Positions 1 through 64,000 of a DNA stretch of 64,000 bases are shown one piece after another. The stretch is from Gammaproteobacteria bacterium (lineage in GTDB: Bacteria; Pseudomonadota; Gammaproteobacteria; Pseudomonadales; JAUIET01), in the NCBI GenBank assembly GCA_030431775.1, contig JAUIHW010000001.1, positions 3,246-67,245 on the forward strand. The letters run 5' to 3'. The notes beneath the pieces are model-generated. The model worked only from the letters and a program-made list of their open reading frames with translations. It was not told where the DNA came from and did no database searches. Positions within the stretch are counted from its first letter, which is position 1, and each line of letters opens with the position of its first letter. The translations under genes and the position numbers were made by a program.

Positions 1-546
1 GGTGAAATTGGCGACTGCTGCTATGTGATTGCCGAAGGTGAGGCGGATGTTTTCCGCGCGCCGGACGAACGGTCTGCGCAGGAACTGGTGGCAAGGCTAG
101 GCCCCGGGCGCTGCTTTGGTGAAGACGCGTTGGTGAATAATGCATTGCGCAACGCCACCATACGCATGAACCGGGACGGTCGTCTGATGCGGCTTGATAA
201 ACAGGATTTTTTCCTGCTGTTACGCGAACCGAATGTGGAACACCTGAACTTGCCGGCGGCCGATAAAGCATTGGCCGCAGGTGCGCAGTGGATCGACGTG
301 CGTACCCAGGAAGAATTTGAAGCCGGGCACTGCAAGCAGGCCTTACATATGCCGTTGGAATACCTGCAGCTGAAAACCCGCCTGCTGGACCCGGCAACCA
401 CCTACGTAACGTACTGCAATTCCGGCCGCCGCAGTCAGGCTGCCGCGTATTTTCTGCAAAGCCTCGGCTACAAAGTGGCCGCGCTCGCCGGCGGTTTCAA
501 ACGCTATACCACCGACGCCGAGCGCCATCTGCAACTGTCCTTCTAG
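1..546 (+). CDS. Cyclic-nucleotide-binding domain + rhodanese domain protein (5'-truncated by window edge)
   Basis: Frame is open from base 1 (GEIGDCCYVIAEGEADV...FGEDAL...RNATI, cNMP-binding), followed by rhodanese motifs IDVRT..EF..GH and YCNSGRRS. Confidence 0.8.
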   Translation, partial: GEIGDCCYVIAEGEADVFRAPDERSAQELVARLGPGRCFGEDALVNNALRNATIRMNRDGRLMRLDKQDFFLLLREPNVEHLNLPAADKALAAGAQWIDVRTQEEFEAGHCKQALHMPLEYLQLKTRLLDPATTYVTYCNSGRRSQAAAYFLQSLGYKVAALAGGFKRYTTDAERHLQLSF

Positions 547-1526
547 CGGCTGGGCCAATCATCCGGTACCACGAACAGGCGCTTTGAACGCCGGGTTCCG
601 TGGGGCAAAACTTCCAGCATGGTCGGAAAGCGCGAGCGCTTAAAATAGTCGCTTAGAGCGCGTTGCAGCAAGGCTCCGGGAACCCCCCGGGTGAACAGCT
701 CAGCGCTCGGCAGCGGGGTCAGCCATTGAGGCTTGTCCAGCAGCAGTCCGCGTTGCCAGAGTTGCGTTTGCTGGCAGGCGGCCTCCACGGTCATCCAGCT
801 TGCCGTGTGCACCCGCTCAGGACAGGGCGCTGGTAATGGCAGCGGCTGCCCCGCGGGCTGAAATAACATGCCGTTAACCACACTGCGCTGAACGTGTGGG
901 ACGGGCAAGCCCAGGTCGCTCAGCGACTGCTTTGCCTGAGGGTGCTCGGAAAGGCGACTCTGCTGTGCGTCCAGCTTGGCAATCTTGCGTTCCAGCGAGT
1001 CATGGCTGGCCGGGCCCAGCCAACGATCAGTACTTCCGGGCGTCAACGGCTGGGGCACACCCAGGTAGAATTTAACGGCCACTTCGAGGTGAACCAGCAG
1101 CGGATCGTTGAGCGCGCTGCGGTCCCAATAGAGAAAGTCGAATTCACCCAGGGTATTGCCGCCGTGACGCACCGGCAGATTGCGCTGTGCCAGGCTCAGA
1201 CTGGCATCGTGGGCAATGAAAAACTCAACCAGGTGCTCAAAATACACACCCAGCCGGCGGGTGGGCGCACGCTGCCACAGGTGCTGCTGCAGCTTGTCTG
1301 GCCGGCTGTCCAGGGCCTGCAGTTCGCTCAGGCGCTGCGCGGTGGGGGCGAACATACTGGTGCCATTCAGGGCGCCAGCTTTGCCTGTGGCCGGACCTGC
1401 TCGCTGCTCGCAGTACAGTGCTTGGGAGAAGCAGGCCCAGGCCAAATCGCGGACTAGGGGGCTACGCAGCTGTGTAATAGTTGATTCAAGCGCGGTGATC
1501 GGGTGCATCAGGCGGGACACTGCCAA
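543..1526 (-). CDS. DUF1853 family protein
   Basis: Motifs VRDLAW, RLGVYFEHL, TLGEFDFL and HLEVAVKFYL (PD-(D/E)xK-like); this family is often found next to nadK. The start may be the ATG near 1508. Confidence 0.75.
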   Translation of the reverse strand: MAVSRLMHPITALESTITQLRSPLVRDLAWACFSQALYCEQRAGPATGKAGALNGTSMFAPTAQRLSELQALDSRPDKLQQHLWQRAPTRRLGVYFEHLVEFFIAHDASLSLAQRNLPVRHGGNTLGEFDFLYWDRSALNDPLLVHLEVAVKFYLGVPQPLTPGSTDRWLGPASHDSLERKIAKLDAQQSRLSEHPQAKQSLSDLGLPVPHVQRSVVNGMLFQPAGQPLPLPAPCPERVHTASWMTVEAACQQTQLWQRGLLLDKPQWLTPLPSAELFTRGVPGALLQRALSDYFKRSRFPTMLEVLPHGTRRSKRLFVVPDDWPSR

Positions 1527-1569
1527 CTCGGTTCCCTATAATAGCGATTTTCCGGCCCGAGTAGTTTGC

Positions 1570-2466
1570 ATGGAGAATTTTCGTCAAATAGGCCTGCTGG
1601 GTCGGGTGGCCGAAGCCAAGGTCCGCGACACCATCACCCATCTGGAGCGATTTCTCACCGAATTCGGTGTCGAGGTGTTGTTGGAGGAGCGCGTTGCGGA
1701 TGCGCTGCCGGCACTGGACAGTCGTAGCGGCACCATCAGTATGATTGGTGAAACCTGTGATTTAGCGGTGGTGGTCGGTGGCGATGGCACTCTGCTGGGT
1801 GCGGCGCGTGAGCTTGCCCGTTATGACATTCCTCTGTTGGGGGTCAACCAGGGTCGCCTGGGTTTTTTGACCGATATTCTGCCCGATCATGTGGAGGAAC
1901 GGGTTGGCGCAATACTGAAAGGCGAGTACAAGCTGGAAAAACGCTTTCTGCTGGAAGCGGTATTGGAGCGCGACGGCCAGCCGATTGGTAAATCCCAGGC
2001 GGTAAACGACGTGGTGCTCGATTCCGGTAAGTCGGCTCGAATGATTGAGTACGAACTGTATATTGATGATTATTTTGTTTACAGCCAGCGTGCCGATGGC
2101 CTGATTGTTTCAAGTCCTACCGGTTCCACGGCCTATGCGCTGTCAGCCGGCGGGCCGATTATGCACCCGAGACTGGACGCTCTGGTTGTAGTGCCGATGT
2201 TTCCGCATACCCTGAGTACCCGGCCCATTGTGGTTGATGGCAACAGTGACATCAAAATTGTCATCGGTGCTAACAACCCGGTTAACCCGCAACTGAACTG
2301 TGACGGACAGGTGAACTTCTCGGCCGCGCCGGGCGATGTGGTGCGAGTACACAAACGGCGGCACAGTTTTAAACTGGTGCACCCATTGGAACACAATTAT
2401 TATGCCGCCTGCCGGGACAAACTGCGTTGGGGCGAAAGCCTGGATAGGGAATGTTATGACACTTGA
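1570..2466 (+). CDS. nadK: NAD(+) kinase
   Basis: GGDGT, GVNQGRLGFL, ADGLIVSSPTGSTAYALSAGGP motifs. ATG at 1570 (MENFRQIGLLGR); the upstream part of the 1180 ORF overlaps the opposite-strand gene. Confidence 0.95.
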   Translation: MENFRQIGLLGRVAEAKVRDTITHLERFLTEFGVEVLLEERVADALPALDSRSGTISMIGETCDLAVVVGGDGTLLGAARELARYDIPLLGVNQGRLGFLTDILPDHVEERVGAILKGEYKLEKRFLLEAVLERDGQPIGKSQAVNDVVLDSGKSARMIEYELYIDDYFVYSQRADGLIVSSPTGSTAYALSAGGPIMHPRLDALVVVPMFPHTLSTRPIVVDGNSDIKIVIGANNPVNPQLNCDGQVNFSAAPGDVVRVHKRRHSFKLVHPLEHNYYAACRDKLRWGESLDRECYDT

Positions 2467-2701
2467 CGACATACTCAAAGAATTGACCCCGGAGGGTGCT
2501 GTCAATTTACGCCATGCCGTGGAAACGGGAAAATGGCCGAACGGCCAGGCCCTGGCCAGCGGGCAGCGGGAACTGTGTATGCAGGCTCTGATTGCCTGGG
2601 AAGCCCGCAGCCTGCCTGAAGACCAGCGCAGCGGTTACCTGCCGTCCAGTCACTGCAAAAGCGGCTCAGATGTGGATACCGTGCGGGGGCCGGAACAATG
2701 A
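2456..2701 (+). CDS. YeaC/DUF1315 family protein
   Basis: MTLDDILKELTPE..NLRHAVETGKWPNG..L...QRELCMQA matches the YeaC pattern; overlaps the nadK stop. Confidence 0.8.
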   Translation: MTLDDILKELTPEGAVNLRHAVETGKWPNGQALASGQRELCMQALIAWEARSLPEDQRSGYLPSSHCKSGSDVDTVRGPEQ

Positions 2702-3534
2702 GCGCCGAGCAGACTCCGCTGGGCGGGCCCATTAAAAAAATGCGTTCCCGACTCGGTCAACCGGTGGATTACGAATTACCGCTTGGTGATGGCGCGGTGG
2801 CCATGAATCCGCTGATCGGCGAGGAAATTGCACTGCATTTCACCGGGCGTATTTTTTGCACCCATTGTGGCCGCAAAACCAACAAGAGTTTTAACCAGGG
2901 GTACTGTTTTCCCTGTATGAAACGTTTGGCGCAATGCGATAGCTGCATCGTCAAACCCGAGCAATGTCACTTTGCCGAGGGCACCTGCCGCGAGCCGGAC
3001 TGGGGCCAGGAAAATTGCATGATTGAGCACATTGTGTACCTTGCAAATGCCTCGGCGCCCAAGGTGGGTATTACCCGGCATACTCAGGTACCAACCCGCT
3101 GGATTGATCAGGGCGCTACCCAGGCACGCCCGGTGCTTGCGGTGGATACCCGCCACCAGAGCGGCCTGGCGGAAGTGCTGTTCAAAGACCATATCGCAGA
3201 CAAAACCAATTGGCGGGCCATGCTCAAGGGGCCGGCCGAACCCTTGGACCTGGCTGCGCTGGCTGAGGAGTTGCTGGTCAATATAGCGCCCGGTCTGGAG
3301 AATTTGCAGAGCCGTTTCGGCGTGCAGGCGCTGCAGGTGCTCGAAGATCAGGAGACGGTTCAGATCAACTACCCGGTGCAGCAGTACCCGGAAAAGATCA
3401 GCTCGCTGAATGCCGACAAAACCCCGCAAATACAGGGCGTTCTGCACGGTATTAAAGGTCAGTATCTGATTTTCGATAGCGGGGTGATCAATATGCGTAA
3501 GTACACCGGCTACGAACTCAACTTGCATTGTTGA
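2698..3534 (+). CDS. DUF2797 domain protein
   Basis: Cys clusters C.HCGRKTNKSFNQGYCFPC and CD.CI.KPE.CH, plus KVGITR..Q.PTRWIDQGA and GIKGQYL. Confidence 0.85.
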   Translation: MSAEQTPLGGPIKKMRSRLGQPVDYELPLGDGAVAMNPLIGEEIALHFTGRIFCTHCGRKTNKSFNQGYCFPCMKRLAQCDSCIVKPEQCHFAEGTCREPDWGQENCMIEHIVYLANASAPKVGITRHTQVPTRWIDQGATQARPVLAVDTRHQSGLAEVLFKDHIADKTNWRAMLKGPAEPLDLAALAEELLVNIAPGLENLQSRFGVQALQVLEDQETVQINYPVQQYPEKISSLNADKTPQIQGVLHGIKGQYLIFDSGVINMRKYTGYELNLHC

Positions 3535-3559
3535 AACCCGAACTACCACTGGAACACTG

Positions 3560-6235
3560 ATGAAAGAAGGGCAGCCGCGAACCATTTATCTGGCCGACTA
3601 CGAGCCACCGGCATTTTGGATTGATGAAACTCACCTGCGTTTTGAATTGTGGGAAACGCATACCATCGTGCGCAGCACGCTGAGTATTCGCCGTAATCAG
3701 GCCGAGGGTCAGGCGGCCAGGCCGCCGTTACGTCTGGATGGTGTGGAACTGGAGTTGCTGTCGCTGTCGCTCGATGGTAAGGCCCTGAAAACCACCGAAT
3801 ATTTGATTTCCAGTGAAAAGCTGACCATTCCCGATGTACCGGATGCGTTCGAACTGGAGTGCATTACCCGCATTCGCCCGCAAGACAACACCTCCCTGGA
3901 AGGCCTGTACAAATCACGCGGCATGTTCTGCACGCAGTGTGAAGCCGAAGGCTTCCGCAAGATCACCTACTTCCTGGACCGCCCGGACGTGATGTCGCTG
4001 TTCACAACCGAAATAGAAGCAGACGCCGCGCAATATCCGGTGCTGCTGTCTAACGGTAATAATATTGAGCAACGCGAGCTGGCGTCCGGCCGAAAACTGG
4101 CAGTCTGGCAGGATCCGTTCCGCAAGCCTTCCTACCTGTTCGCTTTGGTGGCCGGGGATCTGGCCTGTATCACCGACCAGTTTATTACCTGCTCCGGCCG
4201 CAAGATCGAGCTTCGCATGTACGTTGAGAGCAAGGATCTGGATAAATGCGAGCACGCGCTTCGTTCGCTAAAAAAGGCCATGCGCTGGGATGAGCAAGTG
4301 TTTGGCCGCGAGTACGATCTGGATGTGTTCATGATTGTTGCGGTGGACGACTTCAATATGGGCGCGATGGAAAACAAGGGCCTTAATATATTCAATACCT
4401 CCTGCGTTCTGGCCAACCCGGAAACCACGACCGACCTGGGGTTTCAACGGGTTGAAGCCATTGTGGCCCACGAGTATTTTCATAATTGGTCTGGCAACCG
4501 GGTAACCTGCCGTGACTGGTTTCAGCTCAGCCTGAAAGAGGGCTTTACGGTATTTCGCGATGCTGAGTTTTCATCCGATATGGGGTCGCGAACGGTGAAA
4601 AGGGTGGAAGACGTTGCCCTGTTACGCACCGCCCAGTTTGCCGAAGACGCAGGCCCGATGGCACACCCGGTGCGGCCTGCCAGCTACATGGAGATATCCA
4701 ATTTCTATACGGTGACCGTTTATGAGAAAGGCGCGGAAGTGGTGCGCATGCTGCACACTTTGCTGGGCCAGAAAGATTTTCGAGCGGGTAGCGACCTGTA
4801 TTTTGAACGCCACGACGGCCAGGCGGTGACTACCGATGATTTCGTGCAAGCCATGGAAGAAGCCAGCGGCAAAGACCTGAGCCAGTTCCGCCGGTGGTAT
4901 TCACAGGCAGGTACCCCACAACTGCATATTACTGGTGCCTGGGACGCTGAAAGCAGCCGTTATACCTTAACGATACAACAAAGCTGCGAACCCACACCGG
5001 GTCAGGAAGACAAGCAGCCATTTCATATTCCGGTGGCCGTCAGCCTGCTTGGCGACGCCGGTAAGCTGGCCTTGACCTTGCGCGACTCGGCTCCTGAAAG
5101 CAATGCGGAGCGGGCCGACAATACCGAGGTGGTGCTGAATCTGACCGAGGCTGAGCAGGAGTTTGTGTTTGAGAACCTGCCTGAGCGCCCGGTACCGTCA
5201 CTGCTGCGCGGTTTTTCCGCACCGGTTAAAATGCACTACGATTACAGTGACGCAGACCTGCTGTTTTTGATGCAGCGCGACGATGACGGCTTTGCCCGCT
5301 GGGATGCCAGCCAGACCCTGGCACTGCGCGAGCTCAAACGTCTGGTAAAAGCGTATCAGAATGGCGATGCCTTGCAGATGGACAGCAAGCTGGTGGACGC
5401 CTATCGGGCGGTACTGGCCGATGAGCAACTGGACCGCGCGATGGTGTCGATGATGCTGAGCCTGCCGTCCGAGGCTTACATTGCAGAAGTGATTCAACCG
5501 GTTGACGTGCACGCGATTCATGCCTGTCGAGAGTTCGCGCGCCGCGAAATTGCCCGCAGCCTTGAAGCTGAGCTGGTTGAGGTGTATGAAAGCAACGCGG
5601 TGCGGGAGGTCTATCAGCCCGAAGCCGGTCAGATTGCCCGGCGGGCTTTGCGCAACACCTGCCTGACCTATCTTGCGCTGATCGGCAGCGAAGCGCAGAT
5701 AGCCCGCTGTGAGCTGCAGTTCGCGAATGCCGATAATATGACCGATACCTACGCTGCGCTGCGCGAGTTGGTGGTGAGCAAGGCCGATGCAGCCCAGCTG
5801 CCCCGCCAGAAAGCGCTCGACGCTTTCTATCAGCGTTGGCAGCATGAAAGCCTGGTGCTTAACCAATGGCTGCAGGTGCAGGCCAGCGCCCAGTTGCCCA
5901 ATGGCCTGGCCACGGTCAAGCAGTTATTGCAGCACCCGGCCTACGACGCCGGCAACCCAAATAAAGTGCGTGCGGTTGTCGGGGCTTTCTGCGGCCAGAA
6001 CCTGATTAATTTTCATAATCCGGATGGCTCGGGTTATGAATTTCTGGCCGATCAGGTGCTGGAATTGAATGAACGTAACCCGCAAATAGCGGCCCGCTTA
6101 CTTGGCCCGCTGAGCAAGTGGCGCAAATACACCCTGCCATTGCAGGAGAAGATGCAGCAGGCGCTGCAGAGGATAGCCGCCTCGGACAGTTTGTCGAAAG
6201 ACGTTTATGAAGTAGTCAGCAAGTCACTGCAGTAA
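3560..6235 (+). CDS. pepN: Aminopeptidase N (M1 family)
   Basis: GAMENKGLN, HEYFHNWSGNRVTCRDWFQLSLKEG and NFYTVTVYEKGAE motifs; 891 aa. Confidence 0.97.
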   Translation: MKEGQPRTIYLADYEPPAFWIDETHLRFELWETHTIVRSTLSIRRNQAEGQAARPPLRLDGVELELLSLSLDGKALKTTEYLISSEKLTIPDVPDAFELECITRIRPQDNTSLEGLYKSRGMFCTQCEAEGFRKITYFLDRPDVMSLFTTEIEADAAQYPVLLSNGNNIEQRELASGRKLAVWQDPFRKPSYLFALVAGDLACITDQFITCSGRKIELRMYVESKDLDKCEHALRSLKKAMRWDEQVFGREYDLDVFMIVAVDDFNMGAMENKGLNIFNTSCVLANPETTTDLGFQRVEAIVAHEYFHNWSGNRVTCRDWFQLSLKEGFTVFRDAEFSSDMGSRTVKRVEDVALLRTAQFAEDAGPMAHPVRPASYMEISNFYTVTVYEKGAEVVRMLHTLLGQKDFRAGSDLYFERHDGQAVTTDDFVQAMEEASGKDLSQFRRWYSQAGTPQLHITGAWDAESSRYTLTIQQSCEPTPGQEDKQPFHIPVAVSLLGDAGKLALTLRDSAPESNAERADNTEVVLNLTEAEQEFVFENLPERPVPSLLRGFSAPVKMHYDYSDADLLFLMQRDDDGFARWDASQTLALRELKRLVKAYQNGDALQMDSKLVDAYRAVLADEQLDRAMVSMMLSLPSEAYIAEVIQPVDVHAIHACREFARREIARSLEAELVEVYESNAVREVYQPEAGQIARRALRNTCLTYLALIGSEAQIARCELQFANADNMTDTYAALRELVVSKADAAQLPRQKALDAFYQRWQHESLVLNQWLQVQASAQLPNGLATVKQLLQHPAYDAGNPNKVRAVVGAFCGQNLINFHNPDGSGYEFLADQVLELNERNPQIAARLLGPLSKWRKYTLPLQEKMQQALQRIAASDSLSKDVYEVVSKSLQ

Positions 6236-6244
6236 ACCCGCTCA

Positions 6245-8005
6245 TCAGGCTTTGTACAGCGGTTGCAGGTCAACCGGGCGTTTCGGCTTGCGGTGCTGCT
6301 GACCTTGTTCGACCGCCCGCTTCAGGGCAGCCAGTATTTCCGGCCCGTTGATGTTGCCCGCTCGCTCCGGTTGATACAGAGCCTCGTCCAGGTTTTTCAG
6401 GCTGGCGCTGAGGGCGGCATCATCGAAGTAGGCGCTGATGGATGCCAGCGAACTCAATGAGGGTTTACCGGTGTGCGCTCGAGCCCAGTTGATCAGCGCT
6501 GCGCGAATGGCAGACGGCTGGTTGCCGCTGCAGGCCTGCTCTAACTCTTTCATTGATGCGCGCGGTTTGCCCGGTACAAGCGGTGCCGAAATCGGGCCTT
6601 TGCTCTGACGAAGCCACAGCGCATAGCCCAGTGTTGCCAGCCACAGCAGCACCGCCAGCCAGGTTGTGGTTCGCCATACGGAACTCACGCCAATACGGTT
6701 TTGTAGGGGGGCTTGCTGCTCTGGAGCCTGTGCCGACTGCTTGCTTGCAGGTGCTACCTGGCTTTGGGTTGCCGGCGTGCTGGGTATGGGCGTACCGGCA
6801 ACCTTCAATGTGCGTGCGGGAATGACGGCAACTTCTTCGCGATTGCTTTGGGTATTCCACCAGGGCAGCCGCACCTCGGGTATTCTCAGTTCACCCGTTG
6901 TGGCGATGATGGCTTCACTCTCAATGCGGGTGCCCGTGACGCCCATTGAGCTGTCTTCATCAGCGGTTTCCGCCTGGTCCGGGTATTGCTGGGCGCCTGG
7001 AATTTCACCAATGTTCAACGGCGGCAGCTGGCTGGCCTGCTGGCCTCGGGCTTCCACGATCAATGTGCGGGTGAGCGGTTCGCCAACCTTGATACTGTCC
7101 AGGTCTTTACTCCAGTTCTCAATAATGCTGACCTGTTCCGCCGGCAGCCAGTGCTGCCCGCTGAATTGTGCAGCGCGAGGAGTGACCTCTACCGCATGGA
7201 TTTCAGAACGCACTCTGATCGGGCGCCCTCGCGACAGGCTGCCAAAGTTGTCGAACAGTGAGCCACTGCGTCTTCCAGTGGACAGGTTGGCACTGAAGGT
7301 GAGGGCCGGTATTTCCAAAGTACCGCTGCGTTGCGGGAAAATCGCATACTTCACTTCGTGCACGTTGTAGTTCATGTTATTCAGCCGGGTCTCATAGGCT
7401 GATTCGTTAAGTTGTTTCACAACCGCATTGGGCACCTCGAGCTCACTCAGCTGGGCGCCGCGGCTCAGTGCAACACCGTAATAAATTCTGACTGTGAGAA
7501 TCAGCTGTTGCTGTACATAGAGTGACTCGCTATCGACCTCCGACTGCATGAACACCGGCTCAAAGCCGCCACTTTGTTGGCTGATTTTACTGGCAGACAC
7601 TTCGACCACCAGCGCCTGGGTGGTTTCGCCATCGATTTCAATCGGTGGAATCACCAGGGCGCCTTCGCGTTTCGGCGCCAGGCTGATGTGCCATTCCATC
7701 GACGATTGAGTGCGGCCATTGATGATGCTGTGCTGACTGTTGCGGCTGGTGCCGAGAATTTCGAAGTCCTTTTCCAGTGCCGTCAGGTCGGGGCTGTCGA
7801 ATATCGACATTTTTGTACTGCTTAGAATCAAGGTAAAGCTGTCATCCACGCTGATTTGCTGGCGGTCGGTGCGCGCAGTTACCTCGGCCAGACCGGCGGC
7901 GGACCAGAGCAGGGTGCTCAGGCACACCGCCAGGGCGATTAGCCAGCGTTCAATACAGGCTGCCTTCTTTGTCATAGTGTTTTCTTCTGCGGCGATTCTG
8001 TTCAT
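6245..8005 (-). CDS. BatD-like protein
   Basis: Signal peptide, repeated Ig-like BatD modules and a C-terminal TM helix; last gene of a MoxR/VWA operon. Confidence 0.8.
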   Translation of the reverse strand: MNRIAAEENTMTKKAACIERWLIALAVCLSTLLWSAAGLAEVTARTDRQQISVDDSFTLILSSTKMSIFDSPDLTALEKDFEILGTSRNSQHSIINGRTQSSMEWHISLAPKREGALVIPPIEIDGETTQALVVEVSASKISQQSGGFEPVFMQSEVDSESLYVQQQLILTVRIYYGVALSRGAQLSELEVPNAVVKQLNESAYETRLNNMNYNVHEVKYAIFPQRSGTLEIPALTFSANLSTGRRSGSLFDNFGSLSRGRPIRVRSEIHAVEVTPRAAQFSGQHWLPAEQVSIIENWSKDLDSIKVGEPLTRTLIVEARGQQASQLPPLNIGEIPGAQQYPDQAETADEDSSMGVTGTRIESEAIIATTGELRIPEVRLPWWNTQSNREEVAVIPARTLKVAGTPIPSTPATQSQVAPASKQSAQAPEQQAPLQNRIGVSSVWRTTTWLAVLLWLATLGYALWLRQSKGPISAPLVPGKPRASMKELEQACSGNQPSAIRAALINWARAHTGKPSLSSLASISAYFDDAALSASLKNLDEALYQPERAGNINGPEILAALKRAVEQGQQHRKPKRPVDLQPLYKA

Positions 8006-9758
8006 ATTGGTATCGAAATTTGTTTTTCAACAGGCCGCCCGGATCGTCCGGCACTTTTCGCAGCCATTGTTCCAGTTCCTGCTGACGTTCGCTATCGGGT
8101 TTTGCCTGGGCCTGCGCGCTCTGTGGTTCACCGTCCTCCTGGGGTTCAGTCGGTGGGGGTGTTTGTTCGTTCTCAGCGTGTTCCTGCGGCTGATCTTGCG
8201 ACTCTTTGTTGTCGGAGTTTTCTTGCGGATTCTGTTGCGGATTTTCCTGGCTGGACGGTTGTTCCTTGTCTTGCCCTGCGTTTTGTTCCTGATTCTCTTG
8301 TTGCTGTTGCTGTTGCTGTTGGTTTTGGTTTTGTTGTTCTTGGTTCTGGTCGTTGTTCTGCGGCTGCTCGCTGTCCTGGTTGTTTTGGTTTTGCTGGTTC
8401 TGTTGCTGTTGTTGCTGCAACTCTTCCAGCAGCTTTTTATTGAAGGCGGCGTCTTCATGTTCTGGATTCGCCGCCAGAACTTCGTCGTAGGCGGCAATGG
8501 CGCCCTGCAGATCGCCGGCTTTTGCCAGGGCATTGCCGCGGTTGTAAGCATTCTGTTCGCCGAACAGCTCACCGGCCTGTTCATAGTCGCCGGCCCGATA
8601 AGCGGCGCTGGCTTTCCATTGCCGGTTACGGAACAGTTTCTGAGCCTGTTCGGCGTCACCCGCGCTCAAGGCCTGTTGCGCTTGCTGGTCGCGGGTTTGC
8701 CACAGGTCGGCCCACCAGCTGCCGCCGTCATCAGCGTGGGCGGGTGGGGGGAGAACGCCGATCAGCAATAAGGGCAGTAGCAAGCCGCGCCGAAAACCCA
8801 ACAAACAAAAAGGCAACAGCAGCAAAACCAGCACCGCACCCTCATCGTGCCAGACGTCAAACTCACGCTCGCTGTCGCGAATCTCCAGGTCAAGCAGTTG
8901 GTCTGGCAGCAGACGGTCAATGTCCTGGCGGCTGGCGGTCAGTGGCGAGTAGCGCCCGCCCAGCTGGCTGCTGATTGATTGCAGACCCGGCTCATCCAGT
9001 TGGGCGACAATAATCTCGCCGCTGGCGTCCTTGAGGAAACCTCCTTCGGGCAATGGAATCGGGCTGCCTTCCGGGGTGCCCACGCCCAGCACGGACAGTG
9101 CCATGCCTGGCCCGAGCGCGTCTTGCAGGGCGTCGAGCTGATCGGCTTGAATGCCATCTGTCACCAATAGAACCCGGGCCTTGCTGAGCTGAGCGTCGCT
9201 GAGTAACTGTTGTCCCAGCGCGAGCGCGTACTCCGGGCGGCTGCCCAGCTTGGGCATGATTTCCGGTTGCAGTGCCGGCAGCATGGACTCGATGGTGCGC
9301 GCGTCATCAGTGAACGGGGCCACGGTATGCGCGTCACCGGCATACACGATCAGTGCGGTCAGGCCTTCTTCCCGTTCGGCCAACACGTCGCGCAGTTTCA
9401 ACTGAGCCCGCTCAACCCGGCTGGGGCTGATGTCATTGGCCCGCATCGACAGCGACAGGTCCAGAACAATCAGCAACGCGTCCTCTTTTTGAGCCACCGC
9501 CTGTGGCAGACGATGCCAGGCCGGTCCGGCCAGCGCGAGAATTGCGAGCAGTAAGGCAGCGGCCAGGCACAGCAATGGCCAGCGCTGTTGCGTGCCCTGC
9601 TCGCGGTCCAGCAGGTGGTCCAGCAAACCGGGGTCGATAACTGCTTGCCATGACGAGCTGGTGAGTTGGCGGCGCCACAGTAGCCAACAGATGATGGCGG
9701 CCAGCGGCAGCAACAGCAGCCATTCCGGGCGAAGAAAGTGAAACTGATCAATTGCCAC
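7950..9758 (-). CDS. VWA + TPR domain protein (BatB/BatC-like) with Q/N-rich linker
   Basis: MIDAS motif DLSLS, VTDG, TPR (YNRGNALAK...AIAAY), poly-Q tract and C-terminal EQWLR.VPDDPGGLL.NKF. Confidence 0.85.
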   Translation of the reverse strand: MAIDQFHFLRPEWLLLLPLAAIICWLLWRRQLTSSSWQAVIDPGLLDHLLDREQGTQQRWPLLCLAAALLLAILALAGPAWHRLPQAVAQKEDALLIVLDLSLSMRANDISPSRVERAQLKLRDVLAEREEGLTALIVYAGDAHTVAPFTDDARTIESMLPALQPEIMPKLGSRPEYALALGQQLLSDAQLSKARVLLVTDGIQADQLDALQDALGPGMALSVLGVGTPEGSPIPLPEGGFLKDASGEIIVAQLDEPGLQSISSQLGGRYSPLTASRQDIDRLLPDQLLDLEIRDSEREFDVWHDEGAVLVLLLLPFCLLGFRRGLLLPLLLIGVLPPPAHADDGGSWWADLWQTRDQQAQQALSAGDAEQAQKLFRNRQWKASAAYRAGDYEQAGELFGEQNAYNRGNALAKAGDLQGAIAAYDEVLAANPEHEDAAFNKKLLEELQQQQQQNQQNQNNQDSEQPQNNDQNQEQQNQNQQQQQQQQENQEQNAGQDKEQPSSQENPQQNPQENSDNKESQDQPQEHAENEQTPPPTEPQEDGEPQSAQAQAKPDSERQQELEQWLRKVPDDPGGLLKNKFRYQYEQNRRRRKHYDKEGSLY

Positions 9759-10767
9759 GCTGGGTTCGCCTCAGCAATTGTCCGCTGGCATCCGCCACGA
9801 ACCAGATCAGCATTAGCAGCAACGCGGCTGCCAGCGGGTAATGAAACAGCGACTTTTTCGGGCGATAACTCATGGCTTCCTGTTCGATCGCCTCCAGGCG
9901 GTCGAGTTCCGCATAAATCTGGCTGAGTTCGTTGGTGTCGCGCGCCCGAAAATACAGACCCCCGGTCTGGCTGGCTATGTAGCGCAGTGTTTCTTCGTCC
10001 AGATCGGCCGAAGGGTTGCGCTTGCGCGCACCAAAGGTGGTGCCGAAGATGCCACCGGTCACGATTTCTTCAGCGCCCATACCGATGGTGTAAATTTTTA
10101 TGCCGGCTTCCCTGGCCAGGTCGGCGGCCTGGCGGGGCGGCACCTCACCGGCGGTATTGGCACCGTCGGTCAGCAGAATCAACACCCGGCTTGATTCCTC
10201 GTTACCCCGCAGGCGTTTGATGGCAAGACCAATGGCATCCCCAATCGCTGTCTTTTCCCCGGCAAAGCCGATTTCGGCCTCCTGTAGTAACTGCTGCATG
10301 GTATTGCGGTCGAAGGTTAGCGGAGTTTGCAAATACGCGCGGCTGCCAAACAAAATCAGGCCCAGCCGATCGCCACCGCGTTGCTGGACAAAGTCGCCGA
10401 CAACGCTTTTAACCACCTGCAGGCGATTGGCCCGCTGTTGGTTCAGCTGCATGTCCTCCACCTGCATACTGCCGGAAATATCCACGGCCAGCATCAGATT
10501 GCGGCCACTGGCCGGCAGCTTGACCTGCTCGCCCAGCCAGCTGGGGCGCGCCGCAGCGGCCAGCAGCAACAGCCAGCACAGACACAGTAATAGCAGTGGC
10601 CACAGTTGCTGTCGGGCGGTGTGCTGCTGCTTGTCGCTCAGTGGCAGACGCTGAAAAAACGGTGTGAACAAAGCGGCGCGCTGCTGTGCCACTGGCTTGG
10701 CAAAGCGGTACACCAGCCACGGCAGCGGCAATAGCAGCAGAACCCACGGCCATTCAAATTCAAACAT
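9748..10767 (-). CDS. VWA domain protein (BatA-like)
   Basis: DISGSM MIDAS, TAIGDAIG and LLTDG.NTAG motifs, with N- and C-terminal TM helices. Confidence 0.9.
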   Translation of the reverse strand: MFEFEWPWVLLLLPLPWLVYRFAKPVAQQRAALFTPFFQRLPLSDKQQHTARQQLWPLLLLCLCWLLLLAAAARPSWLGEQVKLPASGRNLMLAVDISGSMQVEDMQLNQQRANRLQVVKSVVGDFVQQRGGDRLGLILFGSRAYLQTPLTFDRNTMQQLLQEAEIGFAGEKTAIGDAIGLAIKRLRGNEESSRVLILLTDGANTAGEVPPRQAADLAREAGIKIYTIGMGAEEIVTGGIFGTTFGARKRNPSADLDEETLRYIASQTGGLYFRARDTNELSQIYAELDRLEAIEQEAMSYRPKKSLFHYPLAAALLLMLIWFVADASGQLLRRTQRGN

Positions 10768-10808
10768 AGTTCGCCGATGGAAACCGTCTGGTCGTGTCCG
10801 AAATAGGA

Positions 10809-11297
10809 TCAGGGGTGGCTTTTAAGCCATTTGAGCGACGCTTTGTGAAAGTCGCGGAGGTCATGCTGGGCCTGGTCTGCATTATGCGGTCGGTATTGCG
10901 CTTCGTACAAGTCAGCCGAGATATTACCTGCAAACACGGCCTGTTTGCAGCAGGAATCCAAATAGTCAAACCATTCACGCCCTGCCAGCGGTGCGATTGC
11001 CCGGCGATTGACGGAATCGCGGTGCAGGGCTGCCCGGCGCAGCACGATATTGCACAACTTTACGTACGCCTGGCCGTCATGGTTGCTGCGGTACTGTTTC
11101 CAGGCCTGTTCCAGTTCGCTGATCGCCTGGCGCCGGTAAGTGTTGTTGCGATGTTCGTTCAGCCAGCGCCACAGCCCGTACACGAGCAGCGCCACAAAAA
11201 TTGCGCCCACCAGCCACCAACCTGGGGCTGGTGGCCACCAGCTGATAGCGTCCGGCAAATGTATGTCGCGCAGTTGCGCCAGCGGATCCTGCCCCAT
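10809..11297 (-). CDS. DUF4381 family protein
   Basis: MGQDPLAQLRDIHLP..ISWWPPAPGWW signature, inside the MoxR operon. Confidence 0.85.
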   Translation of the reverse strand: MGQDPLAQLRDIHLPDAISWWPPAPGWWLVGAIFVALLVYGLWRWLNEHRNNTYRRQAISELEQAWKQYRSNHDGQAYVKLCNIVLRRAALHRDSVNRRAIAPLAGREWFDYLDSCCKQAVFAGNISADLYEAQYRPHNADQAQHDLRDFHKASLKWLKSHP

Positions 11298-11301
11298 GCT
11301 G

Positions 11302-12252
11302 TCAGGCCCCGCGTTGGTAGGCGTAGTACTTGAGCAATTCGCCCAGTGCGTCATCCCCGGTTTGCACTGTGATCAGCGGCACGCCGCTGCGCGCCATAGC
11401 GGTGCGGCATTGCTGCTGCCATTGTTGGAAATCGTCACGATAGGCCTGTTGCAGGGCCGGATTCGCGGTTGCGAGCACCGCCCGTCGCTGCCCGTCACTA
11501 ACCTCGTAGCGACCCGCCGGTGGCAATTCAGCCTGCAAGCGGTCTGAGACCATAATGGCTGTGACCTCGTTGTGGCGGGCCAGGTGAAACAATTGCTTGC
11601 TGCTGTCAGCGTCAAAATCAGTAAAGTCACTGATCAAAAAAACGGCGGCTCCCGGTTTATTGAGGCGTCGGCTTTCTTCAAGAGCGGCGGTCATGCGGGT
11701 ATTGTCCGGCACAGGCTGGCGCGCTGTGTCGGCCAGCTTATTATTGGCTTCATGCACTGAGTGTAGCAGCCGAAGAACACTGCTTCTGGCGCGTTTCGGG
11801 CGCACTTCGAGCATATCGTCAGAACTGAGAACCAGTCCTCCCACCCGATCACCCTGCTGCAGCGCGGACCAGGCCAGCAGGCCAGCCAGTTCGGCAGCCA
11901 GTACGGATTTGAAGCAACGCTGGCTGCCAAAATACAGTGAGCGGCGTTGGTCAACCACGATGAATACCGGCCGCTCCCGTTCTTCCCGGAACACCTTGGT
12001 ATGCGCGTCTCCGGTGCGCGCGGTTACCCGCCAATCAATCGAGCGCACGTCGTCGCCCGGTTGATAATTGCGAACCTCTTCAAAGTCCATACCACGGCCA
12101 CGAAAGCTCGATCGGTAGGGGCCGGCCAACGCGCTGAGGCTGCGCTTATGCGTGCTTAGCTGAATCCGTGCCCGAAAGCGCAGAGCAATCAAATCGGCCT
12201 GGTGGGTGACGGCACCACGCAGGCCGCCGTTGTGCGGTTGTTTGCCAGGCAC
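11302..12252 (-). CDS. DUF58 domain protein
   Basis: GRGMDFEEVR.YQPGDDVRSIDWRVTART and ISDF motifs. Confidence 0.9.
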   Translation of the reverse strand: MPGKQPHNGGLRGAVTHQADLIALRFRARIQLSTHKRSLSALAGPYRSSFRGRGMDFEEVRNYQPGDDVRSIDWRVTARTGDAHTKVFREERERPVFIVVDQRRSLYFGSQRCFKSVLAAELAGLLAWSALQQGDRVGGLVLSSDDMLEVRPKRARSSVLRLLHSVHEANNKLADTARQPVPDNTRMTAALEESRRLNKPGAAVFLISDFTDFDADSSKQLFHLARHNEVTAIMVSDRLQAELPPAGRYEVSDGQRRAVLATANPALQQAYRDDFQQWQQQCRTAMARSGVPLITVQTGDDALGELLKYYAYQRGA

Positions 12253-12253
12253 G

Positions 12254-13216
12254 TCAGGCGACGGGAACCTGGGCCAGCAATTCGCTGATGACGCTGTCGG
12301 CGTCGACCCCGTTTGCTTCGGCCTCGTAGCTTAGAATCAGGCGGTGGCGCAGCACGTCGTGAATCACCGCTTGTACGTCGTCCGGGCTGACATACTCTTT
12401 GCCGTTGAGCCAGGCAAGGGCACGCGCGCAGCGGTCCAGTGCCAGCGTCGCCCGTGGACTGGCGCCATAATCGATCCAGCCAGCCAGCTGCTGGCTGTAA
12501 GCGCCCGGGCGCCGGGTGGCCATGGTCAGCGCAACGATATATTCCTCCACCGCATCGGCCATGTGCAGGTCCAGGGTGGCTGTTCGGGCCGCAAACAGGT
12601 CAGCCTGCGATAAACGCTGTGCGGGGGGCTCATAGCTGTGGCGCTGCTCATTGCGAACCAGGCGCAAAATTTCAAGCTCTGCTTCACTGCTGGGATAGTC
12701 CACCGTGACGTGCATTAAAAAGCGGTCCAGCTGAGCTTCAGGCAACGGGTAGGTGCCTTCCTGCTCGATCGGGTTTTGAGTGGCCATCACCAGAAACAAC
12801 GGCGGCAGTGAATAGCTGGTGCCGCCCACGCTGATCTGCCGCTCGGCCATAGCCTCCAGCAGCGCAGACTGAACCTTGGCCGGGGCGCGGTTGATTTCAT
12901 CGGCCAGAACCAGGTTGTGAAACAGTGGGCCTTTTTGAAAATGAAAGCTGCCGTCCTGCGGGCGAAACACTTCGGTGCCGGTAATGTCGCCCGGCAACAG
13001 GTCCGGAGTGAACTGAACCCGCTGAAAGTCGCCCTCAATCCCCTCGGAGAGCATTTTGATCGCCTTGGTCTTGGCCAGACCCGGCGCGCCTTCCACGAGC
13101 AGGTGGCCGTCGGCCAGCAGCGCGATCAGCAGGCGGTCGATCAGCTCGCTCTGGCCAATGATTTGCTGGCCCAGCCAGCGTCGCAAAGTTTGTACTGCAC
13201 CCAGTGTTTCCGTCAT
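12254..13216 (-). CDS. moxR: MoxR-family AAA+ ATPase
   Basis: Walker A GAPGLAKT, QFTPDLLP.D, Walker B LADEINRAPAK and ATQNPIEQEGTYPLPEAQLDRF. Confidence 0.93.
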   Translation of the reverse strand: MTETLGAVQTLRRWLGQQIIGQSELIDRLLIALLADGHLLVEGAPGLAKTKAIKMLSEGIEGDFQRVQFTPDLLPGDITGTEVFRPQDGSFHFQKGPLFHNLVLADEINRAPAKVQSALLEAMAERQISVGGTSYSLPPLFLVMATQNPIEQEGTYPLPEAQLDRFLMHVTVDYPSSEAELEILRLVRNEQRHSYEPPAQRLSQADLFAARTATLDLHMADAVEEYIVALTMATRRPGAYSQQLAGWIDYGASPRATLALDRCARALAWLNGKEYVSPDDVQAVIHDVLRHRLILSYEAEANGVDADSVISELLAQVPVA

Positions 13217-13350
13217 AACTGTCTGTCTTGTCTCTTAATGCGTGTGACTTCGGTCAAAAATGCAGCAATTCCCGCATCGCTTGTGACTCACTTGGTAGTC
13301 ATTGTGCCTACTATTTAATCAGGGGAAGGAACTACTTCAAAGGATCGATT

Positions 13351-16300
13351 ATGGCAACCATGAATACTCCACGCAACGCAGAACTGGTCGAACAAATACT
13401 GCAACACGTCGACCGCCGGGTGGAGGGCTCAGAACGCGAGCAGCTCATTCCCTTCGTAAAGACCTTTTTCAGCGTGTCCTCATCCGAGGAATTGCGCGAG
13501 CGTGACCCGCAGGACGTATATGCGACCACTTATCAGCTGTGGCGTTTTGTGCAGAGTTTTGCCGGCCAGGACGCGAAAATCTGCCTGTTCAACCCGGATT
13601 TCGAGCAGCACGGTTGGCAATCGCAGCGCACTGTGCTGGCGGCCCTGGTGGAAGATTCACCGTTTATTGTCGACTCCATTCGGATCGAGCTGAACCGCCG
13701 CGGAATTGCCATCCACAATATTCACAGCACGCTGATGACGGTTGCCCGCGATCGCTCCGGTCTGCTGCGAGGTGTGCAAACTCCGCAGACCAGACTGCAG
13801 CGCGAGGAAGACAGTAATGTTCGCCAGGAAGCGCTGGTGTTTATGGAGTTGACCCGCCAAAGTGGGGACAACACCTTTGCCGAGCTGGAGGCCAGCCTGC
13901 AGGCTGTTCTGGCCGATGTGCGCGCCGTGGTTACCGACTTTGGTGATATGCGGGCTTGCGCCACTGAGCTGGCCAATGGATTCAAGCAGGATTTGAAAAA
14001 ACGCCTGGGAAATGCCTCCGCCCATGAGCAGAAGATGGTTCGCAATGCCACCGATTTTCTGCAATGGATGGTGGATGACCACTTCACGTTTCTGGGTTAC
14101 CAGAGCTATCGTGTGAATGGCAAACTGCCCGGTAAATCCAAGCTGACTCAAGGCGGTAAGGGCCTGTTTGCCAGCGCTGCAGAGCAGTACGCTGAAGACC
14201 TGCTGCAGGAAATGAAACAGCCCAGCAAGCATGCCGATTTGAGCGCCGACCTGCTGGGCTTTTCGAAATCGGCCGTGCGCTCCCGGGTGCATCGCGATGC
14301 CTATCCTGATTATGTGATTGTGCGGGTGCCGGATGCCGACTCCGGTGCCTTCATTGAACACCGCTTTCTCGGCTTGTACACCTCCAAGGCCTATAACGCT
14401 GACCCGAGTAGCGTGCCTGTCTGGCGCGACAAAATAGCGGCGGTAGAGCAGGCCAGTGGTCTGGACATGAACAGCCATGATGGCAAGAAACTTCGCCAGA
14501 TCATCAATACCTTTCCGAGCGATGAAATTGTGCATTGTGCCACCGGGGAGTTGCTGCAAACCCTGATGGGGGTCTGGCGCATTCAGGAGCGCCGCAAGCT
14601 GCGCATGTTTTTGCGGCGCGATCGCTTTGGCAAGTTCATCAGCGTGATGGTGTATACGCCGCGTGACATGTACAAAACCGAAGTCAGAACCCGTATCGAA
14701 AGTATTCTCTCAGATGCTTTTGCCGCCAGGGATGCCGATTTCACGACGTATTTTTCCGAATCCATTCTGACTCGCACGCATTTCGTCTTCCGGGTAGACC
14801 CGGCTCAGGAACAGCAATTCGACGAAGAGAAGCTGCGCAATAAAGTATTTGAAGCCGCCCAGCAGTGGTCAGACAGGCTGGAAACGGCCCTGCTGGATGA
14901 TCTCGGCGAGGAGCGGGGGACCGCGATGGCGCGCCGTTATGCCAGCGCATTTCCGGCTGGGTATCAGGAAGACTTTGATCCGCGCTCGGCGATTGGCGAC
15001 ATTAAAAAGTTCGAATCGCTGGACGACAATAACCGCCTGGCGATGAAAGTGTATCGGGTGCCGGAAGAGCCGGATCACATGCTGCACTTTAGGCTCTACC
15101 ACCTGAATCAGCCGCTGGCACTGTCTGACCTGCTGCCGCCGCTTGAGAACATGGGGGTGCATGTGCGTGGTGACCGCTCTTATCAGGTGCGGCTGAGCAA
15201 TGGCCACAGCGTGTGGATGTATGATTTCAGCCTGAGTTACAGCCTGGCCGAACAGATTCGCCTGGACGATGTACGCGACAAATTCCAGGAAGCCTTCCAG
15301 CGGGTTTGGCATGGCGATGCCGAAAGCGACGCCTTTAACAAGCTGTTGCTGGGCACCGATTTGGATTGGCGTGAGATTGCTCTGCTGCGTGCTTACGCGC
15401 GTTACATGCGGCAGATCAGCTTTAACTTTCGCGAAACGTACATCGCCGAAACGCTGGGCAAATACCTGGTACTCACCAATCAACTGGTAGCGCTGTTCAA
15501 GTGCCGCTTTGAACCACGGGCCTGCGATGCCGCAGCTCGCGGGGAGGCCGAGCAAAGCCTATTGAACGCGATCCATGAGGAAATTGATGCGGTTGAAAAC
15601 CTCAATGAAGACAGCATCTTTCGGCAATACCTGGCATTGATTAAAGCGACTGCACGAACCAACTATTTCCAGCATGGGCAGGACGGCGAATTGAAGCCTT
15701 ATTTCAGCTTTAAGCTGCAGCCCGGGCAGATACCAGACATTCCCGCACCGGTGCCCATGTTCGAAATTTTTGTGTACTCACCGCAGGTTGAAGGTGTGCA
15801 TTTGCGTGGTGGCAAGGTGGCCCGCGGTGGACTGCGCTGGTCGGACCGTCGGGAAGATTTTCGAACCGAAGTGCTGGGGCTTGTGAAAGCTCAGCAGGTT
15901 AAAAACTCGGTGATTGTGCCGGTCGGTGCAAAAGGTGGCTTTGTGGCGAAAACCATTCCGGCCGATGCCAGCCGCGAGCAGCGTCAGGAAATGGGAATTT
16001 CCGCCTATCGTAGCTTTATCTCCGGCTTGCTGGATGTCACCGACAATATTGTTGATGGCGAGATTGTGCCACCGGAAGAGGTGGTTCGTCACGACGAGGA
16101 CGACCCGTATCTGGTGGTTGCGGCGGATAAGGGTACGGCGACATTCTCGGATATTGCCAATGGCCTCTCTGCTGACTATCAATTCTGGTTAGGCGACGCT
16201 TTTGCATCCGGTGGCAGCATCGGTTATGACCACAAAGGCATGGGTATTACTGCCAAAGGTGCCTGGGTATCGGTACAGCGTCATTTTCGCGAGCGCGGCA

Positions 16301-18246
16301 TAGACGTTCAGAAAACTGATTTCAGCGTGGTTGGCATCGGCGACATGATGGGTGATGTGTTCGGTAATGGCATGTTGCTGAGTCAACATATCTGTCTGAA
16401 AGCCGCTTTCAATCACCAACATATTTTCATAGACCCGAACCCGGACGCTGCCAGCAGCTTCACCGAGCGGGAACGGTTGTTCAAACTCGAACGCTCCAGT
16501 TGGGAAGACTATCAGCGCGAGCTGATTTCCAAAGGCGGTGGGGTATTTCTGCGAAGTGCCAAGTCCATCCCCATCAGTGCGGAAATGAAGCAGGCCTTCG
16601 ACATTTCAGCTGACCAGCTGTCACCCAATGAGCTCATCAGTGCGTTGCTGCGCTCGCCGGTTGACCTGCTATGGAACGGCGGAATCGGTACCTATATCAA
16701 AGCGAGTAGTGAATCGCATGCGGATGTTGGTGATAAAGCCAACGATGTGTTGCGGGTCAATGGGAAGGAACTGCGCTGCAAGGTGATCGGTGAGGGTGGC
16801 AATCTTGGCGTGACTCAATTGGGCCGCATCGAATTTGCCCTGAATGGTGGCGCGGTAAATACTGACTTTATCGACAACGCAGCCGGCGTGGATTGTTCCG
16901 ACCACGAGGTGAACATCAAAATTCTGCTGCACGATGTGATGGTCGCCGGCGATATGACCGAAAAGCAGCGGCAGGCCCTGCTGGCCGACATGACCGATGA
17001 GGTGTCCTCGCTGGTGTTGCGAAACAACTATATGCAGGTACAGGCGATCAGTATTGCCGAGCGCGAAGCGAAAAAACGCTTTGCCGAGTACCGGCGACTG
17101 ATGAACCACCTGGAAGAGCAGGGCAAGCTGGACAGGGCACTGGAGTTTCTGCCCAGTGAAGAGGAGTTGCTGGAGCGCGATGCGCAGGGTAGCAAGCTCA
17201 CTCGTCCGGAATTGTCGGTGCTGATTTCCTACATTAAATCGCAACTGAAGGAAGAGCTTTGCGGTGACGCAATCTGCCAGGACGAGTACGTTGCCAATAT
17301 TGTGCAGACCGCCTTTCCGAGCCGCCTCAATCACGAATTTCATGAGCGCGTGACCGGCCACAAGCTGCGCTGTGAGATTATCGCAACGCAGCTGGCTAAC
17401 GATATGGTCAATCACATGGGCATAACCTTTGTTGACCGGATGCAGCAAACTCCGGGCATCAGTAGCTGTGACGTGGCGCTGGCCTACCTGTCGGCTCGGG
17501 ATGTGTTCTCGGTGCCCAAGTACTGGCGTATGATCGAAGCGCTGGACCATAAAGTGGATGCCCAGCTGCAAATGAACCTGATGTCTGACCTGATGCGGCT
17601 GATGCGCCGGGCCAGTTACTGGTTTCTGCGTCATCGGCGAGGGGCTTGTAACCCGGCCAATGAGGTCAAACGTTTCCGCCCCAGTGTGAACGCGATCAGC
17701 GAAAACCTGGGTAATTTCCTGAAAGGTCACATGCGCGATGCCTGGCAGCAGCGCCAGGAGAGCCTGCAAAACGAGCAGGTGCCCCCGCAGCTGGCCCATT
17801 TCATTGCAGCGGCACCAAGCCTGTACTCCGCACTGAGCATTGCCGAGGCAGCCAACGACAGCGATATCAACGCGGCCGTGGTGGCCGATACCTATTTCAG
17901 CCTCGGTGACTGTCTGGAGCTGCACTGGTTTCACAAGCAGATCTCTGATCTGCCAGTTAAATCGCAGTGGCAGGCGCTGGCGCGTGAGGCGTATCGCGAT
18001 GATCTGGAGTCGCAACAGGGCAATATTACCTCCAGTGTTCTGACCCGGCTGAGTGCCCGCGACGACGTGGACGTGGAGTCCAGTATCGCCGACTGGCTGA
18101 GCGCCTCTTCGGATGCGGTTGGCCGGTGGCAGCATCTGGTCAGCGAAGTGCGTGCGGCGAACACGGCGGATTTCTCAATCTACACGGTTGCCAATCGGGC
18201 GCTGGCAGACCTGGCTGAGCAGAGCCGGCCGTCCAGCGCGGCCTGA
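13351..18246 (+). CDS. gdhB: Large NAD-specific glutamate dehydrogenase
   Basis: About 1630 aa with GVHLRGGKVARGGLRWSDR, KNSVIVPVGAKGGF, VVAADKGTATFSD, YDHK.MGITA.GAW and GVDCSDHEVNIK. Confidence 0.95.
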   Translation: MATMNTPRNAELVEQILQHVDRRVEGSEREQLIPFVKTFFSVSSSEELRERDPQDVYATTYQLWRFVQSFAGQDAKICLFNPDFEQHGWQSQRTVLAALVEDSPFIVDSIRIELNRRGIAIHNIHSTLMTVARDRSGLLRGVQTPQTRLQREEDSNVRQEALVFMELTRQSGDNTFAELEASLQAVLADVRAVVTDFGDMRACATELANGFKQDLKKRLGNASAHEQKMVRNATDFLQWMVDDHFTFLGYQSYRVNGKLPGKSKLTQGGKGLFASAAEQYAEDLLQEMKQPSKHADLSADLLGFSKSAVRSRVHRDAYPDYVIVRVPDADSGAFIEHRFLGLYTSKAYNADPSSVPVWRDKIAAVEQASGLDMNSHDGKKLRQIINTFPSDEIVHCATGELLQTLMGVWRIQERRKLRMFLRRDRFGKFISVMVYTPRDMYKTEVRTRIESILSDAFAARDADFTTYFSESILTRTHFVFRVDPAQEQQFDEEKLRNKVFEAAQQWSDRLETALLDDLGEERGTAMARRYASAFPAGYQEDFDPRSAIGDIKKFESLDDNNRLAMKVYRVPEEPDHMLHFRLYHLNQPLALSDLLPPLENMGVHVRGDRSYQVRLSNGHSVWMYDFSLSYSLAEQIRLDDVRDKFQEAFQRVWHGDAESDAFNKLLLGTDLDWREIALLRAYARYMRQISFNFRETYIAETLGKYLVLTNQLVALFKCRFEPRACDAAARGEAEQSLLNAIHEEIDAVENLNEDSIFRQYLALIKATARTNYFQHGQDGELKPYFSFKLQPGQIPDIPAPVPMFEIFVYSPQVEGVHLRGGKVARGGLRWSDRREDFRTEVLGLVKAQQVKNSVIVPVGAKGGFVAKTIPADASREQRQEMGISAYRSFISGLLDVTDNIVDGEIVPPEEVVRHDEDDPYLVVAADKGTATFSDIANGLSADYQFWLGDAFASGGSIGYDHKGMGITAKGAWVSVQRHFRERGIDVQKTDFSVVGIGDMMGDVFGNGMLLSQHICLKAAFNHQHIFIDPNPDAASSFTERERLFKLERSSWEDYQRELISKGGGVFLRSAKSIPISAEMKQAFDISADQLSPNELISALLRSPVDLLWNGGIGTYIKASSESHADVGDKANDVLRVNGKELRCKVIGEGGNLGVTQLGRIEFALNGGAVNTDFIDNAAGVDCSDHEVNIKILLHDVMVAGDMTEKQRQALLADMTDEVSSLVLRNNYMQVQAISIAEREAKKRFAEYRRLMNHLEEQGKLDRALEFLPSEEELLERDAQGSKLTRPELSVLISYIKSQLKEELCGDAICQDEYVANIVQTAFPSRLNHEFHERVTGHKLRCEIIATQLANDMVNHMGITFVDRMQQTPGISSCDVALAYLSARDVFSVPKYWRMIEALDHKVDAQLQMNLMSDLMRLMRRASYWFLRHRRGACNPANEVKRFRPSVNAISENLGNFLKGHMRDAWQQRQESLQNEQVPPQLAHFIAAAPSLYSALSIAEAANDSDINAAVVADTYFSLGDCLELHWFHKQISDLPVKSQWQALAREAYRDDLESQQGNITSSVLTRLSARDDVDVESSIADWLSASSDAVGRWQHLVSEVRAANTADFSIYTVANRALADLAEQSRPSSAA

Positions 18247-18265
18247 CGCCTGGCCTGCAAAACCT

Positions 18266-18287
18266 CGCCGGGGCGCAGGCCCCGGCG
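18266..18287. terminator. GC-rich hairpin after gdhB
   Basis: cgccggggc-gcag-gccccggcg forms a 9-bp stem, but there is no clear U-tract. Confidence 0.4.
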
Positions 18288-18328
18288 GTACTCAACTCGG
18301 CGAGCCGTGATTGCCCTATAATGGCGCA

Positions 18329-20539
18329 ATGACTGCAGTCCATCATCCGCCTTTTAAACTGTTTCTCAGCTGTCCGCGCTATTTAGAAGAATTGTTAGAC
18401 TCTGAGTTGCAGCAATTGGGCTTGCCTTTGACCCGGCGCCGGCTCGGCGGCGTTGAACTTGAAACCGACCTGGCGGGTGTTTACCAGGTTTGTCTCTGGT
18501 CACGACTGGCGAGTCGAGTGTTGCTGCAGTTGCTCAGCAGCCGGGTGAGCAGTGTGGATGATGTATATCGGGCTGTCGCGGCCATCAATTGGCCGGAAAC
18601 CTTTGCCCACAGCAACGACGCTCAGCCAGTGAGTTTTGTGGTGGACTTTGTTGGAACATCAGGGGCGATTCGCAACAGCCAGTACGGTGCGCAACTGGTC
18701 AAAGATGCGATAGTCGACCGTTATTCAGCTGGCCAACGACCATCCGTGGACCGGCAAAACCCCGGCCTGCGAATTAACGCTCATCTTGCCAGGGGGCGGC
18801 TGAGTGTAGCGCTTGATCTCAGCGGCGACAGCCTGCATCGGCGCGGTTATCGTGGGAGCGGCGGTGCCGCACCGCTTAAGGAAAACCTCGCTGCTGCGAT
18901 TGTGCAGCGCAGTGGGTGGCCGGCGCTGTTGAACGAAGCGGGTCAACAGCCGGCGACCGTCATGCTCGATCCCTTGTGTGGTTCGGGCACATTGCTGCTG
19001 GAAGCGGCCATACTGGCAAGCGACACAGCGCCTGGCTTGCTGCGTTCTCGCTGGGGCTTTGAGGGTTGGGCCTTGCATCGTCCTGAGCTTTGGCAAACCG
19101 CACTATTAGCCGCCAGTGAACGCCATGCCCGGGGGGTGGAGACTGCTCGGCAGCAGAACATTCGCTTTTTCGGCTTCGACCGCAATGCACCATTGCTTGA
19201 ACAAGCCCGGCAGAGCGCAGCGCGTCTGGACCTGGCCGAGCTGTTTGAGTTGCTTCCGGCTGAGCTTGCCAAACTAGCCAACCCGTTGGCCGATCGGCCG
19301 GGCCACCGCGGCCTGTTGCTGACCAACCCACCGTATGGTGAGCGAATTGGCCAGGACCAGGACTTGTCAGCGTTGTACGCAGGCCTGGGCGCCAGCCTGA
19401 AAAACGACTTCGCCAACTGGCGCGCTGCGGTACTGTCTGATGATGAAGCGCTGTTAGATGCTCTGCGGCTTAGAGTGGACAAACAGTATCGCTTTCGAAA
19501 CGGCCCGCTTGACTGCCAGTTGCGCACTTATGGGATTGCGGCGCAGCGACCTGCGGGTGCTGGGGCCAAGCGAGTGGGCGAACCGACGAAGGTAAGTGCG
19601 CACGCCGACATCAATGATGAGTTGGCCAATCGCCTGCGTAAAAATCGCAAGCGATTGCGCCCGGCAATAAAGCGTTATCAGAGTAATTGCTTTCGACTGT
19701 ACGATGCTGACCTGCCGGAATTCAATTCGACGGTGGACTGTTATGCGGACCATGTGGTGATTACTGAACGGGCTGCACCGGACACGGTAGACGCTGCCAG
19801 GGTGGCGATGCGCACCCGACAAACCCTGGCTACCGTGGCAGAGGTGCTGGCCTGCAGCAGCGAGCGGCTGCACTACAAGAAAAAGCAACCCCAGAAAGGC
19901 AAAACGCAGTACAGCCGCACGGGGCAGGGCAGCGAGCGGCTGTCAGTGAATGAAGCCGGGGCCAGGTATCTGGTTAACCTGCGAGACTATCATGATACCG
20001 GGCTGTTTCTGGACCACCGTGGGGTGCGCCGCCTTATTCGTGAAATGGCTGCTGGCAAGCACTTTCTGAACCTGTTCTGTTATACCGCTGCGGCGACGGT
20101 CAGTGCAGCGCTGGGCGGTGCGTCCGCGAGCACCAGCGTGGACCTGTCAAGGCCCTACCTGTCGTGGGCGGCGGATAACCTGGCTTGCAATCAACTGGAT
20201 CAGCGGCGCCATGAGCTGGTGCAAGCGGACTGCCAGCAGTGGCTGGCCGAGTGCCGGCAACAATTCGATCTTATTCTTCTGGATCCGCCTTCTTTCTCAA
20301 ATTCGAAACGAATGGAAACGGTGCTGGACATACAGCGTGATCATGCGCTGCTGATCCGGCAATGCCTGGCTCTGTTGAGCAGCCAGGGCACGCTGGTTTT
20401 TTCAACCAACCGTCGCAAGTTTCGGCTTGATCAGACACTGCAGGACGAGTGTACGCTGCAGGAAGTGACCGAGCGTACCTTGGATGCGGACTTTCAACGG
20501 CCGCCGCCGGCACATCGTTGCTGGTTGATAAGCAAATAA
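18329..20539 (+). CDS. rlmKL: Bifunctional 23S rRNA m2G2445/m7G2069 methyltransferase
   Basis: THUMP region, SLHRRGYR..APLKENLAAA, DPLCGSGT, NPPYGER; second MTase domain with DTGLFLDHR, LNLFCYT and DPPSFSNSK. Confidence 0.93.
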   Translation: MTAVHHPPFKLFLSCPRYLEELLDSELQQLGLPLTRRRLGGVELETDLAGVYQVCLWSRLASRVLLQLLSSRVSSVDDVYRAVAAINWPETFAHSNDAQPVSFVVDFVGTSGAIRNSQYGAQLVKDAIVDRYSAGQRPSVDRQNPGLRINAHLARGRLSVALDLSGDSLHRRGYRGSGGAAPLKENLAAAIVQRSGWPALLNEAGQQPATVMLDPLCGSGTLLLEAAILASDTAPGLLRSRWGFEGWALHRPELWQTALLAASERHARGVETARQQNIRFFGFDRNAPLLEQARQSAARLDLAELFELLPAELAKLANPLADRPGHRGLLLTNPPYGERIGQDQDLSALYAGLGASLKNDFANWRAAVLSDDEALLDALRLRVDKQYRFRNGPLDCQLRTYGIAAQRPAGAGAKRVGEPTKVSAHADINDELANRLRKNRKRLRPAIKRYQSNCFRLYDADLPEFNSTVDCYADHVVITERAAPDTVDAARVAMRTRQTLATVAEVLACSSERLHYKKKQPQKGKTQYSRTGQGSERLSVNEAGARYLVNLRDYHDTGLFLDHRGVRRLIREMAAGKHFLNLFCYTAAATVSAALGGASASTSVDLSRPYLSWAADNLACNQLDQRRHELVQADCQQWLAECRQQFDLILLDPPSFSNSKRMETVLDIQRDHALLIRQCLALLSSQGTLVFSTNRRKFRLDQTLQDECTLQEVTERTLDADFQRPPPAHRCWLISK

Positions 20540-20574
20540 AAAAAGGGTAGGCAGGCGCGCAAAACGGCGCCTGC
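20537..20574 (-). terminator. Likely intrinsic terminator between convergent genes
   Basis: Stem gcaggcgc/gcgcctgc (20551-20574) with a nearby A-run that reads as a U-tract on the - strand. Confidence 0.45.
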
Positions 20575-20587
20575 TGCACCAGACTGC

Positions 20588-20959
20588 TTAGTTGCTTTTC
20601 GCCTTGAATGCGGTCATGGATTCTTTCCATTCACCGGCTACGGTTTGCATTTCATCAACCATTTCATTATGGGTTTTTATGCGCTCGGCATTCTGTGCCT
20701 GAGCCGCCGCCATTGCTTCCTCATCGTCTTTGTCGATTGCCGCAATGGTTGATTTTTCCGCTTCTTCCAGGCAGGCGATGAACTCGTCTCCCGCCGCAAC
20801 ATAGGCTTTTACGGCCGTCTGGCCTTCGACCATCTGTTCCATGGTTGACTCCGCGCCATTGGGTACGGTCGGACGATCAGGCCGCTCGCAGTCGGCCCAG
20901 CTTAGAGTACTGGCAGAGCTTAAACACACGGCCATTAGGAACTTGTCGATTTTTTGCAT
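20588..20959 (-). CDS. Secreted helical hypothetical protein
   Basis: Signal peptide ending SWA-D, two Cys in the mature part, GGAG RBS. Confidence 0.7.
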   Translation of the reverse strand: MQKIDKFLMAVCLSSASTLSWADCERPDRPTVPNGAESTMEQMVEGQTAVKAYVAAGDEFIACLEEAEKSTIAAIDKDDEEAMAAAQAQNAERIKTHNEMVDEMQTVAGEWKESMTAFKAKSN

Positions 20960-21135
20960 GGATCTCACTCCGCATTTGATTCACCGTAAGGATACTGATC
21001 ATTGCCTGTTCTGCAAAGCCTTGCCGTGCAAACCTTCGTAAATTGCCTGTTTCAGGTTCAGCGCTGATTCAGCCAGCGGCGCCTAGCCTGAGACTGTGTT
21101 CAGCATTGGGTGGCGTGGCCACTAAGAGAGGAAGT

Positions 21136-21447
21136 ATGAGAACGCAGATAGCGATACTGGCTTTGTCGGTGGCCGCGGCTGGGCTGTCCCTGCCGGTGGC
21201 AGCGCACTACGACAGTGGGGTGGCATTTCGGATCAGCGTGCATTCAGGCTATGACCACCACCGGCCACATAAACAAACCTACCGGCATGGGCGGCGCGGC
21301 CATCACGGCCACTATATTCATCGCCACGATCGATACTGCCCGGACTACCGAGCGCATCGGCAGGTTCGCAAGGCGCACCGCTACCTGCACTATCGGCCGA
21401 GTGAAATATACCTGCAGTATGGCTATGAGCGCCGCTATCGACACTGA
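21136..21447 (+). CDS. Small secreted His/Arg/Tyr-rich protein
   Basis: RBS gagagg, signal peptide MRTQIAILALSVAAAGLSLPVAA and a low-complexity H/R/Y tail. Confidence 0.6.
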   Translation: MRTQIAILALSVAAAGLSLPVAAHYDSGVAFRISVHSGYDHHRPHKQTYRHGRRGHHGHYIHRHDRYCPDYRAHRQVRKAHRYLHYRPSEIYLQYGYERRYRH

Positions 21448-21573
21448 GGTAACGCCTTAAGGAGTGTTCGGTTCACCGAAGGCCCGGATGATGCCCGGGC
21501 CCTGTGTACTCCGGGCAATACACCCGGCTTTTGGGTGGGTTCGATGGCTTTTCTGTTCAGTGCACAAAGCTGC

Positions 21574-21601
21574 TTGAATTCCGCCTGCGCTTATGTACAA
21601 T
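21574..21601 (+). promoter_or_regulatory. Sigma70-type promoter for tRNA-Glu
   Basis: TTGAAT-16 nt-TACAAT followed by a GC-rich discriminator, about 40 nt upstream of the tRNA. Confidence 0.6.
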
Positions 21602-21642
21602 ACCGCCTTCTTTTTTGGCGCTCATAGTTGACGCTTCGCTGC

Positions 21643-21718
21643 GTCCCCTTCGTCTAGTGGCCTAGGACACCGCCCTTTCACGGCGGTAACAGGGGTTCGA
21701 ACCCCCTAGGGGACGCCA
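21643..21718 (+). tRNA. tRNA-Glu (anticodon TTC)
   Basis: GTCCCCT/AGGGGAC acceptor stem, anticodon arm CCGCC-CTTTCAC-GGCGG, GGTTCGAA T-loop and encoded CCA; 76 nt. Confidence 0.97.
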
Positions 21719-21726
21719 TTTCTCTT

Positions 21727-21812
21727 CTTTTCCGGGGAAAATCTTTTCCGGGGACAGTTTACCTAACTCCAGCCCTTGGGGCTTTTCCGGGGACAGTATA
21801 CCTAACTCCAGC
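21727..21812 (+). repeat. Tandem copies of the RAYT-element end sequence
   Basis: CTTTTCCGGGG (21727-21737), then CTTTTCCGGGGACAGTTTACCTAACTCCAGC at 21743-21773 and again at 21782-21812 with one mismatch. Confidence 0.9.
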
Positions 21813-21919
21813 GTTCGGCAGTTCGGCCACCAAAGATCTCGTCTTCACGCTCAAGTCAGTTGGCGGCAGAGCACCCTGTGGATGAAATGTAAAACAACCC
21901 GCTTTACAGAACACAGGCG

Positions 21920-23278
21920 CTATTTCAGTCCGAGTTCGGCACACTGTGTGTTTATCCACTTGGCGTAGCCAAGATCGCCCAGCCCCGAAGGTGGATAACA
22001 GGCCGTGATGGGCCAGGTGGGGTTGTTCCGACAGGGCTCGTGGCGATCACAAAAGTAGGAATACACGGCGTTCGCGCCACCACCGTTGTCCTTACCGTTT
22101 GCGCCGGCAGAATAGATCCAGCGGCGATCTTGCGAATAGCCCAATTTCTTTCGGGAAAAGGGGTCTATGGGGAGAGCAGCGATAAAGCCGGGCGTTAGTT
22201 CAGCCAGCGTTTCCGGGAGTGACTGCTGTGATATTCGGTAGCGTTCCAGCACGACCAGAGTCAACACCGCGGATACATTGCTGTTCAGGTAACACCAATC
22301 TTCAACATATCGGGAGTAATGGATGGTTCCGGATAGGTAGCGTTCTCCATAGTCGTTGGGCAGGAGTGGGGCATAAAAGGGACGATTCTCAGCTGCCCGG
22401 GAAGGAACCAAGTCTTTTTTATCATTCGTGCAGGTTGAAAGCGTAGAGCTTCTGAGCGCAACCAGTTCGCGTGCATACCGGCTGAACGTGGTATTGGCAT
22501 GAAATGTGTAGCGGTACCACAGTCGATAGGGCCAGGCTTTGATGCGGGCGTTGCTCATCGATTTTCTTTGTTGTTCAGAAAATTCGTAGGCAAACTTGAA
22601 TTCACCTGCAAAAGTCTCTCTCATTCCGTCCTGCTGTCCTTTTGGTAGCTGCTCAAGCTCCTTCTGCAAGCGCCTTAACTGCCGGTCGTTTAGCAGCCGT
22701 TCACTGGTAAGTTGGTGAATGGCTTGCAGCACATACTCTTTTCCAGTAGCACCTATTTGATAACTCATAAGGGTATGGTTTTGTTCCGATTGGATGCGGT
22801 GCGCAAACTGCAGGCTCGCCTCTAGGCGTGAAACAGCGCGGTTCTGCTCGCCGGACTTGGCCAAGGCCATCGCGCTCATGACAAGCGATTTAAGCATATG
22901 CAATAGCTCGCTGTAGGCAGATTCTTTGGGTGTGAAAGGAAGAGGCAGCTGAAAAGAGTCACTCCTGTTCACTTTCTGCACCACATCGAAATAACGAGAG
23001 TCAATAGCCTGCCTGCTTAGTATTGCGACAGAATCTATTTCACTCGTCGAGAAGCGACCTATCGCCGACCCTGCAGCGTTTTCAAGGTCTTGCGTGAGGT
23101 CCGGCAGTATTGCCAGAACATGGCGGTAGCTGTTCGCTGCATCTGGTATATCGGGAACCTCGGCAAGCAGGCCGGCATCATCCAGCATGGCTTGGTCCCT
23201 GTCACCCAATAACAGAATGGTGCAGGCGAGTAGCATCACGATCAACAAAGGTAAGAAGAGTTTGCGAATTAAACTCAC
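21920..23278 (-). CDS. Membrane-anchored hypothetical protein with a GspG-C-terminus-like tail (putative cargo)
   Basis: N-terminal hydrophobic helix; C-terminal LPETLAEL...PIDPFS...YSAGANGKDNGG resembles a pseudopilin G C-terminal motif; appears more AT-rich than the core genes. Confidence 0.65.
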   Translation of the reverse strand: MSLIRKLFLPLLIVMLLACTILLLGDRDQAMLDDAGLLAEVPDIPDAANSYRHVLAILPDLTQDLENAAGSAIGRFSTSEIDSVAILSRQAIDSRYFDVVQKVNRSDSFQLPLPFTPKESAYSELLHMLKSLVMSAMALAKSGEQNRAVSRLEASLQFAHRIQSEQNHTLMSYQIGATGKEYVLQAIHQLTSERLLNDRQLRRLQKELEQLPKGQQDGMRETFAGEFKFAYEFSEQQRKSMSNARIKAWPYRLWYRYTFHANTTFSRYARELVALRSSTLSTCTNDKKDLVPSRAAENRPFYAPLLPNDYGERYLSGTIHYSRYVEDWCYLNSNVSAVLTLVVLERYRISQQSLPETLAELTPGFIAALPIDPFSRKKLGYSQDRRWIYSAGANGKDNGGGANAVYSYFCDRHEPCRNNPTWPITACYPPSGLGDLGYAKWINTQCAELGLK

Positions 23279-23293
23279 GCTCTAAATTCCGTA

Positions 23294-24061
23294 AATTCCG
23301 GGGACAGTTTACCTAACTCCAGCCCTTGGCCCAGGCTTCTTATGCTTGAGAGTTCTTCCGGTCATATCCTCCAGGTGATCTATGAACCTATCGCCTCCAG
23401 CGGGGCGACCCGTCCTAGAATGTAGCCGAATTCGCTCGGTAAGGTCGCCGTTTTGATCAGAGGCGAGGTATGCGTGCCAGTTGCCAATACGTTTCAACAT
23501 GGGACTTACGCTGACAACGCCATCATCCTGTCGTTCAATATGCGCTCTAGCGCTAGACCACTCCCAATCAGCCGCGGTTAAGCATAAGCCTGCGCGGACT
23601 GGATTCCGCTCTGTGTATCGAACCGTTGCGAGTAAGTAGCTCTCATCCATCACAAATGAATGAAACCGCTCTTGCCACAAATGGCCTCGCCAGTTCATTC
23701 TGAAGTTAATGCGCCTGGTATAGTGACGATGTACGTGGCGAAAAAGCTGTGCCAAGCTCTCCTTGCTTTCCGGGACTACCACCAGATGAACATGGTTTGG
23801 CATAAGGCAATACGCCCAAACCTCTACTCCGACGTCATCTTTGGCATCCCTAAGCAACTCCAGGTAGAACCGATAATCGTCCCTGTTATAAAAGGTTTTC
23901 ATTCTGCGGTTGCCGCGTTGGGTTACATGGTGAGGGTAACCCGGAACAACCAGTCGTGGCATCCTTGCCATGGTAACTCTCCGTGTATTGTAGACAGATT
24001 TTAAGTGATCACTTCCAAGGATAAATCAAGTGGGGTGGTTAGGTAAACTGTCCCCGGAATT
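23294..24061. mobile_element. RAYT/Y1-transposase element with perfect 24-bp terminal inverted repeats
   Basis: AATTCCGGGGACAGTTTACCTAAC (23294-23317) and its reverse complement GTTAGGTAAACTGTCCCCGGAATT (24038-24061) enclose the transposase gene. Confidence 0.8.
23309..23971 (-). CDS. REP-associated tyrosine transposase (RAYT, IS200-like Y1 HUH superfamily)
   Basis: HHVTQRGNRR, AYCLMPNHVHL (HUH), GHLWQERF, catalytic Y in RYTERNPVRAG and WSS; RBS ggagag. Confidence 0.92.
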   Translation of the reverse strand: MARMPRLVVPGYPHHVTQRGNRRMKTFYNRDDYRFYLELLRDAKDDVGVEVWAYCLMPNHVHLVVVPESKESLAQLFRHVHRHYTRRINFRMNWRGHLWQERFHSFVMDESYLLATVRYTERNPVRAGLCLTAADWEWSSARAHIERQDDGVVSVSPMLKRIGNWHAYLASDQNGDLTERIRLHSRTGRPAGGDRFIDHLEDMTGRTLKHKKPGPRAGVR

Positions 24062-24086
24062 GCCCCGGAATTGCACCCCGGAATTG
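24052..24086 (+). repeat. Stuttered CCCCGGAATTG x3 at the outer end of the element
   Basis: ccccggaattg-ccccggaattg-ca-ccccggaattg. Confidence 0.85.
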
Positions 24087-24087
24087 A

Positions 24088-24516
24088 TCACAGGGTTGCG
24101 CGCACTGCGTTCACAGCTAATACAAAAAGGCAGATTGTGCTGAGCAGGAAAAATAGAAAGCGTATCGGGATGGTGTTCACCAGTGACTGCCACAGGCTGT
24201 GCAGAATCCGAAACGCGACGTAGCCCCAGGCCAGCATAACATTGGTGTCAGTGCCCGCGCCTGCCAGAGAGAGAACTGCGATAACTGCATAGAACAGCGT
24301 GGGTTGTTCCATCAGGTGGTTGAAGTTGTGGGCTTTCCAGTTGACCTCTGGAGGCATGGCGCTTTCCACGTCAACGTAGCGACCGCCTGGTGGGGCGGAC
24401 TGCAGGTCAATACCTGCTTTTTTGAAGGCCGGGAAGCGGGTAAACACTACCCAAAGCAGCATAAGCAGTGACCAGAGAATCAGTACGGCGGCGGGCGCCA
24501 ACAGCGATTGAGTCAT
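24088..24516 (-). CDS. MAPEG family membrane protein
   Basis: NFNHLMEQPTLFY and R.LHS motifs, four TM helices. Confidence 0.85.
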   Translation of the reverse strand: MTQSLLAPAAVLILWSLLMLLWVVFTRFPAFKKAGIDLQSAPPGGRYVDVESAMPPEVNWKAHNFNHLMEQPTLFYAVIAVLSLAGAGTDTNVMLAWGYVAFRILHSLWQSLVNTIPIRFLFFLLSTICLFVLAVNAVRATL

Positions 24517-24564
24517 TATTGTTCTCCCAGTGGATCAGGATGCCAAGCATACCAGCAGTAGTCA

Positions 24565-25593
24565 CTATTCGCGCACAATCGATTGGTAAAGTTCGATGTG
24601 CATTTTTGCAGAGACCTTGGGTGAAAAACGTTCAAGCCCGGCCAATGCTGTGTCGGCAAGCTGCGCGCCCAGTTCGGGAGTGGCTGCCAGGCGGGTAATC
24701 GCTGTGAGTAATGCCGGCTCATCGCCAGGGGGTGTGAGCAGGCCGTTGTGCTCGTGTTGAATGATGTCGGGAATGCCTCCAGTATCGCTGGCAACAATGG
24801 GAACACCGGCTTGAATAACATCCAGCAGGCTGGAGCCCAGACCTTCTCGCAATGACGGAAACACAAACAGATCCAATGCAGCCAGATAACTGCCGACGTC
24901 CTGCTGGAAGCCCAGAAATTCAACGTGGGGCAGGTCTGCGCTGCGTTGTAAAAACCACTCACGATCGCTGCCGGTGCCGAGAAAAATAATATGTACGTTG
25001 GGAATGCGTTCTTTTAGCTGCCGGGCAATATTCAGCAGATGAATCTGTCCTTTATCAACGTTCTCCAATGCACCCACGTTGCCAATCAGAAATTTACCCT
25101 GATAACGTTGTTTGATTTCGCTCAAAGTAGTCGGGTTCACTTCCAGGCTGGCATAGCAGCTCGGGATGCGAATGATGCGGTCAGTAAATCCACTGACAGC
25201 CCGCTCGACCGCGCTGGAAATCGCCACTACCTGGCTGGCCCTGGACAGAGTCTGTCGGTTCAGGTAGTGGTCTCCGGGCTTTTTCATGACGCGCCGGGTC
25301 AGCACATAGGGAATACCAAAACGACGATGGGCGAGGTGCGCGAGCCACGCGCCCTTGGCTTCGTGCGCATGAATCAGGTCAATGCCACTGAACCAGCGCT
25401 TGCGCGCAAGCAGCGGGTGTTTTACCGCAACGGTGTTTAACCCGGCTGCCCGAGCCTTTTGCTCCACCGGCAAACCGGCTCGCAGAATGACCCGCTGTTG
25501 CTGCCCCAAGGCGGCGAGTTCGGACATCAACAGCAGTGACTGTCGTTCACCACCGCGAAAACTCTTGGCGACATTGATGTGACAAATGTTCAC
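24565..25593 (-). CDS. Glycosyltransferase family 4
   Basis: FRGGERQ, and FVFPSLREGLGSSLLD...VASDTGGIPDII. Confidence 0.88.
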   Translation of the reverse strand: MNICHINVAKSFRGGERQSLLLMSELAALGQQQRVILRAGLPVEQKARAAGLNTVAVKHPLLARKRWFSGIDLIHAHEAKGAWLAHLAHRRFGIPYVLTRRVMKKPGDHYLNRQTLSRASQVVAISSAVERAVSGFTDRIIRIPSCYASLEVNPTTLSEIKQRYQGKFLIGNVGALENVDKGQIHLLNIARQLKERIPNVHIIFLGTGSDREWFLQRSADLPHVEFLGFQQDVGSYLAALDLFVFPSLREGLGSSLLDVIQAGVPIVASDTGGIPDIIQHEHNGLLTPPGDEPALLTAITRLAATPELGAQLADTALAGLERFSPKVSAKMHIELYQSIVRE

Positions 25594-25645
25594 GTTGTTT
25601 TCTGCTGATTGGCGGGCCGCTGAAGCAGGCTGCGAAAATGGGCAA

Positions 25646-26941
25646 TCAGTCGATATAACGGTTTAGCATTACCGCGATCAGCTTGCTGCGGGCGACCAAC
25701 GACTGCAAGGTGCTGGATTCGCGCGAAGAGTGAGCGCCTTTTCCGTCCAGACCCAGGCTGTCCATGGTAGGCAGCCCGGCGGCCTGCGCAATCGAACCGT
25801 CGGTACCGCCCCCCGCAAACTGAGTGCCGGTAATCGGCTCGCCCAGTAACTGGGACAGGCCCATTGCTTCGCTGATCAGTGCATCCACCGTAGCGTTCTG
25901 TTCTTTAACAGGCCGGTGCAGGCGAGTCCAGACGTCGATCTGAGGTACGCCTGGGTGGCGTGGGTTGGACGTGGTCGCACTGCCGGCAATGCGGCGAATG
26001 CTGCTTTCCAGGTATTGCCCATCTGCAGCAGTGGGGTAACGCATATCGATGTAGGCATCGGCACAACCGGAAATGGTGTTGCGCTTCTCACCTCCTTGCA
26101 TAGTGCCGACATTGACACTGATCTTACGCTCGTAGTCTGTAAGCTGCTCGATGGCAACTACTTTGTGTGCCATTTCCAGATTGGCCGATACACCTTGTTC
26201 GTGTGCACCGCCGGCATGTGATTCCCGACCGGTAATCTTCAAGCGCGCCTGGCCCAGCCCTTTGCGGGCTCGCGTGACCCGATGATTGTGAGAGGACTCG
26301 AATACAAAGCCCAGGTCGTTTTGGCGGGCCAGTTTTTCGATCAACGCACGCGAGCCCAGAGAGCCAATTTCCTCATCGCTGTTGAATAATACTGTCAGGT
26401 TGGCGTTCTCCAGCCGCTGCTCGGCTTCCAGCGCGCGCAGCGCAAACAGCAGGGCCACGATGCCACCTTTCATGTCCGCCACCCCCGGGCCATGCAGAGT
26501 GCCGTCGTCGTGAACCGTGAGGGTCTGGAACTCATCGTCCGGGGAAAACACCGTGTCCATATGGCCATTCAGAAACAGCTTGCGCTTGCTTTTGCCGGAG
26601 CGCTTGCCAAGCAGGTGTTTGGCAAATTGCATTTGCCCACCCTCACAGGTCAGAATGTCGACAGGCTCGCTGTCGTGTTCACTCGTGGTGAAGCCCAAAC
26701 TCTGCAGTTCCCCGGCCAGCAGGGTGCGGTAGGCATCCAGCCCGGGAATGTTGTCGGTGCCGGTATTCATGCCGACGTGTTGCTTAAGCTCGGAAAGCAT
26801 ATCCGCTTCGCGCTGGTCCAGCCAGGCTGCCAAACGCTGCTCCTGGGCTGTCAGCGTGGTGCTGGTGGGCTGCAGTTCGTCGGCCTGCAGCACGGCCGCC
26901 GCCAGCAGGCTGGCAGTAAGCAATAACACTGTTCGAATCAT
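25646..26941 (-). CDS. Secreted M20 metallopeptidase (carboxypeptidase G2-like)
   Basis: Signal peptide; GHMDTV, GPGVADMKGG, SDEEIGS, HAG, GGTDG and AHS motifs. Confidence 0.88.
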   Translation of the reverse strand: MIRTVLLLTASLLAAAVLQADELQPTSTTLTAQEQRLAAWLDQREADMLSELKQHVGMNTGTDNIPGLDAYRTLLAGELQSLGFTTSEHDSEPVDILTCEGGQMQFAKHLLGKRSGKSKRKLFLNGHMDTVFSPDDEFQTLTVHDDGTLHGPGVADMKGGIVALLFALRALEAEQRLENANLTVLFNSDEEIGSLGSRALIEKLARQNDLGFVFESSHNHRVTRARKGLGQARLKITGRESHAGGAHEQGVSANLEMAHKVVAIEQLTDYERKISVNVGTMQGGEKRNTISGCADAYIDMRYPTAADGQYLESSIRRIAGSATTSNPRHPGVPQIDVWTRLHRPVKEQNATVDALISEAMGLSQLLGEPITGTQFAGGGTDGSIAQAAGLPTMDSLGLDGKGAHSSRESSTLQSLVARSKLIAVMLNRYID

Positions 26942-27057
26942 AGGGGTCTCGCAACACTCAGTAGGCAGTGCGCTAGATTACTGGCTGTCCAGGCAAAATG
27001 CCAGCGACTCAAACCGACGGATATGATATAAAAATTCAAAAAAATGATTAGGGGCTG

Positions 27058-28146
27058 ATGCGCATACTGCTGGTAACCACCGATATTGATCATATCGAGC
27101 CTTTACAGTTTATTGGCGCGCAAGATAAGGGTGCCACTGTGGAAGTAATTTGCAGCCCGCGTTGCATTAACCTGGAATTGTTTGAGCAGGCCGCTATACC
27201 GGTACACAAAATGCATATTCATGGCTGGCGAAATCGCGCGGTGGTCGGCCAGCTGAAACAGCACATCGAGCGTTTCCAGCCGGATATTGTGCATGTGCTG
27301 CGCAAACCCGCGCTGCTGCACATCATTCCTGCGCTACGTGGCAGCAAGGCCAAACTGATTGCTTACCGCGGTATTGTCGGGAATCTCAGCTTTCTGGACC
27401 CCAAGTCGCTGCTGAGCTTTCTTCATCCAAGAGTGGACTGCATCGTGTGCGTGGCAGACGCCATTCGACAGCATTTTCTGCGCATGGGTTTTGGTCCTCT
27501 GCGGCTTGATCCGAGCAAACTGGTTACCATTTACAAGGGGCACAGTCTGGCGCGCTATCAGGAGGTGGCGCGCATTGATGTCAGTCAGTTCGGTGTACCG
27601 ATTGGTCCTGCCATCATTGGTTTTTGCGGCGCCATGCGTCCGCGTAAAGGCGTGGATATTTTGGTTGAAGCGTTTGGCCTGATGCAAAACCGCAGCTCGG
27701 TATTGCTATTGGTCGGTGACATCACAGCACCACGGATTACCAAGGCAATACGAAACAGCCCGCGTCAGGATGCGATTTTCTGCGCGGGGCGCGTGTCCCA
27801 GGCCGATGCCTTGGCACTGAATGGCCGCTTTGATGTGACGACCATGCCGTCGCTGAAGCGTGAGGGCCTGCCACGAGCGCTGATTGAGGCAATGGCGCAA
27901 GGCACTCCGGCGGTTGTCAGTAATGTGGGCGGAAGCCCGGAGTTGGTGGAACACGGTGTCAGCGGTCTGGTGGTACCGCCGGGGGACGCGCCTGCGCTGG
28001 CACAGGCGCTCGACCGCATTCTGGAAAAGCACACCTTACAAACCATGGGTGAGGCCGCACGCCAGCGCATTGCCAGCCAATTCAATGTGCGCACAACAGT
28101 TGAGCAGAACTGGGCGCTTTACCAGAGGTTGCTGAGTCATTCCTAA
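27058..28146 (+). CDS. Glycosyltransferase family 4
   Basis: RPRKG, and PSLKREGLPRALIEAMA.G.P.V.SNVGGSPELV. Confidence 0.88.
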   Translation: MRILLVTTDIDHIEPLQFIGAQDKGATVEVICSPRCINLELFEQAAIPVHKMHIHGWRNRAVVGQLKQHIERFQPDIVHVLRKPALLHIIPALRGSKAKLIAYRGIVGNLSFLDPKSLLSFLHPRVDCIVCVADAIRQHFLRMGFGPLRLDPSKLVTIYKGHSLARYQEVARIDVSQFGVPIGPAIIGFCGAMRPRKGVDILVEAFGLMQNRSSVLLLVGDITAPRITKAIRNSPRQDAIFCAGRVSQADALALNGRFDVTTMPSLKREGLPRALIEAMAQGTPAVVSNVGGSPELVEHGVSGLVVPPGDAPALAQALDRILEKHTLQTMGEAARQRIASQFNVRTTVEQNWALYQRLLSHS

Positions 28147-28147
28147 A

Positions 28148-28807
28148 TTGCCCGCTTTGTGTTTGCTGCTCATGCTGCTAAGCGCCTGCGGTGTAGGTGG
28201 CTATCAGTTTAAGGACGTTGCCAAAACTGATACTTCCCTGGTGATGGAAGTGCACCGCAAGCAAACCCGCGAATTATTGCGGACGCTAACCGTCAAACTC
28301 TACAAACGTAACCCCAGAGAGCTGCCTGGTAATCAGCTGGTAAAGGAGCGCCTGAACAGCCTGTTTGCCTCGGCCAGCTATTTGGAATCACGGGAGTGCG
28401 GGCCTGAGATTGAAACTGCATTGATGGAGCGCAGCCTGGCTATCGGCTTTAGAGGTGACCGGGTGTTTTGCTTGATGGCAGGGCTGATAGGCATGTTCAA
28501 CCACAGTTACAATTACAAGCTCGAATTCTACATCACGGACTCGCTGGACGAACAAAAGCTCTACAAGAGCGCACGTAACGTCGAGCGATTGGCCTGGCGC
28601 TTACGCAATAGCAAATCGGAGTCCGGCGAGCCTCTTCTATTGAGCAACAGTACCGAAGCCGGGCATATCAATTTGAGTTTTGAGCGCTTGTTTGGCAAAT
28701 TGATTGCTCACCAGGATGCGCTCGCGGAAATCATGGCGGATAAGAACAAGCGGGCCATTAATTACATGGTTCGCAGCCTGGGTTCGTTTTTCTTCGTTCC
28801 GCTGTAA
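28148..28807 (+). CDS. Conserved hypothetical lipoprotein
   Basis: Lipobox LSAC; KLYKRNP and NLSFERLFGK motifs; start is uncertain. Confidence 0.65.
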   Translation: MPALCLLLMLLSACGVGGYQFKDVAKTDTSLVMEVHRKQTRELLRTLTVKLYKRNPRELPGNQLVKERLNSLFASASYLESRECGPEIETALMERSLAIGFRGDRVFCLMAGLIGMFNHSYNYKLEFYITDSLDEQKLYKSARNVERLAWRLRNSKSESGEPLLLSNSTEAGHINLSFERLFGKLIAHQDALAEIMADKNKRAINYMVRSLGSFFFVPL

Positions 28808-28881
28808 CTCGTACAAGATGCGGCGATGCACCGATGTAAATGTTGTTAGTGCCGCTGGCCTAAGGGTGATTGAAGTTCAAA

Positions 28882-28903
28882 ATACGCACAACTGCGTATG
28901 GGC
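28882..28903. promoter_or_regulatory. Palindromic regulator site ATACGCA-N4-TGCGTAT (copy 1)
   Basis: ATACGCACAACTGCGTATGGGC; near-identical copy at 34571-34592. Confidence 0.7.
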
Positions 28904-28985
28904 ACAAGTGGATTAACTTGGTGTCATTGCTGCTGAACACCACCATCCAGTAGTGGTAACGGAGTCTCAGCCCAGGATTGGAAAC

Positions 28986-31418
28986 ATGCGCATTCTTTAC
29001 AGGGTCTACAGCAGGTGCAGGCTTGGTTATATTGCTGGGGTATGTTTGCTCCTGGTCGCTTGTGACCACGGGATTGATATTGAGGGTGAAGGGCGGGTTG
29101 TCTCCGCTTCCGGCATTCGCGATTGCAATTGGGAAGAAGCCCCATGCCTGTTTACAATCCGAGGAGCTTACAACGAAATATATACCGCTGAGCCGTCGGA
29201 AGGTTGGACATTTGTTGAATGGCGGAAATGCGGTCCGACTGAAGGCAGGCAATGTGTATTTAATGTACCTGCTGATGTGGTACAACGTTTTGAAGGGCGA
29301 CAAATGGCGCCGTCCGTCGCTGTTTTTGAACGGTTGGCGAAAGGCGTTGAAGTGCCAGCGTTTGAAACGCTCACGGAACAAACCGTTGATGAACAAGGCG
29401 GGTTGGTGAATGCCGGTGGACTGGAGGTTGTTATTCCACCCGGGGCATTGGACGAGTCTATGGAGATTCGAATCGAGGTGTCGGACGAGGAAGTATTCGC
29501 CGACGATCAAATCGGCCCCACCTATCGTGTGAGTGGCTTCTCAAGCTTACCTGAAGAAGACCTCGAGCTTAGCATCGATTCTGCCGGGATGTATGACGAC
29601 TCCATGTTGATTATGCTTGGCTTCCCCGGGTTTGCAGCAGATCTAGGGGTTGAAGCGATTGGTCGAACATTTGTTGAGGCTCAGCTGGTTAATGGACGAG
29701 TACGCATAAAGCTGCCAACCAACAGTGATGCAGACCCTGCAGTATCAGACCCGGAATTGGACATTGAAGTGGAAGACTCTGACCTGATCGGTTTTGCTCC
29801 CAAGCAGCGGGCTGAAATCAGCCCCGGGATCGGTAGTGTGATTATTGCTGGCGCACAAGGCTGGTCTTTTCAGCTGAGTGAACACTTCAAGGTATTTTAT
29901 CCCCTGTTAGGCTCGTTCACAAACGCTCAGGTATCGGTGCTTGTGGACGCGTTGGAAGAGGCATATACACGATACGAGCAAATGGGCTACGACCTTACCG
30001 GGCGAAAATACCCGGTGCAGGTCACTCTGGTTAAGGACCTCAGTGGCGACGGTTTCACAAACCAAAGTGGGTGGGGTGTGAACTCGGATGCCATACAGAT
30101 CAAGCTGGACCTGCTTGCGCAACCGGGAACTCTTAGGCTATCGGCGGCACATGAGTTTTTCCACATCGTGCAAAACCTTCACGACCCTAGAGGTTTTGTT
30201 AGTCGTGGTTATCCCCCACAACATTATTGGTTGAACGAAGCGACGGCTACGTGGGCGGAGAGCCTGTTTGAACCCGACCATGTTCCCAGCCCGCAGGCCC
30301 AGAACGAAATGGACCCTTTTATGGGCTTTCATAATGGAGTTGTTGGTGATGATAAAAAGTCGATAGCACGGGCACGGGCTTATGGATACGGTATGGCTGC
30401 GTATATCCGTTATCTTACGGATTTGGAGGGTAATGACTGGTTGCGGCGTTTGTATGCTCGCATAAAGACCGACGGTGTCAACACTGCCGCTGACTCGGTC
30501 AGTTTTCTAGACGATGCAATCACGTCTTCAGTTGCGGAAACCTGGCCTGCTTTTTTGCAAGCGTATTCTCAGGGTAGCCCGTATGATGTTTCTACCCGTG
30601 ATGCTATCGGCTCGCAACAGCGCAGATTTAGATTTGAAATCCTCGATAAGGAGGTTTTGAGCAGAACATTCACGCACAGCTTTCCGGACCTTGGCGGGGA
30701 ATGGTTTTCCGCCATCGTCCGTAAGCCCGATATTCTGCCTGAGAATGCATCCTTTCGAATTAGTGCAACCGGTGCCTTTACGGATATCGTGGCATTCAAG
30801 TTGGTAAATTCGGCAACGCCGCTGCAGTTTTTGGGAGCAGGGCGAGGTGCCGTCGTAGTTCCCAATATCGACAAATTTTCAGCGGGTCAACAAGTATTCG
30901 CGCTGGTCAGCAATAGCAGGGCTTTGCCACCGTACACGGAATTCACTGAGCAAACAGTATCAATGGCGGTTATCGATGCGATTAAAATTCTGGCAATTCA
31001 GAATCGAGGTGAAACGGTGTTTAATGAGAATCCAACTGCCGACGATATTTCCAGAGCAGATATTCAGCTCGCCGGGTCGCCTGAAGCTCTGACGATTGGG
31101 CTGCGTTTCGATAATGCGGTTTCACTTAGTGTTGTGCAAAATTTCCCGTTGGTAACGAACCCGCAGGATGCGTTTCTTTATGGGATATCCGGGGTAGATA
31201 CAACACCGGCCGACTGTTTCGAGTTGGATTGCATCAGCAGTGCGACACTGCCCACCAGTATTCAATACGGAGACTACTCAATAGCACAAACTGAAGTACT
31301 GTCCGGGTCTCCTGGTAATGTGACTCCATTACAATCTGGAGGAATATATGCGGTGCAGGTATTGACAAACGATGAGAGCGGCGCGCAAATTGTCTTTCAG
31401 TTTGACGATGAATCCTAA
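28986..31418 (+). CDS. Surface lipoprotein: Cys-rich N-terminal module, ZU5-like region and HEXXH zinc-metallopeptidase domain
   Basis: Lipobox LVAC; IPPGAL (ZU5-like); AAHEFFH with downstream WLNEATATWAE (gluzincin-like third ligand). Confidence 0.7.
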   Translation: MRILYRVYSRCRLGYIAGVCLLLVACDHGIDIEGEGRVVSASGIRDCNWEEAPCLFTIRGAYNEIYTAEPSEGWTFVEWRKCGPTEGRQCVFNVPADVVQRFEGRQMAPSVAVFERLAKGVEVPAFETLTEQTVDEQGGLVNAGGLEVVIPPGALDESMEIRIEVSDEEVFADDQIGPTYRVSGFSSLPEEDLELSIDSAGMYDDSMLIMLGFPGFAADLGVEAIGRTFVEAQLVNGRVRIKLPTNSDADPAVSDPELDIEVEDSDLIGFAPKQRAEISPGIGSVIIAGAQGWSFQLSEHFKVFYPLLGSFTNAQVSVLVDALEEAYTRYEQMGYDLTGRKYPVQVTLVKDLSGDGFTNQSGWGVNSDAIQIKLDLLAQPGTLRLSAAHEFFHIVQNLHDPRGFVSRGYPPQHYWLNEATATWAESLFEPDHVPSPQAQNEMDPFMGFHNGVVGDDKKSIARARAYGYGMAAYIRYLTDLEGNDWLRRLYARIKTDGVNTAADSVSFLDDAITSSVAETWPAFLQAYSQGSPYDVSTRDAIGSQQRRFRFEILDKEVLSRTFTHSFPDLGGEWFSAIVRKPDILPENASFRISATGAFTDIVAFKLVNSATPLQFLGAGRGAVVVPNIDKFSAGQQVFALVSNSRALPPYTEFTEQTVSMAVIDAIKILAIQNRGETVFNENPTADDISRADIQLAGSPEALTIGLRFDNAVSLSVVQNFPLVTNPQDAFLYGISGVDTTPADCFELDCISSATLPTSIQYGDYSIAQTEVLSGSPGNVTPLQSGGIYAVQVLTNDESGAQIVFQFDDES

Positions 31419-31424
31419 GCCTGA

Positions 31425-32060
31425 ATGGATGAACCAAACACCGACCTCAGTGCATTGAAGGTGTTGATTGCCGAAGACCAGACGCTTTTACGCCAGGCAC
31501 TGGTTGCGCTGCTGGAAACGGAAACGGGCGCGATTACGGAAACTGCCAATGGCAATGATGCCCTTGAGCTGCTAACTGCCGCAGAGTTTGATTTAGCCTT
31601 ATTGGATATAGGCTTGCCAGGCCGAAGCGGGCTTGAAGTGCTTGCTGAGGTAAAGCGTGCTCAGCCCGCCATCAAGGTGATCATTTTGACCGGCGACAGT
31701 GACAAGTATAAGGCTCACGACGTGATGACTCTTGGTGCTGATGGATTTATGTACAAAACTGTGCAGGCGGAAGAATTTCTACACTGCATAGTCGCTGTAA
31801 TGTCCGGTGATTACCAGTGGCCAGTGGGCACAGACTCGCAAATAAGTGAACGAGTTGACGACCAGCGTGAATTATTGACCAGAAGAGAAATACAAATAGT
31901 GAAGTTGATCGTGGAGGGCGCCAGCACCCGTGAGGTAGCGGATGCTCTATCGATCAGCGAGCATACTGTAAGAAAACATCGAGAGCATATCAATGCGAAA
32001 CTAGGCGTGCATTCACCCGCTGCGCTTGCCATGTACGCTATCAAAACAGGAATTGCCTGA
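31425..32060 (+). CDS. NarL/LuxR-family response regulator
   Basis: Receiver domain (AED, LLDIGLPG, T, K) plus LTRRE.QI..L...G....VA..LSISEHTVRKH HTH. Confidence 0.92.
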   Translation: MDEPNTDLSALKVLIAEDQTLLRQALVALLETETGAITETANGNDALELLTAAEFDLALLDIGLPGRSGLEVLAEVKRAQPAIKVIILTGDSDKYKAHDVMTLGADGFMYKTVQAEEFLHCIVAVMSGDYQWPVGTDSQISERVDDQRELLTRREIQIVKLIVEGASTREVADALSISEHTVRKHREHINAKLGVHSPAALAMYAIKTGIA

Positions 32061-32071
32061 CGCAGCGCGGC

Positions 32072-34507
32072 TTATTGAGGTGCCAGTTTTGTGATCAGAC
32101 GGGCAAGCTCGACTGGCTTGACAGGCTTGGTCAGTATTGGTAATTCGTGTTCTTTGATGCGCTGCAGAGTGGCTGCTTCGGTGGCGCCGGTCACGACAGC
32201 AGCCGGTATCTCTTTTCCAAAATGTTCGCGTAATTGTCGTATGGCTTCTACGCCGTCCTGGCCCAGCAAGTGGTAGTCCACCAGTAACAATTGCGGAGCT
32301 TTGATGCCGATACATTTAGCTTGCTGCAGGTCCTTGGCCACGGAAACCTGACATCCCCACTCTTCCAGCAATGATTGCAATGCGTCAATTACCTGAGGAT
32401 CATCGTCAATCGCCAGCACTTCGACTCCCTGGTGTTTAACTTTTTCTGTATCGGCGCGCGAATCGAGTCGGTTGGTTCCGGTCGGATTAACTGTCAAACT
32501 TGGTAGACTGACCTGAAATTCGCTGCCTTCGCCCAGGGTGGATTTTACGCTGACTTTGCCGTTCAGGGCCCTTGTAAATTCGCTGACAACATAAAGGCCC
32601 AGGCCATACCCAACGGCCAGTTCATTTTGCTCTATGGTCGAATAGGGCTCGAAAATTCTCTCAATATCTGCGTTGGCAATTCCCATGCCGTCGTCCCGAA
32701 TAGTGAATTGCCAGTTGCCATCGTTTTGCATTGCCACAACAGTAACCTGTTTGCTGGCAGCTTTTACGGCATTATCAATCAGGTTTCGAATAATACGTTG
32801 TGCCATCGCATAGTCGGTGACGAGTACACCAGCCTCGCAGTCGAGTTTTAGCTGAATGGCGTGCTGATCGAGGCGTATTTTGAATTCGTTCAATATGTTG
32901 CCTAGCATTTCTTGGACTGCAAACTTGCTGGCTTTTGGGGACTGGTTGCCGACTTCCAGTTGGGCAGTGTCCAGCGTGTCCTGTAATAAATTGCCCAGGC
33001 TCTGGATTGAGTTTGCCTGTTTATCGATGATGCCTTCCAGTTTCGCGTCCTGGTTACGCCGCTTGATGGCTGCGTTAAACATGGAAAGAGCATGCAGGGG
33101 TTGGCGCAGGTCGTGACTTGCGGCTGCGATAAACTGAATGCGCTCTTTTGCAACATTCTCCGCGCGAGCCGCGGCCGCTTTGAATGCATGGGTGCGTTCC
33201 TTGACTTGTGCTTCCAGCTGGAGATTGAGCTTTTCCAGAGCGTACGATGTGTCGCGCGCCTGCTCAAAGGTAGCGCGCAGTCGCTGCAGCAGGGCGTAGG
33301 AATAGCCCATACCCAGTAGCAGGAAGCCAAACGGTGTCAGATCGAAACCGTAGCTTTGGTCGGTATAAAGCAGCGCATCACTCAGCGCGGTACCGAAAAA
33401 CAACGCATTGGCAACTAAAACCGCTGTTGCTCCGCGCTGTTTTGCCAGTAGTGCGCGCAGCGTACAGACAATCGAATAGATGATTGACATGATGTTCAGC
33501 AAGATGGCGATATTTCGAGTTTTCGTGTAAATATGTTCAGGCAACAGTAATGCGATAACAGCAAGTAGAAAACTGCTGATAATCAGCAGCCAGGTGCCGT
33601 GTTTTGGAAAGTATTCTGTAAAAATCGCGCGAAAGAAAAGCAGGTAGATACCTGGGGCAATGGCGAGCGTGGCATAGCTAAGCATCAGGGTGCTCCAGTA
33701 TGCCGCATCCGGATAGAGCAGGTGGAAGTGAGGAACGACGTTGGCGATTCTCACTACCATGACAAAACACAATAAGCCAAACCACAAATGACTGCTGCCT
33801 TGTTCCCGGTGGTGGCGGTCAGCGAGGTAAATGATGCTGTGGAATAAACCGATGGCCAGAAGGATTCCTAGCGCAGCGGTGTAATACACCGTGAGGGCGC
33901 GAAGTGTTTGGTCTAACTCCTCACTGTTCCACACGGTGATTGGGTGTCCAGGCCCCCCATATGCGTGTGAGAAGTTGGCGACTTGCAGTACCAGCTCGGT
34001 TGTTTTGGGTGGTAAGGTAAAAACTCGGCTGACGTAATTGGCGGCGAAGCTTTCCCGTTTGCTGCTCGGTTGGCCGTTCTCTCCGAGCAAGGTTTCATTT
34101 GCATACAAGCGCCATGCCGAGTGCGGTGAAATCAGGTGCAGGGATAAATTTTTCTGTGCTTCCGGCAGTGCAATTTGCGCCCGGAAAGTTGCAACGCCAT
34201 AGGGTCCGTCCAGCGCAGGATGTTCGAGTTGATTCCAGCGTTGCGGTAATTCGAAATAGTCGCCAATATAATGCTGCCCGAAGTCGCCGGGATCCACCAA
34301 CTGCCCCCAAACTACCTGCCATCGACCGGCCAGTTCAAAAGGTAGCTGATGCAAGGTTGCGTTTGAGGTTAGGTCGAAATAGGTTGATGTTTCCGTGGAC
34401 AAATTGTCGGCCCGTTGCGACCCGCCTGCAATCAAGCTCGCCGGCATCGCCAGGAAAAGCGCTAACAGGCAAACAGCACAATGAGAGGCGTAATTGGATG
34501 TTTTCAT
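32072..34507 (-). CDS. Hybrid sensor histidine kinase (periplasmic domain + 7TM-DISM-like helices + HisKA/HATPase + receiver)
   Basis: ASHDLRQPL H-box, NLIDNA, DDGMGI, GYGLGL and a C-terminal receiver (IDDD, VDYHL, KP). Confidence 0.9.
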   Translation of the reverse strand: MKTSNYASHCAVCLLALFLAMPASLIAGGSQRADNLSTETSTYFDLTSNATLHQLPFELAGRWQVVWGQLVDPGDFGQHYIGDYFELPQRWNQLEHPALDGPYGVATFRAQIALPEAQKNLSLHLISPHSAWRLYANETLLGENGQPSSKRESFAANYVSRVFTLPPKTTELVLQVANFSHAYGGPGHPITVWNSEELDQTLRALTVYYTAALGILLAIGLFHSIIYLADRHHREQGSSHLWFGLLCFVMVVRIANVVPHFHLLYPDAAYWSTLMLSYATLAIAPGIYLLFFRAIFTEYFPKHGTWLLIISSFLLAVIALLLPEHIYTKTRNIAILLNIMSIIYSIVCTLRALLAKQRGATAVLVANALFFGTALSDALLYTDQSYGFDLTPFGFLLLGMGYSYALLQRLRATFEQARDTSYALEKLNLQLEAQVKERTHAFKAAAARAENVAKERIQFIAAASHDLRQPLHALSMFNAAIKRRNQDAKLEGIIDKQANSIQSLGNLLQDTLDTAQLEVGNQSPKASKFAVQEMLGNILNEFKIRLDQHAIQLKLDCEAGVLVTDYAMAQRIIRNLIDNAVKAASKQVTVVAMQNDGNWQFTIRDDGMGIANADIERIFEPYSTIEQNELAVGYGLGLYVVSEFTRALNGKVSVKSTLGEGSEFQVSLPSLTVNPTGTNRLDSRADTEKVKHQGVEVLAIDDDPQVIDALQSLLEEWGCQVSVAKDLQQAKCIGIKAPQLLLVDYHLLGQDGVEAIRQLREHFGKEIPAAVVTGATEAATLQRIKEHELPILTKPVKPVELARLITKLAPQ

Positions 34508-34570
34508 TCTTTGGCTATAGTAGCGGAGCTCTGGTTTGTGGCCAATGCAAGTTGGCGAGAATTGGTCGAT

Positions 34571-34592
34571 ATACGCACTTCTGCGTATGGGC
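34571..34592. promoter_or_regulatory. Palindromic regulator site ATACGCA-N4-TGCGTAT (copy 2)
   Basis: ATACGCACTTCTGCGTATGGGC in the divergent intergenic region between the kinase and the lipoprotein. Confidence 0.7.
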
Positions 34593-34664
34593 GCTCCGAA
34601 ACCCCTGTTTTACAGTGACGTTGTGTAAAATGCTAAACGGTGCGTGCAGAGCAGGAGCGGACAG

Positions 34665-36545
34665 GTGCAGTTTCAGAATCAGTGTCATTCGACAGGGAAA
34701 AAATTCAATGCAAGAAGGGTTTTGCAATGCTGCACACTTTTTCTGCTTGGTGCGTGGCTCGCTGCTTGCGAACATGGCGTTGAAATTGTGGGTCAGGGCC
34801 GAGTGGAATCCGCCTCAGGCACGCGCAATTGTACGGTCGAGCAATCGCCTTGCCGTTTTTTGGTGGAGTCCGCTTATCAGGAAACGTATACACCGGTACC
34901 GGCCGAGGGCTGGTTCTTTAAGGAGTGGCGTAATTGCGGTGACTCCAATCGCGCGAGTTGCTCGTTTGACATACCTGCCCGAATCGTAGCCGATAACGAG
35001 GGCCGATCCCTGCCATCAGTCGTCGCGGTGTTTGAGCAAATCAACGGCGTCACACTGTCCGACACTGTGGCATTTCCAGGCCAGTTTATCTCGGTACACA
35101 GTGCCGATATCCTTCCTGGCCGCACCGTGGAGGTGACCTTTGCTACCCTGGACGGTGCGGTGGAGTCGCTGGCCTATGCACCGGCGGTCGAACGTGGGGT
35201 CGTAACCCTGCCGGTGCCGCCGTTCATTGATGCACAGGGAAATTTTTCCGGTACCACAGTGGCCGTCACTGTGTCCGGAGAAACCGCTGCACAAAGTCTG
35301 GAAATCGAAGCTCCGAGCGGTTTGGGTGTCCCTACCAATGGGATGTTCTGGTTGAAAACCCAGTTGGACGCGCTGGAAAGCCTGCAATCAGCGATAACTA
35401 ATACGCAGGCAATTGGCGATCAGAATGGTGCCGATGTCAGTGCAGAACTGGCGCTTTTGCAGAGTAAAGTTGATGACATCAATCAAGCCATTACCCGTTT
35501 CGAAGAAAGCGGATTTGCTTCCTACAGTCTTGGTGACGGGGAGCTAGTGGAGTACAGCGGTGAAGCGCTGCAGCAATTGGACAATCTGATGCTGCATACA
35601 CTGATTGGGTTGAATGCCTATGTCGACGTTGAAACCGAGCCCGAAAGCAGCAATGTTGTTCTCCTGGAAAATGGGTCCTTCATTGCACGAAATCGGGTCA
35701 AGCCCGGTGCCTATCAACGCATTCTGGACAATATTCGCGAAGGCGCTGCGGCGGTGGAAAATGCCGGGAGCGATATTCAACCGGGTACCTTCGAATTCGT
35801 CACGAACATGGAAAGAAATATTCGGGAATCATTGAGAACTGGTAAAGAAAAGTCTGGCGAGTTCATTGCGGCGATGTCAGCGATTGTCACAGCCAGGGCA
35901 TTGGCAGCTGAGGCCGCTGGGGATGCCGCCCTAGCTAAAGTTGCTGAAGCGTTCAGCATTCATGTAGGCAACCTGAAAATTGCGTTTGCTGGAATCTCCG
36001 CTTCGGTCAGTGAAATCAATAGCGATTCAATAGTGAATCTGGGACAGACCACTTACGACGGCACTCGAGAGTTGATGAATCAGCTCGCCAATATGGCAAG
36101 CCAAATGGCCAAGACACAGCTACCACAATTGCTGGCGTTGGCCGATAACATCAATAACCTGGCGTCTGATTTGAAAACTGCTGTCGGGGGCCTGAAAGGC
36201 AAGTTTTGTGCAACCTTTCCTGATACCCGATTTTGCAAGATAGTTGGGTCAATCAGCGGGCGGTATTCGACCACATACGGCACCATGACCCTCAATCAAT
36301 CCGGCGTCACTGTGACCGGTGTGTACGATGGCGAGGACGGGCGGATACAAGGCAGCCGCAAAGGCAATACGGTTACCGGTTTCTGGTTGGAACCTAGTGC
36401 GGGTGTGCGTTGCGAAACGGCCAGGGGTGGTACACGCTACTGGGGGGACATCAGCTTTGATTTTACCGAAACTGGCTTCAGTGGTAGTTGGAACTACTGT
36501 GGTAACACCGGTGGCGGCAGCTGGCGAGGCACCGAGCTTCGCTAG
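34665..36545 (+). CDS. Surface lipoprotein sharing the N-terminal module of the 28986 protein; helical middle and Gly/Trp-rich beta C-terminus
   Basis: AGGAG RBS before the GTG; lipobox LAAC; the first ~95 mature residues align with the 28986 protein. Confidence 0.7.
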   Translation: MQFQNQCHSTGKKFNARRVLQCCTLFLLGAWLAACEHGVEIVGQGRVESASGTRNCTVEQSPCRFLVESAYQETYTPVPAEGWFFKEWRNCGDSNRASCSFDIPARIVADNEGRSLPSVVAVFEQINGVTLSDTVAFPGQFISVHSADILPGRTVEVTFATLDGAVESLAYAPAVERGVVTLPVPPFIDAQGNFSGTTVAVTVSGETAAQSLEIEAPSGLGVPTNGMFWLKTQLDALESLQSAITNTQAIGDQNGADVSAELALLQSKVDDINQAITRFEESGFASYSLGDGELVEYSGEALQQLDNLMLHTLIGLNAYVDVETEPESSNVVLLENGSFIARNRVKPGAYQRILDNIREGAAAVENAGSDIQPGTFEFVTNMERNIRESLRTGKEKSGEFIAAMSAIVTARALAAEAAGDAALAKVAEAFSIHVGNLKIAFAGISASVSEINSDSIVNLGQTTYDGTRELMNQLANMASQMAKTQLPQLLALADNINNLASDLKTAVGGLKGKFCATFPDTRFCKIVGSISGRYSTTYGTMTLNQSGVTVTGVYDGEDGRIQGSRKGNTVTGFWLEPSAGVRCETARGGTRYWGDISFDFTETGFSGSWNYCGNTGGGSWRGTELR

Positions 36546-36575
36546 CGCACAGTTGGCATCAGGCCTGCTCGGCCC

Positions 36576-37607
36576 TTATAACACTCCGCTAATGCTTTCT
36601 GCCCGTTGCCCATGCAGTTTAGCGTGGCACTCGGCCAGTATCGACAAGGCAATGCCTTCCGGTAAATCCCCGCCCAGCTGCAATCCGGCCGGGCCGGCCA
36701 GTGGCGCGGGCAGATCAGCGACACTCAGTTGTGCGATGTCCAGCACCCGGTCGCGCCGCTCTTTAGGGCCAAGAAGGGCGATGTAGCGGGCCTGAGTGTG
36801 TTGCAGCACAGCCAGTGCGGCGGCATCGAGGCTGAGCTTATGACTCATCAGAATGGCGGCGTCCAGGTCTGCCAGTTGCCCGCTGTGCAAAAGCGTGTCC
36901 GGTTGGCATTTTCCAATGTGGGCCGCACCCGGAAAGTGTTCGGCACGGGCATTGGCCGGGCGGGGGTCGCAGACAATCACGTGCCAGCCCAGAGTTGCCG
37001 CCATTTCAACCACTGGGCGTGCATCAATGCCGCCACCTACCACCAGCAGCTTCGGTGGTGGCCGCAGGGGGTTGATAAACCACTGTTGGCCGTCGAGCTC
37101 GGCCAATTGTGGGTGGCTGAGTTCGTTCAGCGCTTGCAGCCCGGCGGGGTAATCGACCGCTGCGCCAAGCAGGTAGGCGTCACTGCCGCCTGTGCTGCCT
37201 GGCAGGCTGTGACACAAGGTCACCGTACGACGCTCCTGCAGAGCTTCGTGCACGCTGGGCAGGTGCAGATAAGCGTTGTCGGAGGTCACAGGCTGCAACA
37301 GCAGGTCGATACTGCCACCGCAGCCAATGCCCAGCTGATAGGCGATGTCGTCTTCATCGCTGCCGTCGTAGGTCAGCGTCATCGCTTGTTGACGATGCTC
37401 GACTTTGCGGGCGTTCAAAGCGATATCGGCTTCCAGGCAACCACCACTTAGCAGCCCCAGCTGCTGGCCGTCGCCGCCAAACAACATGATCGCCCCGGCC
37501 TTGCGGTACACTGGCCCACGCGTGGCGACCACCGTGCCAAGCACCCAGCTGCAGTCATCACGTAGGGGAAACCATTCCTTAAGTAGCGATAAAGTCTGTA
37601 AGCTCAT
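36576..37607 (-). CDS. XdhC/CoxI family molybdoenzyme accessory protein
   Basis: YRKAGA, LSGGCLE, GIGCGG, GGG.DARP, YIALLGP..R, PAGLQLGG.LPE.IALSI. Confidence 0.9.
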   Translation of the reverse strand: MSLQTLSLLKEWFPLRDDCSWVLGTVVATRGPVYRKAGAIMLFGGDGQQLGLLSGGCLEADIALNARKVEHRQQAMTLTYDGSDEDDIAYQLGIGCGGSIDLLLQPVTSDNAYLHLPSVHEALQERRTVTLCHSLPGSTGGSDAYLLGAAVDYPAGLQALNELSHPQLAELDGQQWFINPLRPPPKLLVVGGGIDARPVVEMAATLGWHVIVCDPRPANARAEHFPGAAHIGKCQPDTLLHSGQLADLDAAILMSHKLSLDAAALAVLQHTQARYIALLGPKERRDRVLDIAQLSVADLPAPLAGPAGLQLGGDLPEGIALSILAECHAKLHGQRAESISGVL

Positions 37608-37849
37608 TCACCCATGCTGTTCGCTGACCAGCGCAGCGCCCTGTAATAAACACGCGAGTGTATCGTAAATGAGGCCGTCATCGACAGGTTCAACGCCGAT
37701 TTGAATGGGGCGAGCGTGTGGGTCGGTCTCTTGCGGTGTTAATAGGTGGTGTGCAGTTAACAAGCCCCGCCAGTCTGGCGCAAGGTTCTTGCGGTGGTTT
37801 TATAAACATCTTTGTGTTTATACTTCTATCCAAAAAAAGGAGTAGCTCA

Positions 37850-40800
37850 GTGCAGTATGGGCAGTATGGAAGGAACGGGTCACGCTGGCAGTTAGGGAGT
37901 CAGTCCTACTCAGCCTATAAGGCTGGGATTTCAATGGGGCCACCAGGTTTGCTGCCTGTTGCTCTCGCGGCCATGTTGCTGCTGGGTATGTCCGGGGCAG
38001 CGCTCAGCCAGAGCGAAGGCTTCACTGGCGAAGACGCCGTTGACGAGGCGGTGATCAAGGCACTTCGGCCGGTGCTCACGAGTTCTACCGCGCTGGGGTT
38101 TTCTCCGGACCCGCTCACTGCTTTCGCCGCCGACAACGTCGCATTCGCCACCAATCTTGCCCTCAAATACATTAAAGCACCCTTGAAAGCGCCGCCTGAT
38201 CGGTCCTTTCAGCCGCGGGACTCACTGCGTGACCCAGAGACTGGTCGAACCGAAGCCAACTGTGTGCATCGCTTTACCTTACCGCAATCGGTGTATTCCA
38301 AAGAGGACATCTTCGGCATCAATATAGGTAATGTTTTGCTGGGCAAGGGGCCAGGGCTGGGCATTCCCCAGGACTGGGGCGACCTCGGCGTGCCGGAGGT
38401 GTTTCATTACAACACGCACGTGCTGTTGTCGGCGGCCGGAGCCGGCATTCAGCAATCCGACCTGCCGCAGACGGTGACATTGCCGGCGGGTAATCACACG
38501 ATCCGCTGGCGCGCCGATACGCTCTATGATCTGCTGTTTGATGCGGTCTTGCCGGCCGCACTGGTTGCCGCGTCCGGCTATGGCAAGTACAAACGCGGTG
38601 AGTTCCTGCTTGCTCAGCCAGCCGCTGTGGAAAAACTGGCAAAAACCTATCGTGCCAATCAGCTGGTCGGTAAAAACATCATTCAGAAACTGGGTATCAA
38701 AATCAGCGACGCCTGCCAGACACGGCCGGAGAAATGCGTAAAGGCCGCCTATAAGCTCGGCGTCGGTCCCACCGCGGATTTTTTCACGGATTTTGAAATT
38801 CTTTCAGTCCGGCGTGACCGCGAGCAGACCATTACCGTATACGACCTTCACGACCCGACGTTGGTAGTGAATACACCGGAGCTGGTGCTGGAAGCGGCAG
38901 ACATCGGCGGCACCTTCAAAGAGCGAGTGAATGGCCAGCTGATGGCGTCGGTGCAAGCGGACGATGCCTGCGGGCGCCCAGTGGGTCTGTCCAATGATCT
39001 GCCCACTCTGTTGCCGGTTGGGCCCACCGATGTCACCTGGACCGCCACAGATCTTGGCCCCAACCTGCAAGGTGGTAGAAACAGCGTACAGGCTTTTCAG
39101 CGTGTCATTGTTCAGGACACCCAGGCACCGATTATCGTGCCGCCGCCGGGCCGGGTGATCGAGGTGGACCCCACTGACAGCGACCGTTCCGACGGGCTGA
39201 GTGCCGCGGGCGTGAATCCGGCAGTAGTGGACCTGGGCCTGCCGCGAGTGGTCGACCTTGCCGACCCCGCGCCAACCATTTCCACGGATGCGCCTGAATT
39301 TTTTCCGGTGAACAGCCGCACGGAAGTGCAATGGTCCGCCACCGACAATGGTTTTCCAACGCCGAACACTTCGACCGCCAGTCAGCTGATCACGGTTAAG
39401 CTCGCGGGCAGCAATACCGCGCCCTCTGTGCGCAATGTCAGTGCCACAACCCTGACCTCACAAGTGATCGATATTCGACTGAACGGCCTGGACAATGACC
39501 TGCTGGACGGCCGTGTCGACCCGCTGGCGATGACCATTGTTGACCGGCCGCAGAACGGCGAGTTTGTCGCACCCCTGCTGCCGTATTTTATCGAGGACTA
39601 TCGCACCAACCCGGCAGGCCCCTACGGAGAGGCCTTCTTCCTGGCCGGTAACAAACCCAACTGGCTGTACGACAACGTGTGCCGCGTCGGGTCGGGCCCC
39701 ACGAGTGAGCGCATTCGCCGCGACTGGGTATACCGGCCGCGCTTTGTGCAGGTGACCGATGATGGCACCTACTACATGATTGACCAGTACTGGCGTTGCC
39801 AGGCAAGCGGCGCAAGCGCCAATGAGCGCATCTCCAAGTGGGACCGCGACGGCAACTACCTTGGCCAGATCGATTACGACGGTACCACGGACGCCTTCGT
39901 GATGGACCAGGACAACCTCATTTATACCTTGACCAAACAGGGGGCGGGCAGCAGCACAACGCTGACCCTGCGCCAGTACCGGCCCAGTTTCGACACGGAC
40001 AGTGATTACCGTCGGGACTTGTGGAAGTTCACCTTTAACGATACCGGCGACGACCCGGTCTCCAATAACCAGTACTCCTACGCGCGCGTGGACAGCCGCC
40101 GCGGTATTGTTTACGTTAATGACCGACGGCGAATTTTTGCCTTCGATGTGCGAGCGGATCTGGCCGACCCGCAAGGCAATTCATCAAACGGCATGGGTGA
40201 CTATTACATTGGCGCATTGAAAGGTGGCGAGCAAGTGTTTGCCTGCACCAGCTTTGGCAGCTCCTGGAGCGGCTTTGCGATGGAAGTGGATTCACAGGGT
40301 AACCTGTATGTTGCCGATACCTGTGGTGACCGAATTCACAAATTTATGGCTTCCGGTTTTGACAATGCCGGCAATGCGCAGCTCGGTGAGTATGTGGGTT
40401 GGATGGGGCGCTGCGAAAGCAGCACCAATAAGGCTTGCGATGAAGCGACTGGAACCAGCAAGGGCTACAGCTGTACTGATGAAACCTGCACGGTTGACCA
40501 AAGTGAGGGGCCTGAGCCTGGCCAGTTCTCGACGCCAGTGTACCTGGCTATCGACCCTAACGATATTCTCTATGTGGCCGATTCCAGCAATCGACGCATC
40601 CAGCGGTTTGCACCAGATGGCAGCTTTGCCGGCCAGGCTCAGTCCAGCGGCACAGGCATTAATCGCGGCGAAAATCCCAGCTTTGTGCTGGGCAATATTG
40701 GTAACCCAAAAGCGGTTACGGTGAATTCCACGCAGTTTTTCGTGGTCGATCGCGATGAGTCCTTTATCAATGTGTTTGAAACCTCGCCACTGAAAGACAT

Positions 40801-42367
40801 TAGCGACGACGGTGCGACCGTAACCTACGTTTCCAATTTTGACTTTCACAGCGGCGCAGACCGCTTTACTTATCGCGCCAGCGACGGCCTGGACGACAGC
40901 AACCTTGGCACGGTGAGTATTCAGGTTAATCGTAATTTCCGCCCGCCGGTGGTTGAGCCGCTCGAACTCAGCACCGCTGAGGACTCCTCCATTGGCGTAG
41001 GTTTGCTGGGTGACGATCCCGATGGCATTCTCGGTGAGGATTTCAATGGGCTGGACACATTGACCTTTGAGGTACTTGAGCAGCCGGCCAATGGCACTTT
41101 ATCGGGAACACCACCTGCGCTGACCTACACACCCAGTGCCGACTTTTTCGGTACTGACAGCTTCACTTATCGCGCCAGCGACGGCCGGCTGGATTCGGAG
41201 CCGGCAACGGTGAACATTGAAGTCAGCGCTGTAGACGACCCGGTGCGCCTCAACGAAGCAACCTGGCAGGAGCGAGTGGGGCGCGGCTTTCCAACCCTGT
41301 TCATGGCGAGTTATACGGATGATGGTGGATCGCCCTACACGCTGTTCATGAATTGGGGCGATGGCACCATCGAGTCTGAGGGCGACCTGGTGGACCCGGA
41401 TGGTGAAGGCGGGCAGGACCCACGGCTTGAGGGCGTGAAACTGGTGGCGCCCACAGCACGCAACGGCGAAGGCATGGCGGTAGCTGATCATGTGTACCAG
41501 GCGGTTGGAACGCAGTCTTCCCGCTTCTGCATTGCCGATGCATTGGAGAATGCCTGCGTGGATCGGACCGTCGCGGTTCTGGAACTGGCTAATCTTGCCG
41601 TGTCTCTGGGCCCTGAGTCAGTAGAAACCAGCGCTGCCACCCAGGAGATGCAATTCACGCTGACCAATGGCCAGCCGGAAGGTTGGGCCGGCCTTACCGC
41701 GCAGCAGTTGGTGCTGGCGGTATCTGAACCGCAGGGTTATCGGGTGGTCGGTTTCAGTGGCGCATCCGCACCGGCAGGCTGCCGCCTGATCGGTGGTGGC
41801 CTACGCTGCCAGCCACCCGCGCTTCCACCCGGTGGCAGTTTCTCCATCAACCTTGAAGTGGAACCGGCTACACCTGCGATTTACAGCGAACAGCTTGCGC
41901 CGGTTATTGTCGAGGTAACGACCAGTACACCCGCGCTTGACAGCGATTATGTGGCAACCCAGCCGGTACGCTTTCTGGTGAACCGAACCGACAGTGATGG
42001 CGACGGCATGAGCGACCGCTTCGAAACCGTTTACGGCTTGGCGCCGAGACTGGCCGGGGATGCGGCGAATGACAATGACGGCGACGGGTTGACTAATCTT
42101 GAGGAATACGTCGCAAAGACCGACCCCACTGACCGTGACAGTGATGGTGACGGCGTTCGAGATGGCCTGGACCCGGCACCGCTGGACCCGGCACAGACCA
42201 CTAACGATGCTGATTTGAACAGTGATGGCCAGATTGATGCGGGCGATGTAGTGCTTCTGCAGCGATCCCTGTCCGGCGCAGGTGACGAACTGTTGCTGGA
42301 TCTCAACGATGATGGGCTGACCGATGCAGCGGATCTGTTGCTGCTGCAACAACAATTGGGTGAATGA
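37850..42367 (+). CDS. Giant extracellular protein: HYR-like, NHL beta-propeller, cadherin-like Ig, PKD-like, DxDxDG Ca-binding repeats and C-terminal dockerin-like domain
   Basis: DTQAP..; LYVADSSNRRIQRF; YTPSADFFGTDSFTYRASDG; WGDG; DSDGDG repeats; DLNSDGQIDAGDVVLL...DLNDDGLTDAADLLLL. AAGGAG RBS before the GTG at 37850. Confidence 0.75.
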   Translation: MQYGQYGRNGSRWQLGSQSYSAYKAGISMGPPGLLPVALAAMLLLGMSGAALSQSEGFTGEDAVDEAVIKALRPVLTSSTALGFSPDPLTAFAADNVAFATNLALKYIKAPLKAPPDRSFQPRDSLRDPETGRTEANCVHRFTLPQSVYSKEDIFGINIGNVLLGKGPGLGIPQDWGDLGVPEVFHYNTHVLLSAAGAGIQQSDLPQTVTLPAGNHTIRWRADTLYDLLFDAVLPAALVAASGYGKYKRGEFLLAQPAAVEKLAKTYRANQLVGKNIIQKLGIKISDACQTRPEKCVKAAYKLGVGPTADFFTDFEILSVRRDREQTITVYDLHDPTLVVNTPELVLEAADIGGTFKERVNGQLMASVQADDACGRPVGLSNDLPTLLPVGPTDVTWTATDLGPNLQGGRNSVQAFQRVIVQDTQAPIIVPPPGRVIEVDPTDSDRSDGLSAAGVNPAVVDLGLPRVVDLADPAPTISTDAPEFFPVNSRTEVQWSATDNGFPTPNTSTASQLITVKLAGSNTAPSVRNVSATTLTSQVIDIRLNGLDNDLLDGRVDPLAMTIVDRPQNGEFVAPLLPYFIEDYRTNPAGPYGEAFFLAGNKPNWLYDNVCRVGSGPTSERIRRDWVYRPRFVQVTDDGTYYMIDQYWRCQASGASANERISKWDRDGNYLGQIDYDGTTDAFVMDQDNLIYTLTKQGAGSSTTLTLRQYRPSFDTDSDYRRDLWKFTFNDTGDDPVSNNQYSYARVDSRRGIVYVNDRRRIFAFDVRADLADPQGNSSNGMGDYYIGALKGGEQVFACTSFGSSWSGFAMEVDSQGNLYVADTCGDRIHKFMASGFDNAGNAQLGEYVGWMGRCESSTNKACDEATGTSKGYSCTDETCTVDQSEGPEPGQFSTPVYLAIDPNDILYVADSSNRRIQRFAPDGSFAGQAQSSGTGINRGENPSFVLGNIGNPKAVTVNSTQFFVVDRDESFINVFETSPLKDISDDGATVTYVSNFDFHSGADRFTYRASDGLDDSNLGTVSIQVNRNFRPPVVEPLELSTAEDSSIGVGLLGDDPDGILGEDFNGLDTLTFEVLEQPANGTLSGTPPALTYTPSADFFGTDSFTYRASDGRLDSEPATVNIEVSAVDDPVRLNEATWQERVGRGFPTLFMASYTDDGGSPYTLFMNWGDGTIESEGDLVDPDGEGGQDPRLEGVKLVAPTARNGEGMAVADHVYQAVGTQSSRFCIADALENACVDRTVAVLELANLAVSLGPESVETSAATQEMQFTLTNGQPEGWAGLTAQQLVLAVSEPQGYRVVGFSGASAPAGCRLIGGGLRCQPPALPPGGSFSINLEVEPATPAIYSEQLAPVIVEVTTSTPALDSDYVATQPVRFLVNRTDSDGDGMSDRFETVYGLAPRLAGDAANDNDGDGLTNLEEYVAKTDPTDRDSDGDGVRDGLDPAPLDPAQTTNDADLNSDGQIDAGDVVLLQRSLSGAGDELLLDLNDDGLTDAADLLLLQQQLGE

Positions 42368-43275
42368 TGATGAAAACCTGTTTGCAAACTATGTTTCGGG
42401 GCGTGCTCATAACTGCTTGCTTGCTGCTAATCGCTGGCTGCCAGAGCGCGGCCACCCTGTCGCTGGCTGTGCGCAGCGGCGACACGGTTCTGGTCGGACT
42501 TTCGGGTGACGCGGGGGAAACCATTACCAATAGCGTTGCAGAAGTGATCCGCGCTGAAGACCTTACCGCAAGCATCACCGACACTAACAGTAATACTCTG
42601 CCGGTTCGGGTACGCAATGTGTTCCGTGTGTATGGTGATCCGACCGCGAACGGCCAGGCGGCCAATCGGGGGCAGTGGTTGGCCGTGATCGACCTGGTTG
42701 ATGGCGCTAACCAGGCGTTGGCCCTGGCGACCGGGCCGGCAACGCTGAATCTGGCTTCCAACAAGCTTGTTGACCCGCTCTCGGTGACCACCACCATTCT
42801 GGCGGGAACGGGTACGCCTCACCCATTGCGCGGTATAGAGAGCGGTGCGGAGAAGCTGGGTTTTCTGGAGCCTGCGCAGCAGGCGCTGGTATTTGTCACT
42901 GGAAACCCAGGAAGCCAGCGTGTGGGCGCGGTGCAATATCGCTTCACGGTAGCACGCGAACCGGTGCCGACCCGTTTGGGTTTGTTCAGTGCAATAGAGG
43001 GGGTCAAGTTGCAGGGCCGCCGCGACATCAGTTTTCAAAGCTGGACGCGCGCCAACCCGGGTGGCGGTACCGATCTCTATGTGATCATGACGGCGCCCGA
43101 CGGTGTCGCTGGCTCAGAGCTGGATGAGTTTGATATGGCCTTGCTTGCCGACCTGATCAGCCTTGATCCCACACCCGCAGATTATTTCAGTGGCAGCCTT
43201 CAGTCGGCCACGTTCTACGACGTGAACGGCGGCGAACTGGATGGCCTGCAGGCGCGGGTGGGGGCTGTTCAGTAG
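42364..43275 (+). CDS. Hypothetical lipoprotein, beta-rich
   Basis: Lipobox IAGC; the start overlaps the stop of the giant protein (ATGA). Confidence 0.7.
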   Translation: MMMKTCLQTMFRGVLITACLLLIAGCQSAATLSLAVRSGDTVLVGLSGDAGETITNSVAEVIRAEDLTASITDTNSNTLPVRVRNVFRVYGDPTANGQAANRGQWLAVIDLVDGANQALALATGPATLNLASNKLVDPLSVTTTILAGTGTPHPLRGIESGAEKLGFLEPAQQALVFVTGNPGSQRVGAVQYRFTVAREPVPTRLGLFSAIEGVKLQGRRDISFQSWTRANPGGGTDLYVIMTAPDGVAGSELDEFDMALLADLISLDPTPADYFSGSLQSATFYDVNGGELDGLQARVGAVQ

Positions 43276-43278
43276 GCC

Positions 43279-44415
43279 TCACCAAAGCTCCTGGCTGGCC
43301 AGGGCAGCGCCTTGTGCCAAACTTTCGAGCTTGGCGTAAACGATGTCCTCATCGACAGCGCCAAAGCCTGCGAAGGTGGAAAAACCACAGTCCGTGCCTG
43401 CGATTACACGTTCGCGGCCAACGATATCAGCAAAGCGGCGGATGCGTTGCGCGACCAGCCGCGGGTGCTCAATAAAATTGGTGGTCGAATCAATAACGCC
43501 GGGAACCAGCAATAAGTCCTCAGGCAGGTTGGCCTCGGCAAATACCTCCCATTCATGGGCGTGTCGCGGGTTGGCGGATTCAAACAACAGAGCACCCACG
43601 TTCGCTTTGAGCGCAATCGGCAGCACCAGTTCCATGGGCGCATCGTGGTGGTGTGGGCCTTCGTAGTTACCCCAGCACACGTGCAGGCGCACCCGCTCTG
43701 GGCTGATGCCTTCCAAAGCGTGATTCAAGGCCTCCACATGCAAGTTGGCCAGCGCCTGGTATTCGGCTTCACTTTTACCTTTGAACAGCATGTGCCGGCC
43801 CAAGCCCAGGTCGGGCGAGTCCAGTTGCAGTACCAGGCCGGCGTCAACAATGGCCCGGTATTCGGCGGCCATCGCATCCGCCAGGGCTTGCAGGTATTGT
43901 TCGTGGCTAGGGTAATGACGGTTGGGCTGGAACAGCGCAATGACACCGGGGGAGGCCGCGTTCATAAAGCCCTCGGTGGCCGGTGTTGCCGCCAGAGCCT
44001 GAGTCATGTTGCGAATATCGTCCTCGGCCGGGCCCATGTCTTTGACACGAATATCGGCCACGCAGCAGGGCCGGGAATAGGTGGGTGTGCCGCCGGAGCT
44101 GGCCTGGCGTTCAAGAAAGCCCGGGAATTCCTCCAGGTCGCTGGGCGGCTGGCGTTCGCTGTCACCTTCAAAACCGGTGATGCGGTCTTTGATGTAAGTG
44201 GCGTAACTGATCTTGCTCATCTCGCCGTCGCTGACAATATCCACCCCTGTGCTGACCTGTTTGGCAACCACCTCCTTGACCGCCGCTGCAATAATGCTTT
44301 CGGCGTTATCCACCGGGGTGCCCTGTTCATGCCCAAACACCACGTCAGTAACGGCTTTGGAGCGTGGCAGGCTGCCTACGTGGGTGGTAAGAATACGGTC
44401 CGTACTGTGTTGCAT
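43279..44415 (-). CDS. Cobalamin-independent methionine synthase II-like (MetE C-terminal fold) Zn enzyme
   Basis: TTHVGSLPR, DGE..K, Zn ligands HVCWGN and DCGF; 378 aa, single barrel. Confidence 0.85.
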   Translation of the reverse strand: MQHSTDRILTTHVGSLPRSKAVTDVVFGHEQGTPVDNAESIIAAAVKEVVAKQVSTGVDIVSDGEMSKISYATYIKDRITGFEGDSERQPPSDLEEFPGFLERQASSGGTPTYSRPCCVADIRVKDMGPAEDDIRNMTQALAATPATEGFMNAASPGVIALFQPNRHYPSHEQYLQALADAMAAEYRAIVDAGLVLQLDSPDLGLGRHMLFKGKSEAEYQALANLHVEALNHALEGISPERVRLHVCWGNYEGPHHHDAPMELVLPIALKANVGALLFESANPRHAHEWEVFAEANLPEDLLLVPGVIDSTTNFIEHPRLVAQRIRRFADIVGRERVIAGTDCGFSTFAGFGAVDEDIVYAKLESLAQGAALASQELW

Positions 44416-44438
44416 TAGTGTGCTCCTTGGATGTGCTG

Positions 44439-45200
44439 TTATTGTGCGGTCCAGCCGCCGTCAACTCGCAGGCTGGTTCCGGTGATCAGGGCTGACGCGT
44501 CCGAGGCCAGGTAGACGACGGCGTTGGCTACATCGGCCGTTTGGCCGACCTTGCCCATGGGAATGCGCTGCAGCACAAAGTCTGCAAAGTCTTTATTGGC
44601 CAGCATCGGCTCGGTCAATGGAGTGGTAATGAATGTTGGAGCGACCGAATTCACGCGGATACCTTGCGGGGCGAGTTCAACGGCCAGCGCTTTGCTAAAC
44701 CCTTCCAGTGCGTGTTTGGTTGCGCAGTATACGGTTCTACGAGGGCTCCCGACGTGGCCCATCTGGGAGGAGATATTGATGATGCTGCCGCTAATATCAT
44801 GGTCCAGCATGCCGCGCACTACCTGTTGTGTGGTCAGAAACACCGCGCGCACATTGAGGTTCAGCATGTTGTCCAGCACCTGCGTATCCACGTCGACAAA
44901 GTCCTGCGGTGTGTTCGTGCCCAGGTTGTTGACCAGAATGTCGATGCTTCCCAGCTCTGCTAACTGCTGCAAAAAGGCCTCACTGCTGGCGTCTGCCACC
45001 AGCATCTGAATACCATCGGCTTGGCTGCGCAGGCTCTCCAGGTCTTCGCGGGTGCGGGCCACGGCGATGACTTTGGCGCCGCATTGGGCCAGGCGCAGCG
45101 CGCATTCGCGCCCAATGCCTTTTCCAGCACCAGTGACCAGCGCGGTTTTACCGTGGAGCAGGGTGGCGTTGAATAATTCTATCGCTGACTTCGAATTCAA
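44439..45200 (-). CDS. SDR-family oxidoreductase
   Basis: TGAGKGIG, NISS, YCATK and VDGG motifs. Confidence 0.92.
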   Translation of the reverse strand: MNSKSAIELFNATLLHGKTALVTGAGKGIGRECALRLAQCGAKVIAVARTREDLESLRSQADGIQMLVADASSEAFLQQLAELGSIDILVNNLGTNTPQDFVDVDTQVLDNMLNLNVRAVFLTTQQVVRGMLDHDISGSIINISSQMGHVGSPRRTVYCATKHALEGFSKALAVELAPQGIRVNSVAPTFITTPLTEPMLANKDFADFVLQRIPMGKVGQTADVANAVVYLASDASALITGTSLRVDGGWTAQ

Positions 45201-45288
45201 GAGAAAGGCGAGCTCTTTATACTAGTTTATGGACAATTATACGGTTGTTTGCCAAGGCATACCAGATCATTTATTGCATTCGAAGTCA
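45186..45288. promoter_or_regulatory. Two putative LacI-family operators at the SDR/hisD-like divergent promoter
   Basis: TGACTTCGAATTCA (45186-45199) and TGCATTCGAAGTCA (45275-45288). Confidence 0.7.
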
Positions 45289-45360
45289 TTCTGCAATAAG
45301 CTTCCGTCCCCACTCGTTTTGAAGTATGTTCGGCAACGCACTGCAAGGGTAAGTTTGGTC

Positions 45361-46647
45361 ATGATTAGAAAATTGAAAGAAGGCATTGACGGCGATGTGG
45401 CGGCAGACAATGACGCCAAGGTTCGCGGTATTGTGGAAGGCATTCTGGCGGAAATTGAACAACGCGGGGATGCCGCTGTCCAGGAGTACGCGGCCAAGTT
45501 TGACGGCTGGGCGGGCGAGCCGCTGCGGCTTTCCCGCGAGCACATTGATGCCTGTTACGAACGCCTGGACCCGCAGGTCATCGACGATATTCGTTTTGCT
45601 CAGGAACAGGTAGGCAACTTTGCCCGCATTCAGCGTGAGGCATTGCAGGATGTTGAAGTGGAAACCCTGCCCGGGGTAGTGCTGGGCCACAAGAACATTC
45701 CGGTGAACAGCGTGGGCTGCTATGTGCCTGGAGGTAAATACCCATTGGTGGCGTCGGCGCATATGAGTGTGGTGACCGCCAAGGTAGCCGGCGTGAAGCG
45801 CATCATTGCCTGCGCCCCACCATTTCAGGGTGAGCTAAACCCGGCCACAGTCGTGGCCATGGATATGGCCGGCGCCGATGAAATTTATTGTGTTGGTGGC
45901 GTGCAGGCGGTGGGCGCCATGGCCCTTGGCACAGAAACGATTGACAGTGTGGATATGTTAGTGGGCCCGGGCAATGCCTTTGTGGCCGAAGCCAAGCGCC
46001 AGCTGTTTGGCCGGGTGGGCATCGACCTGTTCGCCGGGCCCACTGAGACGCTGGTGATCGCCGATGACACCGTTGATGGTGAGCTTTGTGCCACTGATTT
46101 GCTCGGCCAGGCCGAACACGGTCCGAATTCGCCGGCGATATTGCTGACTAATTCTGAAGCACTGGCGCGTGACACGATGGCTCAGGTAGAAGAGCAGCTA
46201 AAAACGCTGGCGACTGCCGAAATAGCCGGCCAGGCCTGGAGAGAGTACGGTCAGGTGATTGTCTGCGACAGCTACGAAGAAATGCTGCAGGTGGCGGATG
46301 AAATCGGCTCCGAGCACGTGCAGGTTATGACCAAAGACCCGAACTACTTCCTCGACAATATGACCAATTACGGCGCCTTGTTTCTCGGCCCTGAGACCAA
46401 TGTGTCTTACGGCGACAAATGCGTCGGTACGAATCATACGCTACCGACTAAAAAGGCTTCGCGGTATACTGGTGGCCTTTGGGTAGGAAAATTCATAAAA
46501 ACCTGCACCTACCAGCGCCTGACTGAAGACGCTTCGCACCACATCGGCCAATATTGTTCGCGGTTGTGCGCGGTGGAAGGTTTTGCTGGACACCAGGCGC
46601 AGGCGGATATCCGTGTGAAGCGTTATGGTGAAAAACTCGGTAAGTAA
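45361..46647 (+). CDS. Histidinol dehydrogenase homologue (HpsN/sulfopropanediol dehydrogenase-like, probably non-biosynthetic)
   Basis: [31 protein letters not shown] and [14 protein letters not shown] replaces the canonical HisD GDY, as in HpsN, and no other his genes are nearby. Confidence 0.8.
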
Positions 46648-47674
46648 CTCTGCAGGAACTGCGCATGGAAAGCGAGGTCGGCGGGCCACTTCTTATGATG
46701 TCGCGAGGGTCGCCGGCGTGTCGCAATCGGCGGTGTCACGCTGTTTTAAACCCGGCGCCAGCATTTCCGCCAAAACCCGCGCCAAGGTGGAAAAAGCCGC
46801 CCGACAATTGGGTTATCAGCCGAACGCAATCGCCCGTGGCTTGATTACCCGACGCTCGAATATTGTCGCCGTCATCATCAGTGAACCCACCAACCTGAAT
46901 TACCCGGAAGTGTTGTCGCAACTGAACCGGCGTCTGGGCGAACGCCAGGTGCACATTCTGTTGTTCACGCTCAGCCGTGAGCGCGACGTGAACCTGGCGC
47001 TGGATCAGGTATGGCAGTATCAGGTGGATGGCATCATTGCCGCCGCCCAGTTTACTGCTGAGCAGATCGCTGCCTGCGAGGACCGCGGCATACCGCTGGT
47101 CTTTTACAACCGGGTGTATACCCAGCAGGGTGTGTCGGCGGTGTGTTGTGATCACGCTGACGGCGAGCGGCAACTGATTGAAGGTCTGCTGAGCAATAAA
47201 CGCAAGAACTTTGTGGTGATGAGTGGCCCGGCGGACTCTGCCGTCAGCACCGCTCGTACCAAGGGCGCGGTTACCCGCCTTAAGCAGGAGAAGGTGAATC
47301 TGATGCAGGTGGCGGGCGACTACAGTTACGAAAGTGCCGTGGAGTGCGTGCACGAAGTGATGAGTACAAAGAAATTTTCCCCGGATGCCTTTGTGTGCGC
47401 CAATGACACCATGGCCATCGGTTGCATCGATACGCTGCGCCATGACTATGGAGTAGCCGTGCCCAAGGACATTGCGGTGGTCGGTTTTGATGGCGTAGGC
47501 GCGGCCGCCTGGTTGAGTTATGACTTAACCACGGTGGTGCAACCGGTGCAGCGCATGGTGGAAGCGGCGGTGAATATGCTGCTGGAGCGCGTGGAGGACG
47601 ACTCAATTCCTGCAGAAACCCGCCTGTTTGCCGGCCAATTGCGGCTGGGTTCAAGTGCACAACTGGAAGCCTGA
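46625..47674 (+). CDS. LacI-family transcriptional regulator
   Basis: [33 protein letters not shown] hinge, CAND.MA.G and VVGFDG. Confidence 0.95.
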
Positions 47675-47677
47675 CTG

Positions 47678-48475
47678 ATGACGCCCGCAAGCAATGCCGC
47701 TACCTTTCGCCACCAGTTGCTCACAGGCGAATGCCTGATTGGTACATTTGTCAAAACACCGTCGATGATGATTGCCGAAGTGCTGAGTCAAACCGCGTTG
47801 GATGTGGTCTGCATCGATGCTGAGCACAGCCCATTCGACCGCGCGGCCATCGACGCGAGCCTGCTGGCTTACCGAAGTGGCGGCATGCCGGCGCTGGTGC
47901 GTGTTCCCAGTGCCGCACCGGAACAGATTCTGAATGCGCTGGATTGTGGGGCCAATGGCGTGGTGGTGCCCCACGTTGACAGCGTTAGCAAGGCCGAGGC
48001 TGTGGCGCAGGCCGCACAGTACGGCGATTGCGGGCGAGGCTATGCGGGCTCAACCCGGGCAGCGGCTTACGGGGGCAACTCACTGGCTGACAACCTGCAG
48101 GCCGCGCGTGAAAGCACCGTAGTGATTGCTCAAATAGAAGATCTGCCGGCGCTTGATTGTATTGATGAGCTGGCGGCGGTGCAGGGGCTCGACTGTCTGT
48201 TCATCGGCACCATGGACCTAACGGTCGCACTGGGCAAAAGCAGCCCGAACGAACCGGAGGTTATTGCGGCGATGGAATCGGTATGTGACGCCGCCCGACG
48301 CCATCAACGCCGCACCGGTTTGTTCATTCCGTCTGCGGACCAGATTCCGTTCTGGCTGGAGCGCGGTGTCAGTTTGTTTCTGATGGCTTCCGACCACGCG
48401 TTTATCAAGCAGGGTGCGGCGGGTCTCCACCAGGCAGCAGCGGCCGCATTCTCGGGTAGCAAAGAAACCGGCTAA
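47678..48475 (+). CDS. HpcH/HpaI class II aldolase
   Basis: IDAEHSP, LVRVP, ALD.GA.GV.VPH, AQIED and FIG..DL. Confidence 0.9.
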   Translation: MTPASNAATFRHQLLTGECLIGTFVKTPSMMIAEVLSQTALDVVCIDAEHSPFDRAAIDASLLAYRSGGMPALVRVPSAAPEQILNALDCGANGVVVPHVDSVSKAEAVAQAAQYGDCGRGYAGSTRAAAYGGNSLADNLQAARESTVVIAQIEDLPALDCIDELAAVQGLDCLFIGTMDLTVALGKSSPNEPEVIAAMESVCDAARRHQRRTGLFIPSADQIPFWLERGVSLFLMASDHAFIKQGAAGLHQAAAAAFSGSKETG

Positions 48476-49488
48476 ATGTTCGCCAGCAAATCCACCCCCA
48501 TTTGCCGAAACAAATGGATCATGTCAACGAATACCCAGTTTTCGATCAGCTGATCACCTTCCCGTTTCCACCAGTCCAGGCCATTGACCGCAATGGGCCG
48601 ACCGCTTGCCGGCGTGCCGAGATAATCACCGCTGTGGGTGGCTCGCACCCCGGCCCAACCCGGCCCGCCCGAGTAGGCGCCTTCGGCGATCAGCGCGTCC
48701 AGGTTCTGTACCTGGCGGTCTGGGAAGGCGTGTAACCATGGCTGCTGGTGAAGCGTTTCGAATTCACTAAAACTCAGACAGGCGCCGATACCGCCCGGCC
48801 CGTACCATTTCAGGTTCGGGTGGAAGTAATCGGCCATGCCCATGCTGGTCAGGTCTTCCTGGTCAAAGGCGTTCAGCCCGTCGAAAATGAATGCCCGGAT
48901 ATGGGCGAGGGTGGCGGCGCTGTGGGCACTGTCCTTGGCCTCCAGTAGCACCCCGTCGGCCGCAGCCGGTGCGGGGTAGAGATGGTCCTTGCCGCGGCTG
49001 GGTGGCAATACCTGAATGCCGGCCTGTTGCAGCAAGTCGACCAGGTCCAGCAGGCAGTAGATTTCCACCGCGCGGCCACCTTCCATGCGATAGAACTCGC
49101 CCCAGCGAATTCGAACTGTTTTGCCATTGGCTGGAATGCCCAGGTAGTCAGCCCTGAATTCACCGTGCAGATAACCGGTTCCCGACACCCAGTAACGACC
49201 ATCCTTGCTTACGTCGCCGTCAATCCGACCATTCGACTCGCCGCCTATAAACAGGTGGGTTTCCCGTCTCAGCGGGCCAAAGGAGTCGCACAGTGGCTGC
49301 CAGAATTCCTGCAGCAGTGCTTGCCGGCCGTGCAGCTCATTGATGGGGTCCGGGCCGTGCCAAATGACATCCTCGCTCAACAGCGCCTCGCCCGCCCGGG
49401 CCACGGCACCTGGCTCCTGGCTGCTGTCAAGGGCCTGCCAGTAGGTCCACACGGCGAGTTTATTAGCCTGGTTCACGGTCTGGTCCAA
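48472..49488 (-). CDS. Tandem SnoaL/NTF2-like 'ester cyclase' protein
   Basis: Two repeats with W.GP, LG.PA.G and ENWVFVD; WYGPGGIG motif. Confidence 0.8.
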   Translation of the reverse strand: MDQTVNQANKLAVWTYWQALDSSQEPGAVARAGEALLSEDVIWHGPDPINELHGRQALLQEFWQPLCDSFGPLRRETHLFIGGESNGRIDGDVSKDGRYWVSGTGYLHGEFRADYLGIPANGKTVRIRWGEFYRMEGGRAVEIYCLLDLVDLLQQAGIQVLPPSRGKDHLYPAPAAADGVLLEAKDSAHSAATLAHIRAFIFDGLNAFDQEDLTSMGMADYFHPNLKWYGPGGIGACLSFSEFETLHQQPWLHAFPDRQVQNLDALIAEGAYSGGPGWAGVRATHSGDYLGTPASGRPIAVNGLDWWKREGDQLIENWVFVDMIHLFRQMGVDLLANI

Positions 49489-49541
49489 AGCGGTTCTCCT
49501 GAAGGGCTATAGGCAAGCAGGCGCAAAAGAGTTACACTATT

Positions 49542-49555
49542 TGCATTCGAAGTCA
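49542..49555. promoter_or_regulatory. Putative LacI operator
   Basis: TGCATTCGAAGTCA, identical to 45275-45288, in a divergent intergenic region. Confidence 0.75.
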
Positions 49556-49575
49556 ATCATTGCGGCGAAAGAGAC

Positions 49576-50097
49576 ATGGCTGGTGCACGTCCCGAACAAG
49601 CATTACTTACTGCAGATAATGACCACAGCCAGAGCGCGGCGACCCTGGCCACCATTGATGCCATGGTGGATGGCCTGAACGATCATGACATCGACGGCAT
49701 GGGCCGCTTTTTTGCGGAGAGTTTTCGCTGGATGGGCAATGCCGGTTGCGGCTTCAAAAACGGCTTGCGGGAATTCCAGGAAAACTGGCAGCGTCCTTTT
49801 CAGGCCGCTTTTTCTGACAAGGTTTGCATCGACGAGGCGCGCATTGTGCAGGGCCAGTGGGCCGCTGCATTTGGCCGGCAGGAAGCTGTGCACAGCGGGC
49901 GCTTTATGGGCATAGAACCGACTTTCAAGAAAGTTGAAATTCGTTACATGGATTTCTGGAAGGTGGTTGACGGTAAGATTGTCGATAACTGGGTTATGGT
50001 GGATTTCCCCCATGTGATGCAGCAGTTGGGGGTGGACCCGTTCGGCGGTGAAGGCTGGGAGCAGTACGACAGCGAAGCGCGACCGAGTGCCGTGTGA
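49576..50097 (+). CDS. Single-domain SnoaL-like protein
   Basis: HSGRFMGIEPT.K.VEIRYMDFWKV.DGKIVDNWVMVD. Confidence 0.85.
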   Translation: MAGARPEQALLTADNDHSQSAATLATIDAMVDGLNDHDIDGMGRFFAESFRWMGNAGCGFKNGLREFQENWQRPFQAAFSDKVCIDEARIVQGQWAAAFGRQEAVHSGRFMGIEPTFKKVEIRYMDFWKVVDGKIVDNWVMVDFPHVMQQLGVDPFGGEGWEQYDSEARPSAV

Positions 50098-50159
50098 GTG
50101 GAGGGCCTCGCTGCGAGCGACACCCAACTACCGATAAATGATAACAACGAGGTGAACGC

Positions 50160-51767
50160 ATGCCGGAATTTGGAGCGCTCAACTGGACTATTCTGATCAC
50201 GTATATCTGCGCCAACCTGCTGTTGGGCTACGTGCTCGGCAAGAAGATTGAATCGGCAGAAGATTTTTATCTCGGCAAACGCCAGACCCCCTGGTGGGCC
50301 ATCGGCATTTCGGTGGTGGCCACCTACGTCAGTGCCTTGTCCTTTCTGGGTGGCCCGGCCTGGGCGTATACCGATGGCATGTCGGTGATTTCCATTCACA
50401 TGAATTACCCCCTGGTGATCATTGCCGTGATCACACTGTTTTTGCCGTTCTTTTACAACAGTGGTGTGGCTTCCATTTATGAATACCAGGAACGCCGCTT
50501 TGGCGCCAAGTCGCGGTCAGTTATTTCAGCGATTTTCCTGGTGTCTCAGGCGTTCAGCTCGGCGGCCATTTTGTACGCCACGTCTTTAGTGTTAGAGTTT
50601 ATTACCGGTATAGACGTGATCACGGCCATTGTGATCGTCACCATTATCGCCTTGGTGTACACCTGGATGGGTGGTATCACCGCGGTGATCTGGACCGATG
50701 TGATTCAGGCCGTCATTCTGTTTCTTGGTGCCGGCATTATTTGCTATGCCTTGCTTACCCAACTGCCGGGTTCACTGCACGACAGCTTGCTGCAACTCAA
50801 GGCCGAAGGCAAAACCAATCCGCTGAACTTTAACTTTGACTTCACCGAAGTCACCACGGTGTGGTCCGGCGTAATTGCCATGACGATTTTCCACATTACG
50901 GTGTATGGCGTGAACCAGATGATGGCCCAGCGCACACTGGCCGCGCGCAACCTTGGCGAAGCAAAGAAATCCTATCTGCTGATGGGCTTTATAGCGTTTT
51001 TCATCTACTTTCTGTTTGTTTTTCTGGGTGTATTGTTTTACGCCTATTACGGTGGTAAGGAGTTTGAGAACGGCAATACCATTATTTTGCATTTCGCAGC
51101 CGACTACGGCTTGCCGGGCCTGATGGGTATTCTCGCAGCGGCGGTGATGGCGGCATCCATGTCCACGCTGGATTCCTCCTTCAATTCCATGGCCACCGTG
51201 TCGGTGGTGGATTTTTATCAGAAGTATTTCAAACGCGGCGCCAGTGACGAGCACTACCTGAAGGCATCACGGGTGTTTACCGTATTCTGGGCGCTGGTGA
51301 TCATTCTCCCGGCCATTATTTTTTCCAGAACCGAAGGCTCGATTCTGGAAACGCTCAGCAAAGTGGGCTCTTATTTTGTTGGTGCCAAGTTGGCGATGTA
51401 TGGCATGGGCTTTTTCTCCAAACACACCAGCGAGCGTGGTCTGCTGATTGGCGTGGTCGCGGGTTTTGCCGTGGTTTGGTTCGTGGCCACATCCACTGAC
51501 ATCGCCTGGCCCTGGTACACCCTGATTGGTGCGGCATGCAACATCGCCGTGGCCTGGCCGCTCAGCCTGCTATTGGACGGTCGCAAAAGTGAATGGTCAG
51601 AGTACAGTGTGCCCGGGCAAATCGCCAAATACCGCCTGCAGGGTTTGCAGGAACAGGAAAATGGCTGGTACCTGGTGCCGGGCAAGGTAGACACCATGAG
51701 CTATGTGCTGTTCGGCTATTTCCTGCTGTGCTTTGGCGCGCTGTACCTGTTTCACGCACTGATATGA
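50160..51767 (+). CDS. Sodium:solute symporter (SSS/SLC5)
   Basis: About 13 TM helices; SALSFLG.P, SIYEY.E.RFG, GGITAVIWTDVIQ and AASMSTLDS. Confidence 0.93.
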   Translation: MPEFGALNWTILITYICANLLLGYVLGKKIESAEDFYLGKRQTPWWAIGISVVATYVSALSFLGGPAWAYTDGMSVISIHMNYPLVIIAVITLFLPFFYNSGVASIYEYQERRFGAKSRSVISAIFLVSQAFSSAAILYATSLVLEFITGIDVITAIVIVTIIALVYTWMGGITAVIWTDVIQAVILFLGAGIICYALLTQLPGSLHDSLLQLKAEGKTNPLNFNFDFTEVTTVWSGVIAMTIFHITVYGVNQMMAQRTLAARNLGEAKKSYLLMGFIAFFIYFLFVFLGVLFYAYYGGKEFENGNTIILHFAADYGLPGLMGILAAAVMAASMSTLDSSFNSMATVSVVDFYQKYFKRGASDEHYLKASRVFTVFWALVIILPAIIFSRTEGSILETLSKVGSYFVGAKLAMYGMGFFSKHTSERGLLIGVVAGFAVVWFVATSTDIAWPWYTLIGAACNIAVAWPLSLLLDGRKSEWSEYSVPGQIAKYRLQGLQEQENGWYLVPGKVDTMSYVLFGYFLLCFGALYLFHALI

Positions 51768-52633
51768 GATTTGCCTGGCTTGCTCTAACGCTGATACTTG
51801 CTGCCTGCAGCGGCAGTCAGGAAAGCAGTGATTCCCTAAAGGCCTTGCGCCAGCTTGCCGCACAGCCCTCTGACGGTTTTCTGGCCATTCGCCAGCGTGC
51901 TCCCATCGCCGGGCTGCGAGCGGAAATTGCCAGCTACCGTGTTGATGACCTGGAAGTGCATGGCTTGCTGTTGCACCCTGCAGGCACGCAGCCAGCGGGT
52001 GGTTGGCCAGTGCTGGTGATGAACCATGGCTATGTGCCAACACCTGCGGACTACGGCTTGCGCAAGCAAACCGGCGAGCTGGACCGCCCGGGTGACTATT
52101 ACCGTGGCCTGCCATTAGCCTATGCCCGGCAGGGCTTGCTGGTTTTTTTGCCCGACTACCGCGGCCACGCGACATCGCAAGGTGAGGACTATCTGCAAAA
52201 AGATCACCCCACCCGGTGGTACTCTCGCGATGTAATAGCCGCCGTCAATTCGCTGCAATCGTTACCGCAGGCGAACTTGGACAGGCTGTACCTGTGGGGC
52301 CATTCAATGGGTGGGGCGATTACCCTCAACGCCGTGCACGCCCTTGGTGAGCGAGTGCGTGCAGCCAGTTTGTGGTCCGCTGCACGCAGTACACTGGCAC
52401 CACTGGAAGACACTGTGGCGAGTCAAGCGTTCTTCAGTGCCATCAGCGCCCGCGTCAATATTCATCATGCAGACGATGACCCGGTGACCGACTTTCGCTA
52501 TTCGGCAGAGGTGGCGGCGCAATTGTCGCCACCGCAGGTTGAGTTTTTTAGCTATGAATCCGAAGACCACCTGTTCACGGCTGATGACCTGAAACTGGCC
52601 ATACAACGTGATATTGATCTTTTCCTGGACTAG
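51764..52633 (+). CDS. Lipoprotein alpha/beta hydrolase (S9-like)
   Basis: Lipobox LAAC, NHG, PDYRGH, nucleophile elbow GHSMGG, DPV and DH. Confidence 0.8.
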   Translation: MRFAWLALTLILAACSGSQESSDSLKALRQLAAQPSDGFLAIRQRAPIAGLRAEIASYRVDDLEVHGLLLHPAGTQPAGGWPVLVMNHGYVPTPADYGLRKQTGELDRPGDYYRGLPLAYARQGLLVFLPDYRGHATSQGEDYLQKDHPTRWYSRDVIAAVNSLQSLPQANLDRLYLWGHSMGGAITLNAVHALGERVRAASLWSAARSTLAPLEDTVASQAFFSAISARVNIHHADDDPVTDFRYSAEVAAQLSPPQVEFFSYESEDHLFTADDLKLAIQRDIDLFLD

Positions 52634-52772
52634 GGTAGAGGGAACTATTGAATGGTCGTTCGCCTAACGAGGCTGGCAAGTTTGTGACAACGAGTGTCCT
52701 GTTGGTGGAATTCAACATAGGCCATCACCATCGCCACCCTAGCGCCGTGGATAAATCCATCGCCACTCTAAA

Positions 52773-52824
52773 AAAGAAACATATATATTGCTATTTATAG
52801 ATAAAGAAACTAATATATTTCTTT
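52773..52824. promoter_or_regulatory. Two AT-rich inverted repeats upstream of hipB (putative autoregulatory operators)
   Basis: AAAGAAA-N8-TTTCTTT (52803-52824) and a degenerate copy AAAGAAA-N8-TTGCTAT (52773-52794). Confidence 0.55.
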
Positions 52825-52839
52825 TAGAAGAAGCTATAT

Positions 52840-53175
52840 ATGGGTTTCATTGTGAGTTCACTGCTCGAGCAGATTAAAAAACGCCGTATTGCACTCGCAC
52901 TCAAGCAGCACGATATGATGCTGCGAGTGGGTATATCGCGCCAGCAATATCAGCGATTGGAATCTAAAGGCAATCCTCGCCTGGATACTCTTGAGCTTGT
53001 TGCAAAGGGGCTCAAAAGTGAATTGCTGCTGATACCTAAGGAAAAATTGAATGCTGTGTTGGCAGTGCTGGCCGCAGATAGCGCGGCAGCCACTCAGCAG
53101 AGCCAGTTGGACAAAAAAGGGAGCAATTCATTGGCCGATGATCCATGGCAGGGGTTGCTGGGAGAAAAGGATTGA
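52840..53175 (+). CDS. hipB: HipB-like XRE HTH antitoxin
   Basis: IKKRR..L.LKQ.....VGISRQQYQRLES.GNPRLDTL; the C-terminal tail contains a Trp (DDPW). The start may be the GTG at 52852. Confidence 0.8.
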   Translation: MGFIVSSLLEQIKKRRIALALKQHDMMLRVGISRQQYQRLESKGNPRLDTLELVAKGLKSELLLIPKEKLNAVLAVLAADSAAATQQSQLDKKGSNSLADDPWQGLLGEKD

Positions 53176-54449
53176 GCGCAGACACCAAAGATGAAGTGAA
53201 TGTATTACAGCTCTCAATTCACAGCGTGTTGATCGGTTATCTCGCAGGCTTTAAAAATGGCCGCAATGTGTTGAGCTTTGCAGGGTCATTCAAGAACGAC
53301 CCTGAGCGCCCGACATTCAGCCTGATTACGCACCCTAAGTTTCCGAATGCGGCCAAGCTCATGGCAGAGCCTTGGGCGCGGAATCATCGCTTGCATCCCG
53401 TGCTTGCAAATTTGCTGCCAGAAGGATCTATGCTCGAACTGATTGCGCAAGCTCTGAAAGTGCACATTGCAAATGAATTCCATATTCTTTCGCACCTTGG
53501 TGCCGATTTGCCCGGGGCCATTGAAGCCAGGCGAATGGAGCCGGAAGATGTTCCAGACCACGTGCTGAACACCCATGGAAAGGCTAAGGCGGTTAAGTTC
53601 GATAAAGTCTTTCAAGAAAACAACTTTTCCCTGGCTGGCGTGCAGATTAAGTTTTCGATGAAGGAAAATGATGGACGCTATCACTTATCCAAGGGTGATG
53701 TTCTGGGTGACTGGATCATCAAAACACCCTCAAATAAGCACCAGTTCGTACCACTGAACGAATACACGGCCATGTCTCTGGCCGCATTGGCTGGAGTTGA
53801 TATTCCCGAAATCAAACTTGTCGAGCTGGATAAGCTGGATAACTTGCCGCCGATTAATCTGCCAGGAGAGAAACAAGCATTTGCCATTAAGCGATTTGAT
53901 CGTAACGACGACCAACGCATTCACATGGAGGACTTTGCTCAAATTCTCGTGAAGTACCCCCATGAAAAATATTCTTCCGCCAATTATGAGAATATCGGCA
54001 AAATCATTTATGACTTTTCTGGCGACGGACTATCCGACGCGCAACAGTTCGCAAGGCGATTGCTGGTGAATATTCTCTTGGCGAACGGCGATGCGCATTT
54101 AAAGAATTGGAGCTTGGTATATCCCGACAAAATTACGCCACGACTTGCTCCCGCCTACGATATCGTAACTACCAGCGTCTATTTCGAAAACGAAACCCGA
54201 TACGCGCTCAACCTCGGTAAAACAAAAGAGTGGTACGCAGTCAGCATGGCGCACTTCAAGTTGTGGGCAGATAGGTCCGGCATTCCGTGGCGGGTAATCA
54301 AGCCCCATTTGGATGACGTGATGAACAAAGCAAGAGCGCAATGGCCGGAAGCTCTTAAAGTGTTACCAATGGACGATGCACACAAACAAGCGCTTCGAGC
54401 GCATTGGGGCAAGCTTCAGGAAGACTTTAGGATCGAAGCAAAAAAGTAA
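53172..54449 (+). CDS. hipA: HipA-family Ser/Thr kinase toxin
   Basis: NLLPEG, G.DLPGA, SLAGVQ.K, IIK, NE, RFDR, HMEDFAQ, NGDAHLKN.S and LAPAYD. Confidence 0.93.
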   Translation: MSADTKDEVNVLQLSIHSVLIGYLAGFKNGRNVLSFAGSFKNDPERPTFSLITHPKFPNAAKLMAEPWARNHRLHPVLANLLPEGSMLELIAQALKVHIANEFHILSHLGADLPGAIEARRMEPEDVPDHVLNTHGKAKAVKFDKVFQENNFSLAGVQIKFSMKENDGRYHLSKGDVLGDWIIKTPSNKHQFVPLNEYTAMSLAALAGVDIPEIKLVELDKLDNLPPINLPGEKQAFAIKRFDRNDDQRIHMEDFAQILVKYPHEKYSSANYENIGKIIYDFSGDGLSDAQQFARRLLVNILLANGDAHLKNWSLVYPDKITPRLAPAYDIVTTSVYFENETRYALNLGKTKEWYAVSMAHFKLWADRSGIPWRVIKPHLDDVMNKARAQWPEALKVLPMDDAHKQALRAHWGKLQEDFRIEAKK

Positions 54450-54570
54450 AGGTTGTCCCAGCGATCAGTTTATTAAGACACACCGAGTAATATACGGAGC
54501 ACGCGCTTAAACCTTCGGTGACCAGGTGTTCCTGAAATAGGGTAGGGAGAGTTCAGCAATGCCCACTCGT

Positions 54571-55995
54571 CTAGCGAGACTCAGATTCCATAAACAGTTC
54601 GACATCCCGTTCAATCAATAACGCTTGCCCGTCCTGAGTGCCGGGTGGAGAGAACCAGGCGTACTTGCTCGCCTTAATACTGTGGTTGGTGCCGCGGTAT
54701 GCATAAGGGTAAGCCCGGCCACCGGCCTGCTGAATGCGTTTCGCCAGGCTTTCATTCCAGGTTGGCAGTGAATAGTAATCACGGTCGGAGTAGTGCAGAT
54801 TCAAAGGCTCGGTAATAAAGCGTTCCGCAGCAAAGCCGCCAATGCGGTCCATGGCTGATTCAATGCGTTGGTCATGGCGCACTTTTAAGCGGCCGTCCGG
54901 CAAGGTGTCTATGCGGTAACTGGCGTCATTGATGTCGTTTACCTGGCGGTTAATAGCGGCGTACATTTCTTTGAGCTTGGTGTCCACGGCGTCGCGAACA
55001 GTGGCCACTGACCACACCTCTTTCTGCCAGGTCCACTCAGGGGAGCTCGGGTCAACGCTTTGGATCCAGTCGCTGGGGTAGGGGAACACAAAATTCGGGT
55101 TGACACGGCCGTCACGGCCGACCGCCGACCCGGTCCAGCGACCATCGCCGGCCATAAATGCCTGCAGTGTACTGCCCATGGGGCCATAGGTTTCCAGCTG
55201 GGTAAAGCGATGCGCAAAGCAACCGGCGGTGATGGATGCCGAGGCAATTTCATGGCGAAGTTGCGAGCCTTCGCCGGCAACCGCGAGAGCGGTCAGCACA
55301 GCGTCACCGCCCTGGGAATGGCCGGCGAGGTGCAGCCGGGACAGGTTGACCAGAGGCTGGTCGGCTGGGGTGCCGGCAAGGCGTTGCCAGCGCTCGGTAT
55401 TGAGGCTGTCGATGCTGTCCAGTAAATTCAGCACGTCAATGGTGTAGAACATCGGGCTCAGGTAACTGCCGTTGTCCCAGGCGTCGAGAAACTCAAGCCC
55501 GTCGGCCGCAACGCCGGCCACTCGGCCATGACCACGCAGGCCCGGCGTCAGCACCGCAAAGCCGGCTGCTCGATAAGTATGGATTGCCATTGCGCTGTAC
55601 GAGCCGGCCTGGCGGGCGAAATCCCAGCCCGGTGCGTCAGCTTTACCTACCCAGCCGTGCACATAAATCACCACCGGGTAACCGCCGTCGGGCGGTGGTG
55701 CAGCTGGCAAATCCAGCCGCGTGTAAAGGCGCAAGCCATCCGACTGATAGCTGGCCAGCAGCGCGGAGCCAGCGGCTTGCTCGGTGCCGGCGAAGGCTTG
55801 CAAATACTGCAACTCACTGCCGTAGCTGCGCGCGCGCAGCGCAGCAACACTCAGATCGGCCAGCGATTGCAATTGCGGCGTTGCCCAGGCTTGCTGAATG
55901 GGTGGCGCGGCGGGCCTGGTGAGAGCGCATGCCGACACGGCCAGCATAGCGACCACCAGGCAAGCCCGGATTGTTCTGTCTAAGGCTTGTCCCAC
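54571..55995 (-). CDS. Lipoprotein alpha/beta hydrolase
   Basis: Lipobox VSAC, VHGW, PGLRGHG and GHSQGG. Start placed at the GTG at 55995, which leaves the operator intergenic. Confidence 0.75.
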   Translation of the reverse strand: MGQALDRTIRACLVVAMLAVSACALTRPAAPPIQQAWATPQLQSLADLSVAALRARSYGSELQYLQAFAGTEQAAGSALLASYQSDGLRLYTRLDLPAAPPPDGGYPVVIYVHGWVGKADAPGWDFARQAGSYSAMAIHTYRAAGFAVLTPGLRGHGRVAGVAADGLEFLDAWDNGSYLSPMFYTIDVLNLLDSIDSLNTERWQRLAGTPADQPLVNLSRLHLAGHSQGGDAVLTALAVAGEGSQLRHEIASASITAGCFAHRFTQLETYGPMGSTLQAFMAGDGRWTGSAVGRDGRVNPNFVFPYPSDWIQSVDPSSPEWTWQKEVWSVATVRDAVDTKLKEMYAAINRQVNDINDASYRIDTLPDGRLKVRHDQRIESAMDRIGGFAAERFITEPLNLHYSDRDYYSLPTWNESLAKRIQQAGGRAYPYAYRGTNHSIKASKYAWFSPPGTQDGQALLIERDVELFMESESR

Positions 55996-56013
55996 AGTGG
56001 TGAAGCCAGTAAT

Positions 56014-56027
56014 TGCATTCGAATGCA
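56014..56027. promoter_or_regulatory. Putative LacI operator (perfect palindrome)
   Basis: TGCATTCGAATGCA between divergent genes. Confidence 0.8.
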
Positions 56028-56072
56028 TCATACGTTATTTTGCGCGTTCAGTCAGTGCAGAGCCCAGATTTT

Positions 56073-57116
56073 ATGATCGATTCGGAACGTCACCAAGCCA
56101 AGCAAGTCATACAACCGCTGAGGGCTGCTTTGTACAATTTCGACCGAGCGGCCTTAAGCCGCGCGGTGCAGAGTCAATTCACCCGGCAAGCGGTGATCCA
56201 GCTGGCGCACCCTTTCGAAACGTTGGACGGGCCAGAAGCCCTGCTCGAGCAGGCCTGGCTGCCACTGCAGGCGGCGCTGCCTGATCTAGAGCGTCGCGAC
56301 CTGATTGTGATGGCTGGGCCTGATCAGGATGGTCAACAGTGGCTTGGCTGCTGTGGCTATTACACCGGCTGCTTTGCTTATGACTTTCTGGAAATCCCAG
56401 CCACCGGCCACCAGGCTTCCCTGCGCTACCACGAGTTTTTCCGAGTGGTTGACGGCAAAATTGCCGAACTGCAGGCCCTGTGGGACATTCCGGAATTGAT
56501 GCTGCAGGCCGGTTGCTGGCCCATGGTGCCCAGCCTGGGTCGGGAATGGCATGTGCCGGGTCCGAGCACCCAGGATGGCCTGGCCATTGTTAATGACTCT
56601 GAGCAGCACGCGCAACGCAGTCTGCAACTGGTTGGCGACATGGTGGCAGGCTTGAGCCGTTTTGCCACCGGGGGCGTGGCCGCAATGGGGCTGGAGAAAT
56701 ACTGGCACCCGCATTGCAGTTGGTACGGTCCCGCTGGCATTGGCACCTGTCGGGGCATCAGCGGTTTTCGCAACTGGCACCAGATACCGTTTCTGAATGC
56801 AATACCGGACCGCCTGGGCTCGGGCGGGCATATGTTTGCCGATGGCGATTACGTTGGCTTCACCGCCTGGCCCAAGGCCATGGACGCCACCGTAACCGGT
56901 GACGGTTGGCTGGGCATTGCCCCGGCGGGGCAGAGGATTACATTGCGCAGCTTTGATTTTTGGCGTTGCGAGAACGGCCTGTTGCGGGAAAACTGGGTGC
57001 TGATCGATCTGCTGGATGTCTACCATCAACTCGGCGTCAATGTACTGGAACGCATGCGTGAGTTGAACAAGCCGCTTGCGGTGGCGCAGGCTTTGTGGCG
57101 GGAGAAGCATCAGTAG
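56073..57116 (+). CDS. Tandem SnoaL/NTF2-like protein
   Basis: IPATG, PGP.TQDG, WYGPAGIG, HQIPFL and ENWVLID. Confidence 0.8.
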   Translation: MIDSERHQAKQVIQPLRAALYNFDRAALSRAVQSQFTRQAVIQLAHPFETLDGPEALLEQAWLPLQAALPDLERRDLIVMAGPDQDGQQWLGCCGYYTGCFAYDFLEIPATGHQASLRYHEFFRVVDGKIAELQALWDIPELMLQAGCWPMVPSLGREWHVPGPSTQDGLAIVNDSEQHAQRSLQLVGDMVAGLSRFATGGVAAMGLEKYWHPHCSWYGPAGIGTCRGISGFRNWHQIPFLNAIPDRLGSGGHMFADGDYVGFTAWPKAMDATVTGDGWLGIAPAGQRITLRSFDFWRCENGLLRENWVLIDLLDVYHQLGVNVLERMRELNKPLAVAQALWREKHQ

Positions 57117-57177
57117 ATAACCTCCGGCGATAGATACTAGTTACAGGTCGCCAGGAACGAACAGCTAAGAGTCTATG

Positions 57178-58194
57178 TTAGTATCCGTTAGGCCCTTCGG
57201 TAGATGGAATGCGTGCAAACACATCCAGGCCCTGCTGCAGCAACCAGTAGGGTAAATCAATCAGCACCCAGTTCTCCGCCAGCTTGTCGCCTTCGCGGCG
57301 GTAAATATCCACCACGCGCATATCGGCACGGGTTTCGTTGCCGGGCAGGCCGAGAAAGCCACCGGTGGGTGTGTTGGTGAGGTTGGGCCAGCCGAAAAAC
57401 CCTGCGTAGTTGCCTTCGCCAAATCGGGCGATGTGGCCGTTGAATACCTTATCCTTCAGGTTGGTTCGGAACGGGTATTGGTGCTGTTGCTGATAGCGTG
57501 CAATCGTATAACTCGCTCCAATGCCCTCCGGCCCGTACCAGATCATGTCGTCGTGCCAGCAAGGCTGCAGGAATTCCGGTGGCACCAGTTGATCAGGCTG
57601 GTGGTTCAGTTCCAGCAGGTCGTTGACCATGCGATCAACCAGTGCCAGAGTTTTGCTGCCCTCGGCCGGGTTTTGTGCCGCGAACAGCAGGCCGTCGTGA
57701 GTGCGCGGGCCAGGGTAGATGAACGAGGCGCCGGTCTGTGGTGGCAGCGGGTAGACCCCGGCCTGGCGCATGACACTCAATAGGTCGCAAAAAAATCCGC
57801 TGCGGGTGATTTTGCCATCCTGCACACAGTTGAAGTCTGCGTAGCGGAGGAAGGCCATTTTTCGTGTGGCGGGAATTCCCAGCCAGTTGTCATCCAACAG
57901 GCCAAGAAAGTGGCCCATGCTGCACACCCATGTGCTGCCATCGGTTTCACTTTCCCCCGCAAAGAAGATGTCCATGCGGCGCTGAACTGGTGACCAGGCC
58001 TGCAGAAAAGGCTGCCAGAATACCTGCGCCACACCGCTTGCGTCGGTCTGCTCAGAAAAAGGGTGTACCCCGTACCACAGGTAGTTATCGGCCGTGTACT
58101 GGTCAATAACGCTGGCAATAGTGTGTTGGTCAGCGCTGTCCAGCGCGGAGTAATAATCGCGAACCAGTTGCTTGCTCGCTTGAAAATCGCTCAT
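57178..58194 (-). CDS. Tandem SnoaL/NTF2-like protein
   Basis: LGIPAT, PGPRTHDG, WYGPEGIG, HQYPF and ENWVLID. Confidence 0.8.
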   Translation of the reverse strand: MSDFQASKQLVRDYYSALDSADQHTIASVIDQYTADNYLWYGVHPFSEQTDASGVAQVFWQPFLQAWSPVQRRMDIFFAGESETDGSTWVCSMGHFLGLLDDNWLGIPATRKMAFLRYADFNCVQDGKITRSGFFCDLLSVMRQAGVYPLPPQTGASFIYPGPRTHDGLLFAAQNPAEGSKTLALVDRMVNDLLELNHQPDQLVPPEFLQPCWHDDMIWYGPEGIGASYTIARYQQQHQYPFRTNLKDKVFNGHIARFGEGNYAGFFGWPNLTNTPTGGFLGLPGNETRADMRVVDIYRREGDKLAENWVLIDLPYWLLQQGLDVFARIPSTEGPNGY

Positions 58195-58206
58195 TGCACC
58201 CCTTAT

Positions 58207-59109
58207 TCAAATGACATAGAAGTTTGCGCAGCACTCTCGTTTTAGCGCTGCCTGTTCGTGTGCGCTGTACTGAGCAATCAATTCAAGATACGCCTGCCAC
58301 AATCGCTGGTAGTCGGTGTACAGCTTGTCGACCGGAAAGTTGGAACCCAGCATGCAGCGCTCCGGGCCGAAGGTGTCGATGACAGTTTCCACCACCGGGC
58401 GCAATGTCTCCACAGTCCAGTCGTGGTCGAACATCCCCAGCCCGGAAATCTTGCACACCGTACGCGGCAGGCTGGCCAAATCGCACAGGCCCTTGCGCCA
58501 CAGTGCCCAGCCCTCACGTTCGCGGTACCAGGGAGAGCCGGCGTGGCAGAGTGCCACTGGCAGTTCATCAACTTGCCGAAATACGCTGAAGGATTTTTGC
58601 ATCAGCTCCGGAATCAACTGCAAATCAAACCGCAAGCCCCGACCTTGCAACTCATGCAGGCCGCGCAACCAGGCTGGATTGTCCAGCAACTGTGCACTGC
58701 CGCTGTGGCGGTCTTCTTCCGGTGCGCGGCCGACAATCTGGCGTACACCGCGTAACGCGGGAAATTTCTCAAGCTGGTCCAGGCGATGACTGCGCTCCGC
58801 GCTTTCCAGCGCGCAGAAAGCAACCATCGCGCTGGGGAGTGGGGAGGTGTCTGCCATCTTCTGCACCCACTCGGCTTCGGCCAGGTGCTGGTCGTCAGCG
58901 GCACCCACTTGAATGTGCACACTTTTGCGAATCGGTAGCTCGCCGATGTCGTCTAACAGATCCTCTGGAAGGTAGTTCTTTTGAATCGGCGTAGGGTCGC
59001 CAAAAAAACGCTTGACGCCCCTGGCGGCTAACCAGGGGTAGTGTACGGCTTCCAGGTCCCAGAGATGGTGATGGGCGTCATAAATGCTTTCTGCGCCGCC
59101 GTCTTGCAT
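58207..59109 (-). CDS. Amidohydrolase_2 family (sugar-lactonase-like)
   Basis: DAHHHLWD, RGVRQ, CHAG.P, KISG and FGPERC.LGSNFPV. Confidence 0.85.
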   Translation of the reverse strand: MQDGGAESIYDAHHHLWDLEAVHYPWLAARGVKRFFGDPTPIQKNYLPEDLLDDIGELPIRKSVHIQVGAADDQHLAEAEWVQKMADTSPLPSAMVAFCALESAERSHRLDQLEKFPALRGVRQIVGRAPEEDRHSGSAQLLDNPAWLRGLHELQGRGLRFDLQLIPELMQKSFSVFRQVDELPVALCHAGSPWYREREGWALWRKGLCDLASLPRTVCKISGLGMFDHDWTVETLRPVVETVIDTFGPERCMLGSNFPVDKLYTDYQRLWQAYLELIAQYSAHEQAALKRECCANFYVI

Positions 59110-59111
59110 GC

Positions 59112-60170
59112 CTAGTCAGCTTCTGGGCGGGCGCGGTAAATTTCTGCGAGGATGGACAGCTCGTCAAACACCGTCCATTCTTCCACGATCTGACCGTCTA
59201 CAACATGATAGTGGCTTTCGGCCAGTATCAATACTTCGCTGCCTGTTGGTTCGCCCCACAGGGTCGGGCCAGTATGCAGGCCGCTGGCGGTCCAACGTAC
59301 CGCGACGTCCTTGCCACCGGCTTTGGCCGGTTGCTCGCAGCAGTAATCGGCGGAGAATCGCAGGTCTGACAGGGTACCAAGAAACTGGGTGTAGAACCGA
59401 ACAATGGCATCCTGACCTTCCAACTCGCGATTTGCAGAGGCGTGCAGCGTCGCGTTTGGCGCATACAACTGGTACACGTCACCCACCAGCCGGGCATTCC
59501 AGATGTTTTGCAGGCCGTTGCACACCTGCTCGCAAGCGCTACGGCTTGCAGCGCCCGGGTTACTGACTCGTGCCCGGTTTACCGTGTCGGCCAGGCGCTG
59601 TAATTCTTGCGCTTTCCAGTCCAGGAAACGGCTGTTGGGTGCTGTTTGTGCCTTCTTCCGCGCAAGTGCGAGCGGGTCAAAGCCGAGCTGTTCTGCCAGT
59701 GAGTAATTGTCACGGACCAGCCATTCCTCGATGACCTGGTTGTCTTTCACAACGCAGTGGGCGATTACCGCAATGGTGGCTTCCTTCGCGGTGGCCGGGC
59801 CAAAATCGGAGGGCCCAAGATTGGTCATGTGAGTTTTTATGCGATGCGAAGAATGAAAACCCTGTTGGTCATCGCCTCCCCAGATAATGTTGTCGGCGTG
59901 CAGCGTGCGGTCAGGAAACGCAGCCAGTGTGCTCAGGGTATTTTGTACGACCTCTTCAGCACCAATAGTGATGCCGGCCAGGGTGTACACCGGGCAGTAC
60001 GCAGAGTAGTAGTCATAACAGAGCCCAACCTGTTTACCTTCCCAAATGCGGTAAGTGATGCGCAGAATATAGTCGACAATATCAGTGAATTCAGGGTCAA
60101 AGCCCGCCATGCTGCCCTGGCCGTCCGTTGTAGGGGGCGCACTGTCGTAATGACTCTCTAATCTGTGCAT
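59112..60170 (-). CDS. Tandem SnoaL/NTF2-like protein (divergent subgroup)
   Basis: YILRIT.RIWE, AFPD, FGPAT, IEEWLVRD; second domain with VRW...G.H.G...GEPTG and VEEWTVFD. Confidence 0.8.
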   Translation of the reverse strand: MHRLESHYDSAPPTTDGQGSMAGFDPEFTDIVDYILRITYRIWEGKQVGLCYDYYSAYCPVYTLAGITIGAEEVVQNTLSTLAAFPDRTLHADNIIWGGDDQQGFHSSHRIKTHMTNLGPSDFGPATAKEATIAVIAHCVVKDNQVIEEWLVRDNYSLAEQLGFDPLALARKKAQTAPNSRFLDWKAQELQRLADTVNRARVSNPGAASRSACEQVCNGLQNIWNARLVGDVYQLYAPNATLHASANRELEGQDAIVRFYTQFLGTLSDLRFSADYCCEQPAKAGGKDVAVRWTASGLHTGPTLWGEPTGSEVLILAESHYHVVDGQIVEEWTVFDELSILAEIYRARPEAD

Positions 60171-60221
60171 AATTCTCTCGACGATAGGTGCTAAGCGCAG
60201 CAGAGCCGCCCGGCGGGAATC

Positions 60222-61259
60222 TTAAACGAAGCGGGCCGCCTCAGGATAGTCGCCACGGCGAACCACAATCACATCCGCTGGCTGTTGCGCACTGTTCCAG
60301 TAGCGGCGTTGCATGCCCACCGGGCAGGTGAACAGGTCACCCTTGCCCAGAGTGAAGTCACTCTCCGGTGTACTGACCTGCAACTCACCGGATTGTACGA
60401 TCAGAACTTCTTCTTCGGCGCGAGTATGGAACGGTATGTCGGCCTGGGCTTCCAGCAGCAGGCGCCGCACACAGAAGCGGTGAGGCCAGGCCATTTTACC
60501 GGCACCGATGCCTTCTGCCGGGTTGTCCTGCCCAATTACCGCGATTTCCGTCACACCCGGTAAGGAACTCAGGCCGCCACAGTGGCCGGACTGCAATTCG
60601 GCGGAGGTCATCACACACTGACCCATTTCTTCAACACTGAGCCGCTTGAACGTTGCCAGCTCTTCGGTGCTGCTGGGCTTGGCTTCCTCGCCGTCTTCAG
60701 GGATGGTTTGCCCCGCGGCGGTATCGATCAGCCGGCCGTCTTCCAGCAGTATCAGGCCGTGCTCTTTGGCGGCTGAAAACACATAGGGCGCCCAAATGAC
60801 ATGGCCGGCCGTGCCGTCGGCGTTTTGCCCGAGCACGCTGAACAGCATACCGTCGTCTGAGCCGACGTTTTCAAAGCCGCGGAACAAATGCATGGGCAGG
60901 GAAATGGTATCGCCGGCACGCAGAACCTGCTGGCCGTCTGTGCCATTTTCTCCCCAGGTGAACAACCATTCGCCTTTATGCACCACAAACACTTCTTCGG
61001 TGTTGTGGCTGTGGTGCGAGTTTTTGCAGCCTTTCGGTTGCCGTGCACCGCCGATGTCAAAGCCATGCGGAATGGTGATATGCACCACCTGGTCCGGGTT
61101 TTCGGCCACGCCGGCCCCGATCAGACAGAAGTTTTCCTTCTTGTCGCTGCCGGGGGTGCGGGCATCAATAAAGGCGGTTTTGCAGGGCTCCATTTCTGCA
61201 TAGCGGAGCACTCGCTCACGAATTGGCAGGTCTGGTGTGCTGTTAACTTGTGGCTGCAT
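60222..61259 (-). CDS. Bicupin protein
   Basis: SHHSHNTEEVF..HKG.W and a second cupin motif H.RAEEEVL.VQSG.L...GDLF..P. Confidence 0.8.
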   Translation of the reverse strand: MQPQVNSTPDLPIRERVLRYAEMEPCKTAFIDARTPGSDKKENFCLIGAGVAENPDQVVHITIPHGFDIGGARQPKGCKNSHHSHNTEEVFVVHKGEWLFTWGENGTDGQQVLRAGDTISLPMHLFRGFENVGSDDGMLFSVLGQNADGTAGHVIWAPYVFSAAKEHGLILLEDGRLIDTAAGQTIPEDGEEAKPSSTEELATFKRLSVEEMGQCVMTSAELQSGHCGGLSSLPGVTEIAVIGQDNPAEGIGAGKMAWPHRFCVRRLLLEAQADIPFHTRAEEEVLIVQSGELQVSTPESDFTLGKGDLFTCPVGMQRRYWNSAQQPADVIVVRRGDYPEAARFV

Positions 61260-61268
61260 AAGCGTGTA

Positions 61269-63521
61269 TCAAAACCGGTACTTGGCGCTAAGGCCCCAGG
61301 TTCGCGGGTTGTTCCAGTTAGTTTGTATGGAGGCGATATCAGGTGCTGCACCCGGATTAAAAACCACCGAGCGCGTCATCACTTCCTCCTCCCCGGCGTT
61401 CAATACAAAGGCTTCAACAGTTAAGGCCTCGTTCGCCGCTGCCCAGACCAGGCGTAAATCGGTTTGTACGTAAGCATCTTGCAAAGCGCCGTCAACATTG
61501 ATATCGAAACTGTAGTACTCATCAGAATACGCTAATTGCACAATCGGTGTCAGCGTGCTTCCGCCAGCCAGCGTAAAGTCGTAACTGGCCTGTACGCTTG
61601 CCGTCCATTCTGGTGACAAGGCGGGCGCCCAGCCCTTGAGGCTTAGCAACGGTGAGTCGCCACCCTGTCGGCCACCCAGGTCGCCCAGGCCTGCCACTCT
61701 GGAAATATTGTACTCGCCGAATTCAGCATCCATATAGGCCAGTGTTCCCTGGATTCGCCAACGCTCAGTGGGTAGCCAGGTCGCTTCCATCTCGACTCCG
61801 AAGGTGTCAACTTCGCCGCCACTTTCTGTGAATTCCGAAACCACTTCATTAAGCACAACAAAAGACTGTGCCTGCATGTCTTCGTACTGATTTAGATAAG
61901 TGGCAATATTGAATATCAGAGTATTGTCGGCCCACATGCTCTTATAGCCAAGCTCGTAAGCGGTGACCGTTTCAGGGTCATAGGTGAGCGGAATTCCATC
62001 TGCTATAAAGTTAATGCCACCCGCACGATAACCGGTAGAGGCTTGCAGATACAGCATGGAGTCTTCAGTTAGATCGTACTCTACGCCCGCTTTCCACAGC
62101 GTGTCATTCCAATCCCCTTTTTCTCCGGTGCCTGGCGCCGGCACTGGAGGAAAAACGCTCCAGTCGAGTTGGTTCTTTTTCTGTTTTTCATCTTCGGCAT
62201 AACGCAGGCCGCCAACCAGCCGCACACTGTCTGTCAGGCTATAGGTAGCGTGGGCGAATACTCCGAACGATTCTGACGTGTACTCGCCTACACGATCCCA
62301 ATGTGGAGTTGTGAATTGGCCATTGTCACGTTCCAGCCAACCCCATGTGCTTTCTTGTTCGTAGAAGTAGATACCGGCCAGCCAGTCCAGATTGCCATCA
62401 CCATTGGAAACCAGCTGTAATTCGGTTGACCAGGTGTCCTGGTCTGACTCCCAACCGGTGAAGCCATTGTTCAGCGGATCGCCACCGTCGGAGTAGTCGG
62501 AATCATAGTTTTGATCGCCCTCGAAATCGGTCAGGTTCCCCACAAACTTGAGTGTGGCGAAGCCCATGTCCCAGTTCGCATGCAAGGTATAGGAAAGGCT
62601 TTCATTGTTTGCATTCGACGGCAGGTTGCGACGAACCTCCCACGGACCATTATCAAAATTATCAGACGCGTCGGCAGGGGCCCACTGATGCCCGTCACGG
62701 TATGTGCCGTCAATATAGGCGCCAGTCTGCTGGTAACCCCAAATGGCCGAGCCCTTGTTCTTGCGGTCCATATACGCAATACGCAGGGTGATATCCATTG
62801 CGTCACTCGGCGCCCAGCGCGCGGTGGCTCGCAAGTAGGACAGGTCACGATCACGAAGGTCGTCCACTCCGGGGAATGAGTTCTCTATGTAACCGTCATG
62901 TTTATCCACCATACCCGCGACTCGAACGGCAAAGGTGTCACTGAGAGGCACGTTAACGGCACCTTCGAGCTTGGTTCGATCATAGTCGCCGTACAAGCCG
63001 CTGATGTAGCTGGAAACTTCTTCAAAGTCGGGCGCATTGGTGTGAATGTTCACGGTTCCACCAAAAGTGTTTCGGCCATACAAGGTGCCTTGAGGGCCAC
63101 GCAACACTTCTATTCGAGCCAGATCAACATACGAGCCCAATGCTTGGGTAGTTGTCGGTACATAGACGCCGTCTTCAAAGATACCGATAACCTGCTCGGC
63201 TTCGGTGCCCACGTTATTGGTTCTGGTGCCTCGGATCGCCAGGCGCACTTCATCACCCGATTGCCCGTAGCGCATACCCGGCACGAGATGTTCCAGCCGG
63301 GAAATATCCTCGATGCCGGCCCGGGCAAGGTCTGCCGCATTAAATGCACTGACTGACACAGACACGTCCTGGATGCTGACCGCGCGTTTAGTGGCTGTCA
63401 CTACGACTTCCTCTAACATGCGTGATTGGTCCTGCGCAACGGTAACAGAGCTGCTAACGGCCAATGCCAGTGACACAGCGGAAGACAGAGAGTTGCGACG
63501 GAATGAGGATTGGACAGTCAT
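61269..63521 (-). CDS. TonB-dependent receptor
   Basis: Signal peptide, TonB box LEEVVVTATKR, IEVLRGPQGTLYGRNT.GG plug and C-terminal PRTWG...YRF. Confidence 0.95.
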   Translation of the reverse strand: MTVQSSFRRNSLSSAVSLALAVSSSVTVAQDQSRMLEEVVVTATKRAVSIQDVSVSVSAFNAADLARAGIEDISRLEHLVPGMRYGQSGDEVRLAIRGTRTNNVGTEAEQVIGIFEDGVYVPTTTQALGSYVDLARIEVLRGPQGTLYGRNTFGGTVNIHTNAPDFEEVSSYISGLYGDYDRTKLEGAVNVPLSDTFAVRVAGMVDKHDGYIENSFPGVDDLRDRDLSYLRATARWAPSDAMDITLRIAYMDRKNKGSAIWGYQQTGAYIDGTYRDGHQWAPADASDNFDNGPWEVRRNLPSNANNESLSYTLHANWDMGFATLKFVGNLTDFEGDQNYDSDYSDGGDPLNNGFTGWESDQDTWSTELQLVSNGDGNLDWLAGIYFYEQESTWGWLERDNGQFTTPHWDRVGEYTSESFGVFAHATYSLTDSVRLVGGLRYAEDEKQKKNQLDWSVFPPVPAPGTGEKGDWNDTLWKAGVEYDLTEDSMLYLQASTGYRAGGINFIADGIPLTYDPETVTAYELGYKSMWADNTLIFNIATYLNQYEDMQAQSFVVLNEVVSEFTESGGEVDTFGVEMEATWLPTERWRIQGTLAYMDAEFGEYNISRVAGLGDLGGRQGGDSPLLSLKGWAPALSPEWTASVQASYDFTLAGGSTLTPIVQLAYSDEYYSFDINVDGALQDAYVQTDLRLVWAAANEALTVEAFVLNAGEEEVMTRSVVFNPGAAPDIASIQTNWNNPRTWGLSAKYRF

Positions 63522-63655
63522 AACGGGGCACCTTTTGTGTAAGTAGAAGTACGTTTTGCTTTTGCTAGTTGTCTGGAATTAAGGCCTGTTATTGTGCTTC
63601 CTGGCACTCAAAACGGCCATTTCCATGGCGGTTCATGACCCAATGGGGTGACTTT

Positions 63656-63702
63656 GTACTTCGAATGCAAAAACATGTCAAGCGATTTGTACTGCGAATT
63701 CA
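63656..63702. promoter_or_regulatory. Two putative LacI operators upstream of the TBDR operon
   Basis: GTACTTCGAATGCA (63656-63669) and a weaker GTACTGCGAATTCA (63689-63702). Confidence 0.6.
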
Positions 63703-63816
63703 ATTCATTGCCTGTAAGCCGATAAGTGGTCTTCCAATGTGCCCTTGCCCCAACTTGTGAGCAGCCGGCCATTCTGAAACAATCAGTGTTTTCCAGAACG
63801 CAAAAGGCCGGCGGAA

Positions 63817-64000
63817 GTGCCCTCAGAATTAGAAAATGCCTACACATTGCATCGGCAAAAAAGATTTGCCGAAGCGGAGAAAATCTATCGCCGACTACTT
63901 AAAAAAGATAAGAAAAACAGAGATATCAATAACTTGCTGGGGCTGCTCTGCCTTGAGACTGCGCGGCCCCGGGATGCTTGCGAGTTCCTGAAGCGCGCGC
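63817..64000 (+). CDS. TPR-repeat protein (3'-truncated by window edge)
   Basis: From the GTG: PSELENAYTLHRQKRFAEAEKIYRRLLKKD..N.D..NLLGLL..., a TPR pattern, open to the window end. It is not in the supplied ORF track. Confidence 0.65.
   Translation, partial: MPSELENAYTLHRQKRFAEAEKIYRRLLKKDKKNRDINNLLGLLCLETARPRDACEFLKRA

Follow-up and report, generated by a model that had tools for sequence, protein, structure and literature searches.

Organization of the repeats and genes next to tRNA-Glu

A gene for a RAYT-like transposase and a gene for a 452-aa protein were found in the same orientation between tRNA-Glu and a MAPEG gene in the window (the whole stretch of DNA analyzed, 64,000 nt). Copies of one terminal inverted repeat (TIR) lie on both sides of each gene. 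The features are as follows, in window coordinates.

21643..21718, + strand: tRNA-Glu (anticodon TTC), called by ARAGORN, 27 nt before the outermost TIR copy
21730..21745, no strand assigned: partial copy of the TIR tip, TTCCGGGG, with spacer, directly outside the outermost TIR copy, found by eye in the sequence
21746..21779, - strand: R2, solo full-length copy of the right-end TIR, 34/34 identical to R1
21785..21818, - strand: R3, solo copy of the right-end TIR, 88% identical to R1, in tandem with R2 at a period of 39 nt
21920..23278, - strand: gene for the 452-aa protein, with an N-terminal signal or anchor helix, a helical-repeat body and a small Cys-containing C-terminal beta part
23296..23329, - strand: R1, true right-end TIR of the element, overlapping the transposase gene over its final 7 codons and stop
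23309..23971, - strand: intact gene for a TIRYT, a RAYT-like Y1 HUH transposase of 220 aa with H60-V-H62, Y119 and a C-terminal extension of about 80 aa
24027..24061, + strand: left-end TIR, an inverted copy, its core 55 nt upstream of the transposase ATG
24063..24086, no strand assigned: the TIR tip, CCCCGGAATTG, repeated twice more in tandem beyond the left end and ending 1 nt short of the MAPEG stop codon (24088)

A repeat search of the 64-kb window recovered the 34-nt direct repeat at 21746-21779 and 23296-23329 with 100% identity, as an earlier note on this DNA had described. The third direct copy was 88% identical to 23296-23329; the note had seen this near-copy and ended it at 21812, and it extends to 21818. 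The search also returned the inverted 35-nt arm at 24027-24061, 86% complementary to 23294-23328. An 18-nt core, GGGGACAGTTTACCTAAC, was present four times in the window with up to 3 mismatches (expected 0.02), and 0 of 100 shuffled sequences gave four. This core starts GGGGACAG and matches the published GGGG[AT][CG]A[CG] motif (GGGGWSAS). The TIR ends did not fold into a hairpin, with z-scores of -0.85 to +0.74 against shuffles.

The transposase ORF ends in ...PRAGVR* with its stop codon inside R1, bearing out the earlier reading that the repeat encodes the end of this gene, and the same 3' overlap was found in a homologous locus (L062). The repeat is the right end of the element and the extra copies are full-length right-end copies, also as the note had proposed. 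Sequence inspection placed a degenerate outer tip repeat at R1 and another at R2, and tip reiteration like that at 21730-21745 also occurs at the left end and in loci of the family. The TIR-to-ATG spacing of about 54 nt recurred in many family loci. R2 matches R1 in the inner third as well, the part that differs in the left end and in dimers elsewhere in the genome, making R2 and R3 local, recent derivatives of the R1 end and not random dispersed copies. No second left-type end was detected between R1 and R3, even at up to 4 mismatches.

The transposase is a RAYT-like Y1 HUH enzyme

The transposase matched Pfam Y1_Tnp (E 2.7e-14) and aligned to E. coli TnpArep (4ER8, E 7.2e-6) with the HUH motif and the tyrosine in register, in agreement with the enzyme type named in the earlier note. 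It scored 77.8 bits against NCBIfam REP_Tyr_transpos (cut-off 80) and 22.8 bits against the NCBIfam IS200 model NF033573 (cut-off 55). Its last 82 residues gave no Pfam match at E <= 1. The C-terminal extension is conserved, with matches of relatives reaching residues 206-220 in 80 loci. The closest relatives were 66% identical among genome contigs and 67% among metagenome contigs, too distant to reveal a second site of this same element. A plasmid search with the transposase matched 29 records, every one below 60% identity, and the nearest relative in the genus (G004, 58% identity) has just the gene between its two TIRs. A 17-nt TIR core is conserved in relatives of 51-67% identity from many phyla; this spread of identities suggests horizontal transfer rather than long domestication.

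Judged by its sequence, the element is a TIRtron encoding a TIRYT, a described class of small mobile elements in which a RAYT-like transposase gene lies between inverted repeats. According to Di Nocera 2013 (PMC3733652), TIRtron TIRs carry the GGGGWSAS motif, occur as singles, dimers and groups, and overlap the gene 3' end; the motif and a description of the TIRs are also given in Quentin et al. 2018 (PMC6006769). The element studied here likewise encodes a RAYT-like Y1 HUH protein that is longer than classical RAYTs and has non-palindromic TIRs with this motif, the right one overlapping the gene 3' end, which form a small genomic repeat family of singles, dimers and groups. The class is probably subclass 2.1 TnpA(REP) of Quentin et al. 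2018 (PMC6006769), although a C-terminal HTH is given there for that subclass and no Pfam HTH was found in the C-terminal 82 residues here. The two full-length right-end copies past the next gene also set the locus apart, as no such description was found for TIRtrons in the parts of these sources at hand.

A single-copy Y1 gene flanked by repeats that are thought to spread in trans is a likeness to REPtrons and RAYT-REP(IN) systems. RAYT-REP(IN) systems are reportedly the subject of Nunvar 2010 and Bertels & Rainey 2011. In the E. coli REPtron the number of REPs on the 3' side varies and 'local amplification' was proposed in Ton-Hoang et al. 2012 (PMC3333891), which together with inverted doublets elsewhere in the genome resembles what was found here. 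REPtron REPs are palindromes of 20-40 nt with a GTAG-type tag and a high copy number, whereas the repeats here have neither hairpin nor GTAG tag and number in the tens, not hundreds, with 13 close copies in 4.67 Mb. IS200/IS605 elements share the Y1 HUH chemistry, the one catalytic Tyr and the small size, but have subterminal hairpins and no TIRs, whereas the element here has TIRs and no tnpB and falls short of the IS200 model. The likeness to an integron cassette, in that a promoterless gene in the same orientation precedes a repeat, is superficial: the locus has no IntI-type recombinase, attI, attC hairpin or cassette array, and the repeat is the transposon's own end.

A real and foreign-looking 452-aa gene

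The 452-aa gene is real and its product is a secreted helical-repeat protein of a family without a name, lying outside the canonical element. Its GTG start is 17 nt past R1 and its stop 101 nt before R3, close to the 15 and 105 bp given in the earlier note, and no promoter-like or terminator-like site was seen at the junction with R1. An alternative gene call starts at Met15 (P0001, 438 aa) and leaves about 60 nt after R1; the GTG start was preferred because it yields a normal signal or anchor sequence. The protein had no match in Pfam or NCBIfam. A word-based search for close relatives returned only the protein itself, while 3525 distant relatives were found, the best at 29% identity. The family alignment has 13 invariant columns, 4 of them Cys. 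The AF2 model (pLDDT 85.4) had no PDB fold match at E <= 0.001 by Foldseek.

The gene was not found in any of the 8 other genomes of the bacterial family, nor was its protein family in any of the 399 other scored genomes of the class at E <= 1e-10 (1 further genome was unscored). The earlier note had counted occurrence of the gene at this locus without repeats in relatives against its own model; the gene was not found in relatives. Its GC content is 0.519, close to the 0.517 of the transposase gene, and the neighbors are higher at 0.55-0.59. By its absence from relatives and its GC, like the transposase's and below that of its neighbors, the gene is foreign-looking. No second copy of the gene, or of the 2.3-kb block from the left TIR to R2, was found in the same genome. 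Of 80 homologous transposase loci, at most 1 had the protein family nearby, a weak match upstream of the transposase (L111).

The site is variable in the genus

The 3' side of tRNA-Glu is a synteny breakpoint in the genus. In all 5 congeners, which are about 67-75% identical in coding DNA, divergence began about 10 nt after the tRNA and both the transposase gene and the 452-aa gene were missing at the site. With synteny broken right after tRNA-Glu in 5/5, no empty site could be reconstructed from these genomes. The block from the left TIR to R2 takes up all of the space from tRNA-Glu to the MAPEG stop codon, and the variable region past tRNA-Glu extends beyond this 2.3-kb block to about position 27270 of the window. 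The Y1 protein is the sole recombinase between tRNA-Glu and MAPEG. Logan contigs of 4 runs, 2 of them from studies shared with a possible source sample, showed no excision or circle joints when compared with 20000-26000; such contigs drop rare variants, and the result speaks neither for nor against excision.

TIR copies are dispersed in the genome and around homologous transposases

Allowing up to 2 mismatches, the TIR core was found 13 times in this genome (4.67 Mb), in both single and dimeric form, and a control pattern was found 0 times. Nine of the 13 copies lie outside this locus, including three tight inverted dimers. The copies are in local excess, with 2 spare ones within 1.6 kb of the element against the 9 in the remaining 4.67 Mb. 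MITE-like elements of about 115 bp with looser TIR variants were also present, and on C26 a 290-aa gene lies between two of them, each of 115 bp and sharing one orientation. A congener carries this 290-aa gene at 75% nucleotide identity, and the match stops short of the MITEs.

We surveyed 160 homologous loci, counting exact duplicate loci once. Proximal TIRs were detected with four family core variants at up to 3 mismatches and distal copies with locus-specific cores at up to 2 mismatches; the counts cover loci with a recognizable proximal TIR, and diverged distal copies will be missed. A proximal TIR was recognized in 140 of the 160 loci, from many phyla, and both ends in 107. More than one proximal right-end copy was present in 19/140 loci, with 2-3 copies within about 200 nt, and more than one left-end copy in 22/140. 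All distal copies counted together were downstream in the same orientation in 20 cases and in the opposite one in 17, and upstream in 12 and 10, respectively. Solo copies gave 10 and 8 downstream and 11 and 9 upstream. Among loci with at least 3 kb downstream, a solo copy 0.4-3 kb away was in the same orientation in 4/70 and in the opposite orientation in 4/70; among those with at least 3 kb of upstream flank the counts were 3/64 and 5/64. Distal spare copies had no side or orientation bias in the testable loci.

The survey contained two clean look-alikes (L094 and L170) with one unrelated gene between right-end copies, in both on the strand opposite to the transposase. No surveyed locus had an ordered same-orientation repeat array with one gene each at the right end, and the array in L063 consists of inverted dimers. 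Only 4/160 loci had any tRNA gene within 400 bp. A possible two-copy element with cargo in one MAG (L070/L071) was rejected as not being TIR-bounded transposition: it is a 3459-bp duplication that begins 12 nt upstream of the ATG and extends as far as an IS110-like gene, and the left TIR is missing in one of the two copies.

Origin of the spare right-end copies

The earlier note had explained the locus as a capture system in which the Y1 enzyme inserts units of gene plus R at the right end, like an integron, with read-through expression from rayt. The order R-gene-R, with a co-oriented gene 17 nt after R1, fits such a system. Y1 HUH enzymes of the IS200/IS605 type cut one strand at two like sites and act by way of the single-strand circle so excised (PMC6006769), and L094 and L170 likewise hold one unrelated gene between right-end copies. 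However, the genes bracketed in these two loci run against the transposase, so expression by read-through is not common to such loci; the lack of preference for a side or an orientation among the 70 and 64 testable loci and the absence of any ordered array also argue against the model, as does the rarity of tRNA genes near the transposase. The note had expected variable genes to be recurrently bounded by same-orientation right-end repeats beside homologous transposases and had set genome-wide dispersal like that of ordinary REPs against its model; same-orientation copies were no more frequent than opposite ones, and the repeats are dispersed. Its IR-rayt-R unit is an element already described. 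What was observed, the enzyme and the right-end repeat hold, and the cassette-capture system at tRNA-Glu is not supported as a trait of the family; we consider it very improbable for this locus too. A single capture or co-mobilization of the 452-aa gene is possible, because the gene is missing from relatives rather than present in them without repeats. It is also improbable, if slightly less so than the note's model, that a tandem array R1-R3-R2 was split by a 1.5-kb gene piece, inserted by illegitimate recombination or by Campbell-type integration of a circle via one R. Right-end copies do cluster in this way in 19/140 family loci, and perfect 34-nt direct repeats around an insert are the expected trace of a single-crossover integration. 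However, R1 and R2 each resemble a complete end with its own outer tip repeat, 34 nt is close to the lower length limit of RecA recombination, and the source of the circle is not known.

We thought it unlikely, but worth weighing, that the TIRYT can use the outer right-end copy and that the transposon comprises, or formerly comprised, all 2.3 kb of the block, left TIR (24061) through R2 (21746), ending there and not at R1, with the 452-aa gene as passenger. Mobilization of adjacent DNA via an alternative distal end is the logic of IS91/ISCR (Y2 HUH) and ISEcp1, although these belong to other enzyme families (Y2 rolling-circle or DDE) and need no copy of the true end downstream, and there is no sign here that the block has moved. 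The block fills the entire gap between tRNA-Glu and the MAPEG stop, both genes are missing at the site in 5/5 congeners and are equal in GC, below the flanking genes, the 452-aa family was not found in the 399 class genomes, and R2 is identical to R1, all consistent with movement as a unit. Against this, the genome has no second copy of block or gene, the 452-aa family lies beside a homologous transposase in at most 1/80 loci, and the variable region runs past the block. In addition, outer ends in the same orientation do not outnumber those in the wrong one in the family, and the transposase has relatives at 66-67% against 29% for the gene's best, so a common donor cannot be shown.

The locus is probably a canonical TIRtron with spare right-end copies left by a scattering process, next to a 452-aa gene that is merely a neighbor. 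The TIRtron runs from 24061 to 23296 (about 770 bp), an intact TIRYT gene between 35-nt GGGGWSAS-type TIRs. R2 and R3 are solo right-TIR copies, which would have been set in the next intergenic gap by the process that scatters singles, dimers and MITE-like derivatives genome-wide. If TnpA(REP) and its REPs are a guide, this process would be copying in trans that depends on the transposase, with local amplification afterwards. The anatomy, the family membership, the dispersal of the repeat and the absence of a preferred direction among relatives are direct results, whereas the transposase as maker of the solo copies and the sequence of steps at this locus are inferred. The 452-aa gene would be an ordinary neighbor gene, seemingly enclosed by repeats because the intergenic gaps flanking it are the sole places where TIR copies can settle. 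The fit of the core to the TIRtron motif, the bare unit in G004, the multiple proximal and unbiased distal copies in relatives, the genome-wide dispersal, the gene-bracketing MITEs of C26, the lack of a second left-type end and the 3' REP variation of REPtrons all argue for the neighbor-gene reading. The 34/34 identity of R2 and R1, the foreign look of the 452-aa gene, its start 17 nt from R1 with no promoter-like site and the local copy excess count against it, and fit co-acquisition or capture at least as well.

TIRtrons have been little studied, and the locus offers a clean, intact one; in its family spare ends and tip reiterations are common, the spare ends without directional bias. To our knowledge, TIRtron transposition chemistry has been tested by nobody. 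Movement of the 2.3-kb block in one piece, which the present data do not show, would give the first indication that passenger genes can be carried by RAYT-like enzymes. If outer ends are used, spare TIR copies would be a route for the occasional pickup of neighboring genes, carried between phyla. On the neighbor-gene reading, transcription of the 452-aa gene may well come from read-through out of the co-oriented genes upstream of it, which encode a peptidase, a glycosyltransferase, MAPEG and the transposase.

Anatomy of the locus

The repeat search returned a single 34-nt direct-repeat family in the window, whose members are listed with the genes they accompany.

Features of the tRNA-Glu locus
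21643-21718, + strand: tRNA-Glu(TTC)
21746-21779: R2, spare right-end copy, 34-nt direct repeat, 100% identical to R1
21785-21818: R3, spare right-end copy, 34-nt direct-repeat family, 88%
21920-23278, - strand: 452-aa ORF, starting 17 nt past R1 and ending 101 nt short of R3
23296-23329: R1, right-end terminal inverted repeat (TIR), 34-nt direct repeat of the R2/R3 family
23309-23971, - strand: 220-aa transposase ORF, final codons and stop within R1
24027-24061: IR_L, left-end TIR, inverted arm of 35 nt, 86% complementary to R1
Stop at 24088, - strand, upstream: MAPEG gene, 1 nt outside the repeats
Upstream, - strand as the transposase: glycosyltransferase-like ORF and peptidase-like ORF

The repeats were thus as the earlier note had described them, including the overlap of R1 with the end of the transposase gene. 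The 18-nt TIR core occurred four times in the window at ≤3 mismatches (expected 0.02; 0/100 shuffles reached 4). R2 and R1 were identical at all 34 positions, among them the inner third, which is peculiar to this right end; R3 had this inner part too. A core search of the block from IR_L to R2 revealed no left end other than IR_L. The outer tip of the TIR (CCCCGGAATTG or TTCCGGGG) was tandemly reiterated two to three times just outside the element (24053-24086, 21730-21753 and 23287-23303), and the same reiteration was seen in distant family members (loci L064, L069, L086 and L094). These reiterations may be extra binding sites or the footprint of an end-processing reaction.

The element is a canonical TIRtron

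The 220-aa protein matched Pfam Y1_Tnp (E 2.7e-14). Its 77.8 bits on NCBIfam REP_Tyr_transpos fell slightly short of the 80-bit cut-off, and the IS200 model (cut-off 55) gave it only 22.8 bits. It aligned to E. coli TnpA(REP) (PDB 4ER8) with E 7.2e-6, placing H60-V-H62 on the HMH of 4ER8 and Y119 on a Tyr of its VDYIYINPV stretch. No hairpins were found at the element ends, where ssDNA folding was no better than that of shuffles (z -0.85 to +0.74).

In the portions of Di Nocera et al. 2013 (PMC3733652) consulted, RAYT-like genes flanked by TIRs are named TIRtrons and their proteins TIRYTs; the TIRs share the motif GGGGWSAS, overlap the gene 3' end and form families present as singles, dimers or groups. 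Quentin et al. 2018 (PMC6006769) assign most TIRYTs to their subclass 2.1, which comprises long proteins extended at the C-terminus by an HTH-like region. The unit at 24061-23296 (~770 bp) is a canonical TIRtron, because its TIR starts GGGGACAG, its right TIR overlaps the transposase gene and the transposase carries an extension of ~80 aa, although Pfam detected no HTH there. The nearest in-genus relative, in genome G004 (58% identity), was a bare TIR-gene-TIR unit. The element itself therefore belongs to a described type. No account of cargo carried by TIRtrons or REPtrons turned up in the open-access text searched, and neither 'passenger' nor 'additional orf' occurs in the REPtron paper (PMC3333891).

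The tRNA-Glu locus in congeners and metagenomes

The earlier note had proposed comparing this locus across relatives. The tRNA-Glu was kept in 5/5 congeners, with the upstream 126-aa gene in 5/5 and the 134-aa gene in 4/5. None of the five had the TIR core within 9-10 kb, even at ≤4 mismatches. All five diverged from this genome and from one another about 10 nt past the tRNA, making its 3' side (21719-27270) a synteny breakpoint in every congener. Because homology to G002 and G003 returned only near window position 27270, the variable stretch takes in the MAPEG, glycosyltransferase and peptidase genes too. Those three genes were at this tRNA-Glu only in this genome as compared with the five congeners, and MAPEG orthologues were at other sites in 4/5. 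The 134-aa ORF (21043-21447) has a signal-like N-terminus, a striking His/Arg/Tyr-rich tail and no Pfam match.

Contigs from four metagenome runs, two from studies shared with the possible source and two from other studies, contained identical pieces bridging the tRNA, R2, R3 and the end of the 452-aa gene (21692-22209), and others bridging the gene start, R1 and the transposase gene end (23250-23400). No joints were reported in these contigs, which drop rare variants.

The repeat elsewhere in the genome

The repeat was not confined to the locus. The TIR core occurred 13 times in the 4.67-Mb assembly at ≤2 mismatches (reversed control pattern, 0), four times here and nine times elsewhere: on contig C37, which carries two tight inverted dimers, on C105, which carries one, on C17 and C27, and at other sites on C87. 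The minimal inverted dimers (C37:73263-73309, C37:81512-81559 and C105:31715-31763) were ~47 nt long with a 3-5 nt loop between the arms, and the C37 dimers had the right-end type continuation CTCC on both arms. Looser variants included 115-bp TIR-bounded MITE-like elements, two of which, oriented alike (C26:56929-57040 and C26:58379-58490), flank a 290-aa gene. The congener G001 has this gene at 75% nucleotide identity in a match that ends at the ORF without covering the MITEs, so the repeat-gene-repeat picture on C26 arose by separate intergenic insertions around a resident gene.

The transposase gene had one full copy and the 452-aa gene was single-copy. A second, distant Y1 transposase-like match (C14:16125-16559; 37-38% identity over 145 residues) lay within a far longer open frame of 298 aa.

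The 452-aa gene

The 452-aa protein matched nothing in Pfam or NCBIfam, and a word-index search found only itself. Exhaustive HMMER searching returned 3525 representatives at E ≤ 0.001, of which 261 passed E ≤ 1e-10 and 23 passed E ≤ 1e-30; the best were ~450 aa long with 25-31% identity. Thirteen columns were invariant in an alignment of 31 sequences, and among them were four Cys and a PxDPF...Y-S-x-G...G block. The AF2 model (pLDDT 85.4, pTM 0.87) consisted of a helical-repeat body together with an N-terminal helix and a small region of beta structure; at E ≤ 0.001 it matched no fold in the PDB. The nearest ESM-Atlas clusters were unnamed and commonest in Verrucomicrobiota and Planctomycetota, one carrying T2SSG on 13% of its members. 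The family is sizeable and unnamed, lacks a Pfam model and has a pseudopilin-like C-terminal motif.

The family was not detected in 8/8 other genomes of the taxonomic family or, at E ≤ 1e-10, in any of the 399 further genomes scored in a sample of the class, one more being left unscored. GC content was 0.519 for the 452-aa gene and 0.517 for the transposase gene, against 0.543 for the genome and 0.55-0.59 for neighbouring genes. The gene is an intact, probably functional and foreign-looking accessory gene that was acquired horizontally.

Survey of homologous transposase loci

We confirmed 435 transposase relatives in genome_contigs and at least 577 in metagenome_contigs, and surveyed the best 80 of each (51-67% identity; 160 loci, exact duplicates counted once). 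A proximal TIR was recognisable at 140 of the 160 loci and both ends at 107; multiple proximal copies of the right end were present at 19/140 and of the left end at 22/140.

Distal TIR copies (>220 nt from the transposase gene)
Downstream, orientation as right end: 20 copies, 10 solo
Downstream, opposite orientation: 17 copies, 8 solo
Upstream, orientation as left end: 12 copies, 11 solo
Upstream, opposite orientation: 10 copies, 9 solo

Among loci with ≥3 kb of flank, solo copies 0.4-3 kb away were in the same orientation at four (L071, L086, L094 and L170) and opposite at four of 70 testable downstream flanks, and at three and five, respectively, of 64 upstream flanks. At L086 the outer copy was part of a second, gene-less TIR-bounded unit, and L070/L071 was a duplication without TIR bounds. 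Right-end copies enclosed one gene at L094 (589 aa) and one at L170 (599 aa), and both genes ran antiparallel to the transposase gene, which speaks against read-through expression as a shared feature. A tRNA gene lay ≤400 bp from the transposase at only 4/160 loci, always downstream and convergent. Of the 80 genome_contigs loci, only L111 had an ORF matching the 452-aa family profile; the match was weak (E 3.9e-12) and lay on the upstream side of the transposase. From the flank counts, individual loci and tRNA count, the window's arrangement is rare, occurs no more often than its mirror images and is unlinked to tRNA genes or read-through expression.

Origin of the repeat-gene-repeat arrangement

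We consider an ordinary TIRtron accompanied by solo ends the probable explanation. Elements of this type have been described before, the family habitually carries spare and reiterated ends, the repeat is dispersed over this genome, relatives show no directional bias, the block has no second left end, and contig C26 provides an independent case around a resident gene. Capture or co-mobilisation of the 452-aa gene would fit the R1/R2 identity with the right-end-specific part in R3 also, the local enrichment of spare copies (two within 1.6 kb against nine across the remaining genome), the foreign look of the gene with GC matching that of the transposase gene, and the 17-nt gap between R1 and the gene, in which a scan, weak evidence, saw no promoter-like or terminator-like site. 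On these grounds a compound element, with the 2.3-kb block from IR_L to R2 moving as one unit with its passenger, is conceivable though unlikely. The integron-like cassette system at tRNA-Glu first proposed finds no support in the four-to-four orientation count or in L086, L070/L071, L094 and L170, and we regard it as very improbable; a split array or Campbell-type insertion is only slightly less so.

In an equally simple history, MAPEG and the 452-aa gene would have been operon neighbours with a short spacer into which the TIRtron inserted: subtracting the element and tip repeats leaves ~20 nt from the MAPEG stop to the GTG at which the 452-aa gene begins.

Spread and arrays of the element family

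The surveyed relatives came from Gammaproteobacteria, Zetaproteobacteria, Alphaproteobacteria, Planctomycetota, Nitrospirota, Desulfobacterota-type and Dehalococcoidia MAGs. Relatives of 51-67% identity (L062-L232), drawn from Gammaproteobacteria, Zetaproteobacteria, Planctomycetota, Nitrospirota, Dehalococcoidia and others, retained the TIR core (GGGGACAGTATACCTA or GGGGACACCATACTTA) as well as the ~54-nt distance from the core to the start codon. Such conservation across many phyla argues for an active element family that has spread horizontally.

The L070 and L071 duplication (5989-9447; 3459 bp, 99.97% identity, inside one MAG) begins 12 nt before the transposase ATG, extends into an IS110-like gene and holds 103-nt tandem units with a TIR copy at the end of each. 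In one Proteobacteria MAG (L063:1800-6500) at least five inverted TIR dimers followed the transposase gene 0.75-2 kb apart, a dense array with intervening DNA stretches. Two Accumulibacter MAGs (L083:660-3200 and L102:550-5560) had several same-orientation left-type TIR copies spaced kilobases apart on the upstream side of the transposase gene, mirroring the window's arrangement.

What the first reader, a model, noticed from the sequence alone, without database searches (positions are those of the whole stretch)
43279..63702. Uncharacterised ~20-kb catabolic island built around an HpsN/HisD-like dehydrogenase and five SnoaL-like proteins
Seen: a TBDR, an SSS symporter and two lipoprotein hydrolases (uptake and periplasmic processing), plus bicupin, lactonase-like amidohydrolase, SDR, HisD-like dehydrogenase, HpcH aldolase, MetE-like Zn enzyme, five SnoaL/NTF2 proteins and LacI. 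Known: HisD-fold enzymes perform 4-electron alcohol-to-acid oxidation (HpsN acts on DHPS), and HpcH aldolases cleave 2-keto-4-hydroxy acids. The DHPS pathway genes hpsKLM and suyAB are not visible in this window. Inference: a pathway I cannot match to a described one, for a TBDR-imported, probably cyclic or polyhydroxylated metabolite such as an algal compound. The substrate cannot be read from sequence.
Basis: partly seen in the sequence, partly recalled or inferred. Interest (0 to 1): 0.75.

Follow-up and report, generated by a model that had tools for sequence, protein, structure and literature searches.

The report
Conserved uncharacterised catabolic regulon, NTF2-rich
A set of about 18 co-regulated genes, found in many marine and soil microbes, that most likely imports and breaks down a small polar natural compound by an undescribed route, possibly algal sunscreen molecules.

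Summary
Four of the five SnoaL proteins are tandem two-domain forms.

The set is a real unit. An operator core (TGCATTCGAA; full palindrome TGCATTCGAATGCA) sits in all four promoter regions of the cluster and nowhere else in 64 kb (5 matches, 0.21 expected). The same genes recur in shuffled order in other Gammaproteobacteria and on Roseobacter and Rhizobiales plasmids, and partly in Vibrio, a Firmicute and a haloarchaeon.

The HisD-like enzyme is nearer HpsN than HisD but lacks the sulfonate-binding histidine (0 of 120 relatives have it). By the published motif it is not a DHPS dehydrogenase.

My literature searches found no described pathway that matches.

Best reading: LacI-controlled catabolism in two modules. 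NTF2-type enzymes strip substituents; then come oxidation, demethylation, ring cleavage and a pyruvate aldolase. My favoured substrate, mycosporine-like amino acids, is chemical inference, about one chance in three.

The parts
43279..44415 (-). MetE-like Zn enzyme: C-terminal catalytic domain only, 378 aa
   Evidence: Pfam Meth_synt_2 E 5.4e-13. All NCBIfam methionine-synthase models score far below cut-off, best 100.6 against 406 bits. The HxC, E and DCG motifs are conserved in 7 of 7 cluster homologues, including the archaeal one. Second gene of the SDR operon.
44439..45200 (-). Short-chain dehydrogenase/reductase
   Evidence: adh_short_C2 E 1.2e-58. Only a generic SDR subfamily model reaches its cut-off. 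Homologues at 41-59% identity in 10 of 25 loci, not counting a 32% hit in the unrelated SSS locus L012.
45186..45288 (.). Control region between the divergent SDR and HisD-like operons, with operator sites at 45186-45199 and 45275-45288
   Evidence: TGCATTCGAA exact at 45275; the 14-mer has 2 mismatches at 45275 and 3 at 45186. The same motif sits between SDR and HisD-like in L007 (3887).
45361..46647 (+). HisD/HpsN-family NAD- and Zn-dependent dehydrogenase of a third, His126-less clade (ORF opens at 45229; likely start 45361, 428 aa)
   Evidence: Histidinol_dh E 6.6e-143. The identical 428-aa database protein covers 91% of the longer ORF. 406 bits to solved HpsN against 276 to HisD. Motif G-G-K-Y-P-L where HpsN has G-R-Y-A/S-H. 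The EH and DK catalytic motifs are kept.
46625..47674 (+). LacI-family repressor
   Evidence: LacI HTH E 8.2e-14 plus Peripla_BP domains. No NCBIfam equivalog reaches its cut-off.
47678..48475 (+). HpcH/HpaI class II pyruvate aldolase
   Evidence: HpcH_HpaI E 2.4e-26. Nearest solved structures are 2-dehydro-3-deoxyglucarate and HpaI aldolases, E about 1e-29. Alphaproteobacterial clusters carry an RraA-family protein instead, and L001 has both.
48472..49488 (-). Tandem SnoaL/NTF2 protein A (338 aa)
   Evidence: SnoaL with two stretches, E 7.2e-19. Clade A in the tree together with L001 and L002.
49542..49555 (.). Operator site between divergent dSnoaL_A and sSnoaL_B
   Evidence: TGCATTCGAAGTCA. 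The same position carries the motif in L001 (9236).
49576..50097 (+). Single-domain SnoaL protein B (173 aa)
   Evidence: SnoaL E 6e-20. 70-84% identical from Gamma- to Alphaproteobacteria, where it directly precedes the HisD-like gene. Aligned to SnoaL 1sjw, chain positions 119 and 121 read N and V.
50160..51767 (+). Sodium:solute symporter (inner-membrane uptake)
   Evidence: SSF E 4.1e-49. Homologues at 54-88% identity anchor loci L001-L008.
51764..52633 (+). Lipoprotein alpha/beta hydrolase 1 (289 aa; start overlaps the SSS stop by 4 bases)
   Evidence: Hydrolase_4, Peptidase_S9 and DLH hits. Translation shows the signal peptide with LAAC lipobox and GHSMG. Homologue only in L001.
54571..56031 (-). 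Lipoprotein alpha/beta hydrolase 2 (486 aa)
   Evidence: No Pfam or NCBIfam hit. VSAC lipobox and GHSQG are read. Homologues at 42-43% in L002 and L007 and a fragment in L003.
56014..56027 (.). Perfect palindromic operator between divergent ABH2 and dSnoaL_C
   Evidence: TGCATTCGAATGCA with 0 mismatches.
56073..57116 (+). Tandem SnoaL protein C (ORF opens at a TTG at 56013, inside the operator; the ATG at 56073 is the likelier start)
   Evidence: SnoaL with two stretches, E 7.6e-21. Clade C, 5 rows, support 100/100, with V. pelagius and Roseobacter members.
57178..58194 (-). Tandem SnoaL protein D, the most widespread member
   Evidence: Clade D, 15 rows, support 100/100. A D homologue is present in 18 of the 25 loci, including the minimal Vibrio, Phaeobacter and Proteocatella modules. 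6692 homologues at E <= 0.001. AF2 model with pLDDT 86.7 shows two NTF2 folds.
58207..59109 (-). Amidohydro_2 hydrolase, lactonase-like
   Evidence: Amidohydro_2 E 9.7e-25. Nearest model is L-fucono-1,5-lactonase, 108 against a cut-off of 400 bits. Nearest solved chain is 4dlf, E 2.6e-15; I recall this as the L-fucono-1,5-lactonase, since the call names it only 'Amidohydrolase 2'. No other chain besides 6uvz reached E <= 0.001.
59112..60170 (-). Tandem SnoaL protein E
   Evidence: SnoaL E 4.7e-27. E superclade, 15 rows, support 100/100.
60222..61259 (-). Bicupin, probably a metalloenzyme
   Evidence: Cupin_2 with two stretches and Cupin_1. The N-domain H-x-H-x3-E motif is kept in 9 of 9 cluster homologues; the C-domain motifs are not kept. 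AF2 pLDDT 94.1. Foldseek TM 0.5-0.57 to MncA, oxalate decarboxylase, quercetin dioxygenases and seed globulins.
61269..63521 (-). TonB-dependent receptor, first gene of the minus-strand operon TBDR-bicupin-E-amidohydrolase-D
   Evidence: Plug plus barrel. 9-base gap to the bicupin. Only 31-34% identical to the TBDRs of related loci.
63656..63669 (.). Operator site upstream of the TBDR operon
   Evidence: TGCATTCGAA exact on the minus strand at 63660-63669. A weaker second copy near 63690 was seen.

Best explanation
This is a LacI-repressed regulon of seven transcription units that takes up and degrades a small, polar, non-phosphorylated organic compound. It works in two modules.

Shown here:
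- gene content
- conserved metal and catalytic motifs
- a shared operator
- co-conservation of the genes
- the upper module existing alone in some organisms

Inferred upper module. The compound crosses the outer membrane through the TBDR. Two lipoprotein alpha/beta hydrolases may trim it in the periplasm. The SSS symporter brings it into the cell. Cofactor-free NTF2/SnoaL-type enzymes then remove substituents by addition-elimination of water. Protein D is the universal one; E, C, A and the small B are the others.

Inferred lower module.
- The HisD/HpsN-type enzyme oxidises a hydroxymethyl group that sits beside a hydroxyl-bearing carbon to a carboxylate, using 2 NAD+.
- The MetE-like Zn enzyme moves a methyl group from the substrate to a thiol such as homocysteine.
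- The bicupin metalloenzyme opens the ring.
- The SDR and the lactonase-like amidohydrolase adjust and hydrolyse the product.
- The HpcH aldolase (RraA-type in Alphaproteobacteria) splits a 4-hydroxy-2-oxo acid into pyruvate plus a second central metabolite.

Substrate I commit to: mycosporine-like amino acids and their 4-deoxygadusol/gadusol core.
- The NTF2 enzymes would hydrolyse the imine-linked and enaminone-linked amino acids, releasing Ser, Thr or Gly.
- MetE-like would remove the C2 methoxy methyl.
- HisD-like would oxidise the C5 hydroxymethyl.
- Dioxygenolytic cleavage of the resulting reductone would give 4-carboxy-4-hydroxy-2-oxoadipate.
- That product is the classical substrate of RraA-type and HpcH-type aldolases, and yields pyruvate plus oxaloacetate.

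Likelihoods: two-module catabolic regulon about 0.85; mycosporine substrate about 0.35.
For: Unit and regulation.
- TGCATTCGAA gives 5 matches at 4 sites against 0.21 expected, and 0 of 100 shuffles reach 5. Every site lies in a promoter region of the cluster.
- The motif recurs in intergenic regions of the homologous clusters in L001, L002, L003 and L007: 8 of the 10 matches found in the then 23 loci.

Co-conservation. 18 of the 25 fetched loci hold a D homologue (best hit D, 47-77% identity). Fifteen of them were placed in clade D by the tree; L006 was left out of that tree, and L022, L023 and L024 were fetched later. Among these 18 loci:
- an E-type protein in 15
- LacI in 14
- HisD-like in 12
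- an aldolase (HpcH or RraA) in 11
- sSnoaL_B in 11
- the bicupin in 10
- MetE-like in 8
Gene order is shuffled between Gammaproteobacteria. The set is nearly complete on plasmids of Ruegeria, Marinovum, Paracoccus, Octadecabacter, Mesorhizobium and Ensifer. The three unrelated SSS loci L010-L012 hold none of the cluster's other genes apart from one SDR hit at 32% in L012.

Modularity. Transporter plus LacI plus SnoaL genes stand alone in V. europaeus, Vibrio sp. THAF191d, V. pelagius, Phaeobacter piscinae and Proteocatella.

Non-orthologous replacements that fit the assigned roles.
- HpcH is replaced by RraA.
- SSS/TBDR is replaced by a sugar-type ABC transporter.
- In Halobellus an HpcH-family aldolase, a VOC protein, an aldehyde dehydrogenase with an oxidoreductase, and an MBL hydrolase sit beside five SnoaL genes and MetE-like.

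Enzyme features.
- MetE-like Zn motifs are kept in 7 of 7 homologues and the bicupin N-domain motif in 9 of 9.
- The HisD-like protein keeps the EH and DK motifs.

For mycosporines.
[quoted passage not shown] It names no genes (passages of PMC3083659).
- In V. europaeus the SSS gene is followed after 11 bases by L-serine ammonia-lyase.
- Sarcosine oxidase and purU flank the V. pelagius module, and a GcvT-family gene lies in the Halobellus locus.
- Invariant Arg, Lys and His residues in protein D fit an anionic, carboxylate-bearing substrate.
- Source organisms include isolates from corals, shellfish, sea ice and a saltern. That such habitats, and red algae, are rich in mycosporines is recalled.
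Against: - No experiment bears on any step. The substrate assignment rests on chemical fit and a few neighbourhoods.
- V. harveyi, the species of the historical observation, is not among the named organisms in the 120 best relatives of the Vibrio-type D protein. The prediction was therefore not confirmed.
- D-type proteins at 74-98% identity (the top-120 range) also occur in Atlantibacter hermannii, Serratia fonticola, Cetobacterium, Ilyobacter and Clostridium grantii. Mycosporines are not an obvious nutrient for these organisms.
- The serine ammonia-lyase neighbour is seen in 1 of the 3 Vibrio contexts read; Vibrio sp. THAF191d has a photolyase there instead.
- LacI regulators, an SGLT-like SSS and sugar-type ABC transporters point to sugars as much as to cyclitol derivatives.
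- The SDR, the lactonase and the two periplasmic hydrolases have no compelling role in the mycosporine scheme.
- MetE-like is missing from complete-looking clusters in Paracoccus and Mesorhizobium.
- The four Halobellus tandem proteins are lineage-specific duplicates, not orthologues of A, C, D and E.
- Fold searches gave only generic NTF2 and bicupin matches, so no catalytic mechanism is shown.
- Each locus spans only 10-18 kb either side of its anchor, so an 'absent' gene may lie further away.
Confidence: 0.35

Rival explanations
1. The same two-module regulon, acting on another polar metabolite that carries a hydroxymethyl group on a hydroxylated (possibly tertiary) carbon. Candidates are a branched-chain sugar or sugar acid, a C7 cyclitol, or an opine-like or Amadori-like amino-acid conjugate. 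The substrate is still unknown.
For: Everything that supports the general model applies equally. LacI, an SGLT-like SSS and sugar-type ABC transporters are typical of sugar-like solutes. The D module is spread widely in enteric bacteria, Fusobacteria and Firmicutes, which suggests a commoner compound than mycosporines. The serine ammonia-lyase, sarcosine oxidase and GcvT neighbours fit any amino-acid conjugate.
Against: No concrete candidate explains, as mycosporines do, the combination of a MetE-like methyl-transfer enzyme, a HisD-type four-electron oxidation, many cofactor-free NTF2 enzymes and an RraA/HpcH aldolase. None of the known pathways for apiose, opines or Amadori compounds that I recall uses these families; this is recalled, not tested.
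Confidence: 0.35
2. A non-phosphorylative route for a deoxy or methylated sugar. The SDR oxidises the sugar to a lactone and the Amidohydro_2 lactonase opens it. A SnoaL protein stands in for the missing dehydratase. HpcH cleaves the 2-keto-3-deoxy acid to pyruvate plus an aldehyde. The HisD/HpsN-like enzyme oxidises that aldehyde to the acid, much as HpsN accepts sulfolactaldehyde.
For: The lactonase is nearest to L-fucono-1,5-lactonase. HpcH is nearest to 2-keto-3-deoxy sugar-acid aldolases. HisD-like, LacI and HpcH form one operon in the window. A section heading of PMC11382572 states that HpsN can use the aldehyde intermediate as substrate. NTF2-fold dehydratases such as scytalone dehydratase exist (recalled).
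Against: - No enolase-type or IlvD-type dehydratase was seen in the window or in the ORFs scanned in the loci.
- Ca. Foliamicus keeps HisD-like and MetE-like with four tandem SnoaL genes but has no aldolase, SDR or lactonase within 10 kb.
- The lactonase is present in only 5 of the 18 D-bearing loci.
- This route gives no role to MetE-like, to the bicupin, or to five NTF2 proteins.
- It does not explain the minimal modules that have neither SDR nor aldolase.
Confidence: 0.12
3. Catabolism of a methoxylated aromatic or phenolic compound through a gallate/protocatechuate-4,5-type lower pathway. MetE-like acts as O-demethylase, the bicupin as ring-cleaving dioxygenase, the Amidohydro_2 as a LigI/LigJ-type hydrolase or hydratase, and RraA/HpcH as 4-carboxy-4-hydroxy-2-oxoadipate aldolase.
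For: An RraA-family gene sits in the alphaproteobacterial clusters and in L001. The L001 RraA gives weak hits to the LigK/CHA-aldolase models, E 1e-4 to 7e-4. Bicupin ring-cleaving dioxygenases are well known (recalled), and quercetin dioxygenases are among the fold matches. A VOC protein and a GcvT-family protein, the family that I recall includes LigM, occur in the Halobellus locus.
Against: - The Amidohydro_2 matched only two solved chains at E <= 0.001, 4dlf and 6uvz. I recall 4dlf as a fuconolactonase; the call names neither as LigI or LigJ.
- The regulators and transporters are of the sugar type.
- HisD-fold enzymes bind substrates through an alpha-amino or alpha-hydroxyl group on the carbon next to the oxidised alcohol (passages of PMC11382572). 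A benzyl alcohol lacks this group.
- The D and E modules occur in strict anaerobes.
- This rival merges with the best explanation if the mycosporine core is aromatised to a gallate derivative.
Confidence: 0.08
4. A DHPS or related C3-sulfonate pathway, with the HisD-like protein acting as a true HpsN.
For: The best solved match is HpsN: 406 bits, about half the residues identical in the printed alignment. Source databases label many clade members 'sulfopropanediol 3-dehydrogenase'. Lys353 and the catalytic residues of HpsN are retained. HisD and HpsN show weak cross-activity on each other's substrates (passages of PMC11131964). L001 carries a sulfatase.
Against: The HpsN-defining motif G-R-Y-A/S-H, whose final His binds the sulfonate, reads G-K-[YF]-P-[LM] in 10 of 10 cluster copies and in 120 of 120 database relatives. 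No family I recognise as a sulfolyase or as hpsO/hpsP/TRAP appeared in the Pfam scans of the window's ORFs or in the annotation tables of the related loci.
Confidence: 0.03
5. Not one functional unit: neighbouring but unrelated genes.
For: The sigma-70 promoter scan found fewer sites than in shuffles (5 against 10.6) and terminator-like sites were at chance level. The HipBA insert and the non-orthologous TBDR show that the locus is a mosaic.
Against: The operator is shared by all four control regions. The genes are co-conserved across two proteobacterial classes in different gene orders.
Confidence: 0.02

Closest known systems
HpsN, R-DHPS 3-dehydrogenase (Cupriavidus pinatubonensis, PDB 8v35; a second solved (R)-DHPS dehydrogenase, 8wwe)
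   Same: Same PF00815 fold. It is the best solved match (406 and 378 bits). The catalytic Glu-His pair and the Asp-Lys of the second Zn loop are kept. The enzyme probably carries out the same four-electron alcohol-to-acid oxidation on a substrate chelated to Zn.
   Different: The sulfonate-binding His126 is Leu or Met, and the loop motif is G-K-[YF]-P-[LM]. There are no sulfolyase or DHPS racemase genes nearby. The gene is embedded in a LacI regulon with NTF2 enzymes.
HisD, L-histidinol dehydrogenase
   Same: Passes NCBI's hisD domain model (467 bits, cut-off 243.8). Shares Pro-Leu at the end of the loop motif with HisD's G-S-A-P-L.
   Different: Scores lower against solved HisD than against HpsN (276 against 406 bits). 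The context is catabolic, not a his operon. The start of the loop motif is HpsN-like (G-K-Y).
Lower pathway of protocatechuate 4,5-cleavage and gallate degradation (LigI, LigJ, LigK/GalC)
   Same: Ends, as proposed here, with a metal-dependent pyruvate aldolase. RraA-family genes replace HpcH in the alphaproteobacterial clusters. An Amidohydro_2 member and a metal-dependent ring-opening enzyme are present.
   Different: The Amidohydro_2 is closest to a sugar lactonase model, not to LigI or LigJ. There is no LigAB-type or GalA-type dioxygenase. The regulators and transporters are of the sugar type.
Tandem NTF2 epoxide hydrolase/cyclases of polyether biosynthesis (Lsd19, MonBI-MonBII) and SnoaL-type polyketide cyclases
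   Same: Two NTF2/SnoaL folds in one chain. These are the best Foldseek matches to the protein D model (E 3e-9 to 1e-7). Single domains superpose on SnoaL, IdmH and limonene epoxide hydrolase with target-normalised TM 0.6-0.79.
   Different: Whole-chain TM is only 0.31-0.40 and identity 11-12%. SnoaL positions 119 and 121 are not conserved in protein B. The context is catabolic rather than polyketide. There is no significant sequence match to any solved protein for D (best E 0.028).
Cobalamin-independent methionine synthase MetE and its short 'core' relatives
   Same: Meth_synt_2 barrel with His-x-Cys, Glu and Cys motifs intact. This implies a Zn-activated thiol acceptor.
   Different: It lacks the N-terminal folate-binding half (378 aa). 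All methionine-synthase models score far below cut-off. It is co-transcribed with an SDR inside a catabolic regulon, and no riboswitch was found.
Non-phosphorylative L-fucose/L-rhamnose-type pathways
   Same: An SDR, an Amidohydro_2 lactonase-like enzyme and an HpcH-type aldolase occur together.
   Different: No sugar-acid dehydratase is present. HisD-like, MetE-like, bicupin and five NTF2 proteins are added.

Membership tests
HpsN (DHPS 3-dehydrogenase) | PF00815 fold with closest similarity to characterised HpsN | tested here: met
   406.4 bits and E 1.4e-120 to 8v35; the best HisD scores 276 bits.
HpsN (DHPS 3-dehydrogenase) | HpsN-specific loop motif G-R-Y-A/S-H, whose last His (His126) ligates Zn and binds the sulfonate (PMC11382572) | tested here: not met
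   The window reads G-K-Y-P-L. 10 of 10 cluster copies read G-K-[YF]-P-[LM]. 120 of 120 database relatives read KYPL (117) or KFPM (3). The motif definition comes from passages read.
HpsN (DHPS 3-dehydrogenase) | Catalytic Glu318-His319 and Asp352(-Lys353) | tested here: met
   AEHG and GDK are conserved in the alignment to 8v35 and in 10 of 10 cluster copies.
HpsN (DHPS 3-dehydrogenase) | Genomic association with a sulfolactate- or cysteate-degrading sulfolyase (SuyAB, Xsc, CuyA) and DHPS transport or racemase genes | tested here: not met
   No family I recognise as one of these appeared in the Pfam scans of the window ORFs, in the gap ORFs of L001-L009, or in 10 annotated plasmid contexts. 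Genes further away cannot be excluded.
HpsN (DHPS 3-dehydrogenase) | Activity on R-DHPS | not testable with these tools
   Needs an enzyme assay.
HisD (histidinol dehydrogenase) | Score above the curated hisD model cut-off | tested here: met
   TIGR00069 467.2 bits against 243.8. Given the close similarity, solved HpsN would probably pass this domain model too (not tested), so the feature may not discriminate.
HisD (histidinol dehydrogenase) | HisD loop motif G-S-A-P-L and a histidine-biosynthesis context | tested here: not met
   The motif is G-K-Y-P-L. The neighbours are LacI, an aldolase and an SDR.
SnoaL polyketide cyclase | SnoaL/NTF2 fold | tested here: met
   PF07366 hits for all five proteins. 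The AF2 model of D shows two alpha+beta barrels, and single domains match SnoaL, IdmH and LEH.
SnoaL polyketide cyclase | Catalytic Asp121 with His119 of SnoaL (the residue roles are recalled from the SnoaL structure paper and come from no call) | tested here: not met
   In the alignment of protein B to 1sjw, chain positions 118-121 (D-H-R-D) face D-N-W-V. The equivalent segment reads E-N-W-V in 235 of 240 D-type relatives.
SnoaL polyketide cyclase | Polyketide synthase context | tested here: not met
   No PKS genes in the window or the loci.
MetE (cobalamin-independent methionine synthase) | C-terminal Meth_synt_2 barrel with the Zn ligands His, Cys, Glu, Cys (ligand identities recalled) | tested here: met
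   Pfam E 5.4e-13. H-x-C, E and D-C-G are conserved in 7 of 7.
MetE (cobalamin-independent methionine synthase) | N-terminal folate-binding domain and scores above the curated model cut-offs | tested here: not met
   378 aa with one domain only. Best NCBIfam score 100.6 against 406 bits; full-length MetE models score 18-21 bits against 541-930.
LacI-family regulon | HTH plus periplasmic-binding-protein-like effector domain, and a palindromic operator with central CG repeated before the regulated operons | tested here: met
   Domains. TGCATTCGAATGCA and its variants sit at four control regions, 5 core matches against 0.21 expected. That this LacI binds the operator is inferred.
Non-phosphorylative sugar-acid pathway | Dehydrogenase, lactonase, dehydratase (enolase or IlvD family) and 2-keto-3-deoxy-acid aldolase | tested here: not met
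   An SDR, a lactonase-like enzyme and an aldolase are present, but no dehydratase family was found.
LigI/LigJ/LigK-type lower pathway | PDC hydrolase or OMA hydratase of the Amidohydro_2 family, plus a CHA aldolase | tested here: inconclusive
   The aldolase role is filled by HpcH, or by RraA in relatives. The Amidohydro_2 matched only two solved chains at E <= 0.001, 4dlf and 6uvz, both named 'Amidohydrolase 2'. Its nearest curated model is a sugar lactonase.

The most novel reading that the evidence does not exclude
This cluster is the missing genetic basis for microbial breakdown of mycosporine-like amino acids and gadusols, the main UV sunscreens of algae, cyanobacteria, corals and fish eggs.

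- Tandem NTF2 proteins would form a new class of cofactor-free C-N hydrolases that release Ser, Thr or Gly from the chromophore. This step alone would be present in Vibrio, Fusobacteria and amino-acid-fermenting Firmicutes.
- A third branch of the HisD/HpsN family, a MetE-like O-demethylase that would make methionine, and a bicupin dioxygenase would convert the 4-deoxygadusol core to 4-carboxy-4-hydroxy-2-oxoadipate, and then to pyruvate plus oxaloacetate.
Probability: 0.35. Interest if true: 0.85.

Novelty: new variant of a known kind. Interest (0 to 1): 0.7.

Why it matters
- **A widespread unknown pathway.** The cluster is conserved across Gamma- and Alphaproteobacteria, with parts in Vibrio, Fusobacteria, Firmicutes and a haloarchaeon. 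Protein D alone has thousands of relatives in public data. A common environmental compound is therefore being consumed by a route nobody has described.
- **A likely annotation error in ocean surveys.** The HisD-like clade is routinely labelled 'sulfopropanediol 3-dehydrogenase' or 'histidinol dehydrogenase'. It scores 378-406 bits against solved HpsN. One ocean survey used a bit-score cut-off of 167 for HpsN (passage of PMC11131964). Such surveys may count this clade as DHPS consumers, although it lacks the sulfonate-binding residue. That would bias estimates of marine organosulfur cycling.
- **New enzymology.** The cluster offers three untested enzyme types: tandem NTF2 catabolic enzymes, a short MetE-like methyl or alkyl transferase, and a small bicupin family (732 representatives among 1.84 billion).
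- **If the mycosporine reading is right.** It would make the turnover of a major class of marine nitrogen-containing sunscreens testable for the first time. It would also explain a decades-old report of conversion by Vibrio.

Tried and rejected
- **Sequence search of protein D against solved structures.** Nothing significant; best E 0.028. Proteins B and E match only SnoaL-type cyclases.
- **Foldseek of the AF2 models.** D gave only generic NTF2 matches. The tandem Lsd19 and MonB proteins came first but with TM 0.31-0.40. The bicupin gave generic bicupins with TM 0.5-0.57. Neither result fixes a reaction.
- **ESM Atlas for D.** It returned only its own family, under automatic names.
- **PDB codes 8YSB and 8KAA in the literature.** Nothing relevant.
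- **Test of the mycosporine idea by looking for V. harveyi.** It is not among the named relatives of the Vibrio-type D protein in the best 120. This gives no support.
- **Unknown ORFs in the gaps of related loci.** No similarity to each other or to window proteins, and no NCBIfam hit for 9 of the 17 proteins scanned.
- **TBDR orthology across loci.** Rejected: 31-34% identity to the window's TBDR; only L001, L002 and L003 group together, at 44-49%.
- **'4+1 SnoaL genes conserved from Archaea to Bacteria'.** Rejected: the four Halobellus tandem proteins are lineage-specific duplicates.
- **Sigma-70 promoter and terminator scans.** No better than shuffles.
- **Rfam scan.** Only the tRNA; no riboswitch before the MetE-like gene.
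- **L004 and L008.** These loci have similar SSS genes but other neighbours (a PhyH dioxygenase; a Rieske/VanA-like oxygenase with a KstR-like regulator). They are only loosely related and carry no D protein.
- **HisD/HpsN/this-clade tree.** Not built, because no HpsN or HisD sequence was held as a stored protein.
- **Not examined.** Only one genome scan was allowed. No supplementary files were read.

Full report
**1. What is there**

In map order:
- MetE-like protein 43279-44415(-)
- SDR 44439-45200(-)
- HisD-like dehydrogenase (ORF from 45229; likely start 45361, matching an identical 428-aa database protein)
- LacI 46625-47674
- HpcH aldolase 47678-48475
- tandem SnoaL protein A 48472-49488(-)
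- single SnoaL protein B 49576-50097
- SSS symporter 50160-51767
- lipoprotein alpha/beta hydrolase 51764-52633
- HipB 52840-53175 and HipA 53145-54449
- a second lipoprotein hydrolase 54571-56031(-), with no family hit but GHSQG and a lipobox
- tandem SnoaL C 56073-57116
- tandem SnoaL D 57178-58194(-)
- Amidohydro_2 58207-59109(-)
- tandem SnoaL E 59112-60170(-)
- bicupin 60222-61259(-)
- TonB-dependent receptor 61269-63521(-)

It lies in the only compositional dip of the region (GC 0.50) and has no counterpart in any of the 25 loci fetched later. I take it to be a strain-specific insertion. The large Ig/NHL-repeat protein and the small lipoprotein upstream (37718-43275) show no link to the cluster.

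**2. Is it one unit? Regulation**

I read the intergenic regions and found a perfect palindrome, TGCATTCGAATGCA, between the divergent hydrolase-2 and SnoaL-C genes. Close variants sit at three other places:
- between the divergent SDR and HisD-like operons
- between divergent SnoaL-A and SnoaL-B
- upstream of the TBDR operon

The 10-base core TGCATTCGAA occurs 5 times at these 4 places and nowhere else in the 64 kb. Chance expectation is 0.21, and 0 of 100 shuffles reach 5. With up to 3 mismatches the 14-mer is not enriched (7 matches against 4.4 expected), so the statistical case rests on the core.

A 14-base palindrome with central CG is what LacI-family repressors bind (general knowledge). 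The four control regions cover all seven transcription units. The same core lies in intergenic regions of the homologous clusters of L001, L002, L003 and L007, accounting for 8 of the 10 matches found in the then 23 loci. One further match is at the start of a SnoaL ORF in L008, and one is inside xylA in L016.

Binding by this LacI is inferred. Generic promoter and terminator scans were uninformative, and Rfam found no riboswitch.

**3. Is it one unit? Conservation**

One genome scan with the SSS protein returned 12 loci.
- Eight are gammaproteobacterial or sphingomonad loci with SSS identity of 54-88%.
- One is a Proteocatella locus (34%).
- Three are unrelated SSS loci, which serve as controls.

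A tblastn map and ORF-based maps show the cluster genes around the SSS in L001-L003 and L005-L007, in different orders and orientations.

A tblastn of protein D against plasmids found 24 records. I read 13 of them; three of these carried no annotation and were mapped by BLAST. Five plasmids carry nearly the whole set, with a sugar-type ABC transporter in place of SSS/TBDR and an RraA-family gene in place of HpcH. They belong to Ruegeria conchae, Ruegeria sp. AD91A, Marinovum algicola, Paracoccus alcaliphilus and Octadecabacter arcticus. The set comprises the small SnoaL B next to HisD-like, a tandem SnoaL, SDR, LacI, a tandem SnoaL, cupin, MetE-like (absent in Paracoccus), a small alpha/beta hydrolase and RraA. 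Two of them also carry the amidohydrolase. Mesorhizobium and Ensifer carry most of the set.

18 of the 25 loci hold a D homologue. Counts among these 18:
- E-type protein: 15
- LacI: 14
- HisD-like: 12
- an aldolase: 11
- SnoaL B: 11
- bicupin: 10
- MetE-like: 8
- amidohydrolase: 5

Each locus spans only 10-18 kb either side of its anchor, so the misses are lower bounds. Loci were fetched through SSS or D, so the presence of those two genes is by construction.

**4. Two modules**

In five organisms the transporter(s), usually a LacI, and one to four SnoaL genes stand alone:
- Vibrio europaeus (SSS, MFS, D, porin, LacI)
- Vibrio sp. THAF191d (SSS, MFS, D)
- V. pelagius (four tandem SnoaL genes around an ABC transporter)
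- Phaeobacter piscinae
- the anaerobe Proteocatella (LacI, esterase, E, MFS, D, SSS)

These are documented.

A maximum-likelihood tree of 48 tandem SnoaL proteins (L006 was left out as a near-duplicate of L005) resolves four groups:
- a D clade of 15 rows, present in nearly every locus (support 100/100)
- an E superclade of 15 rows (100/100)
- a C clade of 5 rows (100/100)
- a small A clade

The four Halobellus proteins are lineage-specific duplicates.

D relatives are very conserved and very widespread. One search found 6692 hits, 62-78% identical in the listed best 120, in Halomonas, Zobellella, Exilibacterium and a Desulfosarcinaceae MAG. The Vibrio-type D has relatives at 74-98% identity in Psychromonas, Atlantibacter, Serratia, Endozoicomonas, Cetobacterium, Ilyobacter, Clostridium grantii and Acetoanaerobium.

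I conclude that the SnoaL enzymes act first and without oxygen. The remaining genes form a lower, oxidative module that only some organisms add.

**5. The individual enzymes**

*HisD-like.* The best solved matches are two DHPS dehydrogenases (406 and 378 bits), against 276 for the best HisD. The HpsN structure paper defines HpsN by the loop motif G-R-Y-A/S-H. Its last His ligates Zn and binds the sulfonate; HisD has G-S-A-P-L (passages of PMC11382572). The window protein reads G-K-Y-P-L. All 10 cluster copies read G-K-[YF]-P-[LM], and all 120 listed database relatives read KYPL or KFPM. The catalytic Glu-His and Asp-Lys are kept. This is therefore a third clade of the family. It probably still performs a four-electron oxidation of a primary alcohol that sits next to a Zn-chelating hydroxyl or amine, on a non-sulfonate substrate.

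*MetE-like.* It has only the C-terminal barrel and scores far below every methionine-synthase cut-off. It nevertheless keeps the H-x-C, E and D-C-G motifs in 7 of 7 homologues, including the archaeal one. That these are the Zn ligands of MetE is recalled.

*Bicupin.* The N-terminal H-x-H-x3-E motif is kept in 9 of 9 homologues. The usual motif-2 His is Arg in the invariant FRGFE segment, and the C-terminal domain has lost its motifs. The family is small: 732 representatives among 1.84 billion proteins. The model is confident (pLDDT 94.1) but matches only generic bicupins.

*Amidohydro_2.* Its nearest curated model is L-fucono-1,5-lactonase. Its nearest solved chain is 4dlf, which I recall as that enzyme.

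*HpcH.* It is nearest to 2-keto-3-deoxy-acid aldolases.

*Protein D.* It folds as two NTF2 barrels (pLDDT 86.7). It has many invariant Arg, Lys and His residues and no informative structural neighbour. Protein B lacks the residues aligned with SnoaL positions 119 and 121.

**6. Replacements that support the assigned roles**

HpcH and RraA are two unrelated families of metal-dependent pyruvate aldolases (general knowledge). Their exchange between versions of the cluster argues that a 4-hydroxy-2-oxo-acid cleavage ends the pathway. L001 has both families.

In the Halobellus limi plasmid, five SnoaL genes and MetE-like sit beside an HpcH-family aldolase, a VOC-family protein, an aldehyde dehydrogenase plus an oxidoreductase, an MBL-fold hydrolase, a GcvT-family protein and an ABC transporter. 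These could stand in for the bicupin, the HisD-like enzyme and the lactonase respectively. That is a reading of adjacency only.

**7. What substrate?**

My ten literature searches turned up no described pathway with this gene set. No paper in the library holds both 'mycosporine' and 'SnoaL'. The library lacks most subscription-journal papers.

The enzyme set asks for a compound with five properties:
- polar and sugar-like
- carrying substituents removable by water addition-elimination
- carrying a transferable methyl group
- carrying a CH2OH on a hydroxylated carbon
- able to yield a 4-hydroxy-2-oxo acid after ring opening

Mycosporine-like amino acids fit all five. They have imine-linked and enaminone-linked amino acids, a C2 methoxy group, and a C5 tertiary carbinol bearing CH2OH. 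After demethylation and oxidation, cleavage of the reductone would give 4-carboxy-4-hydroxy-2-oxoadipate, the textbook substrate of RraA-type aldolases. This chemistry is my own inference.

A review records that Vibrio harveyi hydrolyses shinorine and porphyra-334 to mycosporine-glycine, and that bacteria form 4-deoxygadusol. No genes are named (passages of PMC3083659). The minimal Vibrio module, with an importer, one NTF2 enzyme and an MFS that could export the remainder, would produce exactly that phenotype. In V. europaeus, L-serine ammonia-lyase follows the SSS gene after 11 bases.

Several results count against this reading.
- V. harveyi does not appear among the named relatives.
- The serine-lyase neighbour is seen in one Vibrio context only.
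- D occurs in enteric bacteria and in many anaerobes.
- The SDR, the lactonase and the periplasmic hydrolases have no clear role.

I therefore put the substrate assignment at about 0.35 and the general two-module model at about 0.85.

**8. Comparison with what is known, and novelty**

The cluster works like other LacI-controlled catabolic loci fed by a TBDR or ABC transporter, and it ends like the gallate/protocatechuate lower pathway. It is a member of none of the pathways I considered:
- it fails the defining HpsN motif
- it lacks a sugar-acid dehydratase
- it lacks Lig-type enzymes
- its SnoaL proteins lack the cyclase residues and any polyketide context

I class it as a new variant of a known kind of system, built from enzyme clades whose reactions are unknown.

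A practical consequence follows. This His-less clade is labelled hpsN or hisD in public data. It would pass the bit-score threshold of 167 used for HpsN in an ocean metatranscriptome survey (passage of PMC11131964; scores).

**9. Limits**

- Plasmid annotation tables are incomplete by design.
- No supplementary files were read.
- Papers were read as search listings plus 'find' passages only: PMC11382572, PMC12814064, PMC3083659 and PMC11131964.
- No HisD/HpsN tree was built.
- All mechanistic steps are inferred.

Noticed in passing
window 52840-54449: A HipB-like HTH antitoxin (111 aa) and a HipA-family kinase toxin (434 aa; HipA_C E 8.8e-50) are inserted between the two hydrolase genes. They lie in the only GC dip of the region (0.50). 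Neither has a counterpart in any of the 25 related loci.
   Followed up: partly
window 37718-43275: A 1549-aa protein with Big_9, Cadherin_5 and NHL repeats is followed, with overlapping stop and start, by a 303-aa lipoprotein with no family hit. It lies directly upstream of the cluster but shows no link to it.
   Followed up: no
window 21643-23971: A tRNA-Glu gene is followed by a 452-aa ORF with no family hit and by an IS200-type Y1 transposase. This may be an integration spot.
   Followed up: no
window 6245-18246: A BatA-D/MoxR/DUF58 'aerotolerance' operon lies next to a 1672-aa NAD-specific glutamate dehydrogenase.
   Followed up: no
window 63830-64000; L003 5721-7481; L007 16725-18623: An ORF that looks TPR-like to my eye (no scan was run) starts at the window's end, beyond the TBDR promoter. 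In L003 and L007, TPR plus sulfotransferase proteins sit next to the cluster's TBDR.
   Followed up: no
L001 11608-12650: The homologue of lipoprotein hydrolase 1 is split into two overlapping ORFs (240 and 116 aa). This is either a frameshift or an assembly error in that MAG.
   Followed up: no
L023 (Octadecabacter arcticus plasmid) 1035-7179 and 26571-27254: The complete cluster is bracketed by IS66, IS6 and IS5 transposases on a mobilizable plasmid. In the other Roseobacters read here the cluster is also plasmid-borne, so it is probably spread horizontally. The Proteocatella D protein is nearest to the Vibrio D proteins in the tree.
   Followed up: partly
HisD-like clade (window 45361-46647 and P0001-P0120): Source databases label members 'sulfopropanediol 3-dehydrogenase' or 'histidinol dehydrogenase'. 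An ocean survey used a bit-score cut-off of 167 for HpsN. This His-less clade scores 378-406 bits to solved HpsN, so it would be counted as hpsN.
   Followed up: partly
L022 (Vibrio sp. THAF191d) 6790-8304: A DNA photolyase gene lies next to the SSS-MFS-D module. This is curious given the sunscreen hypothesis, but it may be coincidence.
   Followed up: no
L024 (Ruegeria sp. AD91A) 3656-4258: A class I SAM-dependent methyltransferase is inserted between the cupin and MetE-like genes of an otherwise standard cluster.
   Followed up: no
L001 2824-7166 and 16946-19198: This version of the cluster also holds an S9 peptidase, a DUF5916 protein and a 750-aa sulfatase. This hints that decorated, for example sulfated, forms of the substrate are processed there.
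   Followed up: no
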